From Rebecca billardiae RCC1528 (taxonomy: Eukaryota > Protista > Haptophyta), in NCBI GenBank assembly GCA_965240325.2, contig OZ251237.1:1488001-1552000 (forward strand): DNA of 64,000 nucleotides. Reading direction: 5' to 3'. A model generated the notes under the pieces. It ran no database searches. It was not told the DNA's origin and saw only the letters and a program-made list of their open reading frames with translations. The translations under genes and the position numbers were made by a program. Shown here piece after piece: positions 1 to 64,000 of this stretch. Every line of letters begins with the position of its first letter. Position 1 is the first letter of the stretch.

Positions 1-756
1 TCGATTTAGGTGTGATCAAATTAAAGGCGCATATTTGCGAGAGCATATCACCGGCCCTTGCTCCCCTGATTAGTAGATTTGATTGCGTTTCCATACTGCC
101 CCTTAAGTTTAATAAGATAGTAAATTGTAATAGAAGAAATTGAAATAAAATACTGAAATACGGGACAAAGTCAGTCAGACATCTCAGCACATCTGTCATC
201 TCTACCTTTCTACTGATAGTCAAGATTCGCCTGTTGAACTGATTACAAACTGCTGAAACAAGGTCTGAGATATCGAACCGATTCTCTTGAGTCTTGATAG
301 TCGTTCACTCCTCAGATTCATAAATATAAAAGCGACGAGATGTCATTGCGCGGCGGGTAGCCCGAACCGGCGTTCCGCCGCGCACAGGCGGCCTGATATC
401 ATACTCCTGCGCTGATATATACTCTTTGTCTACTGATGCGAAGTCAATGCGGGTGGCAATCCATTCTTGTATTATATTTATTACATATAGCTAGTCAGGC
501 GGTAGTAAGATCTCTCCTGGCAACTCCCTGAAAAGGGTGGCTGGCGGTATCTTTGATTGATGCTATTTCTTTGAAGCGAAACGCCGTCTTTTTTGAGCGT
601 GCCGCTCTTATTATAATAGGGGCCGACGAATATGTGCCTCAGCAAAAATACCCAGGTGCGTAGCCGTCGGAGCTTACTCCGTACTCGTCTGCTGACCCCA
701 CTACTGCGGCGGCGACGGCAGATGCCACCGCCGGGCCGAGCGCCTTCCGGAGCACG

Positions 757-893
757 ATCATCACATCATCATCATCATCGTCATCATCATCATCACATCA
801 TGATCATATCATATCATCATCAATCATCAGGCATCATCATCGTCGTCATATAATTATATCATCATCACACACACACACACACACACACACACC

Positions 894-944
<51 letters not shown>
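757..944. repeat. Compound microsatellite (CAT)n-(CA)n-(TA)n
   Basis: Direct reading: imperfect CAT run 757-865, CA run 866-933, TA run to 944. Confidence 0.95.
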
Positions 945-1024
945 GTCTAGCCGTCCTCGAAGCGCCTGCGCCATCCAGATGCAGCGAGGAGGCGAGGCAC
1001 ACGCCGGGCAGGGCGGAGCCACGC
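945..1024 (-). mobile_element. 80-bp mini-element with termini resembling the 1035-2614 element
   Basis: Bounded by (TA)n on both sides. The minus strand reads ATATAT-GCGTGGC...GGCTAGAC-ATATAT, compared with GTGGCG...GGCTGAGAC for the larger element. Confidence 0.4.
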
Positions 1025-1034
1025 ATATATATAT

Positions 1035-2614
1035 GTGGCGTTATTGGCACAATAACTGAGTGTCTACGAGCGACACCAAGATCCGGCTCGCTTGGCATCA
1101 TCAACCAGCTGTCCGGCCGGGGCGCCCGCCGCCCAGCGCGCGCAGTCCTGGTCGGACCCCTTTTCGGCAGCCAATCCGGTCGGCACCGGGCACCGCCTGC
1201 AGGACTTGCTCGGCGATTCCTGTTCCATCCGAGGCGACTCTTCTGGCCTCGGCGCGGCTCGGCCCAAGGTACGGGGGCGCCATGACACAAGGCGCCGAGC
1301 CGAGCAGGGGGCCCACGACACCGCACGCTACACTCTCCTCCGACCACTCTTGTGAGCTCGGCACACAGGAGGTGTATACGCTGCTTTGGTAGTCCCCTCT
1401 GCTCGGTGAGGTTGCTGCTGTCAGCGCCTCCGCCCTGCAGCGCCGCACCGCAGCCGCGTCGTCGCTCGTCCGGCATCACATTCTCGTCCAGCAGCTCACG
1501 TGCTGCTGCGTCAGCTCCGCGGCGGCGGTTCACTGTTTGCCCACCCTCCCACCCTCTGTCTGGGATAACGGTGCTGTGCAACCCGTGCTGTCTGGTCAGC
1601 CAGATCGGCCGTCGACCTCCGTGACTGACGGACCTCACGGGCGCCCTCTCGACCACGGGCAGCTGCGCCTCCGCACTGCCCGCGCCCGTCGTTCGTTGGT
1701 AGTACCTTGGGCCGAGCCGCGCCGAGGCCAGAAGAGTCGCCTCGGATGGAACAGGAATCGCCGAGCAAGTCCTGCAGGCGGTGCCCGGTGCCGACCGGAT
1801 TGGCTGCCGAAAAGGGGTCCGACCAGGACTGCGCGCGCTGGGCGGCGGGCGCCCCGGCCGGACAGCTGGTTGATGATGCCAAGCGAGCCGGATCTTGGTG
1901 TCGCTCTTAGACACTCAGTTATTGTGCCAATAACGCCACGTCTAACCACTCCGCCATGCCCTGCTCGCTCGAAGCGTCGAGCACGACCGAGAGCTGGATG
2001 GTCGTGGCGTGAACTGCGTCTTGGGACAGTCCACGATGATGATCATGATTGGGACACGATCATGTTACATAGGTCGGGATTTTACCAACGAACGACGGGC
2101 GCGGGCAGTGCGGAGGCGCAGCTGCCCGTGGTCGAGAGGGCGCCCGTGAGTCCCGTTTATAAGTTAGAGCGGGCGTCCAAGTCGTGGTTGATGAATCCCG
2201 TTAAAAGAAGAGAAAGATTGGGGACTGCGCGTAGCGTTCACGCGCGCGCGGTGGCGCGGTGTGTGCCGCGTGTTGAGCGAGAGCGTGCGGCACATGGCGC
2301 GACGCGCGTGCGCGAGGCGTGCGCATATCTCAAACAGTGAACCGCCGCCGCGGAGCTGACGCAGCAGCACGTGAGCTGCTGGACGAGAATGTGATGCCGG
2401 ACGAGCGACGACGCGGCTGCGGTGCGGCGCTGCAGGGCGGAGGCGCTGACAGCAGCAACCTCACCGAGCAGAGGGGACTACCAAAGCAGCGTATACACCT
2501 CCTGTGTGCCGAGCTCACAAGAGTGGTCGGAGGAGAGTGTAGCGTGCGGTGTCGTGGGCCCCCTGCTCGGCTCGGCGCCTTGTGTCATGGCGCCCCCGTA
2601 CCTTGGGCTGAGAC
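1035..2614 (+). mobile_element. Non-coding element with crossed inverted repeats (A B - C A' - C' - B'), DIRS-like architecture, inserted in (TA)n
   Basis: A 1035-1272 pairs with A' 1702-1939 (238 bp, one mismatch seen). B 1262-1539 pairs with B' 2331-2608 (278 bp). C 1634-1701 pairs with C' 2083-2150 (68 bp). Both flanks are TA runs. The repeats are certain; the DIRS assignment is inference. Confidence 0.7.
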
Positions 2615-2643
2615 ATATATATATGTATATATATATGTATATA

Positions 2644-2704
<61 letters not shown>
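2615..2704. repeat. (TA)n microsatellite
   Basis: Direct reading. Confidence 0.97.
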
Positions 2705-2705
<1 letters not shown>

Positions 2706-4375
2706 GGCCCGCGGTGCAGGGCGGAGCGCGCAGCGTGGAGCCCGCACCAGCGGGCCCGAACAACGTTTCAAAAAGATCTTTGATCAAGAAAAAAGGGACG
2801 GGGGACGATTTTCATGGCTGGAGGAGACCGAGTTTCGATTTTGAGACGACTCCCTTACAGGTGCATTAGCGTCGAAAAAGGTCGCGCCCACGGCAAGTTC
2901 AGAATAGTAAAGCGTGGAGTGACGCCCGTCCAAAAAACTTCACGCCCTTTAGGATCCCTAACGTAACGAACCGTTACAAGCGATTTTTCCGGCCAATGAG
3001 ATTGCAGCAAGGTCCAAGGAGCGATGACGTATATCACATCTAGATAGAGATTGCCGCGAACCGATGTGACCATACGTACGTCCCTTGAATCAGTTGAATC
3101 AACTATTCAATCGCGCCGTGTCTGTATCAGGAGCCGACGAGGCAAGGGTCAGTAGCCGATGGGCCAACCTCGGCGAATCTCAATACTATCTGACACCGGA
3201 AGCGGTCGCTCGGGAGCCGGGGCGCGCGGCGGCCCGCGTTTTCTACGCCACGGCTGCGGCGAGACCGCGAGAGGATGAGGCGAGCTGACGAGCGACCGAC
3301 GGGTGAGGACGGCGATGGGCAGGTGCGCGCGGCGAGTTGCGCCTGGAGCGCGCGGCTGCGGCGGGTCCCGACTGCCGTCGACATCGCGTTCGTGCCCCCG
3401 CTCACTCCGCGCGCCCCCGCCGCCCCGTGTCGATGCCTGCGCGCGGCCGCGCGCCGGTCGGCGCCCTAGGCGCCCCGGCCGCGCCGCGGCAGCCGCCCTG
3501 TATTCGGGCTCTCGCAAGCTCGGGGGCAGCGGCGCCTGATGCCGGACTGATCGATCTCTGAGTCAGATTCGACTTCACCACGCGCCGCCCTTGCCATGCC
3601 TTTCCGGGGAGCGCCGACGATCCGAGTCCATCGTCGACGGTCTGACTCTGAGCGAGGGCTACGCCTCGGAACTGAACGGTACTCTACGAGGAGGACGAGC
3701 TGCGCGGGCGACGGTGGTGCGTGACGTCCCCAGAGCTGGCTGTGCCTCTGCAACGCGTGCCGAGCCTGATCGAGGTGTGTCAGCCCGTGCACGCGCGGCG
3801 TGCGCGAACGATCCGTGACTGGTGCCCAGTCGCACCTCCGACCTCGGCACCGTGCTCCCTCGGGCTGTCAGCTCCGCGTGGCCTGGCGTGCACGTCGAGT
3901 TGCGCTCATGCGTCGATCACGCCTCGCGCCCGCCTGTCGGCCGTCGCGCAGGCGCTGGTCGAACCCTACTCGGACCAGTGCAAATCACCTAACTATCCTG
4001 GCGCTGCCGCGGTGCGTGGTGACCCGCGGCGGGACAGCGGTCAGTCAGCAGCAGCGGCCCGAACGAATCCGCGGCCCCGCACCGTGCTCCCTGGCTGTCA
4101 GCTTCGCGTGGCCTGGCGTGCACGTGGAGTCGCGCTCATGCGTCGATCACGCCTCGTCGCATCCGCCTGTACACAATCGGCGCCGCGCCGGCGGCTGCGA
4201 AGTGCGCCGATGGGCCCGCGCCCCGGGCGCGGCGGGCGGCGGCGCGCCGCTGGAGTCTAGTTGTACGGGCATGCAACTCCGGGTCTGTCAATAGACGACT
4301 GCGATGGAGGGTGCACCGCCACCGCGGGCCCTGAACTACGTTCGTTCTACGGAAAAGGACCGCGGAACGCGGTCA
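2705..4375 (+). mobile_element. Asymmetric-end element copy E1 (Helitron2/Helentron-like, non-autonomous)
   Basis: Left end TGGCCCGCGGTGCAGGGCGGAGCG... (~145 bp near-identical to E2/E3). Right end has the subterminal inverted copy CACCGCGGGCC (4320-4330) and the terminal hairpin GACCGCG-GAA-CGCGGTC-A. Internal ~80-bp direct repeat at ~3849-3926 / ~4080-4155. Confidence 0.8.
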
Positions 4376-5874
4376 TTTATATTGTGGCTGTGCGCATGCA
4401 CGGAGATATGCGCCGTAAGCGTCTCGGCACTGCTGCTTGCCCTCGTGGCAGTACGACTGCGCGCGGTGGAGGTGATGGTGCAGGTACGGTGCCACGTCTG
4501 TGAGCAGCGCCTGTGGGCAGGCTAGACCGTGAGATCGCCTGTGCCTGTGCGCCTGTGCAGCCGTGCTGTCGCTGCTGGGCAGCATTCGCATCAGCCTGCA
4601 CTCGCCGAGCCCGTCGCCGAGCGCGTCGTGCATCCTCCGAATCACCGCAGCCTCTGCGTGCACCTCCTGTGGCGCGCTCGCCCACAGTGCCTCGAACTTG
4701 CGCGAAAAGTGGCGGTACAGATGGCTGTCCACCGCGTTGAGTGCCAGCACTCGGTGCTGCTGCGATTCGGTAAAGTGCGCAGAGCCCAGGGAGCTGCGGT
4801 TTGACTTTTGGCGCACGCTCGCAAACTCCTCGAGGGCGACTCGGTGCGCGCCAATGCGGTGCCGCAGCAACGCGAGGCCCTCGGGCAGTCGCTCCAGGAC
4901 GAGCACGAGATCCAAGGTACCCTCCAACTCGCGCAGCCAGCGGTGCACACGGGTGTCGTTGTGGTCGTGCCGCGTGAAGCGCGCGTTGTCCTCAAACCGG
5001 TACCAGCCCAGATCGTGCGCCTGGTTGTTGATGAAGCGCACTGCGTCTGCGCGTGTGAAGGGGAGAGCAAGGGGGAGGGGGGCATGTGAGACGGGCGGGA
5101 CACGGCGCCATGCAGCCGGCACCCCTGCATTCCGCGGCGCGCGCACACCGACTTGGCCTTGCGGCAACCGACGCGTGCGCTCCAAGCGTCGCACAAGCCC
5201 TTCCACTGCCGAGCTACCGACTGATGGGTGGTACCAGTCAAGAGCTGAGCCCAGTCGCGACAAAGGCTCGCGCAGGACGGTGAACATGAGCGGCGCGATG
5301 TGGTAACGGGCGTACGCGACCATCGCGGGCGCGTCCAGTACGGCGTGCGATGCGATGATGTCGAACTGGTGCCGCGCGTGCGGGTAGCGCCTGCCCGGGA
5401 AGCTGCGCGGGTAATTGAGCGAGCTCGAGGCCATGGTGCACGGCAGCATCACCGTCAGGTTGCGCCAGTCGGCCATGCGGAGGAGCATGGTCGAGATCGA
5501 CGACGAGCCCGTCTTGTGCGTCTGCGATGCACCAGGGGCACGGTGTGATGGGCGCATACCATGGGAATCTCTGGCCGCAGATTGCCCCCCTCTGGCCGCA
5601 GATCGCACCGACCCACACGCGCGCGGGCGCGCGCGAGCACCTTGAGAAAGATGAGCGGTCGGAATGGGTGCACGGCGAGCTCATCGCGGATATACGCCGG
5701 GAGGAGGAAGCCGTCGATGCCGCCCAGGGGGCCGACGCTCGAGCTAGCGTTGGGCACCTCCAAGCTGCTCTCCACGAGCAGCATGGGCGGCCGACGTCGA
5801 GCCGCTGCAGCGCAGCAACGAGGGTGCGCTCGCCTGCGCGACCTGCTGCGCCTGGTGGCTCGTTCACGGCTCAT
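4373..5874 (-). CDS. Galactose-3-O-sulfotransferase family protein (2 introns)
   Basis: Splicing 5522-5640 restores the 5'-PSB motif IFLK|THKTGSS. Also seen: FTVLREPLSRLGS, INNQAHDLG, LDLVLVLERLPEGLALL and NAVDSHLYRHF, all typical of Gal3ST. Probable second intron ~5047-5148. Start codon uncertain. Confidence 0.85.
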
Positions 5875-6424
5875 CACGCCCGTTCATGCATTCATTAATG
5901 TACAACAGATAGAGTAGTACCCCTACATAGCTACTAGTGTAGTGCCAGTGGTACAGTATACTGTACGGTACTACAATGCTGTACCTCTCACGTCCGATGG
6001 CGGCCACCATGTGCGCGAGCCGCGAGGTACAGCGAAGCAGAATCGTACGCGTACATAGTATAGACGTACGACGATGAAAGATACATTGCCGAGTGGTGAG
6101 TCCGAAGTCTCACCGACACCGCGTGTGACTCGGTGTGTCAGTGAGTTCACTACGGTCAGATCGGTCACGCCCAGTGTTACAGTGTACGGACGCGCGAGCG
6201 GCGTGAGGGCGGACTGCGGCGGACGATGAGGATCGTGATGGCGCTGGCCATCCGAGCACGACGGCGGCAATGCTCGCATGCTTCAAGAATCAAGGGCCAC
6301 GGCACAGCAGTCGGCAGGCAGCATTGGCAGCGCCATCACCTGGGCGGGTGCGGGGGGAGCGGAGCGCTTTGCACCGCCGCCATCGAGCTCGCACCGCGTG
6401 AGGGCACGAGGCTGAGCGCGCTGC

Positions 6425-7845
6425 CTACTCAGCGGCAGCAGCGGCATCGTCGGCCGCTGCCTCCGGCTCTGCCGCGCCTTCGGCTGCGGCCGCGTCGCCG
6501 CTAGCCTCGCCTTCGGCAGCAGCCGTCTCACCGCCCTCCGCAGCAGCGCCAGCCTCGCCCTCCGCCGCAGCGGCGGCGCCGTCGTCGGCAGCTGCTGCGT
6601 CACCACCTTCGGCGGCGGCTCCCTCCGCGGCGGCTCCCTCTGCATCACCACCCTCGGTGGCTGCGGTTGCCGCGCCCTCAGCCGCTGCCGCCTCGCCCTC
6701 AGCGGCCGCCGCCTCGCCCTCCGCCGCTGCCGCCTCGCCCTCCGCCGCTGCCGCCTCGCCTTCCGCAACTGCCGCCTCGCCCTCGGCCGCCGCCGCCTCG
6801 CCCTCGGCCGCCGCCGCCTCGCCCTCGGCCGCCGCTGCTTCGCCCTCGACCGCGGCTGCTTCGCCCTCGATCGCCGCCGCCTCACCCTCCGGGGCGGGTG
6901 CGCCCTCGGCCGCCGGCACACCCGCGCTCTCACCGTCCGCTGCTGCATCAGCGGCGCCCTCCGCGGCCGCCTCCTCCCCGGCAGCGTCGGCGTTCACATC
7001 TGGCTGCGCCGCGACGGGCTCGGGCGCCGGCTCGGGCTTCTTCTCGGCGGCGGGCTCCGCTGCGGCCGCGGTCGCGCCAGCATCAGCCTCCTCCTCCTCC
7101 TCATAAGCTTCGCCCTTCAAGAGCGCCGCGACAGCCTTGTGCCCGCGCTCGGTCGCCTCGTCCACGCACGACTTGCCGTCCTTGTCCACGAGCGACTGGT
7201 CCGCGCCTTTGCTCATCAGCGTCGACACACACTCCTTCTGCCCGCTGTAAGCGGCGTAGTGCAGCGCCGTCAGCCCATCCTGCACGGGGCAGGGCCGCGA
7301 TGGGTTGCGTAGTGACAGCGTGGGGCACGCGACGCGCGGCGTGAGCGGGCAGATGGTGGCGGAGGGCGTGCGCGCGATCGTGGGCTCTGCGTCGCCCCTC
7401 CCCCGTGCACGCACCCGATCCTGCACGTTCACGTTCGCGCCGGCCTCGATCAGAGCCAGCATCGCATCGGTGGATGGCTTGTCCGAGCAATACATCAGCG
7501 GCGTGAAGCCAACCTTGTCTGTGGCATCGACCTGTGCGCCGAGCGTGATGAGGGCCTTGATGGTCTCGGTCTGGCTCTTCCCAGCAGCGACGTGCAGCGC
7601 CGTCCATCCGTGCTGCGGGGCACGCACGGACGTAGCGCGCGAGCAGAGGGCGGGGGCCATCAGCCCCACAATGCATCGGGCGAGTGGGCGGGCGGGTGCG
7701 CGGGGCGATGGCGCACCTTCTCGCTGATGCCGTCCACGGGGATTCCACCCTCTACGAGCTTCTTGCACGTGTCCACATGGCCCAACGACGCGGCGAGCAG
7801 GAGAGGCGCCGGGTCAACAACCTTCTCGGGCGGGGCGTCACCCAT
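6425..7845 (-). CDS. Ankyrin-repeat protein with acidic Ala/Glu-rich repetitive tail (2 introns)
   Basis: Ankyrin motifs GWTALHVAA, GFTPLMYC and GLTALHYAA. GT-AG introns 7613-7716 and 7280-7414. (AEGEAAA)n tail. Confidence 0.9.
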
Positions 7846-8095
7846 GATCTTCGCGTCCCACCCAGCTCGGGGGTGCGAGAAGTAACGGGCCGCGGCGAAA
7901 CAGTTGTTTTCTTATTCGCGGAAAAATCGTCTGCCCCATCAAATCGCGGCAGAGCGGGACAGCTGCGTCCGCGTCCGGCAAGCCGTCCGCGTGGCCTTCC
8001 CACCGCGGCGGCCGCGGAACCAGCTTGGACTGAACCGCTTTCGTCACAAGCTTCACGCACGCGCTCCGCTCTCGCCGCACGCTCCTCGGCGGAAG

Positions 8096-8992
8096 ATGGC
8101 AGGGGAGATTGGGTCTGATGTGGCGCCGCCTTCGCCCTCGCGCAAGCCCACTGACATGAAGTACGAGCACGCCCGCCTGCTCATCCAGGGCAAGACTCCG
8201 CAGGACCTGCTCGCCGATCGGATCCGCAGCGACGGCGCCATCATCGGGAAGACCCTCAAGGTGAATGCCTTCATCAACCACCAGGTGGACTGCCACCTGA
8301 TGAGCGTGTGTGGGCACGAGCTTGCCCGCCGCTTCCGTGGGCTGGAGGTGACCAAGGTGCTCTCATGCCCCGGCAGTGGCGTCATGCCAGCACAGGTACG
8401 CGCGCGTGTGCGCCAGCGCTGGCTGAATGCGGCGCGCCCGCGCGTCGCTGACGCAGGCCCATGCGCGGCGTCGCCGCGCGACCTCGGCAGGCATGCGCTC
8501 TGCACATGAGCATCCCACTCGTCTTCGCCACGGACACCCCACCTCTCGTGCGCCCGGACGGCATTGTGTACGATTCCGAGCTCACGGAGACGAGCCTCCA
8601 GCGCCCCAGCTACAAGCTCCATCTCTCGAGCGAGTTCATTGGCCCGGGGGACCGCTTGCTCATCATCGACGACATGCTCTCCCGCGGCGGCACGGCCAAG
8701 TGCCTCGGCGCGCTCGCTTCCAAGGCGGGCGCCACCGTCGTTGGCGCAGGTGCTGGCCTCGCTTGCGCGGGCGCGTCGCACGGCATGCGCGCTCGCTTCG
8801 CGCGCTGCGCCCGCTCACCCGTGTCACCTGCCGGCCGCCCGACCCTGCGCCGCAGGCTTCATGATCGAGAAGGAGTTTGAGAACGGGCGGCAGGTGGTCT
8901 CCAACTCGCTGCAGCTGCCCGCGCAGCGCGTGCAGTCTCTTGTGCGCATCCGCAGCATCGATAACGGCATCGTAGACTTTGTCGAGTCGTAG
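8096..8992 (+). CDS. xpt: Xanthine phosphoribosyltransferase-like protein (bacterial Xpt type; 2 introns)
   Basis: LKVNAFINHQVD matches the Xpt N-terminal signature. PRPP-binding motif LLIIDDMLSRGGT and GAGFMIEKEFENGR. Introns 8396-8490 and 8750-8855. Confidence 0.8.
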
Positions 8993-9508
8993 GCGATTGC
9001 GTGCGCAATGCCATCGCTGACCCTGGAGTCAGAAAGCGGTGCCAAGAGCCTCGCCCATCCAACGTACCTTCGTGGGGATCAAGCACCGCGGCCTGGACGC
9101 TCTGGAGGCCAGGAGTGTGCTGGGCGTGCGTGCATTATGCGGACTGAACATGCGGCTCACGGCAATAAAATCTGCCAATGATAACCGACTGATCCGGCAT
9201 CCGCCGTTCCGAGTGCGGAGTGGTCTGTTGGGCGGCGCGGGCCTCGGTCGGCCGGTGGCGGCGCTAATGCGGGTGAGTAGTTTAATGTAGTTGCAGAGAC
9301 CCTGTATGATTTATATATATAATAACGCTGATAAGCGTATACCGTCGTATTAACTTTATTACTACTAAGCGCACGCCCGCGGCGTATCGATGCTCACTAT
9401 ACTAGTTACTACACATATGATGCGCTGCATCCGCCTGCATCGCCATCGAGCTCCGACCCCGGCCCCCGGTGTCACTCCCGGAGTCCATTCTTATAATAAT
9501 GTTATTAA

Positions 9509-12500
9509 TGACCGCGTTCCGCGGTCTTTTTCCGTAGAACGAACGTAGTTCGGGGCCCGCGGTGCACCCTCCGTCGGCTGCTGTCTCAGTCTGACATGTG
9601 TAACGACAGTTCGCCTGAGCTGCCACCGCCAACTCAGTCACTGCCGCCCACCGGGCCGGCGGGCCGAGGACTGTCGCCGCGGGCCGCCGCGGGGACTAGC
9701 GGCCGGCGCGCGCGCGCAGGCAGGGCGAGAGGCGCTGGCGCGTCGGCGCGAGCCGGCGCGTGCGCGCGAGCGGGCGCACCTGCTTGAGGTACTCGCCCTG
9801 CGCCATGCGCTCGACGACGGGCCGCTGGTCGCTCGTGCCGGCAGAGCGAGAGCGCGCGCCACTGCTGGCCCCGGCCTGCCGGCTGCGCAGCCTCGCACCG
9901 AGACCGACCGAGCGGAGCTCGGGGCGGTGGAACGAGGCGAGCGGCGTGTCGCGCCTGCCGCCGCGCGTGCGCGCCTGCTCCACCGCGCCGCCGTGCTCGC
10001 CCGCCGCCTCCTCCGCCGCGTCGGCCTCGAAGACGGCGGCTGCCAGCGGCAGGCTGAGCCGCGCGCGACTCACTCACACTGTGAGTCACACCCGCGGTCG
10101 CCTCGACAGCCATCTATCCACAGCTGCTCGAGCTGCTGGAGGGCGCCGCGACGATGGCAGCGCGGGCGCCCAGCGCGTCCGTTGCCGCGTCGCTCAGCTC
10201 GTCGAGCTCGGCGCCGCACTTCGCCAGCTTGGCGCCTAGCGCCTCCGCGTGTCACGTGCTCGTGCACGTCAGCCTGCTGATACTCCGCGGGTAACGCCGC
10301 CGCCCATCGGCACTTCTGGCATCTGCGCGCGCAGCTGCTGCAGCTCGACGGCGGAGTCGTCGCGGCTGGCGGCGAGGGTGCGCACCGCGTCGCCACTGGG
10401 GACACGGCACCCAGGGTCGGAGAAAATCGGCGCGCCTTTTATTTCCGCCTTGCATTTATTCAGCCGCGCGCTGCGCGGCGGACGCGCGCGTCTCGGGCGA
10501 GCGGGCGACGGCGCCGCGCTCCCGTGCGTGTGGACGATCCCGCGAGCGCAGAGCCGGCGAGCTAGGCTGGGCAGTCGTGCTGAAGTGCCATTCGCCGCTT
10601 CGCGCCGCGCATCGCATTCGGCTGTACTTGCCTCGGGCCAGCACTTGTCTGTGCACACCGCCACACGGCCAGCCCGTCGCCCGCGTGCGCCATGCGAGGC
10701 GAGACACACACGGAGCATGCGCTTCCGCGCGGCGAGGCCTACGCTGTACGCACTGCGCTACCTTGCGCCGCCGCGCATGAGCGCGGGTCCGAACAGCTGC
10801 GTTCAGGTGTGCTGATTGCATCATTCATACGAGCCGATTGGTCGAACAAGCGCTCTGGCCCGACGATGACGTTGCAGCGCACGCCATGCTGATATGCGGT
10901 GACGCGGAGCATGTGCGCTCGCGCGGAGTGGCCACACGCGTGACCGCTGTCCAGCTCTGCCCCGGCATTGAACTCCCTGACTCGTGCTCCGACGTCAATC
11001 TTGGCCCGAGCTAGTACGTGCATGTATGCGTGCTGATGCAGAATATACCTGAACGAGGCCCATGATGGCCTGCCTGCGTGTATGTGCCTCCTCGGATGAC
11101 ACGGCGCGTGTATGAATGTGTGTATACTACCTTGTCAAGCAGTAGCTCACGTCTGGACGTTCGTGTCGAACTTGACGGTGCGCATCGTGCACACACGGTC
11201 AGCCTTGATAGACGCACCCGTGCAGCCGGAAGGCAGCATCAGCCTGCCTAAGACGTGAGCATCCAGCCCCGACGCCGCTTCCGGTGCCTGAATGGCGCGC
11301 GCTCCTTTCACGCGGGAATGTGCTCACTACATCACTATCCAGAAGGGCGCATGTCCGTGCTTTGCATGCTCACATGACCCTCGCCGTAGGTCGATGCCAA
11401 CCGCTGCGTGATGCTCGATCATGCCTTTTGACGGCTGTGTGACCCGTGCAGATGCGTATGCCAGGCAGCGTACTGTGACGAGCGATGACGCGTGCATAAA
11501 CTACCTGGACATTGCCCAGTGCAACCAAGTGCCGGACGCCGACGCCGCTGCTCGCGGCACGCGTGCAGTCAGCCGAGGAATGCACACAACTTCCTTGTTG
11601 GTGCGGCGCACGCGATGGCCTGAGGCGCGGCGGATGCAGTGATTCCGAACGGCGAGCGGTGGAACGACGCAAATGGCTGCTCTTCAGCCGCGCTCAACCA
11701 CGCGCACCGCCTTCGCGGGCACGCAACTACCGCAGGAGGGCGCGCAGTCGGCGCCCATCTCGCCCCTCCAGCGCCGCCCAGCGCGCTGTCAAGCGCAGCC
11801 GCCAGCGGCAGAGGTTGGTGGTGCTCTGACGGCATCACCAACATATTCGGAAAAGAAAATCCCCACCCGAAATTCCTGCGCCCAGTGGTTGCCGAGGCCT
11901 GCAGCCCGGTGATCGCCGCGTCGACGCGCGCGGCGATTTCCCCACGCAGCTCCTCGCGCCACGTGGCCGCCGCTCGCGTGCAGGCAGCTGGGCGCCGCTG
12001 CGCGACCCGGAACCGGCGCGCGTTTCACTGATGCTCCTGCTCGTCCTCACGCTGCTGCACCTCCGCGCCGCCGTCGACCGAGTTGAGGAGGAGCTCGCGC
12101 TCAGCGTCGAGGCGCGAGCTCGCGTGCTTGAGCTCGCCCTTCAGCCGCGCGAGCTCCGGGCGCATCCGGCTCATCAGCTGGCTGCCGCGCCGCTCGCTCG
12201 GCGGTCGCTCTGCTCCGGGCGGCGAGCGACGAGCTCGCGTGCTCCGGACTCGGCTCGCCCTTGCGCGCTGCTCGTCGAGTGACGAACGCGCCCGCGGGCA
12301 GGCTGTTGCCCGTCGCCCCCGCCGCGATCTCGCCGCCCCCGCCGCGATCTCGTCGCGCATGCTCCGTGCGCAGCGCGACGCAACTGGTGCGCGCGCTCCG
12401 TGTCTGGCGCGCGCCTAGTAGCGGCAGCGAGGCCTGTTAAGTGACTATGCTTGTTTTACTATGGTCATGTGCTTATTTACTATGGTCACAGTCTACCCAC

Positions 12501-12754
12501 AATTACCCACCCTCGCACACTTGGACGTGGGTTTCGTTGATTCCTCTGACTATCAAAAGAGCGGACGCGCCCATTTCTCGCTGCAATGGATGTCTCTTGC
12601 GGTCTCAAAATTCGAAACTCGGTCTCCTCCAGCCCTGAAAATCGTCCCCGCCCATGGCCCATCCCTTTTTCTTTGATCAAAGATCTTTTTGAAACGTGGT
12701 TAGGGCCCACGGAGCGGGCTCCACGCTGCGCGCTCCGCCCTGCACCGCGGGCCA
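9509..12754 (-). mobile_element. Asymmetric-end element copy E2 (3.2 kb, with decayed coding cargo)
   Basis: Reverse complement of the left end at ~12600-12754. Reverse complement of the right end (TGACCGCGTTCCGCGGTC...GGCCCGCGGTGCACCCTCC) at 9509-9575. Confidence 0.8.
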
Positions 12755-13988
12755 TAAATAATAAGTGCTAACTATAGAGCGCAGATTAAGCTGCTAGAGT
12801 ATAGTAGTCCGATCCGACCCGAGTCACAGGCGCGATCTGACCGCCGTCACTAAGACTCCGACTGCTCCCACGGCGGCGGCATCCCGGACCGACTGCTTCG
12901 GTCCCGTGTGTGTGACCCCCGCCGTGACAGTGTCCGACGAGGCCGCGAGCGGCACGGGGCTTATTAGACGTGGTCGTCACGCCAGCCGTACGATTAGATA
13001 AGTTGGCGGCCCGTACGGTGCGTGCTGCCGCTCAGTAATCAGTCCGATTTAATCAGCAGTATGCCTACAGCTAGTATACTGGCTACGCCAGCCAGACTTG
13101 GGCGCACTCCGCAGGCGCAGCCGCCGCAGGCGGCGGCGCGCACGCCCGCCTGCACCCGGGCCGGCGGGCCGCGGCCGCGGCGGCGCGGCGCCGTGAGCGA
13201 CCCGCGGGGGCCGACCGTCTGATGATGATATTGATGGCAGCCTAGCTCGCTCGTCCTCATAGCCTATATCCGTGTCAGATCTCAGTCGGACTACGGTAGT
13301 TATTAGTACTCCGCCGCAGCACGCCGCGCCACTGCTTGCTAGCTCTGGACTGGAGGCTACTCACTCCGTGCTAATTATCATCATCATTGAGATAGTAGAC
13401 TTAGAGTCGGCTCCCGCGGACGCGGACGCGGGACGGCGGCGGCTGCTGCTGTGAGTGTTACGAGTGCTGAGGCTCGGCCCGACGGCCCGTCGGCCCGAGT
13501 CTGACCTCGGGACTCGGGAGTCGGGCGAGGCTCATCAGGACTCAAGCTGCCACGCCCACAGTGTCAGTGAGCATGTGACTTTTGACGAGTGGGCTGAAGG
13601 CCCTGCTGCCGCTGGTAAGTGGTAACGTCCGCTCAGGGGCCCGTGAGTCGTGACGACTACTATATCGCCATAGTATGCCATAGTGAAGTAGCAGTCGCAT
13701 AGCTTAACATAAGGCCTGAGTCGTCAAGTCCCGGGCGCCGAACGGTCCGACTGACTGAGTCTACTCCGAGGGCAACTTCTGATTGCTTGCAACCGGCGCG
13801 TCCGGCGCCGCGCGACTCGACCGTCAGTCCTGAGAGCCGAGGCCGAGGCCGAGGCCGTGCACCGGCGGCTGGCGACGGTGCTCTACCGGTCATCCATTCA
13901 CCATTGCTCTCTGACGACCGTCGGCGGCAACGGGCGAGGGCACGAATGGGGTCCGCACGCTCTGAGTGCATGCAGCCCGACACTTGAA

Positions 13989-14424
13989 TCACCGGCCGCA
14001 CGCCGGGCGCGGTGGCAGTGCGTGGGGCAGTTGCTGAGAAGACTGCGCGAATCCCACGCCGGATGCTGATGCGGCAGCGGCCGGGTCAGGGACGTACCCC
14101 AGCTGTCGGAGAATGCTGTCCACGTCGGTTCGCTTCACAAGAGCGAGCATGCTGCCGAGCGCCTCGTCCTTGGCCGCCATGGTCGCCGATGGGTCGAGCA
14201 CGCGCTCGGCGAGCTCCTGCACGCGCTGCTGATCACGCTCGCTGCGCGCACGGGAGGGGCACGCGCGCGCGCAGGACCGGCCTGAGTGCGCGCACGATGC
14301 GCCCACCACGCCGCCCGCAACCCTGCAAGATCTGGGCGCGCGCCGAGCGGAGGCAGCGGTGGCGAACACGCGCGCACCTGAGGACCCTGCGCAGCGCATC
14401 AAGAGTCTGCGCGTCCTGCCTGCT

Positions 14425-14455
<31 letters not shown>

Positions 14456-16329
14456 CGCTGCTGTGCATCCTGCTTGCTGGGCGCTGCGCCCGCCGCCCCT
14501 CCCGCAGGCGCTGCTGGCCGTTGCCGCGGGTCCGCCGGGCCTGCTCCGCTGACCGCCGTTGCCTCCGCGCGCCGCTGCGGGACCGATTCCTCGACGATCG
14601 AGGACGTCGGCGTCATGTAGGCCCCGCCGCCGCCGCCGCCACCGCCACCGCCACCGCCACCGCCTGCGGCGGCGCCCTTTGCTCCCGCGTCCGGCCTTTT
14701 GCGCGGGTCACTCAACGCAGCGGCGAGCTGCGCATCCACTGGCACCGCCGCCGGCTGTCGCGGCGCCGCGGTGTCGGGCGAGGCGCTGCCTACGGTCTGC
14801 GGCTCAGGCGGCGGCGGCGTGGGCGCTGCCGCGGCGGTGCCGTTCTGCGGGCGGCGGCGCGGGTCTTGCGGCGGATCCGCCGCCGGGTCGGGCCCTTCCG
14901 CGCTCCTCTGGCTTCGCCTCGGGTCGGCGCGCGGATCAACGCGCGGCTCCTCAACCGCTGCTGCTGCGGGCTGCGGCGCCGACGGCGGCAGCGGCGCAGC
15001 GCCCGGCACGGCCGCGCCCGACGGCCACGCCGCGACCTCGACAGCGCCCGGTGGAAGCGATGGCGCAGGCTCATCGGGCTGCGGCGGCGGCAGCTGAAGC
15101 CGCGGCCAGGCGTGATCCGCCTCGGCCACGCGCTCGCACCTGAACACGGACTCAAGCAGCCAGTTGGGCGTCACAGTCGGAATCCCGACGCTCTGAGCCT
15201 TCTCCAGCGTCCCCGTCCATGGCCGGCCCGAGATCACGTGTGTGACTGACTGGTCGAACTCCATGAGGCAGGAGGCGCCGTAGCGCTGCGCGCGCGGGAT
15301 GCGGGCGGGCGGGGCGATGGGCGGGCGGGGCGGAGCGCTGGGCATCGGCATGGAGGCGGTGCGGCGGCTCGCACGCCGCCAGCGCAGCGCTCGCAGCCAG
15401 CCAGCCGCGGCCTCTGCGTGGCGCAGCGGCCAGCCGCGTGAGAGCGAGGGCGCGCGCGCGGCGCGTACGACGGCCAGCCTCCACAGCGGCATGTCCTCCG
15501 CCTCGTTGCGGTCACCTATCAATCCGCCCGAGAACACGACGACCACGTTCTGCAGCACGCTCAGCCGCACAGACTCGACGGCCTCCGCGACCGGCGCGCG
15601 CGGCTCCCGCTGCTGGACGCGCGCGAGCACCTTTGGCAGCGCGCGCTCGAGCATGTGCTCGAGCTGGTGGTCGTTGCGCTGGTCGACGTGCACGAAGTTC
15701 TCGATGGTGCGCATCGCGCCCTGCATGAGCGAGGGCATGCCGTCCACCTTGAAGAAGTGGAACGGGCGCACGAGCAGGACGCACCGCCGCGCGGCCTCCT
15801 CCCAGATGTCATCTCGGTCGTCGAGGATGATCACACGATGCCGCCGCTCCTCGCCTACGAGCAGGCTGAGCCGCTTGACCGGCTCGCCCTCGGTGCGCGA
15901 GCAGACGCGATCGCCGAAGAAGCGTCGGTCCGGATCGATGATCCGCAAGATCTCCTTCGTGTACCCCTCGGAGCCGTGGGTATACACCGCGAGATCGAAC
16001 AACTCGTGCGCGCGCTCAAGGAAGGAGCGTAAGCCGTTGCGCAGCTTCACCTGGTACTTGTACCGGATGCCACCGGTGCCGCGCTCTGCGGGGACCTCGA
16101 ACTGCTGCACGTCGCTCATCAGGTCCTCGTACTCCTGCTCGGGCAGCGCGCCGACCGGCGCCGAGTGCACGATCGTGTTGTCGATGTCAAGGACAAGGCA
16201 CAGGCGCGGCGGGCTGCGCGGGTCGACGCTCGCCGCCTTCGGCGTGGGCTGACCAAGGTCGTCGCGGTGCAAGGGGCTGCGCTTTCGGCCGCGCTGCTCT
16301 GCCGGGCCACCCTCGGCGACGCTGAGCAT
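13989..16329 (-). CDS. FCP1: RNA polymerase II CTD phosphatase FCP1/CPL-like (FCPH + BRCT; 2 introns)
   Basis: LVLDIDNTIVHS (DxDxT), VKLRNGLRSFL, VIILDDRDDIW, and BRCT motifs VVVVFSG...VTHVI...VTPNWL. Introns 15286-15468 and 14242-14377. Confidence 0.9.
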
Positions 16330-16587
16330 CGCCTCCGCCGGGACCGTGCGGCCCCCCCGCCGCTGTTCCCTCTGCTGGCGAGCGGCGCCACGGATCGCTG
16401 CCCAAGGACTGCGGCCGAGGCGGCGGCGGAGGTCTGCAGCGGCGCACAGGGAAGCCGCCGCTTGAGCATGTGTCCGGGAGATCGGCGCCTCGGCCGGCTC
16501 GTCGCCGGACTTGAACTTGTGAAAGTCCGACGAGCGAGCGCTGAGAGGGAAGCCGCGTGTCACTGCCACTTCTCGAGCGCGCCCGTA

Positions 16588-17433
16588 ATGGCCGCGCCGT
16601 CGCGCTTCGCCGATCTGCCCAACCCGGGCAAGCTGGAGGAGATCCAGAAGGAGGCGAAGGCGATCCTTGCGCTCGACATCTTCGATGGCGCGCGGTTCGA
16701 GATCAACAAGGGCCTCAACCAGAACTTTGCGGTCACGCACAACGTGTGGATGGGCTCGAGCGTCATGCCGCCCTCGTACGAGTTTGGGGCGAACGTGGGC
16801 GACGAGAAGACGCTGCTGGCGAGCCGGGTCGATCACAACGGGAGGGTCAACGCACGCGTGCAGTACGCCCTCACGCCGAATGCGGCGGTGCGTGGGATCG
16901 CGAGTGTGTCGGGCGAACGCGCGCAGGACAGCCTGCAGCTTGACCTCGACCTGAAGGGAGCACACAGCATGTCGGGGCTGAGGTACATGTCGGGCGGCGT
17001 CGTGATGGCAACGTACATGCAGAGCGTCACGCCGAGCCTGGCCCTCGGCTCGGAGCTCTTCTACCACCACGGCCGGACCATCACCGGCCTGCACGGCGCC
17101 CTCAAGTACGGACCGCCCGAGCGCGTCTTCACGGCAAAGGCCGGCTCGTTCGGCAACCTCGAGCTGTCGTACGCGCACAAGGTGAACGAGAAGGTGGGCT
17201 TCGCGGCGGAGATGCAGTACTACCACGCGCAGGTGTGCTCCTTCGGCATCGGCTCCGAGTTCAAGCTGCGGCAGGCGACGTACAAGGGGCTGATCACCTC
17301 GGACTGCACCGTCGCTGCCACGCTCGAGGAGAAGGTCGTGCCCGGGATCGCGAGCTTCATCCTCTCCGGCCAGATCAACCACAAGAAGAAGGACTACAAG
17401 TTTGGCTTCGCGCTCGCGCTTGGCGCGTCCTGA
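16588..17433 (+). CDS. TOM40: Mitochondrial import channel Tom40
   Basis: LPNPGKLEEIQKE, FDGARFEINKGLNQNFAVTH, YMQSVTPSLALG and the C-terminal beta-signal DYKFGFAL. Intronless. Confidence 0.95.
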   Translation: MAAPSRFADLPNPGKLEEIQKEAKAILALDIFDGARFEINKGLNQNFAVTHNVWMGSSVMPPSYEFGANVGDEKTLLASRVDHNGRVNARVQYALTPNAAVRGIASVSGERAQDSLQLDLDLKGAHSMSGLRYMSGGVVMATYMQSVTPSLALGSELFYHHGRTITGLHGALKYGPPERVFTAKAGSFGNLELSYAHKVNEKVGFAAEMQYYHAQVCSFGIGSEFKLRQATYKGLITSDCTVAATLEEKVVPGIASFILSGQINHKKKDYKFGFALALGAS

Positions 17434-17903
17434 GCGCTGGCGGCCCCGCCGATGTCGCCGCGCGGAGTCCGCGGGGCGACCGTGGGCAACCCTGCAAAAG
17501 GGGCCCGCGCGCGTGGTGGCGTGGCGACAGCTTTGCGCACGCGGCCGCCCATCTCCTCGGTATGAGATGCGCCCGGCTGCTCGAGTCGGCGCGCACCCTC
17601 CTGCGCATCGCAGGTCTCGTCAGCGTCACCGCAGCTGCCGCGTTGTGTGACGACGCTGTTCTCGAGCCGCTGGTCACCGCAGATGAACTGCTGACATTGC
17701 CCGGCGGCGGCTTTGGTGCGGCCGCAGCAGCCCGCAGCTGACCTGCTGACCTGACAGGCCCGCAGGGCGCCTCCCAGGAGCCGTTGCTCGTTGAGCACGA
17801 TTCGTGGCGCCTTTGCCACGCCCACGCAGCAGCCCGACGACATGACATATACGCGCCTGTAACATATTATACATAGATGGCATCAGTTTCAAATACACGA
17901 CGA

Positions 17904-19805
17904 TTAGTCCGCCGCGGTGCCCGCGTTGTCGGTGTCCGATGTCACCGAATCCGATGCCTCGCAAGCTTCCTGCCCGCCCTGGGTGTCGCTGTCGCTCTCG
18001 GCTGTACGGCGCCGCCGCGAGGAGCCGTTTGCACCAGCTGTCTTGGCGCCGGCCTTCTTCTTCACGCCCTTGCCAGGCTGCGTCGCCTTCCGCCTTGAAC
18101 CGCCCGCACCCGCGCGCGACACGCGGCTGGCGGTTGCGACGGTTGCGCGCGGTGGAGGCTCGGGAGCGGCTGCGGCGGCGCTACCCGACTGCTCGCCAAG
18201 TCGGAGCTCCTGCTCGTGGATGCGGGCCTCCATCTCGCGCAGCTGCGCCGCGTGCGCCCGGCGCACCGCCTCCACCTCGGCGCCGAGCTGCGCGCGCAGC
18301 TGCTCCAGCCGCTGGTCCTTGCCCTCCCGGCTCTCGGCGAGCCGTCGGCTCTGCCTGCGCGCATCCTCCTGCGCGTCGGACAGCTGCGAGCGGAGGTCGT
18401 CGATCAGCCGCCGGCTGTCCTCGGCGTCGCGCGCGGCGTCCTCGCGCGCGCGCGCGAGCTGCTCGTGCTCTGTGCGCTGCTGCGCGCTCAGCGCCTCGTG
18501 CCACCGCCGCAGCTTGCTCAGCTCCGCACCGAGCGCGGTCGCGTTCGCGCGAGAGGCCTTGAGGCGCGACTGCAGCGCCCTCAGCTTGCGCTGTGCACTC
18601 GGGCCCGCGCCCGCGCTCGCGCCGCCGCCGCTTGAGGCGCGTGCATCCTCGCTCGGCGCGTCGTCGTCGGCGTCGGGCAGAGCGCCGCCGGCGGGCCCGG
18701 ACTCAGCGCGCGCGGGCGCGGGCGCGCTCGCCGCCGCCGCGGAGATGCCGCTCACGGGCGCTTCTGCGGGCGCTTCTGCGGGCGCTTCTGCGGGCGCGCC
18801 CGCGGGCGCGTCTGCGCGCGCGGCCTCGGCCGCGCGAGCGCCGGCGGCGCGCGCGTCCTCGAGCTCAGCCTGGAGGGAGGCGAGCGCGGCCGACGAGCGA
18901 TCGTGCGCGGCGGCAGCAGCGCTCCGCGTCTCGTTCAGCTCCGCCTCGAGCGCGGCGATCTCGCCGGCGCTCGAAGCGCGCGCCGCTTCGAGCTCGGCGC
19001 GTGCCTCGGCGAGCGCGGCGGCGGAGCGCGTGCCGTTGCGCTCGGCAGCGGCGCGCGTCTCGTTGAGCTCAGCCTCGAGCGCGGCGGTCGCGGCGGTGCT
19101 CGAGGCGCGCAGCTCGTCGAGCTCGGCCTCGAGCGCGGCCACCGCACACGCGGAGCGGTTCTGCTCCGCCGCGGCGGCCGCGCGCGTCTCGTTCAGCTCC
19201 GCCTCGACCGCAGCGACGGCGGCAGCGCGGAGGGAGCGCGCGTCGTCCAGCTCAGCCTCGAGCGCACGCAGCGCGGCGGCGGTGCGCTCGAGCTCGGCGG
19301 TGCTGTTCCGGCGCGCGGCGTCGAGTTGCGCCTGCAGCGCAGCCACCGCCTCGGCCGAGCCCTCCGCGCGCAGCGCCTCCAGCTGGCCGTGCAGCTGCGC
19401 GATCGAGCCGTCGCGCTGCACGAGCGCCGCCTGTAGGTCGTACGCTCGGCGCGAGAGCGTGCGGGCGTCCTCGGCGCGGGCCTCGGCGGTGCGCCTGGCC
19501 ATTTCGAGGTCGCGCGCGTGCTGCCGGATCAGCTCGAGCACGCGCTCCTTGCGCGCGCCGAACGGCGAGCTGAAGATGTGCTGCACCACGCGCTCCTCAT
19601 CCGAAGCGTGCGCGGCAGCACCGGCGGCCGGCTGGCGCTGGGGGTGGTGCGGCTGGGCGCTCTGCGGCGAGAAGGCGGCGCCGAGATCGATGAGTCCACT
19701 GCGGCGGTCCGCGCTGGACGCCTCGCCGCCGCTCGCCAGGCACGCGAGCAGCACGGCGCTCACGCGCCGCATCCCCACACGGCGCGTCGACATCATCGAC
19801 GGCAT
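17904..19805 (-). CDS. Putative secreted coiled-coil protein
   Basis: Hydrophobic leader VSAVLLACLASGG, heptad repeats (AALEAELNETRAAA)n with N-glycosylation sequons, GC3-biased codons. Exact start uncertain. Confidence 0.7.
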   Translation of the reverse strand: MPSMMSTRRVGMRRVSAVLLACLASGGEASSADRRSGLIDLGAAFSPQSAQPHHPQRQPAAGAAAHASDEERVVQHIFSSPFGARKERVLELIRQHARDLEMARRTAEARAEDARTLSRRAYDLQAALVQRDGSIAQLHGQLEALRAEGSAEAVAALQAQLDAARRNSTAELERTAAALRALEAELDDARSLRAAAVAAVEAELNETRAAAAAEQNRSACAVAALEAELDELRASSTAATAALEAELNETRAAAERNGTRSAAALAEARAELEAARASSAGEIAALEAELNETRSAAAAAHDRSSAALASLQAELEDARAAGARAAEAARADAPAGAPAEAPAEAPAEAPVSGISAAAASAPAPARAESGPAGGALPDADDDAPSEDARASSGGGASAGAGPSAQRKLRALQSRLKASRANATALGAELSKLRRWHEALSAQQRTEHEQLARAREDAARDAEDSRRLIDDLRSQLSDAQEDARRQSRRLAESREGKDQRLEQLRAQLGAEVEAVRRAHAAQLREMEARIHEQELRLGEQSGSAAAAAPEPPPRATVATASRVSRAGAGGSRRKATQPGKGVKKKAGAKTAGANGSSRRRRTAESDSDTQGGQEACEASDSVTSDTDNAGTAAD

Positions 19806-20083
19806 CGTGGGTTCGGCCCAGCACCGGACTTTCTCAGGTCCTGAACTTGGAGGCTGCAGCTGGCGCTAGCGCATCACGTGGCGGCGGAGCTGCCATCGCG
19901 GAGACAGCGCGGGGCCACTCGCGTATGAGCGAGTCGCTCAAGTCGCGCGACGATCTGCCACCCCAGCACAAAGGGCTCACGGTCCAGCCCGTGTCCACTC
20001 TGTACCCGACCGTCGGCGACTCGCCGTCCGGGCCGTACCGCTCGCCCGAAGCGGGCGCAAAGAGCGCAGAGCAGGAGCGCAAG

Positions 20084-20755
20084 ATGGCGGACGAGCGAAG
20101 GGACGCTGCGCGCGCGGCGGTTGCCGAAGGGGCAGACGAGGAGCGGGAGGGCGAGAAGGCGGCGGGCGGCAGCCCGTCCGTCGCGCCGGCCGCGGCGGGC
20201 ACGCTGCCCCCCGGGCCGCACCCGCTCCAGACCGGCTGGGCGCTCTGGGAGCACAGGGCAGCCGACGGCCAGAGCAGGACGTACGAGGAGAACATGGCGA
20301 AGCTCGTCGAGTTCGCGACGGTGGAGGACTTCTGGCGGGCGTGGAACAACGTGCCCAAGCCGTCCGACATCTTCTTCGACGGCAAGTCGCACAAGAAGGT
20401 GGGCGAGCGCATGATCGAGTCGCTCTCGCTCTTCAAGGCGGGCATCAAGCCGGAGTGGGAGGACAAGGCGAACCGCACGGGCGGCGAGTGGTTCGTGCGC
20501 AAGGCGCTGCCGCTGCCCTTCCTCGACGACGTGTGGACGAAGCTGGTGCTCGGGATGATCGGCGAGACGCTCGACTCCGGCGACGAGATCACCGGCGCGC
20601 GCGTCGTCGACAAGTCCGCCAAGGGCAAGACGATCTACCGGCTCGAGCTCTGGTTCCGCACAAAGGCGGCAATGGAGGACCTCAAGAAGGCGTTGCACGA
20701 CGCGCTCAACGACCCGAAGAAGCCGTTCGCGTGGGAATTCCGCTCGCACTCGTGA
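20084..20755 (+). CDS. eIF4E: Translation initiation factor eIF4E family cap-binding protein
   Basis: HPLQTGWALW, FATVEDFW, LFKAGIKPEWED, GGEW, ITGARV and RLELW. Confidence 0.95.
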   Translation: MADERRDAARAAVAEGADEEREGEKAAGGSPSVAPAAAGTLPPGPHPLQTGWALWEHRAADGQSRTYEENMAKLVEFATVEDFWRAWNNVPKPSDIFFDGKSHKKVGERMIESLSLFKAGIKPEWEDKANRTGGEWFVRKALPLPFLDDVWTKLVLGMIGETLDSGDEITGARVVDKSAKGKTIYRLELWFRTKAAMEDLKKALHDALNDPKKPFAWEFRSHS

Positions 20756-21711
20756 GCGCGCACGCCGCCGCGCGCACGCCGCCGCGCCGCCGCTCGCCGC
20801 GCTCGCCGCGCAGCTCTGCCACCGGCGCGGCGCGACGCGGAGCGCGCGGGCCGACGCGCGCGGCCCGCGGCACCAGCCAGGGGCCGCCCGTAGCGGCTGG
20901 GCCACAGGGCCAGCGCGCTCGCGTTGCCCCCGAAGGTGGTGGCACCGAGCTGCCTGCCGGCCATCCCTGCCATCCGTATTGACGGCTCCAGCCGTGGACT
21001 CGACCGTCGCCCCCCCGTGAAATCGTCACCGCGCGCAGCTCGACAGCGGACAGGCTCAGTCACTGACATTGGGCCGCCGGCCGAAGCATGCACAGGCTGG
21101 ACGATCGGGCCTGAGCCCTGACGGCGGGTCGCGGCATGACTATGCGCCAGGCCCCGCCCCGGTGCCGTGCTTTTTGGCCGCCCTAGTAAGTACTACTGTT
21201 AGTGCGCAGTCAGTGAATTCTTGAGTCAGCGACTACTGACACTTGACAGTTCAGACAGTAGCGCTTGAGTGATGACTCGGAGTGAGGCTTGAGTCAATTA
21301 ACGCCTTGAGCGCAGTCGGCCCGCCTCGGGGCGACTCGGGCGGCGCCCCTGCCCGGGCCCGGCCGCCGGCCCGGCCGGGGCTCGGCCTGATGACTGTGGC
21401 CAGCCGGCAGCGCCGCCGCCCCGGCCCCGGGCCGGGGCGCAGCCTGCGGCTTCGGGTGAGGGTCTGCTGTCTCAGTCTTCGGAGCGCCACTCAGACTGGC
21501 CCGATGTCGATGACTGGCGCCGATGACGCCCACTGGCAGCATTCGGTTAACGGGCGTGAGCCTGGTGGCACGGCTGGCACGCGCCGCGGCCGTCGGGTCA
21601 CGTGCGCGACGGTCCGCGTCCGGCCACCGTCACTCACCATGTCGCGGCACTGTCCGATCGCCGCCTCAGCGATCGGATGCCAGTAGTTATTGTGAGTCCG
21701 GGAATCACCGG

Positions 21712-22606
21712 GAGCCGCGCGCGCTCCGGACCCGTTGCACGGGTGAGTAACCGTGAGCGTATGAAAAAACGACAAGCGTATGAAATCTCGCGGTTTTGTC
21801 GCTCGCGCTGCCGCATGGCTGACGTCCGCGCCGATCCGAGCGCAATGGTGCATTGCGAAGCCGATTCGCAATGCACCAATCCAATCCGCATGTCAATCGA
21901 CCCAACCGTCGCTGAGAACGAACGACAAAACCCAGGGCAGGTGTCCACCACGAAGCCACGCCGCGCGCGCGCTGGCAGCGTGAGCCGGCGCGGTTGCAAA
22001 GGGTTGCCCAAAGGCAGAGAGATCAGCCAATGCGGCTACCTTCGGCAAGCACGCCACCTCAGCGTCAGCATCGGGTGGGGCCGTGAGGATACATGCCCTT
22101 GGATGCGGCTCCAGCCAAACGGCTCTCGACGCGGGGAGCCGCCATCGGCCGCGAGCGCGTACACGGATACACGTGCTGTCCTCGTGAACGAGGATTCAGG
22201 AGACGAGGCGCGGCCCGCGATGCGCAGGCAAGACCTAGGGAGTGGCTCACGCTTTGATCGCGGGTACGGGTACAGAAGGCGTGCGCACGCAACCACACCG
22301 CCTTCGTGAAGCGCGTGGGCAAGCTGCTGAAGCTCTCACGATGCGCGCTTACTTCTCATCTCCGTGCGCTCGCCGACCGCTCACGCTGCCTTCCGCGCGG
22401 CGGACCTGGGAAACCTGCCACCTGGCGCGCACGACGCAGCGCGTAACGCGGAAGGTGGTAGATCTGCTGCCACGCTCCCGCTGCCGCCGCCGGCGGCGGC
22501 AGCGGCATGCCCACGATGCGGCGACGGTGCTGATGACTATCACTGCCAAAGTGTCGTTTTTTCGGCGCTCACGCGTGCAACGGGTCTCCGGCGCTCGGCG
22601 CGGCTC
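21712..22606. mobile_element. Degenerate inverted-repeat element (~60-bp imperfect arms)
   Basis: GAGCCGCG...GACCCGTTGCACG.GTGAG...GAAAAAACGACA at 21712-21774 is inverted at 22552-22606. No TSD identified. Confidence 0.5.
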
Positions 22607-22737
22607 ACGCCGCCGTCACGGCGCGGCCCCGGTGCGCGTGACTGACCCGTGGCCGGCTCCCGCGGGGTGGGCCCGCACCGGCCCCGGGCCGGCCCGGCCT
22701 GGGTCTGACTGAGCCCCCAATAAGCTATATATATATA

Positions 22738-24432
22738 GAGAGAGCCGACGTCAGTTGTATTGCCGCTTTGGATAGTGTGGTCAGTTGTATTGCCAAAAGC
22801 ACGTTATGACTACCGTGGTCAGTTGTATTGCCGTTTTCAGTAGTATGGGTCAAGAATATTGCCGCTTTTGGATAGTGTGTCAACAATATTGCCCCTCAAA
22901 TACTGGTTTCAAACCAATGACCCTTTCACAGTACTTGGTTCACGAATATTGCCGTTTTCGAGCTTGAACATAGTCTGCTCAGAAATATTGCCCTTTCCAT
23001 AACTATGTGTCCGTTGTATTGCCGCCAGCAGCTCATGGCTGGGGCACAACTCGCACTCAGACAAGAGACTCGCGCAGCCCGTGTGCGCGTGCGTGCAGAG
23101 CTGCGACTGCCTGCGCGCGGCATGCAGGATACGCGACAGCAACCAACCGACATGCCATCATCATGCGGCCTGCGTAGCTCATCTTGACTTCCAGTAGCAG
23201 TCGGCGCTTCCCGTCGCCGTCGCGCTTGCCGCCCGCCGGCGGCCGGCCGCCAGCGCCATCGGGACTGCTGCTACTTCAGCGGCCACGTGAGCCGCATCGC
23301 GTCCCATGCCGCTGCACGCGCCGCCTCAAGCTGCGACCGCGCTCGCCAAGCCTGCCACTCGGGTTCCAGCAGCAGCAGGAAGCGTCGCCTGCCCCTCCTG
23401 CTTGCTGGCTCGTCGAGGCGCGCGCGGCGCACCGCCCGCCGGTCGGTGCGTTGTGTCCCAGCTGGCAGTACGCCTTGGACTTCCTCCTCCACGGGCCAAT
23501 CAGCCTGCGTTGACGAGTGCGACTGGCGCATGGTCAGCCACCTGCACACGGTTGGCCACAGGGCAGTCTGCTGTTGGAGTGATGACAATCGCAAAAAGGC
23601 ACGCGCCAGCAGTGTTGCACGAGCGAGAGCGACGCGCGTTGGTTGATCGCCACGGTGTGAATGACAGTCGATGGCAGGCAGTGAGGGGGACGCGCGTCGC
23701 GTTGGTCAAGCTCCTTGAGGCCGTTGAAGAGCACACGCCCGTCGTGCACGTTCGACTCCCGCGAATCGGGGCGCAGCAACACACGCTCACCCTGCTTCAC
23801 GCATGCACCTGCATGCGCTGCCGTCGCAATGTCATCGACTGCGCGCTTGACGGTCCCGGAGTCGAAGTGAGCACGGAGCAACGCCGATTCGATAGAAGTC
23901 GCGACGGATTCTCGCCCGTCTCCGCGTAGACGGCGAGTAGCCCGAGGTGCACGCGCGTGTTGCACTGCGCGCGCATGCGGCAGCGTTTGTGCAGATTCCG
24001 GTCCACGGTTCAGCTCGTCGTTCGGCTTGATGATGTCGAGGAACACGGCGCTACCCCGGCAGAGATCGTCGTCGTTGAACGTCACTCTTCTGGCCTGGGA
24101 TCAGCTAGGCCTGCTCAAGGGCACGCCGCGCACGCCGGCGGCGCGTAGGCGCCAGCGCCATCATCAGCGCGTGGGCGATCGCGGCAACAAACCTGAATCA
24201 AAGATGCGCAAACGGCAACACAACTGACCCACACTACGCGACGGCAATACAGCTGGACAAAGTATTGGGCCATCATCCACGGCAATACACCTGACACAAG
24301 TATTCGACGTTGGCAACAAGATTGACACGTGATTCCCAAACATGGAAAACGGCAATACAACTGACCACGGTAGTCAAAACGTGCGTTTGGCAATACACCT
24401 GACCACACTTTCCAAAACGGCAATACAGCTGA

Positions 24433-24506
<74 letters not shown>
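22738..24506. mobile_element. Non-autonomous TIR transposon with subterminal repeat arrays (MULE/foldback-like)
   Basis: ~90-bp TIRs (22750-22838 / ~24345-24433). Eight GTCAGTTGTATTGCC-like units at each end in inverted orientation. GA/CT tracts lie outside the TIRs with TA flanks. Decayed CCHC knuckle at 23438-23479 (-). Confidence 0.8.
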
Positions 24507-24510
<4 letters not shown>

Positions 24511-25358
24511 GGTCTGAGCCTGACGCTTGTCCGATGCTGCCACGTCGTTAAATATATATATATGGTGCACTCTGCAGGCTGCAGTGCATCCGGATGCCTA
24601 TATGATCAATAACCATCAACCTGGCACCGGGGCATAGCCCAATAACAATAAGGTATACAAAATCAAGGCCAAAAGAGTGACAATAACGGTCCGCTTGCTT
24701 GCCATTGTAAAAGTTATCAATTATCATTATAATATCTGCATGCAGCTGCCAGCTCATGCCATCAACGGCTGTCGGCTATCACTATCAGTGGCTGTCCGAG
24801 TGACGGCGGTCCGCGGCGTCACGGCGTCGGGCGTGCCAATCCCCGGATAAATGATTTATTTATTAATTTAATAAATGGCGGATCTAATGGGCGGATCCGC
24901 AATCGAGTGACTTATTGATTGATCTCGACCAAAACAATTATATGATTCATATTCATCATACTGCACCCGGAACACAGACTCTCACACAGACTTCGGCGTC
25001 GTCTTAGCCGTATAACGGTACTAGCTGCTAGTATAAGTATTAGCTACTAAAGCTAGTATACATTTACAGAATACAGTTATTATCACAGCAGTACGGTTAG
25101 TGAGTGACAAGGGCCAGTCTGACTGAAGACCGTCTGTTTAATAATACAACACTATTCCCTATAACCAGTACATGCGTCGCTTGTACAGTAAAAACGAAAA
25201 TGACAGTCTGAAGCATTTTACTCACTTTTAGCGGGCGTAGCCACTGCCGTAGTCGTAGACTCAAGTCTCATACGGAGAGCGTGCGATGAACTTGAAGTCG
25301 ATGGCGCGGCAACCTGCCAGGACCGTGAGTCTTACGCACGTTAAAACAAAGAAACTGT

Positions 25359-25407
25359 AATCTCGCCTGCCTGAGCTGTGTGCGTCTCTTATTCTTAGTA
25401 AACTGTA
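25359..25407 (+). repeat. ~50-bp direct repeat, copy 1
   Basis: AATCTCGCCTGCCTGAGCTGTGTGCGTCTCTTATTCTTAGTAAACTGTA, matching 27662-27712 apart from a 2-bp indel. Confidence 0.9.
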
Positions 25408-25560
25408 CTGACGATCCGTCTGACCGTCCGTCATTGTCAATAAGATTGGGCGGGCGACGCGCCGACGCTTATCATCAGAGTCCGGACGAGGAATCCGGGT
25501 TCAGGAACCCGGAACCGAGTGAATCTGGAATATCGCCCAAAAACGATCAAAATCGGCAGC

Positions 25561-26880
25561 ATGGGGAGCTGTGGCAGCGCGCCGAAGCAAGAGGACGACG
25601 AGCGGCTCGCCGAGGGCGAACCGCGGAGCGACGACCTCGCGAGTGATGCGCCCGGCGCGGACGTGAACCTGCGCACAATCGAACGCGAGCGCACGATGAG
25701 CCCGTCCAGCTGGCTCAACTACGGCCGTGAGATCTGGTCTGAGCAGTACGGCGCAGACTACCTCTTATATCGCGAGTCCCGTGATTCTGTGAAGAATCCG
25801 GCGGAGGGGCAGGAGCCCAAGCTGGCGCTGGCGATGACGCGGCTTGCGTTCGCGAGCGTCGCCTCCTTCGTCAACACGCGGCCGCACCACGCGTCCAGCG
25901 GCGGCGCGCTCGTGGGCAGAGCGACGGTGCTCAAGAGCGCGAATGTGCCCAAGAGCGAGTTCTTCACGCCCGGGCGCACGCTGACGGCGCACGTGCGGTA
26001 CTCGAGCGCGGGGTACGGCGGGCACTCGCGCGACGACGCGGGCATGGACATCCGCGGCTGCGCGATCAAGCTCGTCGCCACCACGTTCAGCCTCGACCTG
26101 GTGATGAGTACCGGGCAGGGCTGCGGCTTCTTCAACCTTGAGAACTTTCTCACCTTCCTCGACGTGAGCGTGTCCGGCTCGGACGAGCGGCACCGCGAGT
26201 GGTACGGGCGGCACCCGAGCGCGGCCACCTCGCACATCAGCGCGTACAAGCGCGCGCCGAGCTCGTACGCCGAGCTCGACTACGCGACGCAGACGTGCCT
26301 CGAGTTCATCGCGTCGGACGGCAAGCGGTACGCGGCACGCTTCCGCTGCGTGCCCGCCGGCCGCGGCGTGGGCACGCCGGTGCGCCCGTCGACGGAGGGG
26401 CTGCCGGACTACGACGACCAGGTGGCGATCGTCTCGACGCACGCCGACACGCACCGCAAGCGCAGGCCCGGCGAGACGCGCGCGAAAGACTACCTCTCTG
26501 CCGAGCTCGCGGCTCGCGTCTCGGCCGGCCGCGCGGTCGAGCTGCGCGTGCAGATTCAGCTCAGGCCCGTGTCCGGCTCGTACCAGCTGTTCAACCCGAG
26601 CGTGGCGTGGGACGAGGCGGAGTACCCGTGGTCGGACCTGCTCTCGCTCACGCTGCCCGACTACCTGCCGCCAGACGAGGCCGACGCCCTCGCCTTCGAC
26701 GTGGGCAGGCTGCCGCCCGCCACACTCGCGCTCTTTGACGCAAAGTCGACGGCCGACTACAACTCGCTCAACCAGGCGCGCGCGCGCGTGTACGCCGTGT
26801 CGCAGCGCGCGCGGAGGGCGGCGTGCTGCGCGTGCTGCATCGGGCTGACGGCCAAGGGCGCGAGCGAGCAGAGCCGATGA
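25561..26880 (+). CDS. Stand-alone catalase-related allene oxide synthase / hydroperoxide-metabolising heme protein
   Basis: Motifs match catalase-related AOS domains: RPHH (distal His), PKSEFFTPGRT..VRY, DDAGMDIRGCAIK, LDLVMSTG, WDEAEYPWSDL and YNSLNQARARVY (proximal R-x3-Y). N-terminus MGSCGS. Intronless. Confidence 0.85.
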   Translation: MGSCGSAPKQEDDERLAEGEPRSDDLASDAPGADVNLRTIERERTMSPSSWLNYGREIWSEQYGADYLLYRESRDSVKNPAEGQEPKLALAMTRLAFASVASFVNTRPHHASSGGALVGRATVLKSANVPKSEFFTPGRTLTAHVRYSSAGYGGHSRDDAGMDIRGCAIKLVATTFSLDLVMSTGQGCGFFNLENFLTFLDVSVSGSDERHREWYGRHPSAATSHISAYKRAPSSYAELDYATQTCLEFIASDGKRYAARFRCVPAGRGVGTPVRPSTEGLPDYDDQVAIVSTHADTHRKRRPGETRAKDYLSAELAARVSAGRAVELRVQIQLRPVSGSYQLFNPSVAWDEAEYPWSDLLSLTLPDYLPPDEADALAFDVGRLPPATLALFDAKSTADYNSLNQARARVYAVSQRARRAACCACCIGLTAKGASEQSR

Positions 26881-27661
26881 GCCATGCGTGGCGTGTGGGC
26901 AGCGCGCGGCGTGCTGCCCTCAGCCCTGCGGCCCGCGGGCGGCCCGCCGTGGATGCAGGCTGGCGTGTGCGGACCGCGGGCGCGACGCCGCCTCGTCGTC
27001 ATGCGATGCCCCGTGCCCGCCACGGCGTCGCGAATGATTCGCGCCATCGCACCATCACGCATTCGGATGGCGGTGCCGACCGAATGGGCACTCCCACCGC
27101 CGACGTGATGATCTTCACGAGCTGTAGTCCATCATCTGTGCTGGACTACAGCATCAGTACCGATGCCGCCAGATCTGCCGCTCCGGCAGATCCGACCGGC
27201 CGACTCACCGGGCCAGTCAATGAGTCATAGATAGAGTCGCGGAGACTGCTGGCAACTGTGCATGCTCAACAGCAGTGACTTGACCTCACTAGACCGACTA
27301 GTTACACCGATGACCGAACGTGAACGGTCACGCCGGGACCGAAGTCCTGAACGAACGGTACTCGGTAGTGCGGTCCAAGTGCCTCAAGTCTCAAGTCAAG
27401 TCGTAGTAGTCCGATGGCAGCAGCGGTCGTGCTGAAGTGATATACAGATAATGTGACTACTAGCTGTGACTGTGTAGACCTGTTGAGTCCGCGGAGAGGA
27501 GTGAGTCAGTCAGACAGTGAGTCTCACGATGATCGAATGACTGCTATACCGCCGTATATATAGTACTCTGAGTGTCAGAGCAAGGACGTAACTACCGGCG
27601 GATGATGCTGTAGATCGACCATCGGCGACGGCTTCATGGGCGGTGACAGTTGGCGGGCGTC

Positions 27662-27712
27662 AATCTCGCCTGCCTGAGCTGTGTGCGTCTCTTATTCTAT
27701 TAGTAAACTGTA
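27662..27712 (+). repeat. ~50-bp direct repeat, copy 2
   Basis: See copy 1. Confidence 0.9.
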
Positions 27713-27716
27713 GTAG

Positions 27717-30352
27717 CACAGTGCCGGATTGGAATTTTCCGTGACGCTTCGGACGGTCCGCAGCTCGAGTCAGCGAATCCGGTCTCGGCCGGACAGTGGA
27801 ACTCGGGTGGAAGCCGCGACTTCGCGGCGGACGGAGCCTCAAACGAGCGGCTGTCTCGGCTCGCGGCGCGATCTACTCGGCGAAGACCGGCGAGGCTGCT
27901 CGCGGGCCCGACTATGCGTCGACGCGGGCTGGGGTCGTCTTCCGCGTGGCGCTGGGCAAGTGCCTCGCCGCCCTGATGGGTGCTCTTCTTTCGCCCTCAC
28001 GGCGCGCGCGGTGCGTTTCGCGAGCTTCTTGCATGCGCCGCCCGCGGTTGCGCCCGAGCCTGATGCTTCAGTCGACACGGCAGGTGGCTCGCGCAGGGTG
28101 GGATTGTGTGCGGGTGCCGCTGGCGGTGCGTCTCACCCTCCTGACATTGTGTGGGAGGCTGTGACATTTCACGCGTACACCCCGCCACGCCCGCGGCCCG
28201 CCCGCGCAAACGCCGCGCCGCGCAGTTGTCTTTGACCTCGAGCGAGCCTGAGGCGTGGAGGCGACCGACGGCGGGGTGCGACTTGCCCACCGACCTGAGC
28301 CGCATCACCCAGCGCAGCCTCGCCCACGACGACGCTTCGCCTGGCTGCCACTGCTCAGCCGCGTGCAAGGCGGGCTGGGCGACGTCTTTGCCGAGCGCGG
28401 CTGCAGCGCAGCACGCGAGAGGCTGGAGCGCCATGACGCGGATGGCGGAGCGGGCTTTGGGCTGGCTGGCATGAGCCGCCAGGCTGTACCGTCCGCGCAG
28501 ATCGCGCTCGGCCCGGCCGCAGCCCTCCTGAGCGCGCGCCTCAGAGCTGAGACTGATCACGTGCACGCGCACAAGCCACACTGCCGTGGCTGTGTCGAGC
28601 AGCTGCGTGTGCTCGAGGCGCGGCGCTCGCACGGGCCACGCGGGCGCAGCGGGTGCGCGCAGCTGGCGCACGCAGTGCCACGTCCTGCCGCGCCAGTTTG
28701 GCGGCCGTCCGCCCCCCCGAGCTCGAGTTCTGCGCGCTTTGCGACGGCGCGGCCGGCCGCGCCCATCTTCATGCTTGGGCACGCCAGCATGGCCGCCGCC
28801 GGGCCTGCTGCGCGCGCCGAAGCTGGAGGGCGGAGGAGGGCGCTGGGCTGCTCCTACGGCGTGCTGCAGCCCGGGCAGGCTTTTCCGCGGCGCGGCGAGG
28901 CCGTCGCGCCTGCTCGCCGCCGTCGAGTCGCCCGTGCTGAGTGACCGTCGGCCGCACGTGCTCGGCGGCACCGCAGGCAGGCGTCCCATACCAGTGTGCT
29001 CGAGCCGCTGCGCGCACCCAAGGCGAGCTGCTCGAGCGGGCTAGGTGGGCCCACGGAGTGCGCGCAGCTGGCGCACGCAGCCCCGCGTTATGGGGTGTCG
29101 GTTTGACGGTCGCCAGCCCCCGTGGGCTCGAGCTCTGTGCGCTTCACCACGGAGGTGCCGACGGCGCCCCGCGGCGCGCAACGGCGGGGCAGCATGGCCG
29201 CCGCCGGCGCCGCCGCACATGCCGCCGCTTACGGGCAGTCGAGAGCTTGGGACAGCACCTACGGCATGCTGCAGCTCGGGCGGGCTCTGCCAGCCTGCTG
29301 TGGCGTGATCGCGCATTTTCCAGACCGTCGACTCGCCCGCGCTGCATATTTGTTTGCTGCGCGTGCTCGACGGCGCCGCTGCTGCCGCTACGGCCGCGCG
29401 TTGCTGCGTCGCGAGCGAGCCCGATGCGAGCTGAACGGCGGCGTGCTCATCGCTGCTGGCGCAGATGGGCGCGTCATGGTGGCCACGCACGATGCTGAGT
29501 GCTCGCGCGTGCCAGACGAGGCGCGTGCTCGCGCTGTGGCTCAATGTCCGGCAGTGCGCGTGGCAGGCCGCAGCTGCTCGACCACAGAACCAGCGGGCAG
29601 TGATCGGGCTGCGCGCGCGCAGCTGATGGCGGCGAACGAGCGAGCCCGCACCGCCGCGCAAGGGCTGGGCGACTGGCGCCGAGGTGGCGCGCACGTCGTC
29701 CGCTGCCGTTGGCATCGCGGCGGACGCTTCAAGCTCGTTCGGCCGGCGTGTTTTCTCCGACGCCCACCTGCGAGCGCTGCCGGCACCGTGCTCGGGCGTC
29801 AGTATCGGTGGGCTCGAGCACGCGTGGTGAGGCGCTCGGAGCGGTCGACGGCCATGATCGGGCAGCGCACGGTGGGCGCAGGCCACGCGCACGCCAGCGC
29901 CCCGCGTGGCGTGGCTTCACGGGGCGCAGCCACCAGGAGACTGTGCTGCGACGAGCTCGGGCGCGCTCGGGCGCCGCTGCTCTGCATTTTCCCGAAAAAT
30001 CGGTTTTCGTGCCCTCGACCGGCGGCATGCCGCCGGGGTGGCCGCAGCTGCGCTCGGAGCAGCGCGCACGGGCACCGCCGTGTGCGCCCGCCCGCTTTCG
30101 CCGCCGCCGAGCTCGAGCACAGCGCTGCGCGGGGCTGCGTAATGCCAACGGCGCATGATTTTTTGCCCGCGCCGAGCGCGCGTCGGCGCGCGCAGCGCGC
30201 TCAGGTGTGGCCTGCTACCAAGGTCTGTGCCACGATTCGACGCGCCTATGGTGCGCCGAATTTAGGCGCACCGCTTCAGAATTGTCCGATGATTCGACTA
30301 GTGGTGCGGACAACTTAAAACGAGTCACCCTGAGCAGTTTTCCGGCACTGTG
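27717..30352. mobile_element. CACTA/EnSpm(CMC)-like non-autonomous element with decayed cargo
   Basis: 12-bp perfect TIR CACAGTGCCGGA / TCCGGCACTGTG with a 2-bp AG duplication on both sides. The interior has a diverged duplication ~28640-28880 / ~29055-29290. Confidence 0.65.
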
Positions 30353-30420
30353 AGCCCGAGTTGCTCGGATTGACTACGAATCATGACTTACCGGACGAGT
30401 TCAATAATTAAACGGATTAC

Positions 30421-30423
<3 letters not shown>

Positions 30424-30485
<62 letters not shown>

Positions 30486-30501
30486 TAGATAGATAGATAG
30501 G
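30424..30501. repeat. (TA)n-(GATA)n microsatellite
   Basis: Direct reading. Confidence 0.95.
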
Positions 30502-30806
30502 ACGAACTTTGAGTCATCATCACAGGTCGTCCTGCGCCTGGCACTGCTGCCGCCCTCGACGGCCACTGGCACACCACGCCACGCGCAGCACGAGCTCGGG
30601 CGGCTGCTGGTTGGGCTGCTCCGCCGACACCGCCGTGCTACACCCGACGCAACCGCGCACACGGTCAGCGGAGCACGGGATGATGGATGCCTGGGGCTGG
30701 CGCGCAGCCCATCGCAGCCCATTCGGCGTGCGGAAGGCGGCGGCGATCACTCGCACGCTACGCACGTGCAAGCCCGTGCGACCAGCGCACCCGCAGCGGT
30801 CCGGGC

Positions 30807-32180
30807 TCAGCGCGGCCTACAGCGCAGTGGCGGCAGCTGCACCACGCGCTGAAGCATCGGCTGCACTCCGCCATCAAAGCCCACGCCCAGGCCGAGCGCG
30901 CCCGAATGCATGCCGCATGCGTGCACGCCGCCGTCCGCCGTGACGTAGAGGGCGTGGCTATCGCCGAGTGAGCAGTCGAGCACGCGCGCAAGCGCGAGGC
31001 CCTCCACCCGCTCGGGCAGCGTGCGATCCATTCGGTCCCCCTGCCCCAGCTGGCCAAAGTTGTTGTACCCAAACGTGTGCACGCTGCCGTCCGCGCACAC
31101 CACCGCGCTGGTGTGACAGCCCGCGCAGGCGCGCACGGCACGCATGCCGCCCAGTGCGTCGATGCGCGTGGGCACCAAGCGACGCGCCTCGTCACCGTGG
31201 CCGAGCGCGCAATCAAAACCATCTCCGAAGGAGTGCACGCCGCCCGCTGCGTCCACCACCAGGCTGTGCGTGTAGCCCGCGCTCACGTGCACGGCGCGCA
31301 CGCCCACGAGCGCCTCGATGCGCCGTGGCGTGCGCTGTTGCTGCTCGTCACCGTGGCCAAGGCGGCCGGCACCGGCGTTCCCGCACGCGTACACGGCACC
31401 GCAAGCCGAGAGCAGCAGCGTATGCCCCCCGCCCGCGGCCACGCCGCCCACGCGCACGCCGTCCAGCGCCTCGATGCGCGTCGGCTCCAGCCTGTTTTCC
31501 GTGTCGCCGTGGCCGAGCTGGCCATAGCCGTTGTGACCGCAGCTGTACGCCACGCCAGCGGTCGTGAGCACGAAGGTGTGCCAATAACCGGCTGCAACGC
31601 CGACGACGAGCTCCGCGCCCAGCGCCGCCACCTGCACGAACGCCCGTCGCTCAGCCTTGTCGCCCACGCCCAGCTGGCCCTGGTCGTTCCTGCCACACGC
31701 GTACACGGCGCCCGCCTCGCTCAGCGCGAGCAGGTGCTTGGCACCGGCAGCCACTGCACGCACGCGCACCGCCTCCAGCGAGTTCACGCGCGTCGGCAAG
31801 AGCATGCGGGACTCCCTGCTGAGGTCGGGATGGCCCAGCGGTGCGCCACACGTGTGCATGCCGCCGTCCGCGGCAACAAAGGCGGAAAATCTCATCTCGA
31901 AGGTTGGGCTGGCAGAGGCGACATGCGCGTGCGCGTGGGCGTGCTCGAGCACACGCTCGCGCGCGAGCAGCTCCCTCGTCCACGTGGACACACCAACGGG
32001 CAGGCTCGCTGGCAGCGCGGCCTCGTGCCCCCGCGCGCACGCGCGCTCGCGCAGCGCGAGCTCGAGCGGCGCGCCGCGGAAGAGGCGCGCGGTGGCGTTA
32101 GCGGCGGCGAGGTCACGCACGGCATCGAGTTGGGCGATGATGCGCGCGATGAGCTCGGGTGGCAGGTCGGTCAGCCGCAT
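30807..32180 (-). CDS. F-box-like / RCC1-repeat beta-propeller protein, copy A
   Basis: N-terminal LTDLPPELIARIIAQL (F-box-like) followed by ~7 RCC1 repeats (VAAGxxH...VYxCGxNxxGQLGxG). Intronless. Confidence 0.9.
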   Translation of the reverse strand: MRLTDLPPELIARIIAQLDAVRDLAAANATARLFRGAPLELALRERACARGHEAALPASLPVGVSTWTRELLARERVLEHAHAHAHVASASPTFEMRFSAFVAADGGMHTCGAPLGHPDLSRESRMLLPTRVNSLEAVRVRAVAAGAKHLLALSEAGAVYACGRNDQGQLGVGDKAERRAFVQVAALGAELVVGVAAGYWHTFVLTTAGVAYSCGHNGYGQLGHGDTENRLEPTRIEALDGVRVGGVAAGGGHTLLLSACGAVYACGNAGAGRLGHGDEQQQRTPRRIEALVGVRAVHVSAGYTHSLVVDAAGGVHSFGDGFDCALGHGDEARRLVPTRIDALGGMRAVRACAGCHTSAVVCADGSVHTFGYNNFGQLGQGDRMDRTLPERVEGLALARVLDCSLGDSHALYVTADGGVHACGMHSGALGLGVGFDGGVQPMLQRVVQLPPLRCRPR

Positions 32181-32720
32181 GGTACCGGCTGCCGCGCGCG
32201 CGCGCGTCGTCGTCGTGCCATCAAGCCGGTGGTCGTGCCTCCTCATCAATTAGCGCATTCATCAATTCATCTTTTTCCATTAGCACTGCGCATCGACAGC
32301 GTTCGTGAGCAGTCCGGCAGTTGAAGTTGCATGCTGCGCGTCGACGCAGGAGACGACGTCGTGCGTCTGCGTACTAGGCTCTGAGAGCCAGAGCGGTGTG
32401 CGGAGCCCCCGCGCGCAACCTAATGAGCGCATCGTCTGCCCCAGCACCCACGCCACCCGCCGGCGCACCACGCCATGCGCAGCGCGAGCTCGGGCGGCAG
32501 CTCCAGCACCGCCGTGCTGCCACACGAGGCTGCATGCGCGGCCCACGCTGTACACGGCAGCGCACTCGGCACAGCACGGGCCGATGGCAGCGGGCCTCCG
32601 TGGCTGGCGCTTGGCAGCGTGGCCTGTTGTACGCAAGGAAGGCAGCGGCGAGCACTCGCACACGCCGCATTCACAAGACTGCGCGTGAGCGGCTATCTGC
32701 CACTGGCCGGTTGCTCAGAG

Positions 32721-34136
32721 TCAGTGCGGCCCACCTGCACAGCGCAGCAGGGGCGGCAGCTGCGCCACGTGCTGAAGCGTCCGCTGCACTCCGCCATCGT
32801 AGCCCACGCCCAGGCCGAGCGCGCCCGAATGCGTGCCGCACGCGTGCACGCCGCCGTCCGCCGTCACGTAGAGAGCGTGAGATGCGCCGAATGAGCAGTC
32901 GAGCACGCGCGCATGCGCGAGGCCCTGCACCCGCTCGGGCAGCAGCGCGCGATCCTCTCGGTGCCCCAGCCCCAGCTGGCCACACTTGTTGCGCCCAAAC
33001 GTGTGCACGCTGCCGTCCGCGCACAACACCGCGCTGCGGAATAGGCCCGCGCTGGCGCGCACGGCACGCATGCCGCCCAGTGCTTCGATGCGCGTAGGCA
33101 CCAAGCGACGCGCCTGGTCACCGTGGCCGAGCGCGCCACCATCTACACCGCCTCCAAAGGAGTGCACGCCGCCCGCTGCGTCCACCACCAGGCTGTGGTA
33201 CTGGCCCGCAATCACGTGCACGGCGCGCACGCCTGCAAGCGCAGCGATGCGCCGCGGCGTGCGCTGTTGCTGCTCGTCACCGTGGCCAAGGCAGCCGCCA
33301 TAGCCATACCCGCACGAGTACACGCCACCGCACGCCGAGAGCAGCAGCGTGTGCCACCCGCCCGCGGCCACGCCGCCCACGCGCACGCCGTCCAGCGCCT
33401 CGATCCGCGTCGGCTCCAGCCGGTCCTCCGTGTCGCCGTGGCCGAGCTGGTCGTGGTAGTTGCAGCCCCAGCTGTACGACGCGCCAGCGGTCGTGAGCGC
33501 GAAGCTGTGGTACGCGCCGGCGCAAATCCCGACGACGAGCTCCGCGCCCAGCGCCGCCACCTGCACGAACGCCCGTCGCTCAGCCCTGTCGCCCACGCCC
33601 AGCTGGCCGTCGTTGTTGCGGCCGCACGCGTACACGGCGCCCGCCTCGCTCAGCGCGAGCAGGTGCGCGCGGCCAGCAGCCACTGCACGCACGCACACCG
33701 CCTCCAGCGAGCCCACGCGTGTCGGCACGAGCACGCGCGCCTCCCTGCTGAGCTCGGGATGGCCCAGCGGTGCGCCGCACGTGTGCACGCCGCCGTCCGC
33801 GTCGACAAACGCGCTGAACGCGTCGGAAAAGAACCCACCTGAGGCTACAATGTGCGTGTGCTCATGGGCGAGCTCGAGAATACGCTCCCGCGCGAGCAGC
33901 TCCTCCGTCCACGTGGACACGCCCGTGGGCAGGGCCGTCGGCAGTGCAGCCTCTTGCCCACGCGCACGCGCGCGCTCACGCAGCGCGTGCTCGAGCGGCG
34001 CGCCGCGGAAGAAGCGCGCGGCGGCATTGGCGGCGGCGAGGTCGCGCTTCGCGTCGACGTGAACGAGGATGCGCGCGATCAGCTCGGGCGGCACATCGGT
34101 GAGCCGCACATCCGCACGCGCGCACGCCGGGGCCAT
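32721..34136 (-). CDS. F-box-like / RCC1-repeat beta-propeller protein, copy B
   Basis: Tandem paralogue of copy A. About 300 bp of downstream sequence is also duplicated. Confidence 0.9.
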   Translation of the reverse strand: MAPACARADVRLTDVPPELIARILVHVDAKRDLAAANAAARFFRGAPLEHALRERARARGQEAALPTALPTGVSTWTEELLARERILELAHEHTHIVASGGFFSDAFSAFVDADGGVHTCGAPLGHPELSREARVLVPTRVGSLEAVCVRAVAAGRAHLLALSEAGAVYACGRNNDGQLGVGDRAERRAFVQVAALGAELVVGICAGAYHSFALTTAGASYSWGCNYHDQLGHGDTEDRLEPTRIEALDGVRVGGVAAGGWHTLLLSACGGVYSCGYGYGGCLGHGDEQQQRTPRRIAALAGVRAVHVIAGQYHSLVVDAAGGVHSFGGGVDGGALGHGDQARRLVPTRIEALGGMRAVRASAGLFRSAVLCADGSVHTFGRNKCGQLGLGHREDRALLPERVQGLAHARVLDCSFGASHALYVTADGGVHACGTHSGALGLGVGYDGGVQRTLQHVAQLPPLLRCAGGPH

Positions 34137-34330
34137 TCTCGCCTGTGAAGAGAACGTGAAGAACGACGGTTGGAAACTTTATTCTGGTGAACACAGCTTT
34201 AAACAATTTTAATTCGTGAGAAAGCCCTGGGAGACCCAGCTCCGACCCCCTTTAATTGGGTGTGACGTACTGCTGTCCCAAGTAATACCGGAGTAGGAAT
34301 ACGAACAATGGGGCCTCAAACGTTTTTTGA

Positions 34331-34430
34331 TTAGGCACGCCTCGGGAATCGAGAACGCACTTGGTTAATTTTTGCGCCAATTAAAGGCACGCCTCGGGAA
34401 TCGAAGCGCATGTGGTTAATTCTGCGCGCG
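34331..34430 (+). repeat. Two-unit ~50-bp tandem repeat in an intergenic/promoter region
   Basis: AGGCACGCCTCGGGAATCGA...TGGTTAATT occurs twice. Confidence 0.8.
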
Positions 34431-34532
34431 CCGCATAGAGATGTGGTTGCGATTCCCACAAATCTGGCGGCGATGGTCCCCGGTCGGGAGGGGCACATCG
34501 TGAGTCGTGACTTTGGCCGCCGTCGGCCCGAC

Positions 34533-35412
34533 ATGGCCACGTCGGCTGACGATGTCGTGCACGAGCTGGATAGATTCGTTCGTGGTCTACGCGGCGTGTG
34601 GCGTGCAGATGCGGAGGCGGAGCGCGGCGGCGTGCGCGCAATTCGCCAACGACGCGCTGTCCAAACACGTCGCGCGCTGGGACGCGCGCGTCGCCGGGCT
34701 GCGTGCGCTGGAACTGCGCGACGAGCCGTTTGTGGGGAGGCGGAGCGCGGCGGCGTGCGCGCAATTCGCCAACGACGCGCTGTCCAAACACGTCGCGCGC
34801 TGGGACGCGCGCGTCGCCGGGCTGCGTGCGCTGGAACTGCGCGACGAGCCGTTTGTGGACCTGGCGCGCCTCGCCGTGCACCCGCACGAGGCCACGCGCC
34901 CCGGCGCGCGCGCGCCCGCGGCCTCGCACCCAAACTGCGAGACGCCGGCAGCGCTCGACGCGTGCCTCGCGCAGCTGCGCGCGCGGCTGGCGAGCACGCT
35001 GAACGGCGTGGACGAGGCGCGCAACGCGGAGCGCCGCGAGGGTCACGCCGCGCGTCGAGCCGCCCCGCGCGCGGCGCGCGAGGCCGCCGCGACCGACGCG
35101 GTCGCGCGCCATCTGGGCGTCCGGCGGCAGCAGCGCGCACGACGTGCGGAAAACCCCACGGAGCTGCAGTTACTGCACGACTACCACGCGTCGATGGCCG
35201 GCGCGCGCACGCACGGCGTGATCGGTGCGTGCCGTTGCCGTGCCGCCGTGCCCGAGCGGCCGTGCGCAGCGACGACTGCATCGACGCGCGCCTCACTCGC
35301 CGGCGCGCCTCGCTGGCGCCTCGGTGGGCCTTGCAGAAGAGTGCCGCGCTGCCGCGCCTGGCTAATGGCTAAATCGCACGCGCGACGCGCGAAGGCGCGG
35401 CAGCCCGGATGA
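34533..35412 (+). CDS. Hypothetical protein or pseudogene with a perfect 123-bp internal duplication
   Basis: Coding-like frame (AQFANDALSKHVARWDARV...). Duplication 34613-34735 / 34736-34858. The 5' structure needs a short intron or a frameshift, so boundaries are uncertain. Confidence 0.4.
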
Positions 35413-35832
35413 TACCGTTAGTCAGCGCTGAACGGCCAACTCGTCCCATCGTCGTCGGGTCTGCCGGCCCTGGCAAGCTTCTCCGTCGCGTCCTAGACGC
35501 GCTGTGTTCGACCAGCCCCACCGGGAAAAGGCCGCTAGGCCCCCGCTGTTTTCTGGGAATGCGCGGAGAAATTGTTTTAAAAAGTAAAAATCTGTCGGCC
35601 CGACCCGGACGGCGCCGGCGGCGGGTCGGCGGCGCGGAGTAGCCTCCGCAGGCTCGACGGCGGCGAGGGTCCGATGATAATGACTCATTGACTCGATGCT
35701 GATTGGTGTCTGAGCCGAGGGTGCACTGTCTTAACACGTATGTATATATATATATAGTAGTGTATTACAAACTGTGCCGGTCCCTTGAATCATATTGCGG
35801 CGGTCGTGGATCGTGGTGTATGCAGCGGAATG

Positions 35833-37716
35833 CTAGATCGGCCGGCTCGGCGCCGGGAGCATCAGCATCGGCGGCCGCTTCGGCCCGCGGATGCGCATGC
35901 GGCGCGGCTGCGGGAGGGCCAGCCCGGCGCGCTGCTGCTCGAGCAGCGTCGGCGGGCTGTCGTGCGCCATGTCGCGCGCGCTCGGTGGCTCGAAGAAGCC
36001 GCCGTACCCGCTGTACCCGCCCAGCCGCTCGGCGCGCCCCGCGCGCGCCGCGCTCGGCGGCGACCATGGCTGCATCGGCGCTCCGTGCGGCGCCACGCCT
36101 GTGACCGGCGTGAGCGCGTCGAAGAGCTCCGAGGAGAGCTGTTCCCACAGCGACATGTCGCCCTGGGGCGAGAGCGCCATGCCGGCGCTGCTGCCGGGCC
36201 CGTACATCGGCCGCTGGAGCACGTCCATGTGCTGATCGGCGTCGGCCGAGAAGTGCATGGTCACCGTGTGCAGCGGCGAGCGCGCGCGCGTCGACGACTG
36301 GGGCGAGAGCGCGCGCGAGCTCGGCGCGGGCGTGGACAGCTCGGCGAGCGGCGAGGTGGCGCGCGGCTCCTCGTCCAGCGTGATCGGCGGCGGTGGCGGC
36401 GGCGAGCTCGGCGGCGAGCGGCCGCGCCGCGGCTTGGTGGGCGAGACGCGCGCGTGTGCCAGCGCCGCCCGCGCCGAGCGCGCGTCGGCCGTGAGGTAGC
36501 GCTCGTCCGCGCGCAGCCCCATCGTCCTGCGGCGCACGGACCGCCCGGCGCGCGCGGGGGAAAGGGCGCGCGTCAGGGCGGCGCGCGCGCGCTGGCGAGG
36601 GCCGCGCGATGCGCACGGATCGCGCGCGCGCGGCGGCGCAGACGCGTGCGCTGTGCGGCGTGGCGGCCTCGCGCGCGACACGCGTGCACGCGACACGCAC
36701 CAGCCTCCGGATGACTTTGGGCCCGGTGGCGCGACGAGCGCTGGCAACGTGACGCGCCCGCCGATCAGGCCCTCGGCGGGCTCGGTCGGGGAGGGCGGCG
36801 AGGGCTTGGACGCGGAGCGCGCGAGCGGCAGCGCCGGCTCGAGCGGCGCGACAGACCGCGTCGGGCTCACGTCGCGCGACGAGCGCGCGACGGCCGCGCC
36901 TGCCGCCGCGGCCGCGGCCGCGGCCGCGGCCGAGGCGGCGCCGGCCGCGGCTGCGGCGGCTTCGGCCGGTGCCGCGCTCGGCTCGGCCGCGGGCGCGGCG
37001 GGTGCGGGTGCGAGCAGCGGTGGCGGGTGCGAGGCCGGCGGCGCCGTGGCCGGCGCGTGCGCGCCCGCCGCCTCCGCGCCCGTCGGCGACGTGTCCGCCG
37101 TCACCTGCGGGATCGCCCAAGGCCCCCCCGGCGGCTCGATGGCCGGCGCGCCCGCCGCCGGCTGCGCGGCGGCCGCGCTGAGTCGCGCGCCGCGCCCGCG
37201 CGGCGAGCGGCCGAGCTCGAGCTCGTGCGCGAGGCCGTCGCCCCGGTCGGGCAGCTCGGACTCGTCCGGCCTGCGCCCGAGCTGCACGAACCGCACCACG
37301 AAGTCGTGCACCTCGATCGCCTGCGCCATCACCGCCGGGATCTCGAGGTCGGACAGGCCGGCCTCGCGCCAGCGCGCGCCGACGCGCTCGAGCGTGCGCT
37401 TGGGCGCGCCAGAGGTGGGCGCGGCGGGCGCGGCGGGGCGGCCGGTCGCGGCGCGCGGCTTGGTCCCGGCGAAGGGGCGCGGGCGCGGGCGCCCGTGCGG
37501 CAGCGTCGACACCGCCTCGATCCGCGCGATCAGCTCCGGCACCGTGCGCTCGTGCGCGCGCCGGACGCCCGCCTCGTGCAGCGCGCGCCGCGCCCGCGCG
37601 AGCAGCGAGCACGCCTCCTCGAACAGCCGGCGGTACTCAAGCACCTGCCCGAGCAGCTGCGCGCACAGCGTCGAGTCGACGGGGCGGTACGCGCTCGCGG
37701 GGGTGGCTGCGCGGCT

Positions 37717-37748
<32 letters not shown>

Positions 37749-40089
37749 TGCCGCGCCGCCGCGCGTCCGCCGGAGTGGCCGCGCGGCTGCCGCCGCCGCC
37801 GCCGCCGCGGCTGCTGCCGCGACTGCCGCCAGCGCTGCCGCGGCCGCGCTGCCGCGCGGCCGCGGGCGCGGCCGCGCGCGCGGGCGGCGGTGGGCGTGGC
37901 GGCTTGGGCGGCTTGGGCGGCGGCGCGGCGGCGGGCGGCGCCGCCCTCCTCTCCTCCTCCCCGTCGCTCAGCCCCGGCTCGTGCTCCGCCTCCGCCTCCG
38001 CCTCGATCAGCCGGCGCGCCTCCGCCTCCGCGCGCCGCGCCGCCTCGGCCGCGGCCATGCTAGAATTCATACGCAGCGCCGCGACGTTTCCGGGAAGTAT
38101 CAGCTCGGCGGCGGCGAGCGCGGCGGACTTGCGCCGCACGCTCGGCGCGACGAAGCGGTCGGCCTTGTGCACCGCCTTGGCCGTCGCGTGCAGCGCCTCC
38201 GCGAGGGTGCGCACGCGCGAGCCCTCGCCCGGCGCGCCGCCGCCCATGCCCTCCCCCGCGCGCCTGATCCAATAGGCTGACTCGGCGGCCGGCGGCGGCG
38301 GCGGCGGCGCGCCGTCGGCCGGCGCCGTGGCCGAGCCGAGCAGCGGGAAGGCGACCGGCGGCGCGAGCTGCGCGACCTCGCGCGCGCTCGCGCCGCTGCC
38401 CGCCGTGAGCTGCTTCGCGCCGCGCGACGGGAGCAGGTGCGTGCGCCCGCGCGGCGGCGAGCCGGTGCCACCGCCCGCCGCCGCCGCCGCCGCCATGGCC
38501 GCGTGCAGCTCGCGCCGATACTGGTCCTCCCTCTCGTGCTGCTCCTGCAGCTGCTTGCGGCGCAGCAGCTGCAGCGCGGTGGCCTTCGCCGCGAGGCTGC
38601 GCGGGTCGTGCCGCTCCACGTGCACCGCCCCCGGCGGCGCCGCCTCGTGCGCAAACACGACGCGCGATCGCCAGTCGGTCACGTCCGAGCCCACAAAGGT
38701 GCCACCACCTTTGACCAGCAGCGACGACTGCGGCGGGAAGCGGAAGCGCGTGGGCTGCTCGTCGTCGTACAGGTCGTCGGGGTCGGTGAGCTCGGAGGAG
38801 GCGCCCGAGAGCAGCCCGGCCTCGGCACCACCGCCGCCGCCGCACTCCGCGCCCGCGGGCGGCCGCAGCGCGCCCGCGCCCGCGCCTGATGCCCCGTCGC
38901 TCGCGAGCGCCGCCGCGCCGTCCGCGCCGCCGCGGCCGTCCGCCCCGCCGGCCGCCGCCGCGCCGGCACCCACGCCACCGACGCGCGCGTGGATGCCAAC
39001 GTTGGTGTTCAGCGTGATGGCGGGGCTGCCGTCCACGTCGGCCGCGCCGTGCTCGCCGCCCGCCGCGCCCGCGCCGTGCGCCGCCGCGCCCGCCGCTCGG
39101 CTCAGCTCGGCCGCGTCCACGCGGCTCGAGCGCGTCGCGCCGCGCGCCGCGCGGCCGCCCGCCGAGCGGCCGCCCTCCGAGCGCGCGGACGCGGCCGACT
39201 TGGCGGAGCCCGGGCGGGAGCTGCGCCTCGAGCTGCGCGCGTCGCTCGTGCGCCTGCTCCGCGAGCCGCCGCCGGCCTCGTTCCAGCTCGCCACGTACTC
39301 CATCTGCTTCCAGCCGCCCGCGCCGCCGCCCTTCCACGGGACGATGCGGCGCGGCGGCTGCTTGCCAAAGAAGCCGGTGCCCGAGGGGGCGCCGGCGGCC
39401 TCGTCCTCCGAGTCGGCGTCGGGCATCTGCGTCAGGTCGTGCAGGAACGCCGCGTACTCCGGCGCCTCGAGCGAGTCGCACCACATGTCCGCAATCTCGA
39501 AGACGGCTCGGAAGAAGGACGAGTACGAGATCTCGAATCTCCCGGGGCCCACGTCGCTCTCCCACTCGCTGTCGAAGGTGCGGACGAACTGCTCGCGCAC
39601 GTACGCGTCCTCGCCGAGGAGCAGCTTGTACGCCCCCTTGTAGAACCGCCGGTACAGCTTGCGCGGCAGCTCGGTCATGCTCTCGTCGCCGGCAATGTAC
39701 TTCCACAGCAGGCGCACCTCGTTCAGCACGACCGGGCTGTGCTTGATCGCCCAGCGCTTGCGCAGGTTGGCCGCGGAGTAGTACTCGCTGTTGCCCTGCA
39801 GGTGATACGCGGTGTCGCCGATCTTGCTCGCGCGGCGCTCGAGCACGATGCCCGCCTTGCGCGCGTGCGCGATCGCCTGCTGACCAAAGATGCCCGCCTT
39901 GGTCGTGTTCGCCCAGCGCAGCGCGCGCATCATGCCGCCGAGGTTGAGCGCGGCGATCGATCTGCGCAGGATGTACCCGCGCGCCGCCGCCTGAATCCGG
40001 ATGATGGCCGTCTGCGCATCGCGGAGGGACCGCCTGGGCTTCGCGCCCTCCTCCGCTTGCTCCTCAGCCGGCTCCTCCCCCTCCTCCAT
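35833..40089 (-). CDS. Large IQ-motif protein with a long disordered C-terminus
   Basis: IQ motif AIIRIQAAARGYILRR and a globular region FFRAVFEIADMWC...EYAAFL. Probable GC-rich intron ~36527-36699. Confidence 0.75.
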
Positions 40090-40640
40090 CGCCCCAGCCC
40101 TCGCGTGGCGCTTTCGTCGTCGAGCAGCTTTTTCCGCGTAACGTCCGCCCAGCGCTGCGCTGAAAACCACGCATCACGATTCTTTATTGTAGTGCGGAAA
40201 AGGGCGCGCCGGCAGCCCGCCACATGCATCCGACATCGGCCACATTTCATTCGTCGGCCTTTGTAGACAGCGTCGTGAACTCGTCGCCCGCGGAGACGCC
40301 AGCCACGCATTCCCGCCCGTGCTGCGGTGCGGCGTCACCCGCGAGGCCGTTACGAGCAACCGCCTGCGCTCTCCTCGGCCATCGGCTCATCGCGCCGGGT
40401 GGACCGGTGCGCAGCTCGCGCGACCGCGCTCGCCTCGCCACCCTCGCCTCGCCAGGTTCCACCGCCGCACTGTCACGCCACGCTTGACGGCAGCTCGAGC
40501 GGCTGCTTGCAGCATGGGCACTGGTCATCACGCTCCGTACGCGCCCTGGGTGACCGACGGCAGCGCGGCACGCCGCACAGCCGACAGTCACGTCCGCCGC
40601 AGGCGTCGGGCTGCGTGCCTGCGCTGGCTCGGGCTCGCAC

Positions 40641-41147
40641 TCAGATGAACTGGATGAAATCCATCTCCTCCTCCTCGTCGACGTACTCACGCACGTCGCG
40701 CGCGTACATCCACATCCTCGACCGAACCGTCCTCGCCTCGTCGCCAAGCTCGTACGGATCGGCGTCGCCGCGCGCCGCCATCGTCTCCAGCCGCTCCATC
40801 TGCTCCGTGAGCTGGATGAGCCGCTTGTTGGTGACGCCCTCGCGTCCGGCGTTTGGGCCGGCGGCCCAGAGGCGATCCACGACGAGCGAGATCTCTGCGG
40901 GCCGCAGGTTGTCGCATGCATCGCAGAGCACGCGCAACACGCGCGCCTTCATGGCGGGGTCTTCAAGCTTGCGCGCGGTGTCGGCGTCTTCGAAAGAGCC
41001 GAAAGCGAACGTGCCGCCGTCGTCGGCGACAGCCCTCACGGGAGTGTGTGACAGAGGACGTGGGCGCGCCAGCGCCGCCGGACGTGCAGCTGGAGAGGAG
41101 GCCCACGCACCCATAAGCAGCGCGAGCGCGGCCGCGTGCGCAGCCAT
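40641..41147 (-). CDS. Hypothetical protein with signal + transit-peptide-like leader
   Basis: MAAHAAALALLMGAWASS followed by an Arg/Pro/Ala-rich transit-like stretch. GC3-biased codons. Confidence 0.7.
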   Translation of the reverse strand: MAAHAAALALLMGAWASSPAARPAALARPRPLSHTPVRAVADDGGTFAFGSFEDADTARKLEDPAMKARVLRVLCDACDNLRPAEISLVVDRLWAAGPNAGREGVTNKRLIQLTEQMERLETMAARGDADPYELGDEARTVRSRMWMYARDVREYVDEEEEMDFIQFI

Positions 41148-44100
41148 CGTGCGAATACGCAGTACGTCTTTTTGGGGGGCACTGCATGGGCGGACAGAAA
41201 ACAAAAAAAACCGGAAAGGCAAACGGTTGTGGTTTTCGCTTGGAGAGGGAGGCGAAGGCCGTTGAAACTTTACCCACTCTTGCCCGGTTGGTGGGTGAGA
41301 TCGGCGAGATTCGGCCTTGACAAATGGGACGATCCACTCCGGTTTGGCGGCCGTGCACAACCAAGCCCGAGATCGCCCGGGTAAAGTACGCAATTACATT
41401 TGTTACATGGGAAGAGGTAGCAGGATGACATACAGAAAAAGGTGGGTCGAACCCGCATCTTCGACATCAGGCCGAATTTCGTCCGCGCGCATGGCGAGGC
41501 GGTTTTTAGAGCGGTCTAACCGGCTGCTCGGACGCACTGAGTGCAGTGGGCGCGACCAGACTCGTCATGAGACTCGCCGCCTCGGCCGTCGTGCTCGCAA
41601 GCTGTCTCACATCATGCACGGCGATTCTTCAGCCACGCCCGTACGGCTCGATCGGCGCGGGCGCCTTCCACATGACGCACACACCCCCGAGCTTCGCGGC
41701 GCGTCGCCTGATGGGCCTCGACCCGGACGCGCACATCGACGAGTCAAAAGCCGTGCGAGCCCGGAGGCGCCTGCGCCTCGGAGCTGGGCGGCACTGGATG
41801 TGGGAGCCGCAGGGTGAGACCGACCCGGGCATCTCCTGGGAGACGATGGGCGTCGCACGTGCCGTCAAGGTCTTCCCCCGCGCCAAGGGCGGAAAGGCAA
41901 AACGCTGTGCTGCCATGGTCAAGTTCGACTGAGCTGAGCACTGAATGCACCAGTCTACATGCACAGTGTGTTGCCAGCACGTCCTCACGCGCAGTCGGCG
42001 AGAGACGACGTGTCCGCGAGTGTCTTTCTGCGGATCGCTGTGCACGAGCGGTGAGTTTTGGTCTGGGTGATGGGTGACCTCGCCTGCCCGAAGAGTGCCC
42101 TCCGAGTGCGGCGTGATGTTGGATTGTGAGCCTTAGGAGTGAGAAACTTTCAGAGAAGTGTAGATGCCAGAGAGTGCCAATCACACAGGATGACTCCTGC
42201 CTGCTGTAGTGCGCGCTCGATGGACACTGATCTGATCCGGTCGTCAACCGTCATAGTGCCAGGGTCCGAGAGCTCCGACCGTTCACACAGGGCAGGCAGA
42301 CTACACAGTCTCGGGACTCTCGGGTGCCACAATCTCCCGAAATCTCTTAGCATGAACTATCACGCGGGTATTTACTTGGACGAACTAGTTAGTAGGCGTT
42401 ACTAAGGCTTAATTCCAGGGTGTAGAATCCGCCTGTGCCAATTTCAGACTGCCAAAATGTGATCTAGACGGTGCGATTCTGGTCAGGCAAATAGCGAGAT
42501 CACCTTGGAGCCTGGAGATCGTGTATCTCTTCTACTAATGTTGCCGAGATCGCGTCGAGATTGAGGTCGTATATCTCCAGTATGTGACATTTTTTCGCAA
42601 AACTTGTCAGCGTGACCCCAGCTCATTTCAGGCGAATATTGACATCCCGAAGTTTGAGAGCCTCGTCTCAAGACGACAGGAAGTTGGATTTTGGGCCACG
42701 CACCCCCCAGTGGGGCTCTTCAGACCCCTCTATTGAGTCAACCGAATTGAATGAGTAGTAGCTAGTAGTAGGCGGTATTTTTAAAATATATTAATTTAAT
42801 GACACTAGCTTTAATATCATTTTATAATAATAAATGCGGGCCCGCCGCGGGCCGCGTCACTGACCGGCGTCGGCTCGTCAGAGTCCCGCGCCGGGCGCGC
42901 GGCGCCAGCACCCGCCTGCTGTCCTGCACCGGGCCAGTGCGGCACAGTCACTGAGTTACGGGTCGCACTGCCCGACTGGCCCCGGCGGGACCCGGGAGTC
43001 CGGGCCGCGCGGACCGGCCCTGGGCCGTGAGTCACTGAGTCCAGGGGCACTGATGCGGAATCATTATCACGGTGGGCACGCTGAGTACTGACTCCGGTCT
43101 GTGGACAGTGAGTCCCACCGGGGACTCACTGTCCACAGACCGGAGACGAGCGGAGGAAGGGGCAGCAGCCAGGTGGGCGCCCAAACTCGGGCCAAAGCAG
43201 GTAAGAGAGAGAGGCGAGGCAGGAAGGGCTGGAAGGGGAGGCGCGACGTAGGCGCACCTGGCAGTGACCTGGTGATGACCACGAAAATATTTAAATATAT
43301 AAGCCTTCCCACTCCCAGGGAGAGGCAGCCGCCCACGCAGCCGAGGTTGGGCCCGCGAGAGGGCATGCGCGCCCGGGCGTGAGCGAGGCCGGAGGCGGGG
43401 CACCGCCATGCTCGAATAACCGGCACATGCCCCACCTGCGGCTGAGAGGCCCCGCGGACCGTGTCCGTGCGAGCCTCGCCGCCCTCGGCCGGGGCTGCCC
43501 AGTGCCCACAAGTTACCCGCCCATGATCGATACGTAGTACAGTTATTATATATAGATAGAGAGAGAGAGAGAGAGAGAGGAAGAAATTATTATAGAAAAA
43601 TCTCGAATTCTTATTAATAATGGCAGTATAGCTACTAAGCTATCTGAAAGCCGTAAATTCCTCAGAGACAGAAGTTGGAGCGAGACTACACGAACGACAG
43701 TCGCCAAGCAGTTTCGACGGGAGCTTAGAACTTAGAGTGGCCACGGCAGGCGGCACGGCACTCGGCAGACCCCGCACCGCAGCTGAACTCGGTACTCGCT
43801 GCTCGTAGGCGTATGACTGCGGCCCTGGTCCCGCGACTGATACTTGATAGTCGGTCCGTACTAACCGGAACGTCTAACTAAGTAGTAACAGTCATCCAAT
43901 ATGCTACTTAGTTAGCGGACTGAGTCGGTAACCGGCGGTACGACTAATCAGCCGCTCGGACGAGGGCGTACGGTCGGCGGCCCGCGGCGGCCCTGGCTGT
44001 CAGTCTGTCACACGGACACGGGCACGGCGGCCGGCCGGCCCGGGCGGCGTGGCACTACCGCACTCGCGACTAGAGTCACAGTTCGCCGCGCGGACGGCAG

Positions 44101-44580
44101 ACTCACCGCAGAGGCCGAGGGCGAGGCCCCGCGCCGCCGCAGGCCGCGGCGGCCGCGGCGGCCGCGGCGGCGCCCCGGGACGCCGACGGGCCCGGAGGGC
44201 GGACGCGGCACTAGGGGCGACCGTGCGGGGCGTGCCGCACTGTGACTGTCGCGGAGCCGGGCCGGCCAACACGATTGCCGCGGCCACAGGCCCCTGAATA
44301 ACCGTCACCGTGCGCCGTCCGTAGGCCTACCCGGTGCATGCCGTCTGCCGATTAGACGCCGCTGCATATGATGTATTAATGATCGGCGCGGTCAGTGCCC
44401 GCGGACGGCCCGACGCCCCGAGACGCCGCGGACGGCCGGACGCCGGCCGGGCCGGTACGATAGTTAGTCAGTCACGTACAGTGAGACTAACTATATACGA
44501 CGAATCCTCTGAGTCCAGCCGGGAGCCCGCGCGCGTCGGCGGCGTTGTGACTCCGAGTACCGTTCCCGGCTGCTCATGCT

Positions 44581-46391
44581 TAGGGGGTCCAAGCCGCGGA
44601 ATTAAAAATCGAAAATCGACTGACCGATTTCGCGGTGACCATTTCCGAACATTGTTGCCTCGAATTGCGGCAGCACGGGCCGCGGCCGTTCAGAGCACGG
44701 TCGAGCCCGAGATCGGGCGAGTAGCACGCCTGGGCGGTGGACTTCATCGTCGCGTCGGCGCGGCGGAGCGCGCTCTGGCGTCAGAGGCGCGCGGGCGGGC
44801 GAGTCAGGGTGGCCACCATGACAGCGGTCGACCAAATGATCGCTGGCAGCTCGCTCTCACCGGACATCTTGAACCTCACAGCCCCGCTCTGCGCGCCGTT
44901 CGAACTCTCATCCGGATGAGCGCGGACAACGCAGCCCCGGTTTCAGGTGAAGCGTGCACGCTGCGCGCTGGTTTACACCTGGTTTAGCTTGTCCATGATG
45001 AGCATGAATGACCCCCCGGCGCTCGGCCTGGTGCGTGCAGTGCTCACCTCCCCACGCGCTGCGCATGCACTCGCGCGATCGCTGGCCGCTCGTTCGCAAA
45101 CGGGAGTGCGCGGCAGTCGTGGGTGGTAAGCAAGCTCGGCGACCCTGTGTACGCGCGGGGCCTGTCTTCCAGCTCACAGTAGTACCGCCAGAAGCTCCAG
45201 CCGGCACGTGTCGGCTTGTTTGTTGTGCCACTTGGCGTGCCGCTTGGCTGCATGCAGCAGCCGAGCTGCGCTGAGGCGAAGAGCGTGCACCTTGTCACGA
45301 ACGTCAAGCTTGCTGCGGAGCAAACGCGCGCCGCCAAGCTCCGCTATGACCGCTGCCACATCTGCACACCGTGTCTTCGTCTCGGGAGTGCCTGCGCCAC
45401 TGTTGGCGGCCGTCTTGGAGCAGCGCGCGGACTGCATGATGCTCGGGGCAGGAGTGCTGCTGGGCGCGGCAGTGGAGGCAGAGAGCTCAACGCTCGCCAC
45501 CGAGCAGCTCGCAGAGTCAGAGGTAAGCTGGAGCAGCCTCGACTGCAAGCGCTGTAGCCGCAGCAGAGGTGGACCGGCGGCGGCCTCGCGTGGGCTGGGG
45601 TACGACGAACGGCGACGGTGCCGGTGACACCTGAGTACGGGCAAGGAAGCCGCCCGGCACATGGCGAGCTAGTCTGCGCACGCCAGCCTCGACGGCGGAG
45701 AGGACTCTCACGCCGGGATGGTGGCGGCATGTTTAGTGGCGGAGTTGGCCGTGTGCCGCAGCACGTGCAGCCCGCCACCGGCATCAGGCCCGCGTTCGCG
45801 GGCCGGCACTCACTGATGTGCTGAGTCCAGTGGCATGATGATGAGCCGTCTCGGCGCCGCCGTACTCCGTATTCGGATGACCCAGCAAGTAGTGAGCAAG
45901 GTACCCATGTATAGACACTCACTTGAATACATATGGCAAAATTAACCGCATTCGATATATAGTGGGTAACATGGTGCTTATATGCGGGTACATTCCCATA
46001 ATTAAATGGGTAATGTGCTCGATCTTGGAGTCGTTTTTCATGGACGTCTACGCGCACAGCATTGTGCCCCACTTTTTCGGTATTTTCACCATAAAATCCT
46101 CTGGATAGAGGGCAGCGCTTGTCAATAAGTAAGTCCGACCGCGTATCGTCATCTAGCTGCCATGACAAGTAGGTAACATTCGGCTGAATCTCTATGTGAC
46201 ACAGCGGGCGCCGCTGCGTGCGCGCGCGGCCGCGCGACGACACGCGGAGTCGGTTTTTAGTGCTTCTGGCGGCTGGGCTGGGCTCTGGGACATATTTGAG
46301 GGTGACTCCGCAAGCGTCACGCTCATCAGACGCCTACATGGCATGGTTGTCAAATATCACCAATCGGTGGGCTGCTGGCTTGGACCCCCTA
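44581..46391. mobile_element. hAT-like non-autonomous DNA transposon
   Basis: 15-bp perfect TIR TAGGGGGTCCAAGCC and a 7-bp TSD TCATGCT (44574-44580 / 46392-46398). The interior has only broken ORFs. Confidence 0.85.
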
Positions 46392-46786
46392 TCATGCTGA
46401 TGCTGCCGCGGTGCAGTTCCGTAATCGTCCGTTACTGTCAAACCCGATACGATTACTCTAGCTGAGTGCCGCAGTCCCGGTCCGTCGCCAGACGACGCTC
46501 GATCCGGGGGCTGGCCGCAGCGGACTCGCGGCGCGGGATTCGTCTCCGGGCCGCCGGCCGCGCGCCCGGCCGGCCGAGTAGGCGAGTACCGAGTCCGAGA
46601 CGGTCCATGTTCCTCAGTAGGAGACAGGCGACAGTCTCAGTCCGTTGCAGCACTGGGCCTCTCAGTCCTCGAAGGGCGTCGGACGCCGGCGCACCGCAGG
46701 CGCGCGGGCCGCATCACGCTTCAAAGTGGCACACTGAGGTGCACGGCCACGCCGAGGGTTGGTGAGCCTGAAGTCGCCGCCCCCGA

Positions 46787-47119
46787 TCACGGCTGCTGCG
46801 AGGATGCGCCACTCATGAGCGGTGCTTGTTCCCCGGCCGACCGGGGGCTTCGATCCAGAGCGCACCAGGGGCAGAAGCACCAGCCGATGAGCAGCGCGAG
46901 GCCTCCGAGCGACAGCGGCCGCACATGCGCGTATAATCCGACGGCCACCATCATGCAGAACGCGAGCAGCAGCGCGAAGAGGCCAATATTGCGCGTGGTG
47001 AAAGGCGGCACCTTGCGGTGGTGGCGGCTGTACGCAATCAGACGGGGCGGTCGGCGCTCATCGGGGGTCTCCTCCTCCTCGATGACCGGGTCGTGTGCGT
47101 CCTCGTCGTCATGGTCCAT
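46787..47119 (-). CDS. Small two-transmembrane hypothetical protein
   Basis: Hydrophobic segments IGLFALLLAFCMMVAVGLYA and LSLGGLALLIGWCFCPWC. Confidence 0.6.
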   Translation of the reverse strand: MDHDDEDAHDPVIEEEETPDERRPPRLIAYSRHHRKVPPFTTRNIGLFALLLAFCMMVAVGLYAHVRPLSLGGLALLIGWCFCPWCALDRSPRSAGEQAPLMSGASSQQP

Positions 47120-47334
47120 GGCCGTGGCGAGTCCGACGACCGGGCACACGACCGCGCGACCGGCGAGGGCCCACTCGAGCTGCTTGGCGGCCGCCCGGCG
47201 TGTTGGGCCGGACAAAGATGGCGGCGGAAGAGTCCGGAGGAAGGCACTCGAACCGCGCGGCGTCAGGGGTCAACGTCTCAACGACAACGTGCAGGTCAAA
47301 GCCGTCCGGCCAGGGGTGCTGTGCGCTGCACGCG

Positions 47335-48155
47335 ATGGCCTCCTGCGGCCTGACCTTCCCGTTCGAGCTGCACCCCGCGTTTTACTCGGCATACCTGCGC
47401 AGCGACGACCCAGAGGCCGAGTTTGGGATCCCCGTTGTCAAGATTGGACAGGGCTCCGGGGAGAAGGACGACGTTGGCTTCCCCTTCCCCGAGGTGTGCG
47501 TGTGCGCGCGCGCGCATGCTTGAGCGGAGTGCGCGTGCGGCGCCGTGGGCTGAGGGCCGACGCCGCCCTCCCGCGTCGCGCGCGCCTACAGCCCGGCTTC
47601 ATCATCGTCATCGAGCGTCTGTACTGGCGATCGGCCAAGTCGCGCACGCAGCAGCGACGGCGCGAGACGGAGGACGGCTTCTCCTGGCTGAGCTCATCGT
47701 CCACGCGGCCGTCCGTCGTCTCGCTGCCGACCGGCGAGAAGCTCGTGACGGAGTACCTGTACAGGCGGGATCGCAGCCAGGCGACGGACGCGCTGAGTAG
47801 TCTGCAGAAGCACGAGATGTGGCTGCTGCCCGCAGACTACGAGCTGATCGCTCGCGCGCCGCCGGGCGCGCGAGCAAGCCACGCAAACGCCCGGCGGCCG
47901 AGCACGCCGATGCCGGTGCGCTGCTTGGTGCACTACCTGTGCAAGCAGATGGCGACGTGGAAGATGGCCGTCCCGCGCGTCCGCCAGGTGCCGCTNNNNN
48001 NNNNNNNNNNNNNNNNNNNNNNNNNNNNNNNNNNNNNNNNNNNNNNNNNNNNNNNNNNNNNNNNNNNNNNNNNNNNNNNNNNNNNNNNNNNNNNNCCGGC
48101 GCCGGCCGCCGACGAGCCGACTGCTACGATACTAGGGAAAGCTGCGCAGTCGTGA
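47335..48155 (+). CDS. Hypothetical protein interrupted by an assembly gap
   Basis: Exon MASCGLTFPFELHP...FPFPE, a GT-AG intron ~47494-47591, then exon PGFIIVIERLYW... running into the Ns. 3' end unknown. Confidence 0.6.
47996..48095. other. Scaffold gap (100 N)
   Basis: Run of N. Confidence 1.
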
Positions 48156-49550
48156 GACGGCGGCCGTGTTGTCAGCCTGGCCAGCGGCGCAAACCGCCGC
48201 CTTGTGCCCACGCGCGGCCCCGCCAGCGGCCGTCCCACCGGCCGCTGCCGACGAGCTCGCATGCCCTGGCTCGGGCGTGCCGCCGCCTAATCGGCCCGCC
48301 ATCGCAGCAGCTGCGCCGCCGCCGTTGGACGCGCCATGGCTCCCGTAGGCGCCAGGGTACCCCGCCAGCGTCTTGAGCTCGACGCGCGAGCCGACGGACT
48401 GCGCCACCGCGTCCTGCACCGCATGTTGCCGCGCCGCGTCCACGCGCGCGCGCGCCGTGTGCAGCAGCGAGGTGAGGCTGAAGTAGTACTTGGCAAAGAC
48501 GCTCGAGCGCACGTGCAGGTTGTACTGCAGCGCCTCGCAGAAGAACGCCTCGAGCTCGTTGATATCCACCAGGTTCCAGTCCGGGAACGCCTCGGTCAGG
48601 TCGACGTTCCACACCAGCTCGTCGTACAGCAGCTTGGCGGCCGCGAGCAGCCCGGCGAGCAGCATCCGCCTCCAGGTGTCGGGCTGCAGCGGCCAGGCGT
48701 TGAGGTCCATCACGCGCTCCATGTAGATGAGCGTCATCACCAGGATCGACACGTCGATGTCCAGCCGCCGGTGCAGGCTCGCCACGAACACGTACACCGT
48801 CGTCACGCCCGGCGTCGCGTCGAGCGCCTCCTTGGCCGTGTCCGCCTCCAGCGGCCGCAGCCGCTCCGAAAACCGGTCGTACTTCTGCGGGCGGAACTGC
48901 GCGGGGCGGCGCTCGGACGCGCGCATGTGCGTGTGCAGCGCGATCGCAATCCCGCGGAGCACCGCCTCCGTCTCGGGCGAGTGCCAGATATCCAGCCCGG
49001 GCAGCTTGGAGATCACGCTCGTGCTCACGTGCCGATTGCTGATGGCCGGCACGGCGCCGCCCTTGCGCGACGCGCCGGGTGCGTCCTTCGCCGGCGTGGG
49101 GACGGTGGGGACGGACAAGGTCGACGACGAGCGCGGAGCCTCCACCGACGCGCATGCGGACGGCAGCGAGCTCGACGGCGGCGACATCGACTCGCTGCTC
49201 GGCGCGCTGACAAAGGATGGCTGCTCGCTCTCAAGCTCGGGCACAGGCGCGGGCTGCTGGCTTGGCAGCTCAGTGAAGGCAGGGCTGTTGATGGCCGCCT
49301 GGCTGAAGCGCGCGCTGAAGGGAAAAGGCGCCGACGTCGAGCGGCGGTGCCCCCGCTCCCGATCCCGGCCGGAAGGGTCGAGCCCCTCGAGGTACATCGC
49401 GTCGGTCAGGCACCGCCGCCTTCCAGCAGGCTTCCTCCACCTGCCACTGCCGACGCGCGGCCGCTGCACTGTCATTGGCAAGGGTGCGGCCGCGGGAATT
49501 TCCTTCAGCGCCAGCGGCGGGAGGCACGCGTGTCCCTTGGCGCGCGTCAT
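48132..49550 (-). CDS. CCNY: Cyclin Y-like protein
   Basis: FSERLRPL, TLIYMER, WRRMLLAGLLAAAKLLYDELVWNVD and INELE...LQYNLHVRSSVFAKYYFSL match the cyclin Y box. Start and 3' end uncertain. Confidence 0.85.
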   Translation of the reverse strand: MTRAKGHACLPPLALKEIPAAAPLPMTVQRPRVGSGRWRKPAGRRRCLTDAMYLEGLDPSGRDRERGHRRSTSAPFPFSARFSQAAINSPAFTELPSQQPAPVPELESEQPSFVSAPSSESMSPPSSSLPSACASVEAPRSSSTLSVPTVPTPAKDAPGASRKGGAVPAISNRHVSTSVISKLPGLDIWHSPETEAVLRGIAIALHTHMRASERRPAQFRPQKYDRFSERLRPLEADTAKEALDATPGVTTVYVFVASLHRRLDIDVSILVMTLIYMERVMDLNAWPLQPDTWRRMLLAGLLAAAKLLYDELVWNVDLTEAFPDWNLVDINELEAFFCEALQYNLHVRSSVFAKYYFSLTSLLHTARARVDAARQHAVQDAVAQSVGSRVELKTLAGYPGAYGSHGASNGGGAAAAMAGRLGGGTPEPGHASSSAAAGGTAAGGAARGHKAAVCAAGQADNTAAVSRLRSFP

Positions 49551-49604
49551 CGTGGCCGCGACCGTACATATCCGGCTGATTGCTGCTGCATCGGCCGTGA
49601 CACG

Positions 49605-50309
49605 ATGAGGCACTCGCTCGTGCTCATGGCGTCGCTGGTCGGCGTGGGGGAGGCGTTCCACGCGCCCTCGTCGGCGCTGGCCGGCCGCGCAGCCCTCGCG
49701 CGCTCGGCCCTTGCGCCAGCCGCGCACAGCTGCTCGATGGAAGTGAAGCAGCCGCGGCGAGACGAGAAGGGCTACATCATCCCAGACGATCTCGACTTCG
49801 ATCTGCGCGCGGGTGTGTCGAAAGAGCTGGGGGCGTCGAAGCTGAAGGAGGTGCCACCGCCAATCGAGGAGCTGCTCGAGAAGGCGCGCTCGGCGCCCGA
49901 CTCGCTCATGTTCGCCGAGACCATCGACGCGATCGACAAGGCGTTCGAGTTCTTTGGCACGCGCTTTGTGAACGGCGCGGTCGAGTCAAAGGACACGGAG
50001 AACCAGGGCTCGTCGAAGGTGCTCTCGCTCGCGAAGCTGTTCGACCTGCCGACAGACGTGGTGCTGTCGCTCTTTGGCGAGCACTACCGCGCGGTCAAGC
50101 AGGATCCGAGCGGCTCCGACCACGCCAACATCCGCGCGCTGATGCAGACTGGGGTGGAGGCCGTCACATTCCCCAACGGGCTGAGCCTCACGCCGCGCAA
50201 GGGCTCGTGGGACGGGACGAAGTACTCGAGCGACAGCGGGCTCGCTGAGTCGGCGACCGTCCAGGGAGAGGCTGAGTGGGATGTCGAGTCGGACATCTGG
50301 ATCCCGTGA
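49605..50309 (+). CDS. HopJ type III effector-family protein, predicted plastid-targeted
   Basis: FAETIDAID, FVNGAVES...ENQGSSKVLS, LSLFGEHYRAV..DPSGSDHANIRALMQTG. The leader GEA-FHAP resembles the ASA-FAP complex-plastid motif. Confidence 0.85.
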   Translation: MRHSLVLMASLVGVGEAFHAPSSALAGRAALARSALAPAAHSCSMEVKQPRRDEKGYIIPDDLDFDLRAGVSKELGASKLKEVPPPIEELLEKARSAPDSLMFAETIDAIDKAFEFFGTRFVNGAVESKDTENQGSSKVLSLAKLFDLPTDVVLSLFGEHYRAVKQDPSGSDHANIRALMQTGVEAVTFPNGLSLTPRKGSWDGTKYSSDSGLAESATVQGEAEWDVESDIWIP

Positions 50310-50601
50310 GCACCGGGCGAAGAGGGTACCGCCAACTCGGCGGACCCGCCGGACCGCGTGCCGCCGCGCGATCCGCTGCTGATTCGCGTCAGCCGACAGG
50401 CGACAGACAGGGCCAGACAGGCTCCGACACGAGCGGTGATGTCACGGATGCTAGTGATACCGGCACCTACGTCATCTCAATAACGAATATTTATTTTATA
50501 ATATGATTAAAGTCTGCTGAGCCTGATGCCACACTCAATCCCGGATTGTCGATCATAAGTATATATATTATATATATATGACGATCACGATATATATATA
50601 A

Positions 50602-50607
<6 letters not shown>

Positions 50608-50676
<69 letters not shown>
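50608..50676. repeat. (TA)n microsatellite
   Basis: Direct reading. Confidence 0.97.
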
Positions 50677-50679
<3 letters not shown>

Positions 50680-52690
50680 CCATCATAGATCATCATAATA
50701 TTATATGAAGCCATCGTCATCGTGCTGGTGGCACGTGTCCGTGAACAGTACGCGTGATAGCTAGGGTCCTCGTAGTCTTCCGCGACTACGACGGGGCCTT
50801 CAATTTCATACATCCGCCTCGGAGGTGCCAGCTGAATGAGTGCTGTCGCTTACAGACTCTTATAGGCTGCCTGCTAAGCTGCTACTGTAGTCACTGACTG
50901 TGAATTGTTGCCACAGCCGGTAAGACTAGTTGTGAGCGCATGAGAGCAGAGAGGGCGATCGATCATAAATCTGATTTACTGAGCAGTAGTTACTGACTGC
51001 GTTCGGCCGGATGCCAATGATCAGCTATTCGGCTGGCGTCTTGAGTCACCCGTAGTAGTACTATTAGCACTATGCAGTAGTCGCGCCGGCTACTGTATAC
51101 TGATCGCGGCCGCCAACGACCGATGATATGAGTTATTATATACAAGCAATGTTATAAGCTGCCAAGCAAATATCAGCCGGCAGTCTGCGGCGCAGCATGA
51201 AGTGACCGAGTCCGACGACTGCAAGTACAGCGGCATCCCTGGGCACCTACTACCTCCGTATGATCAGCATCGGCGACGACTCCCTCACCCGCGGCCAACG
51301 CGCTCACATCCTCCGCCTCCAATCAGTACATCGACAGACGAATCGGGAGAGCTGCGCCCTCGTGCCTGTGTCTTTTATTCATAGAATCGCAGCAGCACTC
51401 TCAGAAGCGGAAGAAGAAGCCTCGGCGCGGGAAGCGCGGGCCTCGGCGTGACGCGCAGGGCAGGCGGATTCGATCTCCATCGAGCCGCCGCACCTCGTCG
51501 CGGCGCGCCGTCGAGAAACGCCAGGAGCGCAAGGCGGCGCGGCTGGCGGCCTCTCTGCCCGCAGCACCTGCGCCTGCTCCAGCTGCTGTCCCCCACGCGG
51601 ACCGAGACTCGTCCATGGACGACGACTCGGACGACGAGGATGCGCAGCAGTCCGGGGCAAAGCGTACCCTGCACGCCGCAGCAGCGCCAGCCGCCGCCAG
51701 CAAGCCAGCTGAGCAGAGCGGCAAGCGCGCACGCGGCCGCGCAGGGCACACGGGGACGACTACATCACCGCCGGATCACCCGCCAGGGCCCAGCGGCTGA
51801 GACGGCCGTCTGACATCCGGACCTGCACCCTCGCCCTCGCTCGGGGCACAGCAGGTCCATGCGAGCCGCGCAGCGCAGGTGGATCGCGCTCCAGCAGCTC
51901 AAGGCCGCGCTCAAGCCATTCGATCGCGGTTCAGGCTATGCTCTGCCACCAGCGCCGACTTTGTGTCGACGATCGGGCACTGCCGACGACGAATCAGGAG
52001 ACCTGCGCCGTCCTACCTGTGTCGTTAAATCATAGAATGAGTATGAGGACCGGACAGTCTCCAGCTCCAAGTCCGAATTGCTGCAATATGCATCGCGAGC
52101 GCGGCGCGCCGCCGCGTGGGAGGCGGGACGGCCGCCTCAGCCGCAGCCGGCCCAGCGAGGGTCTTTGCCGCGGGCTGAGCCCTAGCTGCCGCAGCACAAG
52201 TCGAGACCATTGGGCTAGTTTCGTGAGCTCGCTGCTCAGATGGCGGTGGTCGAGCAGCGCCATCTTTGCCCAGCGCCATAAGGCCCCCTTGTCATCTCTA
52301 CTTCAGAGCGACTTCAGAGCCTTGTGCGTGTACTAGTCGCGGTACTAGATCAGCTGTGAGAGATCTGGGCTTCCGCTACACGCACAAGATGTTGCGGTCC
52401 GAGGCGCGGGGCTCTCGCTGCGACCCCATGCAACGCCGATGATGTTCGCTCGACGTGCGCGGCTGTACACGTATGCTGCACCTTTTGCAATCAATGTGCC
52501 CGTCGAGAGGCACGCACTTCCTCCGCCCTCGCGGCGCAACAGGCGCCAGCGCTGTACACTGCACACGCGCGCAGCCTATCGTCGGGCCCATACGCGATGC
52601 AGCGAGCGCGGGGATGGTTAGTCCTGAGTCCTGACCACCTCTGCCAGGAAGGAGTCCAGGACACATTCTGGAATTCGCAGTGTCCCCTGA

Positions 52691-53818
52691 CAAGGGCGGT
52701 AAGGGCTGTCAACTCCCAGTGGCGGCAGCGCCAGAGGTTGGCTCCCGCGTCGCTGCTGCGCGGCCTCGCTCCAGCGACTAACTCTCGTGGGCGCCCGCCC
52801 CGGGGGGCGAGTGGGGCGCGCACGGCGCGAGCTCCTGCGGCCGTGTACGCGCGCGCGGAGGCGGCGCGCGCGGCTGGGCAGGTGCTAGGGAGTGCATGTC
52901 GCCCTCCCACGCCGCGCGCCTTGCTCGCCGCCGCTTTCGCCGCGCCTCGGGCCAGCGCGCACGCGTGCGCCGCCTCCAGAGCCAGCCTCGGGCCCGCGGC
53001 AGCTGGCCGCGCGCGTGTGGTGCGCGGTCTGGTCGGCGCGAGTCGGTCGGGGCCATCGGGCGAGGTTCGCATACTTTAGACGCGCGCTCTGCCGCCGCGC
53101 GCCGCCGCGCACGGTTGTCATGGGTCGACACGCAAGCATCTTAGGTCTGACACGAACTGCAGCACGAATGCGAAAATGCTCATGTTTGGACGCTCATGGA
53201 GACGCTGAAGAGCACAACAGACGAGCGCAGGCGATGGAGAGCGGGGCAATGCACCCATTGGACGCCGTACACGCACCCAATGCGGCCGCCTATCACGCGC
53301 ATGGGCGCTCACTGTCGCGTGTTCGAGCTCATTTCTGCTTGTCGTGCATTCATCGATCAGCTTCCTTCAACAGCTTCACGGGATGGTACCGGGCCCATGC
53401 GCGGCGGCGCGCGGCGGCAGAGCGCGCGTCTAAAGTATGCGAACCTCGCCCGATGGCCCCGACCGACTCGCGCCGACCAGACCGCGCACCACACGCGCGC
53501 GGCCAGCTGCCGCGGGCCCGAGGCTGGCTCTGGAGGCGGCGCACGCGTGCGCGCTGGCCTGAGGCGCGGCGAAAGCGGCGGCGAGCAAGGCGCGCGGCGT
53601 GGGAGGGCGACATGCACTCCCTAGCACCTGCCCAGCCGCGCGCGCCGCCTCCGCGCGCGCGTACACGGCCGCAGGAGCTCGCGCCGTGCGCGTCCCACTC
53701 GCCCCCCGGGGCGGGCGCCCACGAGAGTTAGTCGCTGGAGCGAGGCCGCGCAGCAGCGAAGCGGGAGCCAACCTCTGGCGCTGCCGCCACTGGGAGTTGA
53801 CAGCCCTTACCGCCCTTG
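52691..53818. mobile_element. Young foldback/MITE-type element with 421-bp TIRs
   Basis: Arms 52691-53111 and 53398-53818 (about 3 mismatches seen). Termini CAAGGG...CCCTTG. 7-bp TSD CCCCTGA. Confidence 0.92.
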
Positions 53819-54187
53819 CCCCTGATTGGCCCCCCACGTCCCAACGTGCGTGACCTCGCTGTGCAGAGTGCGCTGGGGCCCCGAATCAGACTCCGGAAAA
53901 CCCCTGACGAATAAACCGGCCTCTGAAAAAGCTTTGACGATTTTCCTGCGCTGCACACGCCTGCTTGCACCTCGGCCGACGCCGAGGCGTGCTGCTGGTG
54001 GTATCCGCGGCAGCGGTCGGGGTTGGCCAGCCGCGGCTTGTTGGAGGTGTGCGGCCGTCGCCCGTTCGCGCGCTTCGGGCTCGCGGCGTGCCGAGCGCGA
54101 CCGCCTAGCTCGGTACGCGCGTGCGCTCACCCGCCTCCACGCCCGCGCCACGCGGTGCCAGGCGCGCAGCGCGAGGCCGCCGTCAGC

Positions 54188-57100
54188 ATGGGGTCCCTGT
54201 TCCAGTCGGCGCACATGAAGCTCGTGCAGATCATCGACCGCAACGACGCGGCGCGCGCGGTGATCTCCGAGCTGGGCGAGCACGGCATCTTCCAATTCCG
54301 CGACATGAACAGCGGCCTGCAGTTCTTCAAGCGCACGTTCAGCGACGACGTGCGCCGGTGCGACGACATCCAGCGCCGGCTGCTGAAGCTGAAGAAGCAG
54401 CTGGACGCCGTGCAGCTGCTCACGCACCCGCGGCACGAGGAGGGCCTGCGCGTGCCGCTCCCCGAGCTCGACGCGCAGATCTCCACGCACGAGGCGGAGC
54501 TCAAGGAGCTCTCGACCAACGTGAACGCGCTGCGGCGCAACCACAACTCCCTGCGCGAGCAGAAGCTGGTGCTCGAGGTGTGCAACTCGCTGTACGCGGG
54601 CACGGTGGGCTCGGCGGCGGCGCCCGAGGCGGCGTCGGGCAGCCGCTTCGCCCCCGCCTCGACCGACCCGATCAGCCCGCCCGAGACGCCCTCCGTGCTC
54701 TCCTCGCTCGTGCAGAACGAGTTCTCGAGCTCGGCGGACGACGGCATGCTGCAGTACATCGTCGGGATGATCCCGCGCGCGAAAGCGCACACGTTCGAGC
54801 GGGTGGTGTTCCGCACGACGCGCGGGAACTGCATGGTGCACAACGTCCCCGTCGACGACGACGACCTGCTCGACGCGTCCGACCACAAGGGCGAGGCCGT
54901 CGCGCTCAAAAACGTGTTTCTGATCTTTTTCTCTGGCGGTGTGCTCAAGCAGAAGCTGGGCAAGATCTGCAACTTCTTCGGCTGCCAGCGGTACTCGCTG
55001 CCCGAGGTGCGCGCCGCCGCCGCGCAACCGCCGCGCGCGCGCCTGCCTGCCCTGCTCCCGCCTGCCTGCGCGCGCTCACACGTGCTCGCGCGGCGCCCGC
55101 GCCCGCGCCCGCGCCCGTGTGCGCGCGCCCGCGCCGCGCAGACGGCGGAGATGCGGCGCGCGCTGCTGGCCGAGGTGACGGCGCAGCTGAGCTCGTCGAC
55201 CACGGTGCTCGACCGCGCGCTGCAGCTGCAGCGCGTCTGCCTCGACAACGTGGCGCACCACTGGGCCGAGTGGAACTACACGACGCTGCGAGAGAAGATG
55301 ACTTTCAACGGTGCGCGAGGCGCGGCGCGGCGCCGGGCGCGGCGCGGTGCAGTGTGCAGTGCAGCGCAGTGCACGCGCGGGCTGCGGCTGCGCTGCGGAG
55401 CGGCCGCCGGCCCGCTGCGCGCGGCTGCGGCGCGCAGCACGCCCCCGGCCGCCGCCCGGTCGCGGCCGGAGCCGGCGGGCGTCTGCGGCGCGGCAGTGGG
55501 CACGCTGGAGCGACTGTGGCGCGGCTGGCGGATCTGGCGCGCGCCTGCGCGCGGCCGCCGCTTGGGCGGAGCCGTCGTGCGGCGGCGAGGCGCGGCTGGG
55601 CGCGCTCGGTTGCTGCGCGCGCGCGCGGCGGCGGCCGGCTGACGCGCACGCCCCTCCGCCCGTCCGCGCGCCCTCTCTGTCGCGCGCGCACACGCCGGCC
55701 GCGCACACTGCGCCGCGCGCGCGCAGCGCTCAACATGTGCAACTTCGACATCCGGCGGAGAGTGTTCATCGCCGAGGGGTGGATCGCCGTGTCCGACGAG
55801 CCCAAGCTGCAGGAGGCGCTCGCGGCCGCGTCGCGCAAGTCGGGCGGCGAGACCTCGCCCATCCTGAACACGATCTCGACGGGCCTGACGCCGCCCACCT
55901 ACCTGCCGGTCGGCAAGCTCACCAAGGGCTTCCAGGCGCTGGTCGACACGTACGGCGTGCCCAAGTACCGCGAGGTGAACCCCGGCGTGTTCGCGGTGAT
56001 CCTCTTCCCGTTCCTCTTCGGCATCATGTTCGGCGACGTGGGCCACGGCTTTCTGCTCGCGCTCTTCGGCGGCGTGATGATCGCGTTCGAGGAGCGGATC
56101 GGCAAGCAGCGGCTCGACGACATTGGCGAGATGTGCTTTGGCGGCCGTTACATCCTGCTGCTCAACGGCCTGTTCGCCATGTTCGTGGGCACGCTGTACA
56201 ACGAGTGCTTCGCGGTGCCGATGGACCTGTTCGGCAGCCGCGCGCTCCAGGCGCAGGACGACCCGTCGGTCGGCGTGTACCCGTGGGGCATCGACCCGAT
56301 CTGGCACCACGCGGAGAACAAGATCGCCTTCTTCAACTCGTACAAGATGAAGCTCTCGATCGTGGTGGGCGTGCTGCACATGGCGCTGGGCATCTGCCTC
56401 TCGCTCGTGAACCACCTCGAGTTCAAGTCGCCCGTCTCGATCGTCTTCGAGTTCGTGCCCGAGGTCGTGTTCTTCACGTGCATCTTCGGCTACCTCGTCT
56501 TCATGATCTTCCTCAAGTGGTCGGTGCCGTGGCCGAACGGGGACCCTCCGATGCTGCTCAACGTGCTGATCGGCATGTTCATGAGCCCGGGCACGCTCAA
56601 GGAGACGCCGCTCTTCGAGCACCAGGCGAGCGTGCAGCTGCTGCTGCTCGGCTTTGCGCTGCTCTCGGTGCCGCTGCTGCTGCTGCCCAAGCCCATCATC
56701 CGCTACTACCAGCACAAGGCGCAGGCGCGCGCGGCGACCGCGAGCAACTACACGATGATGGCGCGCGAGTCGGGCGCCGCGCACGAGACCAACCCGATCG
56801 CGCCGTCCGCGCCGCCGCCCGGGGGCGCGGAGGAGGAGGAGGAGGAGTACAGCTTCACCGACGAGTTTGTGCACCAGGTGCGCGCAGGGCGTGCAGGGCG
56901 TGCAGTGCGCCCTCAGGGCGCAGGGCGCACCAGCACAAGCGCACGCAAGCGCGCGCGCGCGGGAGCGGTGGGTCTGCGCGGGCCGCGCGCGCGAGCGTGA
57001 GAGAGGCGGGATGGGCAGCGAGCGCGCTGCCGGGCGGAGGGGCGCGCGCGCCGCGCACCGTGGCTGCGCCCGCGCGTGGGCCCGCGCGTGGGCCCGCCGC

Positions 57101-57805
57101 CGAGCAGTCGCGCCCTCTCGCGCGCGCGCGCCCGCCCGCGACGCCCCGCGCACCGCGCCGACCGTCCGCGCGCCCGCCCCGCCCGCCCGCCCGCCCCGCC
57201 CGCCCGCCCGCCCCGCCCGCCCGCCCGCCGGCCCGCCCGCCCGCTTGCGCTTGCGCTTGCGCTGTGCGCTCGCAGGTGATCCACACCATCGAGTTCGTGC
57301 TCGGCTCGATCTCGAACACCGCGTCGTACCTGCGGCTGTGGGCGCTCTCGCTCGCACACTCGCAGCTCTCCGAGCTCTTCTGGGAGAAGGTGATGGTGGG
57401 GTTTGCGCTGGCGAACAACGGGCAGCCGCAGAGCATCCTGGTGAGCGCGCGCGCGCCGCGCGGGGTGCGCGGGCGCGCGCGGCACGGCCCGCCCGCTGCC
57501 GCCGTCCGCGCCGTGCTCGCCGCGCGCGCCGGCTGCTGAGAGCGTGCTCGACCCTGGCGCCGCCGCCCGCGCCGCCCCCGCCTCAGGTGAGCTGGGTGCA
57601 GCCGTTCGTCTTCACCTTTGTCTGGGCGATGCTCTCCCTCGCCGTGCTGATGTGCATGGAGAACCTCTCCTCCTTCCTGCACGCGCTGCGGCTGCAGTGG
57701 GTCGAGTTCCAGAACAAGTTCTACGCGGGCAGCGGGCAGGCGTTTGTGCCGTTCGCGTACTCGACCATTGACGAGTTTGCGTTCGAGGAGGCGCCGCCGT
57801 TCTGA
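54188..57805 (+). CDS. VPH1: V-type H+-ATPase V0 subunit a (4 introns)
   Basis: [24 protein letters not shown]...[64 protein letters not shown] and [16 protein letters not shown]. Introns 55007-55141, 55311-55726, 56878-57275 and 57441-57586. Confidence 0.97.
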
Positions 57806-58171
57806 GCGGCCGAGACGAGACGGCCGTCAGGGGTGCGCGGACGAGTTTGACTGGCGGCTCCGCCATATGCTGGGCCGTTTGCGACCGAGCAACGGTTGTC
57901 GTCGTGACACGGCTGGCATCATCGCGCCGGCGAGCGCGCCAGGGCCCAGGGCAGCGATGATGGTCACTACTCGGTGACCAGTGTCCAGTCTCCGCGACGG
58001 TTCGTTCTTCGGTCAGTCGGTCAGCTCGGTCTCCATAGTCCATTCACGGACCATGGCCATTGGAGCTCGCGTGACGCGCGACGCCGCAGCGGCGGGTAGC
58101 GGCCGCAGGTACGAGTCGGTACGTGATAATAATTAGTACGTAATTACGCATTTGGTTAGTATATTATATAT

Positions 58172-58964
58172 GTGGCGTTATAACGGAGTTATAACCGAGT
58201 GTGTCGGGAGGCTGGAAAGGCAACGCGCAGCTGGTGGACAAGGGCCGCCATCGTCTTCTAGGTCCTGCAGGTAGTTGCAGTCGATTTCCGGAGCTCATCG
58301 GCCACGGAGCTATCCTTTATCATATCATCATGGCGGGCGCTGGTCCTTTCATATCGGCCAACCACACTGGCTCCTCTGTAAGTACCCGCTCCTCTCCACT
58401 ATCCGGCGCTCGAGATCATATCCAAGGTCATCTTAAGTCGGCGTGGCAACTTACCAAAGTTCATATCAAGCAGCCCACCTAGCAGAGCTCGCTCGATCAT
58501 CGGTTACACGACCTTTCGGGCCGAGCTGCTCATCTCTCGGCAGCCCCTGCTTCGGCCTGCGCATTTGCAAAGCCCGAGGTCCCGCCATCTCCTCTGCGTT
58601 CTTTGCTTGTGCTCGTTGCGAAACCCGCCATCCGCCCCTGCAGCCTCCGTTGTGGTTGACAACCTTGTCGTCAGGCCTGTGAGTGCTGCGCTTGCCTGAG
58701 CTGCTGCCACACGCTGGCGCAGTCTGCGCGCAGCTTTGGCACCGTCGGCTCGGCAGTCGCTCTTCCCGTTCAGCCAGGGACAAATCCCCACCACGCGCAA
58801 GTATATATATTTATACATCACCATTTCGGCATGGTGTGTATCGGCATTTGCTGCATGCTCGCATATATGCTGCAATACCTGCCCTCGCATGCACATCACG
58901 CAGACTGTGGGTGATGTTCGTCCATACTCAATGGCGTCGCGTCGCTCTTCATGCAGGAGGACAC
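58172..58964 (+). mobile_element. Diverged relative of the 1035-2614 element
   Basis: TATATAT-GTGGCGTTATAACGGAGTTATAACCGAGTGT start. Possible end GGACAC-ATATATAT; the right boundary is inferred. Confidence 0.5.
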
Positions 58965-59141
58965 ATATATATATTATCGTCAATATAATAGAGAGAGATC
59001 GAGACGCTAGAGTCACTACTCACTAGAGAGTAGTAGAGAGACTCCTACTAGTCCTACTAGACTTACTAAGACTCAAAGAGAGAGAGCAAGAGTCAGAGAC
59101 CGAGAGAGCAGAGACGGAAAGACGAGCAGAGAGTATACTCA

Positions 59142-60540
59142 TGGCCCGCGGTGCAGGGCGGAGCGCGCAGCGTGGAGCCCGCACCAGCGGGCCCGAACCA
59201 CGTTTCAAAAAGATCTTTGATCAAGAAAAAGGGACGGGGGGCGGCGGAAAAAACGGGACGGGGGGCGATTTTTAGGGCTGGCGGAGACCGAGTTTCGAGT
59301 TTTTGAGATCGCATAGAGAGGTCTATTAGGCCGAAAAAGAGCGCGCCCAGCTGATTCCATAAGTAATCGATGGACGGGACGTGAGCCTGGCCGTGACATT
59401 AGTGTAACGCTTCGTTACGAGCGAATCGTACTCGTCTTCCCGGATCGCGTGACGTCCGGACTGGGCCACATCCGGATCGTCGGAGGTGACGTGCCCCGGG
59501 CCCCGGCACCACGATGGGCGATGGCGGATATGCGGGACGGCGCCTGCACGTGCCTCCGGACCCGCCTCCCGCTTGCTGCTCACGCAGTCAGCTGCGACCG
59601 TGGCGCATGATCGCAGAAGCAGTGCCGGCAGTACGGCCTGCATCAGCTAGTGCCGCGCCGTCGTGGCGCGCGCGGTACGGTTGCGCGTTTGCAGCGCTCG
59701 CCGCTCGGCGACGGCACGCGCGTGCGGCTCAGGTGTGTCAAATGCGGTCTCGTCGGCGCGCTTTCGCCTGCCACCTCGTGCACCCGTGCCGCCAGTTTCA
59801 TCGTCTTCATGAGGACTGCTGCTGCTGTCGCCATCCGCTCTCCATCACCCCGAGTCGCCGGTCGCGCGGCGCGCGCGGTAGGCACTAGGCAGGGCGTGGC
59901 GGTCACTCACCCGTGCAACGGGTCAAGTGGCCAGAGTACGTCTGGTCGTTGGCTGGCACGGGCCGCAGCGCTAAAGCACCCTGCTGTCACACCCGACTCC
60001 TTCAGTACTCCGAGCTCCGCGGCACGACTCACTCGGCACGATCGCGGACGGGTCGGATCCGAGCTGATCAGCCAGAGTTGGACACAGTTTGGCAGCTACT
60101 AGTACTAGTAGTAATTCCGATGCCGATGGCACGATCGCGGACGGGTCGGATCCGAGCTGATCAGCCAGTTGGACATTTGGCAGCTAGTTGTCAGACGGAC
60201 GTCCGATTTGACGACCGGTGCCGGCCGGGTGCGGTCTTGGTTGGGGGCTGGCCAGGGTAGGGCTGGAGGCTTCGGCCGCCAGCCTGATCACCCGGAGCCC
60301 GTTATAAAGGGGAATAATTTAAGGTCTCAGGTCCGCTGCTGTGATTGTGTGAAGTGTGAATGAGTCTCGCGGTCGCGCAGGCAGGGCGACGGTCGGACTA
60401 ATATAGCTTCAGTCATCTCAGAACCGACTTCAACTGGCGAACTGCCACTACGGCGGAGAGCCGCGATTGCACGGCCACCGCGGGCCCCCAACTGGCAACT
60501 GCGTTGATTCTATGCAGAAAAGGACCGCGGAACGCGGTCA
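59142..60540 (+). mobile_element. Asymmetric-end element copy E3
   Basis: Left end 59142-~59310 matches E1/E2. Right end has CACCGCGGGCC (60477-60487) and GACCGCG-GAA-CGCGGTC-A ending at 60540. Internal ~45-bp direct repeat at ~60035 / ~60128. Confidence 0.8.
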
Positions 60541-60693
60541 TATCAGTATTATAGCAGAGACTGTAGGCACAGAGCACATATTGACATATTTAGTAGTCAT
60601 CATCACAGTATTACTAACAGCAGATCGAGGTGACCCAGGAAGCCGCCGCCGACGAGTTATCGTTGCGGCTGCCAGTCGGCGGCGGTGCTGCGC

Positions 60694-62536
60694 TCAGGCG
60701 CGCATGGTCGCCTCCGCGCCCTCCTTTGGCTTGCAGAAATAGGAGAAAATCAGGTATGCGATGCCGACCAGGCAGCAGCAGCCAAACACGGCGCCGATGA
60801 TCGCACCCGCCAGTTCGCCGTCCGTGAGCGACGCGCTCTCGAGTGGCGCGACCGCCGGCGGTGGCGACGAGGGCGGCGGGCTCGGCGGCGGCGGCGGGTC
60901 GAAGCCGAACTCGGAGACGCCAGTGATCTCGATCGAGTTGGCCGCAACCGCCACACCGGTGTTCGCTGTCACGTAGTTGGCGATCAGCTTCTGGATCTCG
61001 GAGTTGAGCAGCTTGTCCGCCACAGTGACCGAGTCGGTGTACTCGCCCGTCACCTGCTTGATGCGGAACGAGACGATCACCGAGCCGCCCTTGCAGCCGG
61101 TGATCTCGACCCGGTTCGGCTGCACGTTGACAGCACGCGCGATACCCTTGGCCACGCCGTCCGTGAACGCCTGGCTGTTGCACAGCGAGGGGTCGCCCTG
61201 CATCTTCAACTCGGCGTCGATGTTGAGGCCCTCTGCCGGCGGGTCCTGCTCGCCCGGCGGCGGCGACGGCGGCGACGAGTACGCGCCGCTGGGCAGGCAG
61301 CTGCTGTCGGAGAACTTGGCCGTCGGGTTGACCAGGAAGAAGTTGTCGCGCTCCATGCCCAGGTCAGTGAAGAACGTGTTGCTGATCTCCTCCAGCTGGC
61401 AGGTCGAGAGGTCGGTCACGCGCGCAAACTCGGTCGGGATCGCGCCGCCCAGGTTGTTGCCCGACACGATGAGCGAGTCCAGAGGCGCGCCGCCCGAGCC
61501 GACCTTGACCGTGCCGTCCTGCTTGACCACGGCGGTCTTGGTGGCAATGCGCGCGATCTCGGTGGGCAGCGCGCCGCCGAGGTTGTTGTTGTTGATCTCG
61601 AGGTCCGTGAGCGACACCATCATGCCGATCTCCGTCGGCACCGAGCCGTCCACGTTGATGTGCCGCGAGAGCTGCAGGTAGCTCACGCCGCTCATCGCGC
61701 CGATCTCGGTCGGGATGGAGCCCGTGAGGCCTGGGCTGTCGAAGTTGTTCAAGATCACGTCTTGGGACTGCGCGGACACCGTGGGGTTGGTGAGCACGGT
61801 GCCAATCTCGCTGGGGATGGGCCCGCCGATCCCGCTGACAATGTCGAGGCTGAGCATGGTGAGCGCGCCGCCGAAGAGCTGTGTCGGGAGCGTGCCGCCG
61901 ATCGAGACGCCGCTCAGCTCGAAATCCTCGAGGTCGGTGCACTTGCCGATCTCGGTGGGGATCTCGGTGCTTGGCGAGTTGAGGTCGGTGAGCGACACGC
62001 TGTTGAGCGCGGTGAGGTAGCCGATCTCGGAGGGCAGCACCCGCGCGAGGGAGATCTGGCCGCACGTCATGCCGCCGCCCCCGCCCGTGCACGACATCTC
62101 GAGGTCGTGCAGCCGCGTGAGGTAGCCGATCTCGGTGGGCATGGTGCCCGAGGTCTGCACGTCCGAGAGCACGAGCGACTCGAGGCCGCGGATCTTGCCC
62201 ACCTCCGTCGGGACCGTGCCCCACCTCGACGGCCATTCGCCGATCTCCTTGCACGCGAAGTTGCTGGCGTCCGCTTGCTCGAGGCAGCGCAAGTACTCCG
62301 TCGAGGTCGAGTACAGGGAGGTCGGCGGCGGCGTGGGCGGCGTTGGCGGCGGCGGCGGGCTTGGCGGCGGGAAGGGGGGCGGAGGAGGCGGCGGCGGGCT
62401 CGGCGGCGGCGAGGGCGGGGTTGGCGGCGGCGGCGGGCTTGGCGGCGGCGTCGGAGGCGACGGCGGCGGCGGCGGGCTCGGCGGCGGCGAGGGCGGGATT
62501 GGCGGCGGTGGCGGGCTCGGCGGCGGGCAGGGTGGC

Positions 62537-62576
<40 letters not shown>

Positions 62577-62710
62577 TGGGTGCCGTGGGAGGGCTCGGGG
62601 GCTCGTCGTACGTTGGCGGCGGGCTCGGCGGCGGCGGCGAGGGCGAAGGCGGCGGCGGAGAGCCGGGCGGGACCGACGGTGGCGGCGGCGGCGGCGAGGG
62701 CGGCGGGAAG

Positions 62711-62746
<36 letters not shown>

Positions 62747-62893
62747 GAGGGCGTCGGTGGCGGCGAGGGCGGCGGCGGCGGCGGTGGCGGCGGCGGCGGC
62801 GGCGGCGGGGTGTAGGGCGGCGGCGGCGGCGAGGGCGGCGGCGAGGGCGGTGAGGGCGGCGGTGACGGGGGCGGCGGCGAGGGCGGCGGCACG

Positions 62894-62929
<36 letters not shown>

Positions 62930-63957
62930 GCGGGCGGCGGGCTCGGCGGCGGTGAGGGCGGCGGCGGCGAGGGCGAGGGCGGCGGCGGCGGCGGCGGCGA
63001 GGGGGGCGGCAGCGGCGAGGGCGGCGGCGGCGGCGAGGGCGGCGGGGTAGGGGGCGGCGGCGGCGAGGGCGGCGGCGGCGGCGAGGGCGGGGGCGATGGC
63101 GGCGATGGTGGCGGCGCTGGCGATGGCGGCGGCGGCGGCGGGCTCGGCGGCGGGGTGGGCGGCGGGCTCGGCGGCGGGCTCGGCGGCGGTGGCGAGGGTG
63201 ATGGCGGCGGCGGCGGCGATGGCGGCGGCGATGGGGGCGGCGGCGAGGGCGGCGGCGATGGTGGCGGCGATGGCGGCGGCGATGGCGGCGGGCTTGGCGG
63301 CGGGCTTGGCGGCGGCGGCGACGGCGGCGGCGAGGGCGGCGGCGAGGGCGGTGGGGATGGCGGCGGGCTCGGCGGCGGCGGCGATGGCGGCGGCGATGGC
63401 GGCGGCGAGGGCGGCGGCGATGGCGGCGGCGAGGGCGGCGGCGGTGATGGCGGCGGCGATGGTGGCGGCGAGGGCGGCGGCGAGGGCGGCGGCGTCGGCG
63501 GCGGCGAGGGCGGCGGGCTCGGCGGCGGCGAGGGCGGCGGCGTCGGCGGCGGCGAGGGCGGCGGCGAGGGCGGCGGCGTCGGCGGCGGCGAGGGCGGCGG
63601 GCTCGGCGGCGGCGAGGGCGGCGGCGTCGGCGGCGGCGAGGGCGGCGGCGAGGGCGGCGGCGATGGAGGCGGCGATGGAGGCGGGCTCGGCGGCGGCGAT
63701 GGTGGCGGCGATGGCGGCGGCGACGGCGGCGGCGATGGCGGTGGGGATGGTGGCGGGCTCGGCGGCGGCGGCGATGGCGGCGGCGATGGCGGCGGCGATG
63801 GCGGCGGCGAGGGCGGCGGGCTTGGCGGTGGGGATGGCGGCGAGCTCGGCGGCGGCGGCGAGGGCGGCGGCGAGGGCGGTGGCGAGGGCTGGGCGGCAGC
63901 CAGGATGACCAGCGCACCGAGCACGAGCACGCGCATCAGAGCAGGAGCACGCGCCAT
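60694..63957 (-). CDS. Extensin-like Ser-Pro-rich / LRR type I membrane protein
   Basis: Signal peptide, ~530 aa of SPPP/SPPPP repeats, ~8 plant-type LRRs (GxIPTEIG), a juxtamembrane domain, a TM helix LAGAIIGAVFGCCCLVGIAYLIF and a short tail. Confidence 0.9.
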
Positions 63958-64000
63958 CCTCGCGTCGGTGGTCCTGTACCGTGCGCACGACGCGCTCAAA

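Follow-up and report, generated by a model that had tools for sequence, protein, structure and literature searches.

Canonical Helitrons (Helitron1/HLE1) begin with TC and end with CTRR, have a single 3' hairpin located 10-12 nt from the end and lack terminal inverted repeats. The transposase of Helitron2/HLE2 rolling-circle elements, RepHel, is a Y2 Rep fused to a Pif1-type helicase, and an endonuclease domain is present in Helentron but absent in Helitron2. The inverted repeat of HLE2 elements measures 8-16 nt, and they insert in a fixed orientation at a T-T (or A-T) site with no duplication of the target. In Helitron2, the 5' inverted repeat lies 0-2 nt from the end within a 5' hairpin, its 3' copy is found upstream of the 3' stem-loop, the 5' base is T, and non-autonomous elements have approximately 200 bp of the 5' end and 50 bp of the 3' end in common with autonomous ones (PMC3627910). 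[quoted passage not shown]

Within the 64,000-nt stretch of DNA analyzed here (the window), we identified three non-coding copies of one family (E1, E2, and E3) that have end signals in common but different interiors. The layout of their inverted repeat and 5' and 3' hairpins is matched by the canonical HLE2 plan (PMC11417382). They very probably are non-autonomous members of a single Helitron2/Helentron-type (HLE2) rolling-circle family and represent three subfamilies whose end signals agree and whose non-coding interiors differ. An earlier note on this DNA had named Helitron2/Helentron HUH ends as one option, which agrees with our assignment, but had also stated that no one class fits neatly; the latter view is unsupported because every feature that it listed belongs to the published Helitron2/HLE2 definition.

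Paired ends and terminal structures

The ends, their pairing, the hairpins and the missing coding capacity could all be read directly from the DNA. A 41-nt left-terminal motif was found exactly three times in the window (2705+, 12754-, and 59142+; 0 expected in shuffles), as was a 19-nt right-terminal motif (4358-4376+, 9508-9526-, and 60523-60541+; 0.07 expected). Every left end has a right end downstream on its own strand, 1.67 kb (E1), 3.25 kb (E2), or 1.40 kb (E3) away, and no motif is unpaired, so that the constant and correctly oriented pairing described in the earlier note holds for 3/3 pairs. Considering that further conserved left-end blocks also number exactly three, the window contains no solo ends. 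The invariant 25-nt block of the left end holds two palindromes, AAAGATCTTT and TTGATCAA, and is followed by GGAGACCGAGTTTCGA. An assembly gap (47996-48095) does not touch any of the elements, being 35 kb away from E2 and 11 kb away from E3, and is therefore irrelevant to them. Coordinates of the elements and their terminal features are listed in the table.

Table. Positions of the three elements and of their terminal features in the window
Feature	Position	Strand	Remarks
E1	2705..4375	+	very probably a non-autonomous Helitron2-type element; 1671 bp; written T...A; both end motifs located
E1 5' hairpin	2706..2756	+	5' inverted repeat GGCCCGCGGTGC(A) forms the outer 5' arm
Conserved left-end blocks	2763..2838	+	invariant in 3/3 copies, not found elsewhere in the window
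E1 subterminal 3' inverted repeat	4320..4330	+	CACCGCGGGCC; exact reverse complement of 2706-2716
E1 3' terminal hairpin	4358..4374	+	7-bp stem, GAA loop; terminal A next
E2	9509..12754	-	very probably a non-autonomous Helitron2-type element; 3246 bp; both end motifs located
E2 5' hairpin	12704..12753	-	predicted DNA folding energy -21.5 kcal/mol (z -2.8)
E2 subterminal 3' inverted repeat	9554..9566	-	TGCACCGCGGGCC; 13 nt
E2 3' terminal hairpin	9510..9526	-	
E3	59142..60540	+	very probably a non-autonomous Helitron2-type element; 1399 bp; both end motifs located
E3 5' hairpin	59143..59193	+	predicted DNA folding energy -24.8 kcal/mol (z -4.2)
E3 subterminal 3' inverted repeat	60476..60486	+	54 nt from element end
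E3 3' terminal hairpin	60523..60539	+	

Pairwise comparison of the three elements (blastn, word size 7, E<1e-3) revealed that their left ends align over the first 143-208 nt with 78-87% identity and their right ends over the last 57-75 nt with 77-88% identity. Overall, the common left end measures 145-205 bp and the common right end 66-75 bp. Common ends of approximately 200 bp (5') and 70 bp (3') resemble the published relation between non-autonomous and autonomous Helitron2 elements and thus support the assignment to Helitron2. The exact 11-mer CACCGCGGGCC occurs only six times in the window, three times as the reverse complement of the 5' ends and three times in subterminal position. E1 and E3 have an inverted repeat of 11 nt and E2 one of 13 nt; the left copy begins 1 nt from the 5' T, and the right copy stops 45 nt (E1), 45 nt (E2), or 54 nt (E3) before the 3' end, in good agreement with the 45-55 bp previously noted for the inverted copy of the left terminus.

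All three copies have a 5' stem-loop of 50-51 nt that contains the 5' repeat, with predicted DNA folding energies between -21.5 and -24.8 kcal/mol and z scores between -2.8 and -4.5. For the hairpin of E1 (-24.8 kcal/mol, z -4.5), none of 200 shuffled sequences folded equally well or better; in E2, alignment shows two substitutions and the loss of a bulged A in the 3' arm, the 5' arm being unaltered. The 3' hairpin, with a perfect 7-bp stem and a GAA loop, is located 27-36 nt past the right repeat and ends 1 nt from the terminus; it reads GACCGCG-GAA-CGCGGTC and follows the inverted copy, as had been reported. A canonical Helitron (Helitron1/HLE1) was considered and rejected: the elements start with TGGCCC... 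and finish with ...GGTCA, carry an inverted repeat as well as a 5' hairpin, and have a 3' hairpin that ends 1 nt from the terminus.

The same ends bear on whether the family could instead represent non-autonomous cut-and-paste (DDE) elements, ISL2EU-like or other, with a 2-bp AT target duplication and very short terminal inverted repeats. Every copy can be described as AT^GGCCC...GGTC^AT, and the extreme ends show a weak gapped inverted match of about 7/9 nt (GGCCCGCG versus the reverse complement of the last bases, GACCGCG). However, this gapped match is all that a comparison of the first and last 15 nt yields, and matching terminal inverted repeats of DDE type are absent. The conserved ends are strongly asymmetric (approximately 200 versus 70 bp) and lack an extended terminal inverted repeat, the sole clean inverted repeat has its right copy in subterminal position (45-54 nt internal), and a plan of one 5' and one 3' hairpin belongs to HLE2. 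We therefore regard a DDE origin as extremely unlikely.

Interiors and further copies

The interiors of E1, E2, and E3 showed no match to one another in the same blastn comparison, all matches being confined to the ends, which bears out the previous impression that they do not align. No credible ORF or Pfam domain was detected in any of the three elements, and no codon periodicity in E1 and E3, in accordance with the non-autonomous status proposed before. E2 contains two exon-like patches (11908-12357 and 9658-10107) with a GC3 of 0.85-0.88, for which we found no Pfam domain and no homologue in a word index; their sole HMMER match, to a protein with an 11-fold tandem repeat, was a sum of weak matches and was judged spurious. 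E1 has an internal direct repeat of 64-94 bp (3847-3937/4079-4170). No central microsatellite was seen within the elements, the ORF opening at the terminal ATG had no database protein match when examined by protein alignment of the three copies, none of the nine large ORFs of the window that were scanned has RepHel domains, which counts against the Helitron2/HLE2 assignment, and a search of the whole window against Rfam at the gathering threshold returned no family.

The term cargo-swapping vector, which the earlier note had applied to this family, is an overstatement, because no recognizable gene was found in any of the three interiors and sharing of only the ends is normal among non-autonomous Helitron families. 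Different interiors between common ends are the ordinary pattern for rolling-circle elements and do not define a new class. Differences between interiors may have arisen by the usual Helitron routes, namely internal deletion of a parent, bypass of the 3' end, or capture of filler DNA. It is possible, although somewhat unlikely, that the interiors are non-overlapping remnants of a single long autonomous parent, that is, simple deletion derivatives in which nothing was captured. Non-autonomous Helitrons and HINEs commonly originate in this way (PMC4067079), and the interiors have no identifiable host-gene content. No observation argues directly against this origin: E1 and E3 lack codon periodicity and no ORF matches RepHel domains, but untranslated parts of a parent would look alike. 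Such an origin concerns the interiors only and is compatible with the Helitron2/HLE2 explanation.

Additional copies were indicated by the contigs of sequencing run X2. Their word depth was 34-76 over the E3 interior, 164 in its first bin and 0-5 in the flanks, contig depth not being equivalent to copy number. Four X2 contigs split exactly at the 5' junction of E3 (59141) into different flanks, which, together with the far deeper contigs over the element, shows that there are more copies at other sites, and near-identical X2 contigs differ from E3 by small indels. Since contigs over the interior are much deeper than those over the flanks, the E3 interior probably constitutes a multicopy subfamily and not a unique stretch of captured DNA. 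Exact patterns (the 5' 36-mer, and the right repeat plus hairpin) identified no loci in JGI metagenome contigs, and scans of viral contigs for the 5' and 3' ends and for the conserved 25-mer gave no matches.

Junctions and a putative route of transposition

The junctions of all three copies read T(T/C)AT^GGCCC...GGTC^AT, as initially described. The left flanks are TTAT, TTAT, and TCAT, the first element base being T. AT is present on both sides of every copy, and direct sharing across the junctions amounts to AT (TCAT in E3 alone). Written as ...T(T/C)A-T-GGCCC...GGTC-A-T..., the junctions do not discriminate between insertion at T^T, insertion at A^T, and a 2-bp duplication of AT; AT duplication and A^T insertion imply an identical empty site. 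The flanks do not fit a TA or 3-bp TWA target duplication of mariner or Harbinger type.

No empty site was found for E1 via the neighboring sulfotransferase protein or for E3 via the contigs of run X2. The sulfotransferase gene was located on two Logan contigs, both of which stop 20-22 nt within E1, so that E1 is present there too, and no read-through joint across E3 was observed in run X2, so that no absence allele was seen for this element. All three copies reside in AT-rich islands (56-74% AT versus 33% across the window). These islands adjoin gene ends, and E1 abuts the 3' end of the sulfotransferase ORF.

If the family follows the published model for Helitron2/Helentron elements, a RepHel transposase whose gene lies at another place in the genome would nick one strand at the 5' junction (...T-Y-A^T-GGCCC), and its helicase would peel the nicked strand away from 5' to 3'. 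Peeling would end at ...GGTCA^T, a position marked by the 3' stem-loop and possibly also by base pairing of the 5' repeat with its subterminal 3' copy. The freed strand would then be circularized and inserted in one fixed orientation at AT-rich T-Y-A^T sites, presumably without true target duplication.

The family's own 3' junction (GG-TCA-T) mirrors its target, T-Y-A-T. In IS608, a single rule governs both termination and target choice. An unlikely but conceivable reading is that E1-E3 represent a Helitron2-type lineage in which Rep, in a manner similar to IS608, relies on the same tetranucleotide rule for both processes; such a lineage would combine HLE2 ends with an A-T (Helitron1-like) site. 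If so, every insertion would create a fresh preferred site at its own 3' end, and exact head-to-tail stacking of unrelated subfamilies would be driven.

Implications and comparison with known systems

We found no description of Helitron termini from haptophytes in the literature searched. The present analysis provides clean, curated Helitron2-type ends (LTS and RTS) for a GC-rich haptophyte alga, which may be used as seeds for genome-wide annotation and for the search for an autonomous partner, and knowledge of these ends can keep such repeats from being taken for genes or for a new element class. Because the elements adjoin gene ends, as E1 does with the sulfotransferase ORF, they may affect 3' UTRs or gene models. 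The current understanding of transposon mechanisms is unaffected.

Among HUH-mobilized elements, members of the IS200/IS605 family have hairpins at both ends, and their target resembles their own right-end cleavage site, comparable to TYAT and TCAT in E1-E3. However, they are prokaryotic and far smaller, use a Y1 transposase, and have subterminal hairpins with no asymmetric inverted repeat. Mobilization of E1-E3 by another HUH enzyme, either that of a Replitron (Y1 Rep without helicase) or that of an undescribed Rep transposon with Helitron2-like ends, appears very unlikely. Replitrons are eukaryotic and HUH-mobilized, probably occur in haptophytes, and show a right-end hairpin and orientation-specific insertion (Craig 2023, PMC10288648). 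However, their hallmark is a short direct repeat at both termini (e.g., a 6-bp motif) rather than an asymmetric inverted repeat, whereas the only direct terminal repeat of E1-E3 is AT, or TCAT in one copy, and the geometry of an inverted repeat with two hairpins is specific to HLE2.

The Helitron2/HLE2 assignment agrees with the Helitron2 group of Bao & Jurka (2013) in the short asymmetric inverted repeats, the 5' hairpin, the 3' copy located before the 3' hairpin, and T as the first base, although the end motifs of E1-E3 had no matches in the supplementary sequence files of that study. Helitron2 elements of Chlamydomonas differ in their host (a green alga rather than a haptophyte), in their insertion after TTTT instead of T(T/C)A(T), and in the distance of the 3' repeat from the end (20-30 nt compared with 45-54 nt in E1-E3). 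The subTIRs of HINE/DINE-1 elements, located at distances of 2-4 nt (5' end) and 38-60 bp (3' end) from the termini (Thomas et al. 2014, PMC4067079), are placed similarly to the repeats of E1-E3, but their palindrome lies 8-35 bp from the 3' end and their termini carry variable T runs, whereas in E1-E3 the hairpin is 1 nt from the end and T runs are absent. The deviating positions of the 3' repeat (compared with Chlamydomonas) and of the hairpin (compared with HINEs) count against the assignment. FoHeli1 and FoHeli2, Helitron2 elements of Fusarium oxysporum that were compared by their published description, differ from E1-E3 in having ATTTT ends and in that the characterized copies are autonomous. 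They resemble E1-E3 in their asymmetric inverted repeats, in hairpins at both ends, among which GAA loops are also found, in a 3' repeat located 38-51 bp from the end, and in insertion after TNAT (Chellapan et al. 2016, PMC5148889), a preference that the left flanks TTAT, TTAT, and TCAT fit and that thus further supports a Helitron2 affiliation of the family.

Paired ends in the window and their interiors

Exactly three copies of a 41-nt left-terminal motif (none expected from shuffles) and three of a 19-nt right-terminal motif were detected in the window, belonging to three non-autonomous elements very probably of Helitron2/Helentron type (HLE2), here named E1, E2 and E3, whose left (5') and right (3') ends are each read on the element's own strand and are paired on that strand (see table). 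The hairpin core and two more conserved left-end blocks also occur three times each and never outside the elements, and thus solo ends are absent from the window. In pairwise blastn with a 7-nt word, left ends align at 78-87% identity over their first 143-208 nt and right ends at 77-88% over their last 57-75 nt, and no match was found between any pair of interiors. These interiors may be leftovers of different parts of a single parent and not DNA that was captured; such an origin is somewhat unlikely and is compatible with a Helitron2-type reading. The assembly gap at 47996-48095 is located outside all three elements and has no bearing on them.

Positions of the three elements, their terminal motifs and the distances between paired ends
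Element	Position	Strand	Written as	Left motif (41 nt)	Right motif (19 nt)	Left-to-right distance (kb)
E1	2705-4375	+	T...A	2705 (+)	4358-4376 (+)	1.67
E2	9509-12754	-	T...A	12754 (-)	9508-9526 (-)	3.25
E3	59142-60540	+	T...A	59142 (+)	60523-60541 (+)	1.40

Coding content and copies in other sequencing runs

Codon-position GC periodicity is absent from E1 and E3 (maximum spread between codon positions 0.13-0.15; mean spread 0.27-0.45 in six control genes or large ORFs of the same window), and their ORFs, which are Arg/Ala-rich translations of GC-rich DNA, match no Pfam family even at a cut-off of E = 1. E2 contains two exon-like patches on its own strand (-), 11908-12357 and 9658-10107, with GC3 of 0.85-0.88, a third-position bias resembling that of coding exons of this genome. 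Neither patch contains a Pfam domain, and no homologue of the second was found in an index of 5.8 billion proteins. The sole HMMER match of the first was rejected as weak (25 bits), summed over 11 tandem repeats and belonging to an unrelated protein. The two patches may be pieces of a gene specific to this lineage. Considering that E1 and E3 lack both periodicity and Pfam matches and that no source was found for the E2 patches, there is no evidence of a recognisable gene in any interior. In all three copies, an ATG arises at the left border (2704, 12755 and 59141) from the flanking A and the first TG of the element, and it opens an ORF of 44-89 codons across the conserved left end with an identical first 14 residues; no matching protein was found in databases, and this ORF is probably a coincidence.

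We also looked for an autonomous partner, and RepHel was not among the Pfam results for the nine large ORFs scanned in the window, five of which gave NIF/BRCT, HopJ, V-ATPase subunit a, galactose-3-O-sulfotransferase and ankyrin matches and four nothing meaningful. The HopJ-family domain (PF08888, E 7e-29) lies in the C-terminal part of a large ORF (48336-50306, +) that begins just past the assembly gap, and the gap itself interrupts ORF 46815-48155.

The E3 region is partly represented in only two public sequencing runs, X1 and X2. The former, a marine-sediment metagenome, holds pieces of the E3 interior, with the flanks absent. X2 consists of contigs only, and its contig depth, which is not a copy number and is read qualitatively, was 0-5 (word depth) for the unique E3 flanks and 34-76 for E3 interior contigs, the first 170 nt of E3 lying on contigs that sum to 164. 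These contigs have 0-1 substitutions relative to E3 and differ from it by indels (deletions of 10, 6 and 7 nt and a 98-nt skip), implying that they are other copies. In four X2 contigs the upstream sequences differ from one another, with the divergence exactly at 59141. The interior of E3 is repetitive in its own right, probably as a multicopy subfamily, and the near-invariant 5' end is, by qualitative X2 depth, common to more sequences than this interior. Motif searches and pairwise blastn confirm what the earlier note had described, three paired shared ends with non-aligning interiors; its view of a cargo vector is overstated, given the repeated E3 interior and the lack of a recognisable gene.

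A second repeat family (GTGGCG family), located at 58172-58964, starts with GTGGCGTTAT; its 5' motif is a palindrome, and the repeat is flanked by (TA)n on either side. Contigs of this family have a depth of about 10-20 in X2, and in two contigs the end of the repeat at 58964 runs directly into its start at 58172, which indicates copies in tandem or in circular form. Beside E1 lie a related 5' end (1035-1058) and its inverted copy (about 1916-1940).

Junctions and target site

All three elements have junctions of the form ...T(T/C)A-T-GGCCC...GGTC-A-T(T/A)..., with left flanks TTAT, TTAT and TCAT and with 50-nt flanks of 56-74% A+T (vs 33% for the whole window). Such junctions are compatible with the 2-bp AT duplication of a DDE element; however, the strongly asymmetric ends and the lack of true terminal inverted repeats make this origin extremely unlikely. 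The ORF at 4373-5608 (-) encodes a galactose-3-O-sulfotransferase homologue (Pfam E 9e-24), and its TGA stop codon is the terminal TCA of E1 read on the opposite strand; with the stop supplied by the E1 terminus, the 3' end of this gene model directly adjoins E1. On two Logan contigs, the called gene stops at the same TGA. No empty site was obtained from the Logan contigs with this adjacent gene, both of which run 20-22 nt into the 3' end of E1 and then break off, implying that E1 is present there too. An AT duplication and an A^T insertion, in which a T...A element enters between A and T, are inseparable by an empty site because they predict an identical empty sequence; an empty site could exclude only insertion between T and T (T^T), which predicts one extra T. 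In the A^T or AT reconstruction the sulfotransferase ORF would end in TAA at the present TGA codon, and in the T^T reconstruction it would continue into the (TA)n tract, so that the stop-codon position gives a weak hint in favor of A^T or AT. Long (TA)n tracts at 2615-2702, 30424-30499 and 50560-50676 mark AT-rich islands in the 67% GC window, and E1 and copies of the GTGGCG family directly adjoin such tracts, which suggests that the tracts are preferred landing sites.

End anatomy and relation to known Helitron-like elements

In each element, GGCCCGCGGTGC(A) begins 1 nt inside the 5' T. An exact inverted copy of it, 13 nt long in E2 and 11 nt in the other two, precedes the 3' end by 45 nt in E1 and E2 and by 54 nt in E3; no further exact copies of the 11-mer were found across the 64 kb window. 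A stem-loop of 50-51 nt has the 5' copy as its outer arm and, folded as DNA, reaches -21.5 to -24.8 kcal/mol (z -2.8 to -4.5). In the alignment, the inner arm of E2 has two substitutions and no bulged A while its outer arm is unaltered, and the variation is therefore one-sided rather than compensatory. A spacer of 27-36 nt separates the right repeat from the 3' hairpin, which has a GAA loop on a perfectly paired 7-bp stem and ends 1 nt from the terminus. The left end is alignable across E1-E3 for about 185-205 nt and includes a block of 25 nt that is invariant among the copies and contains two palindromes, AAAGATCTTT and TTGATCAA.

Helitron2 elements have short asymmetric terminal inverted repeats, a 5' copy 0-2 bp from the end that forms a hairpin with downstream bases, a subterminal 3' copy immediately upstream of a 3' hairpin and usually T as first base, and their non-autonomous families share about 200 bp (5') and 50 bp (3') with partners (PMC3627910). 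In the canonical HLE2 plan of the HELIANO paper (PMC11417382), the inverted repeats are 12-16 nt long, the right one is followed by a stem-loop, and the element inserts between T and T. Haptophytes probably host Replitrons, whose defining feature is a set of short direct terminal repeats (PMC10288648); such repeats are absent from E1-E3, and a Replitron or other non-Helitron HUH element is very unlikely. The earlier proposal of a non-autonomous HUH/Helitron-like family was right in kind, and its statement that the family fits no class neatly was wrong. Assignment to Helitron2 sensu stricto or Helentron depends on the protein of the autonomous partner.

For a Helitron2-type element, a RepHel encoded elsewhere would most likely make a top-strand nick at the 5' junction, from which it would unwind in the 5' to 3' direction. 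Termination would occur at the 3' hairpin, possibly aided by pairing of the two inverted-repeat copies as proposed by Bao & Jurka, and the strand would most likely enter T-Y-A^T sites of AT-rich islands, always in one orientation.

The left flanks of E1-E3 fit the rule for Fusarium Helitron2, which inserts after TNAT (PMC5148889). Compared with Chlamydomonas Helitron2, the 3' repeat of E1-E3 is somewhat further from the end, and their 3' hairpin is nearer the terminus than in HINEs, Helentron-derived elements with a 3' palindrome and 12-15 bp subTIRs, the 5' one 2-4 nt and the 3' one 38-60 bp from its end of the element (PMC4067079). E1-E3 show all structural features of Helitron2/HLE2 that are testable in the window, and their departures are of degree only.
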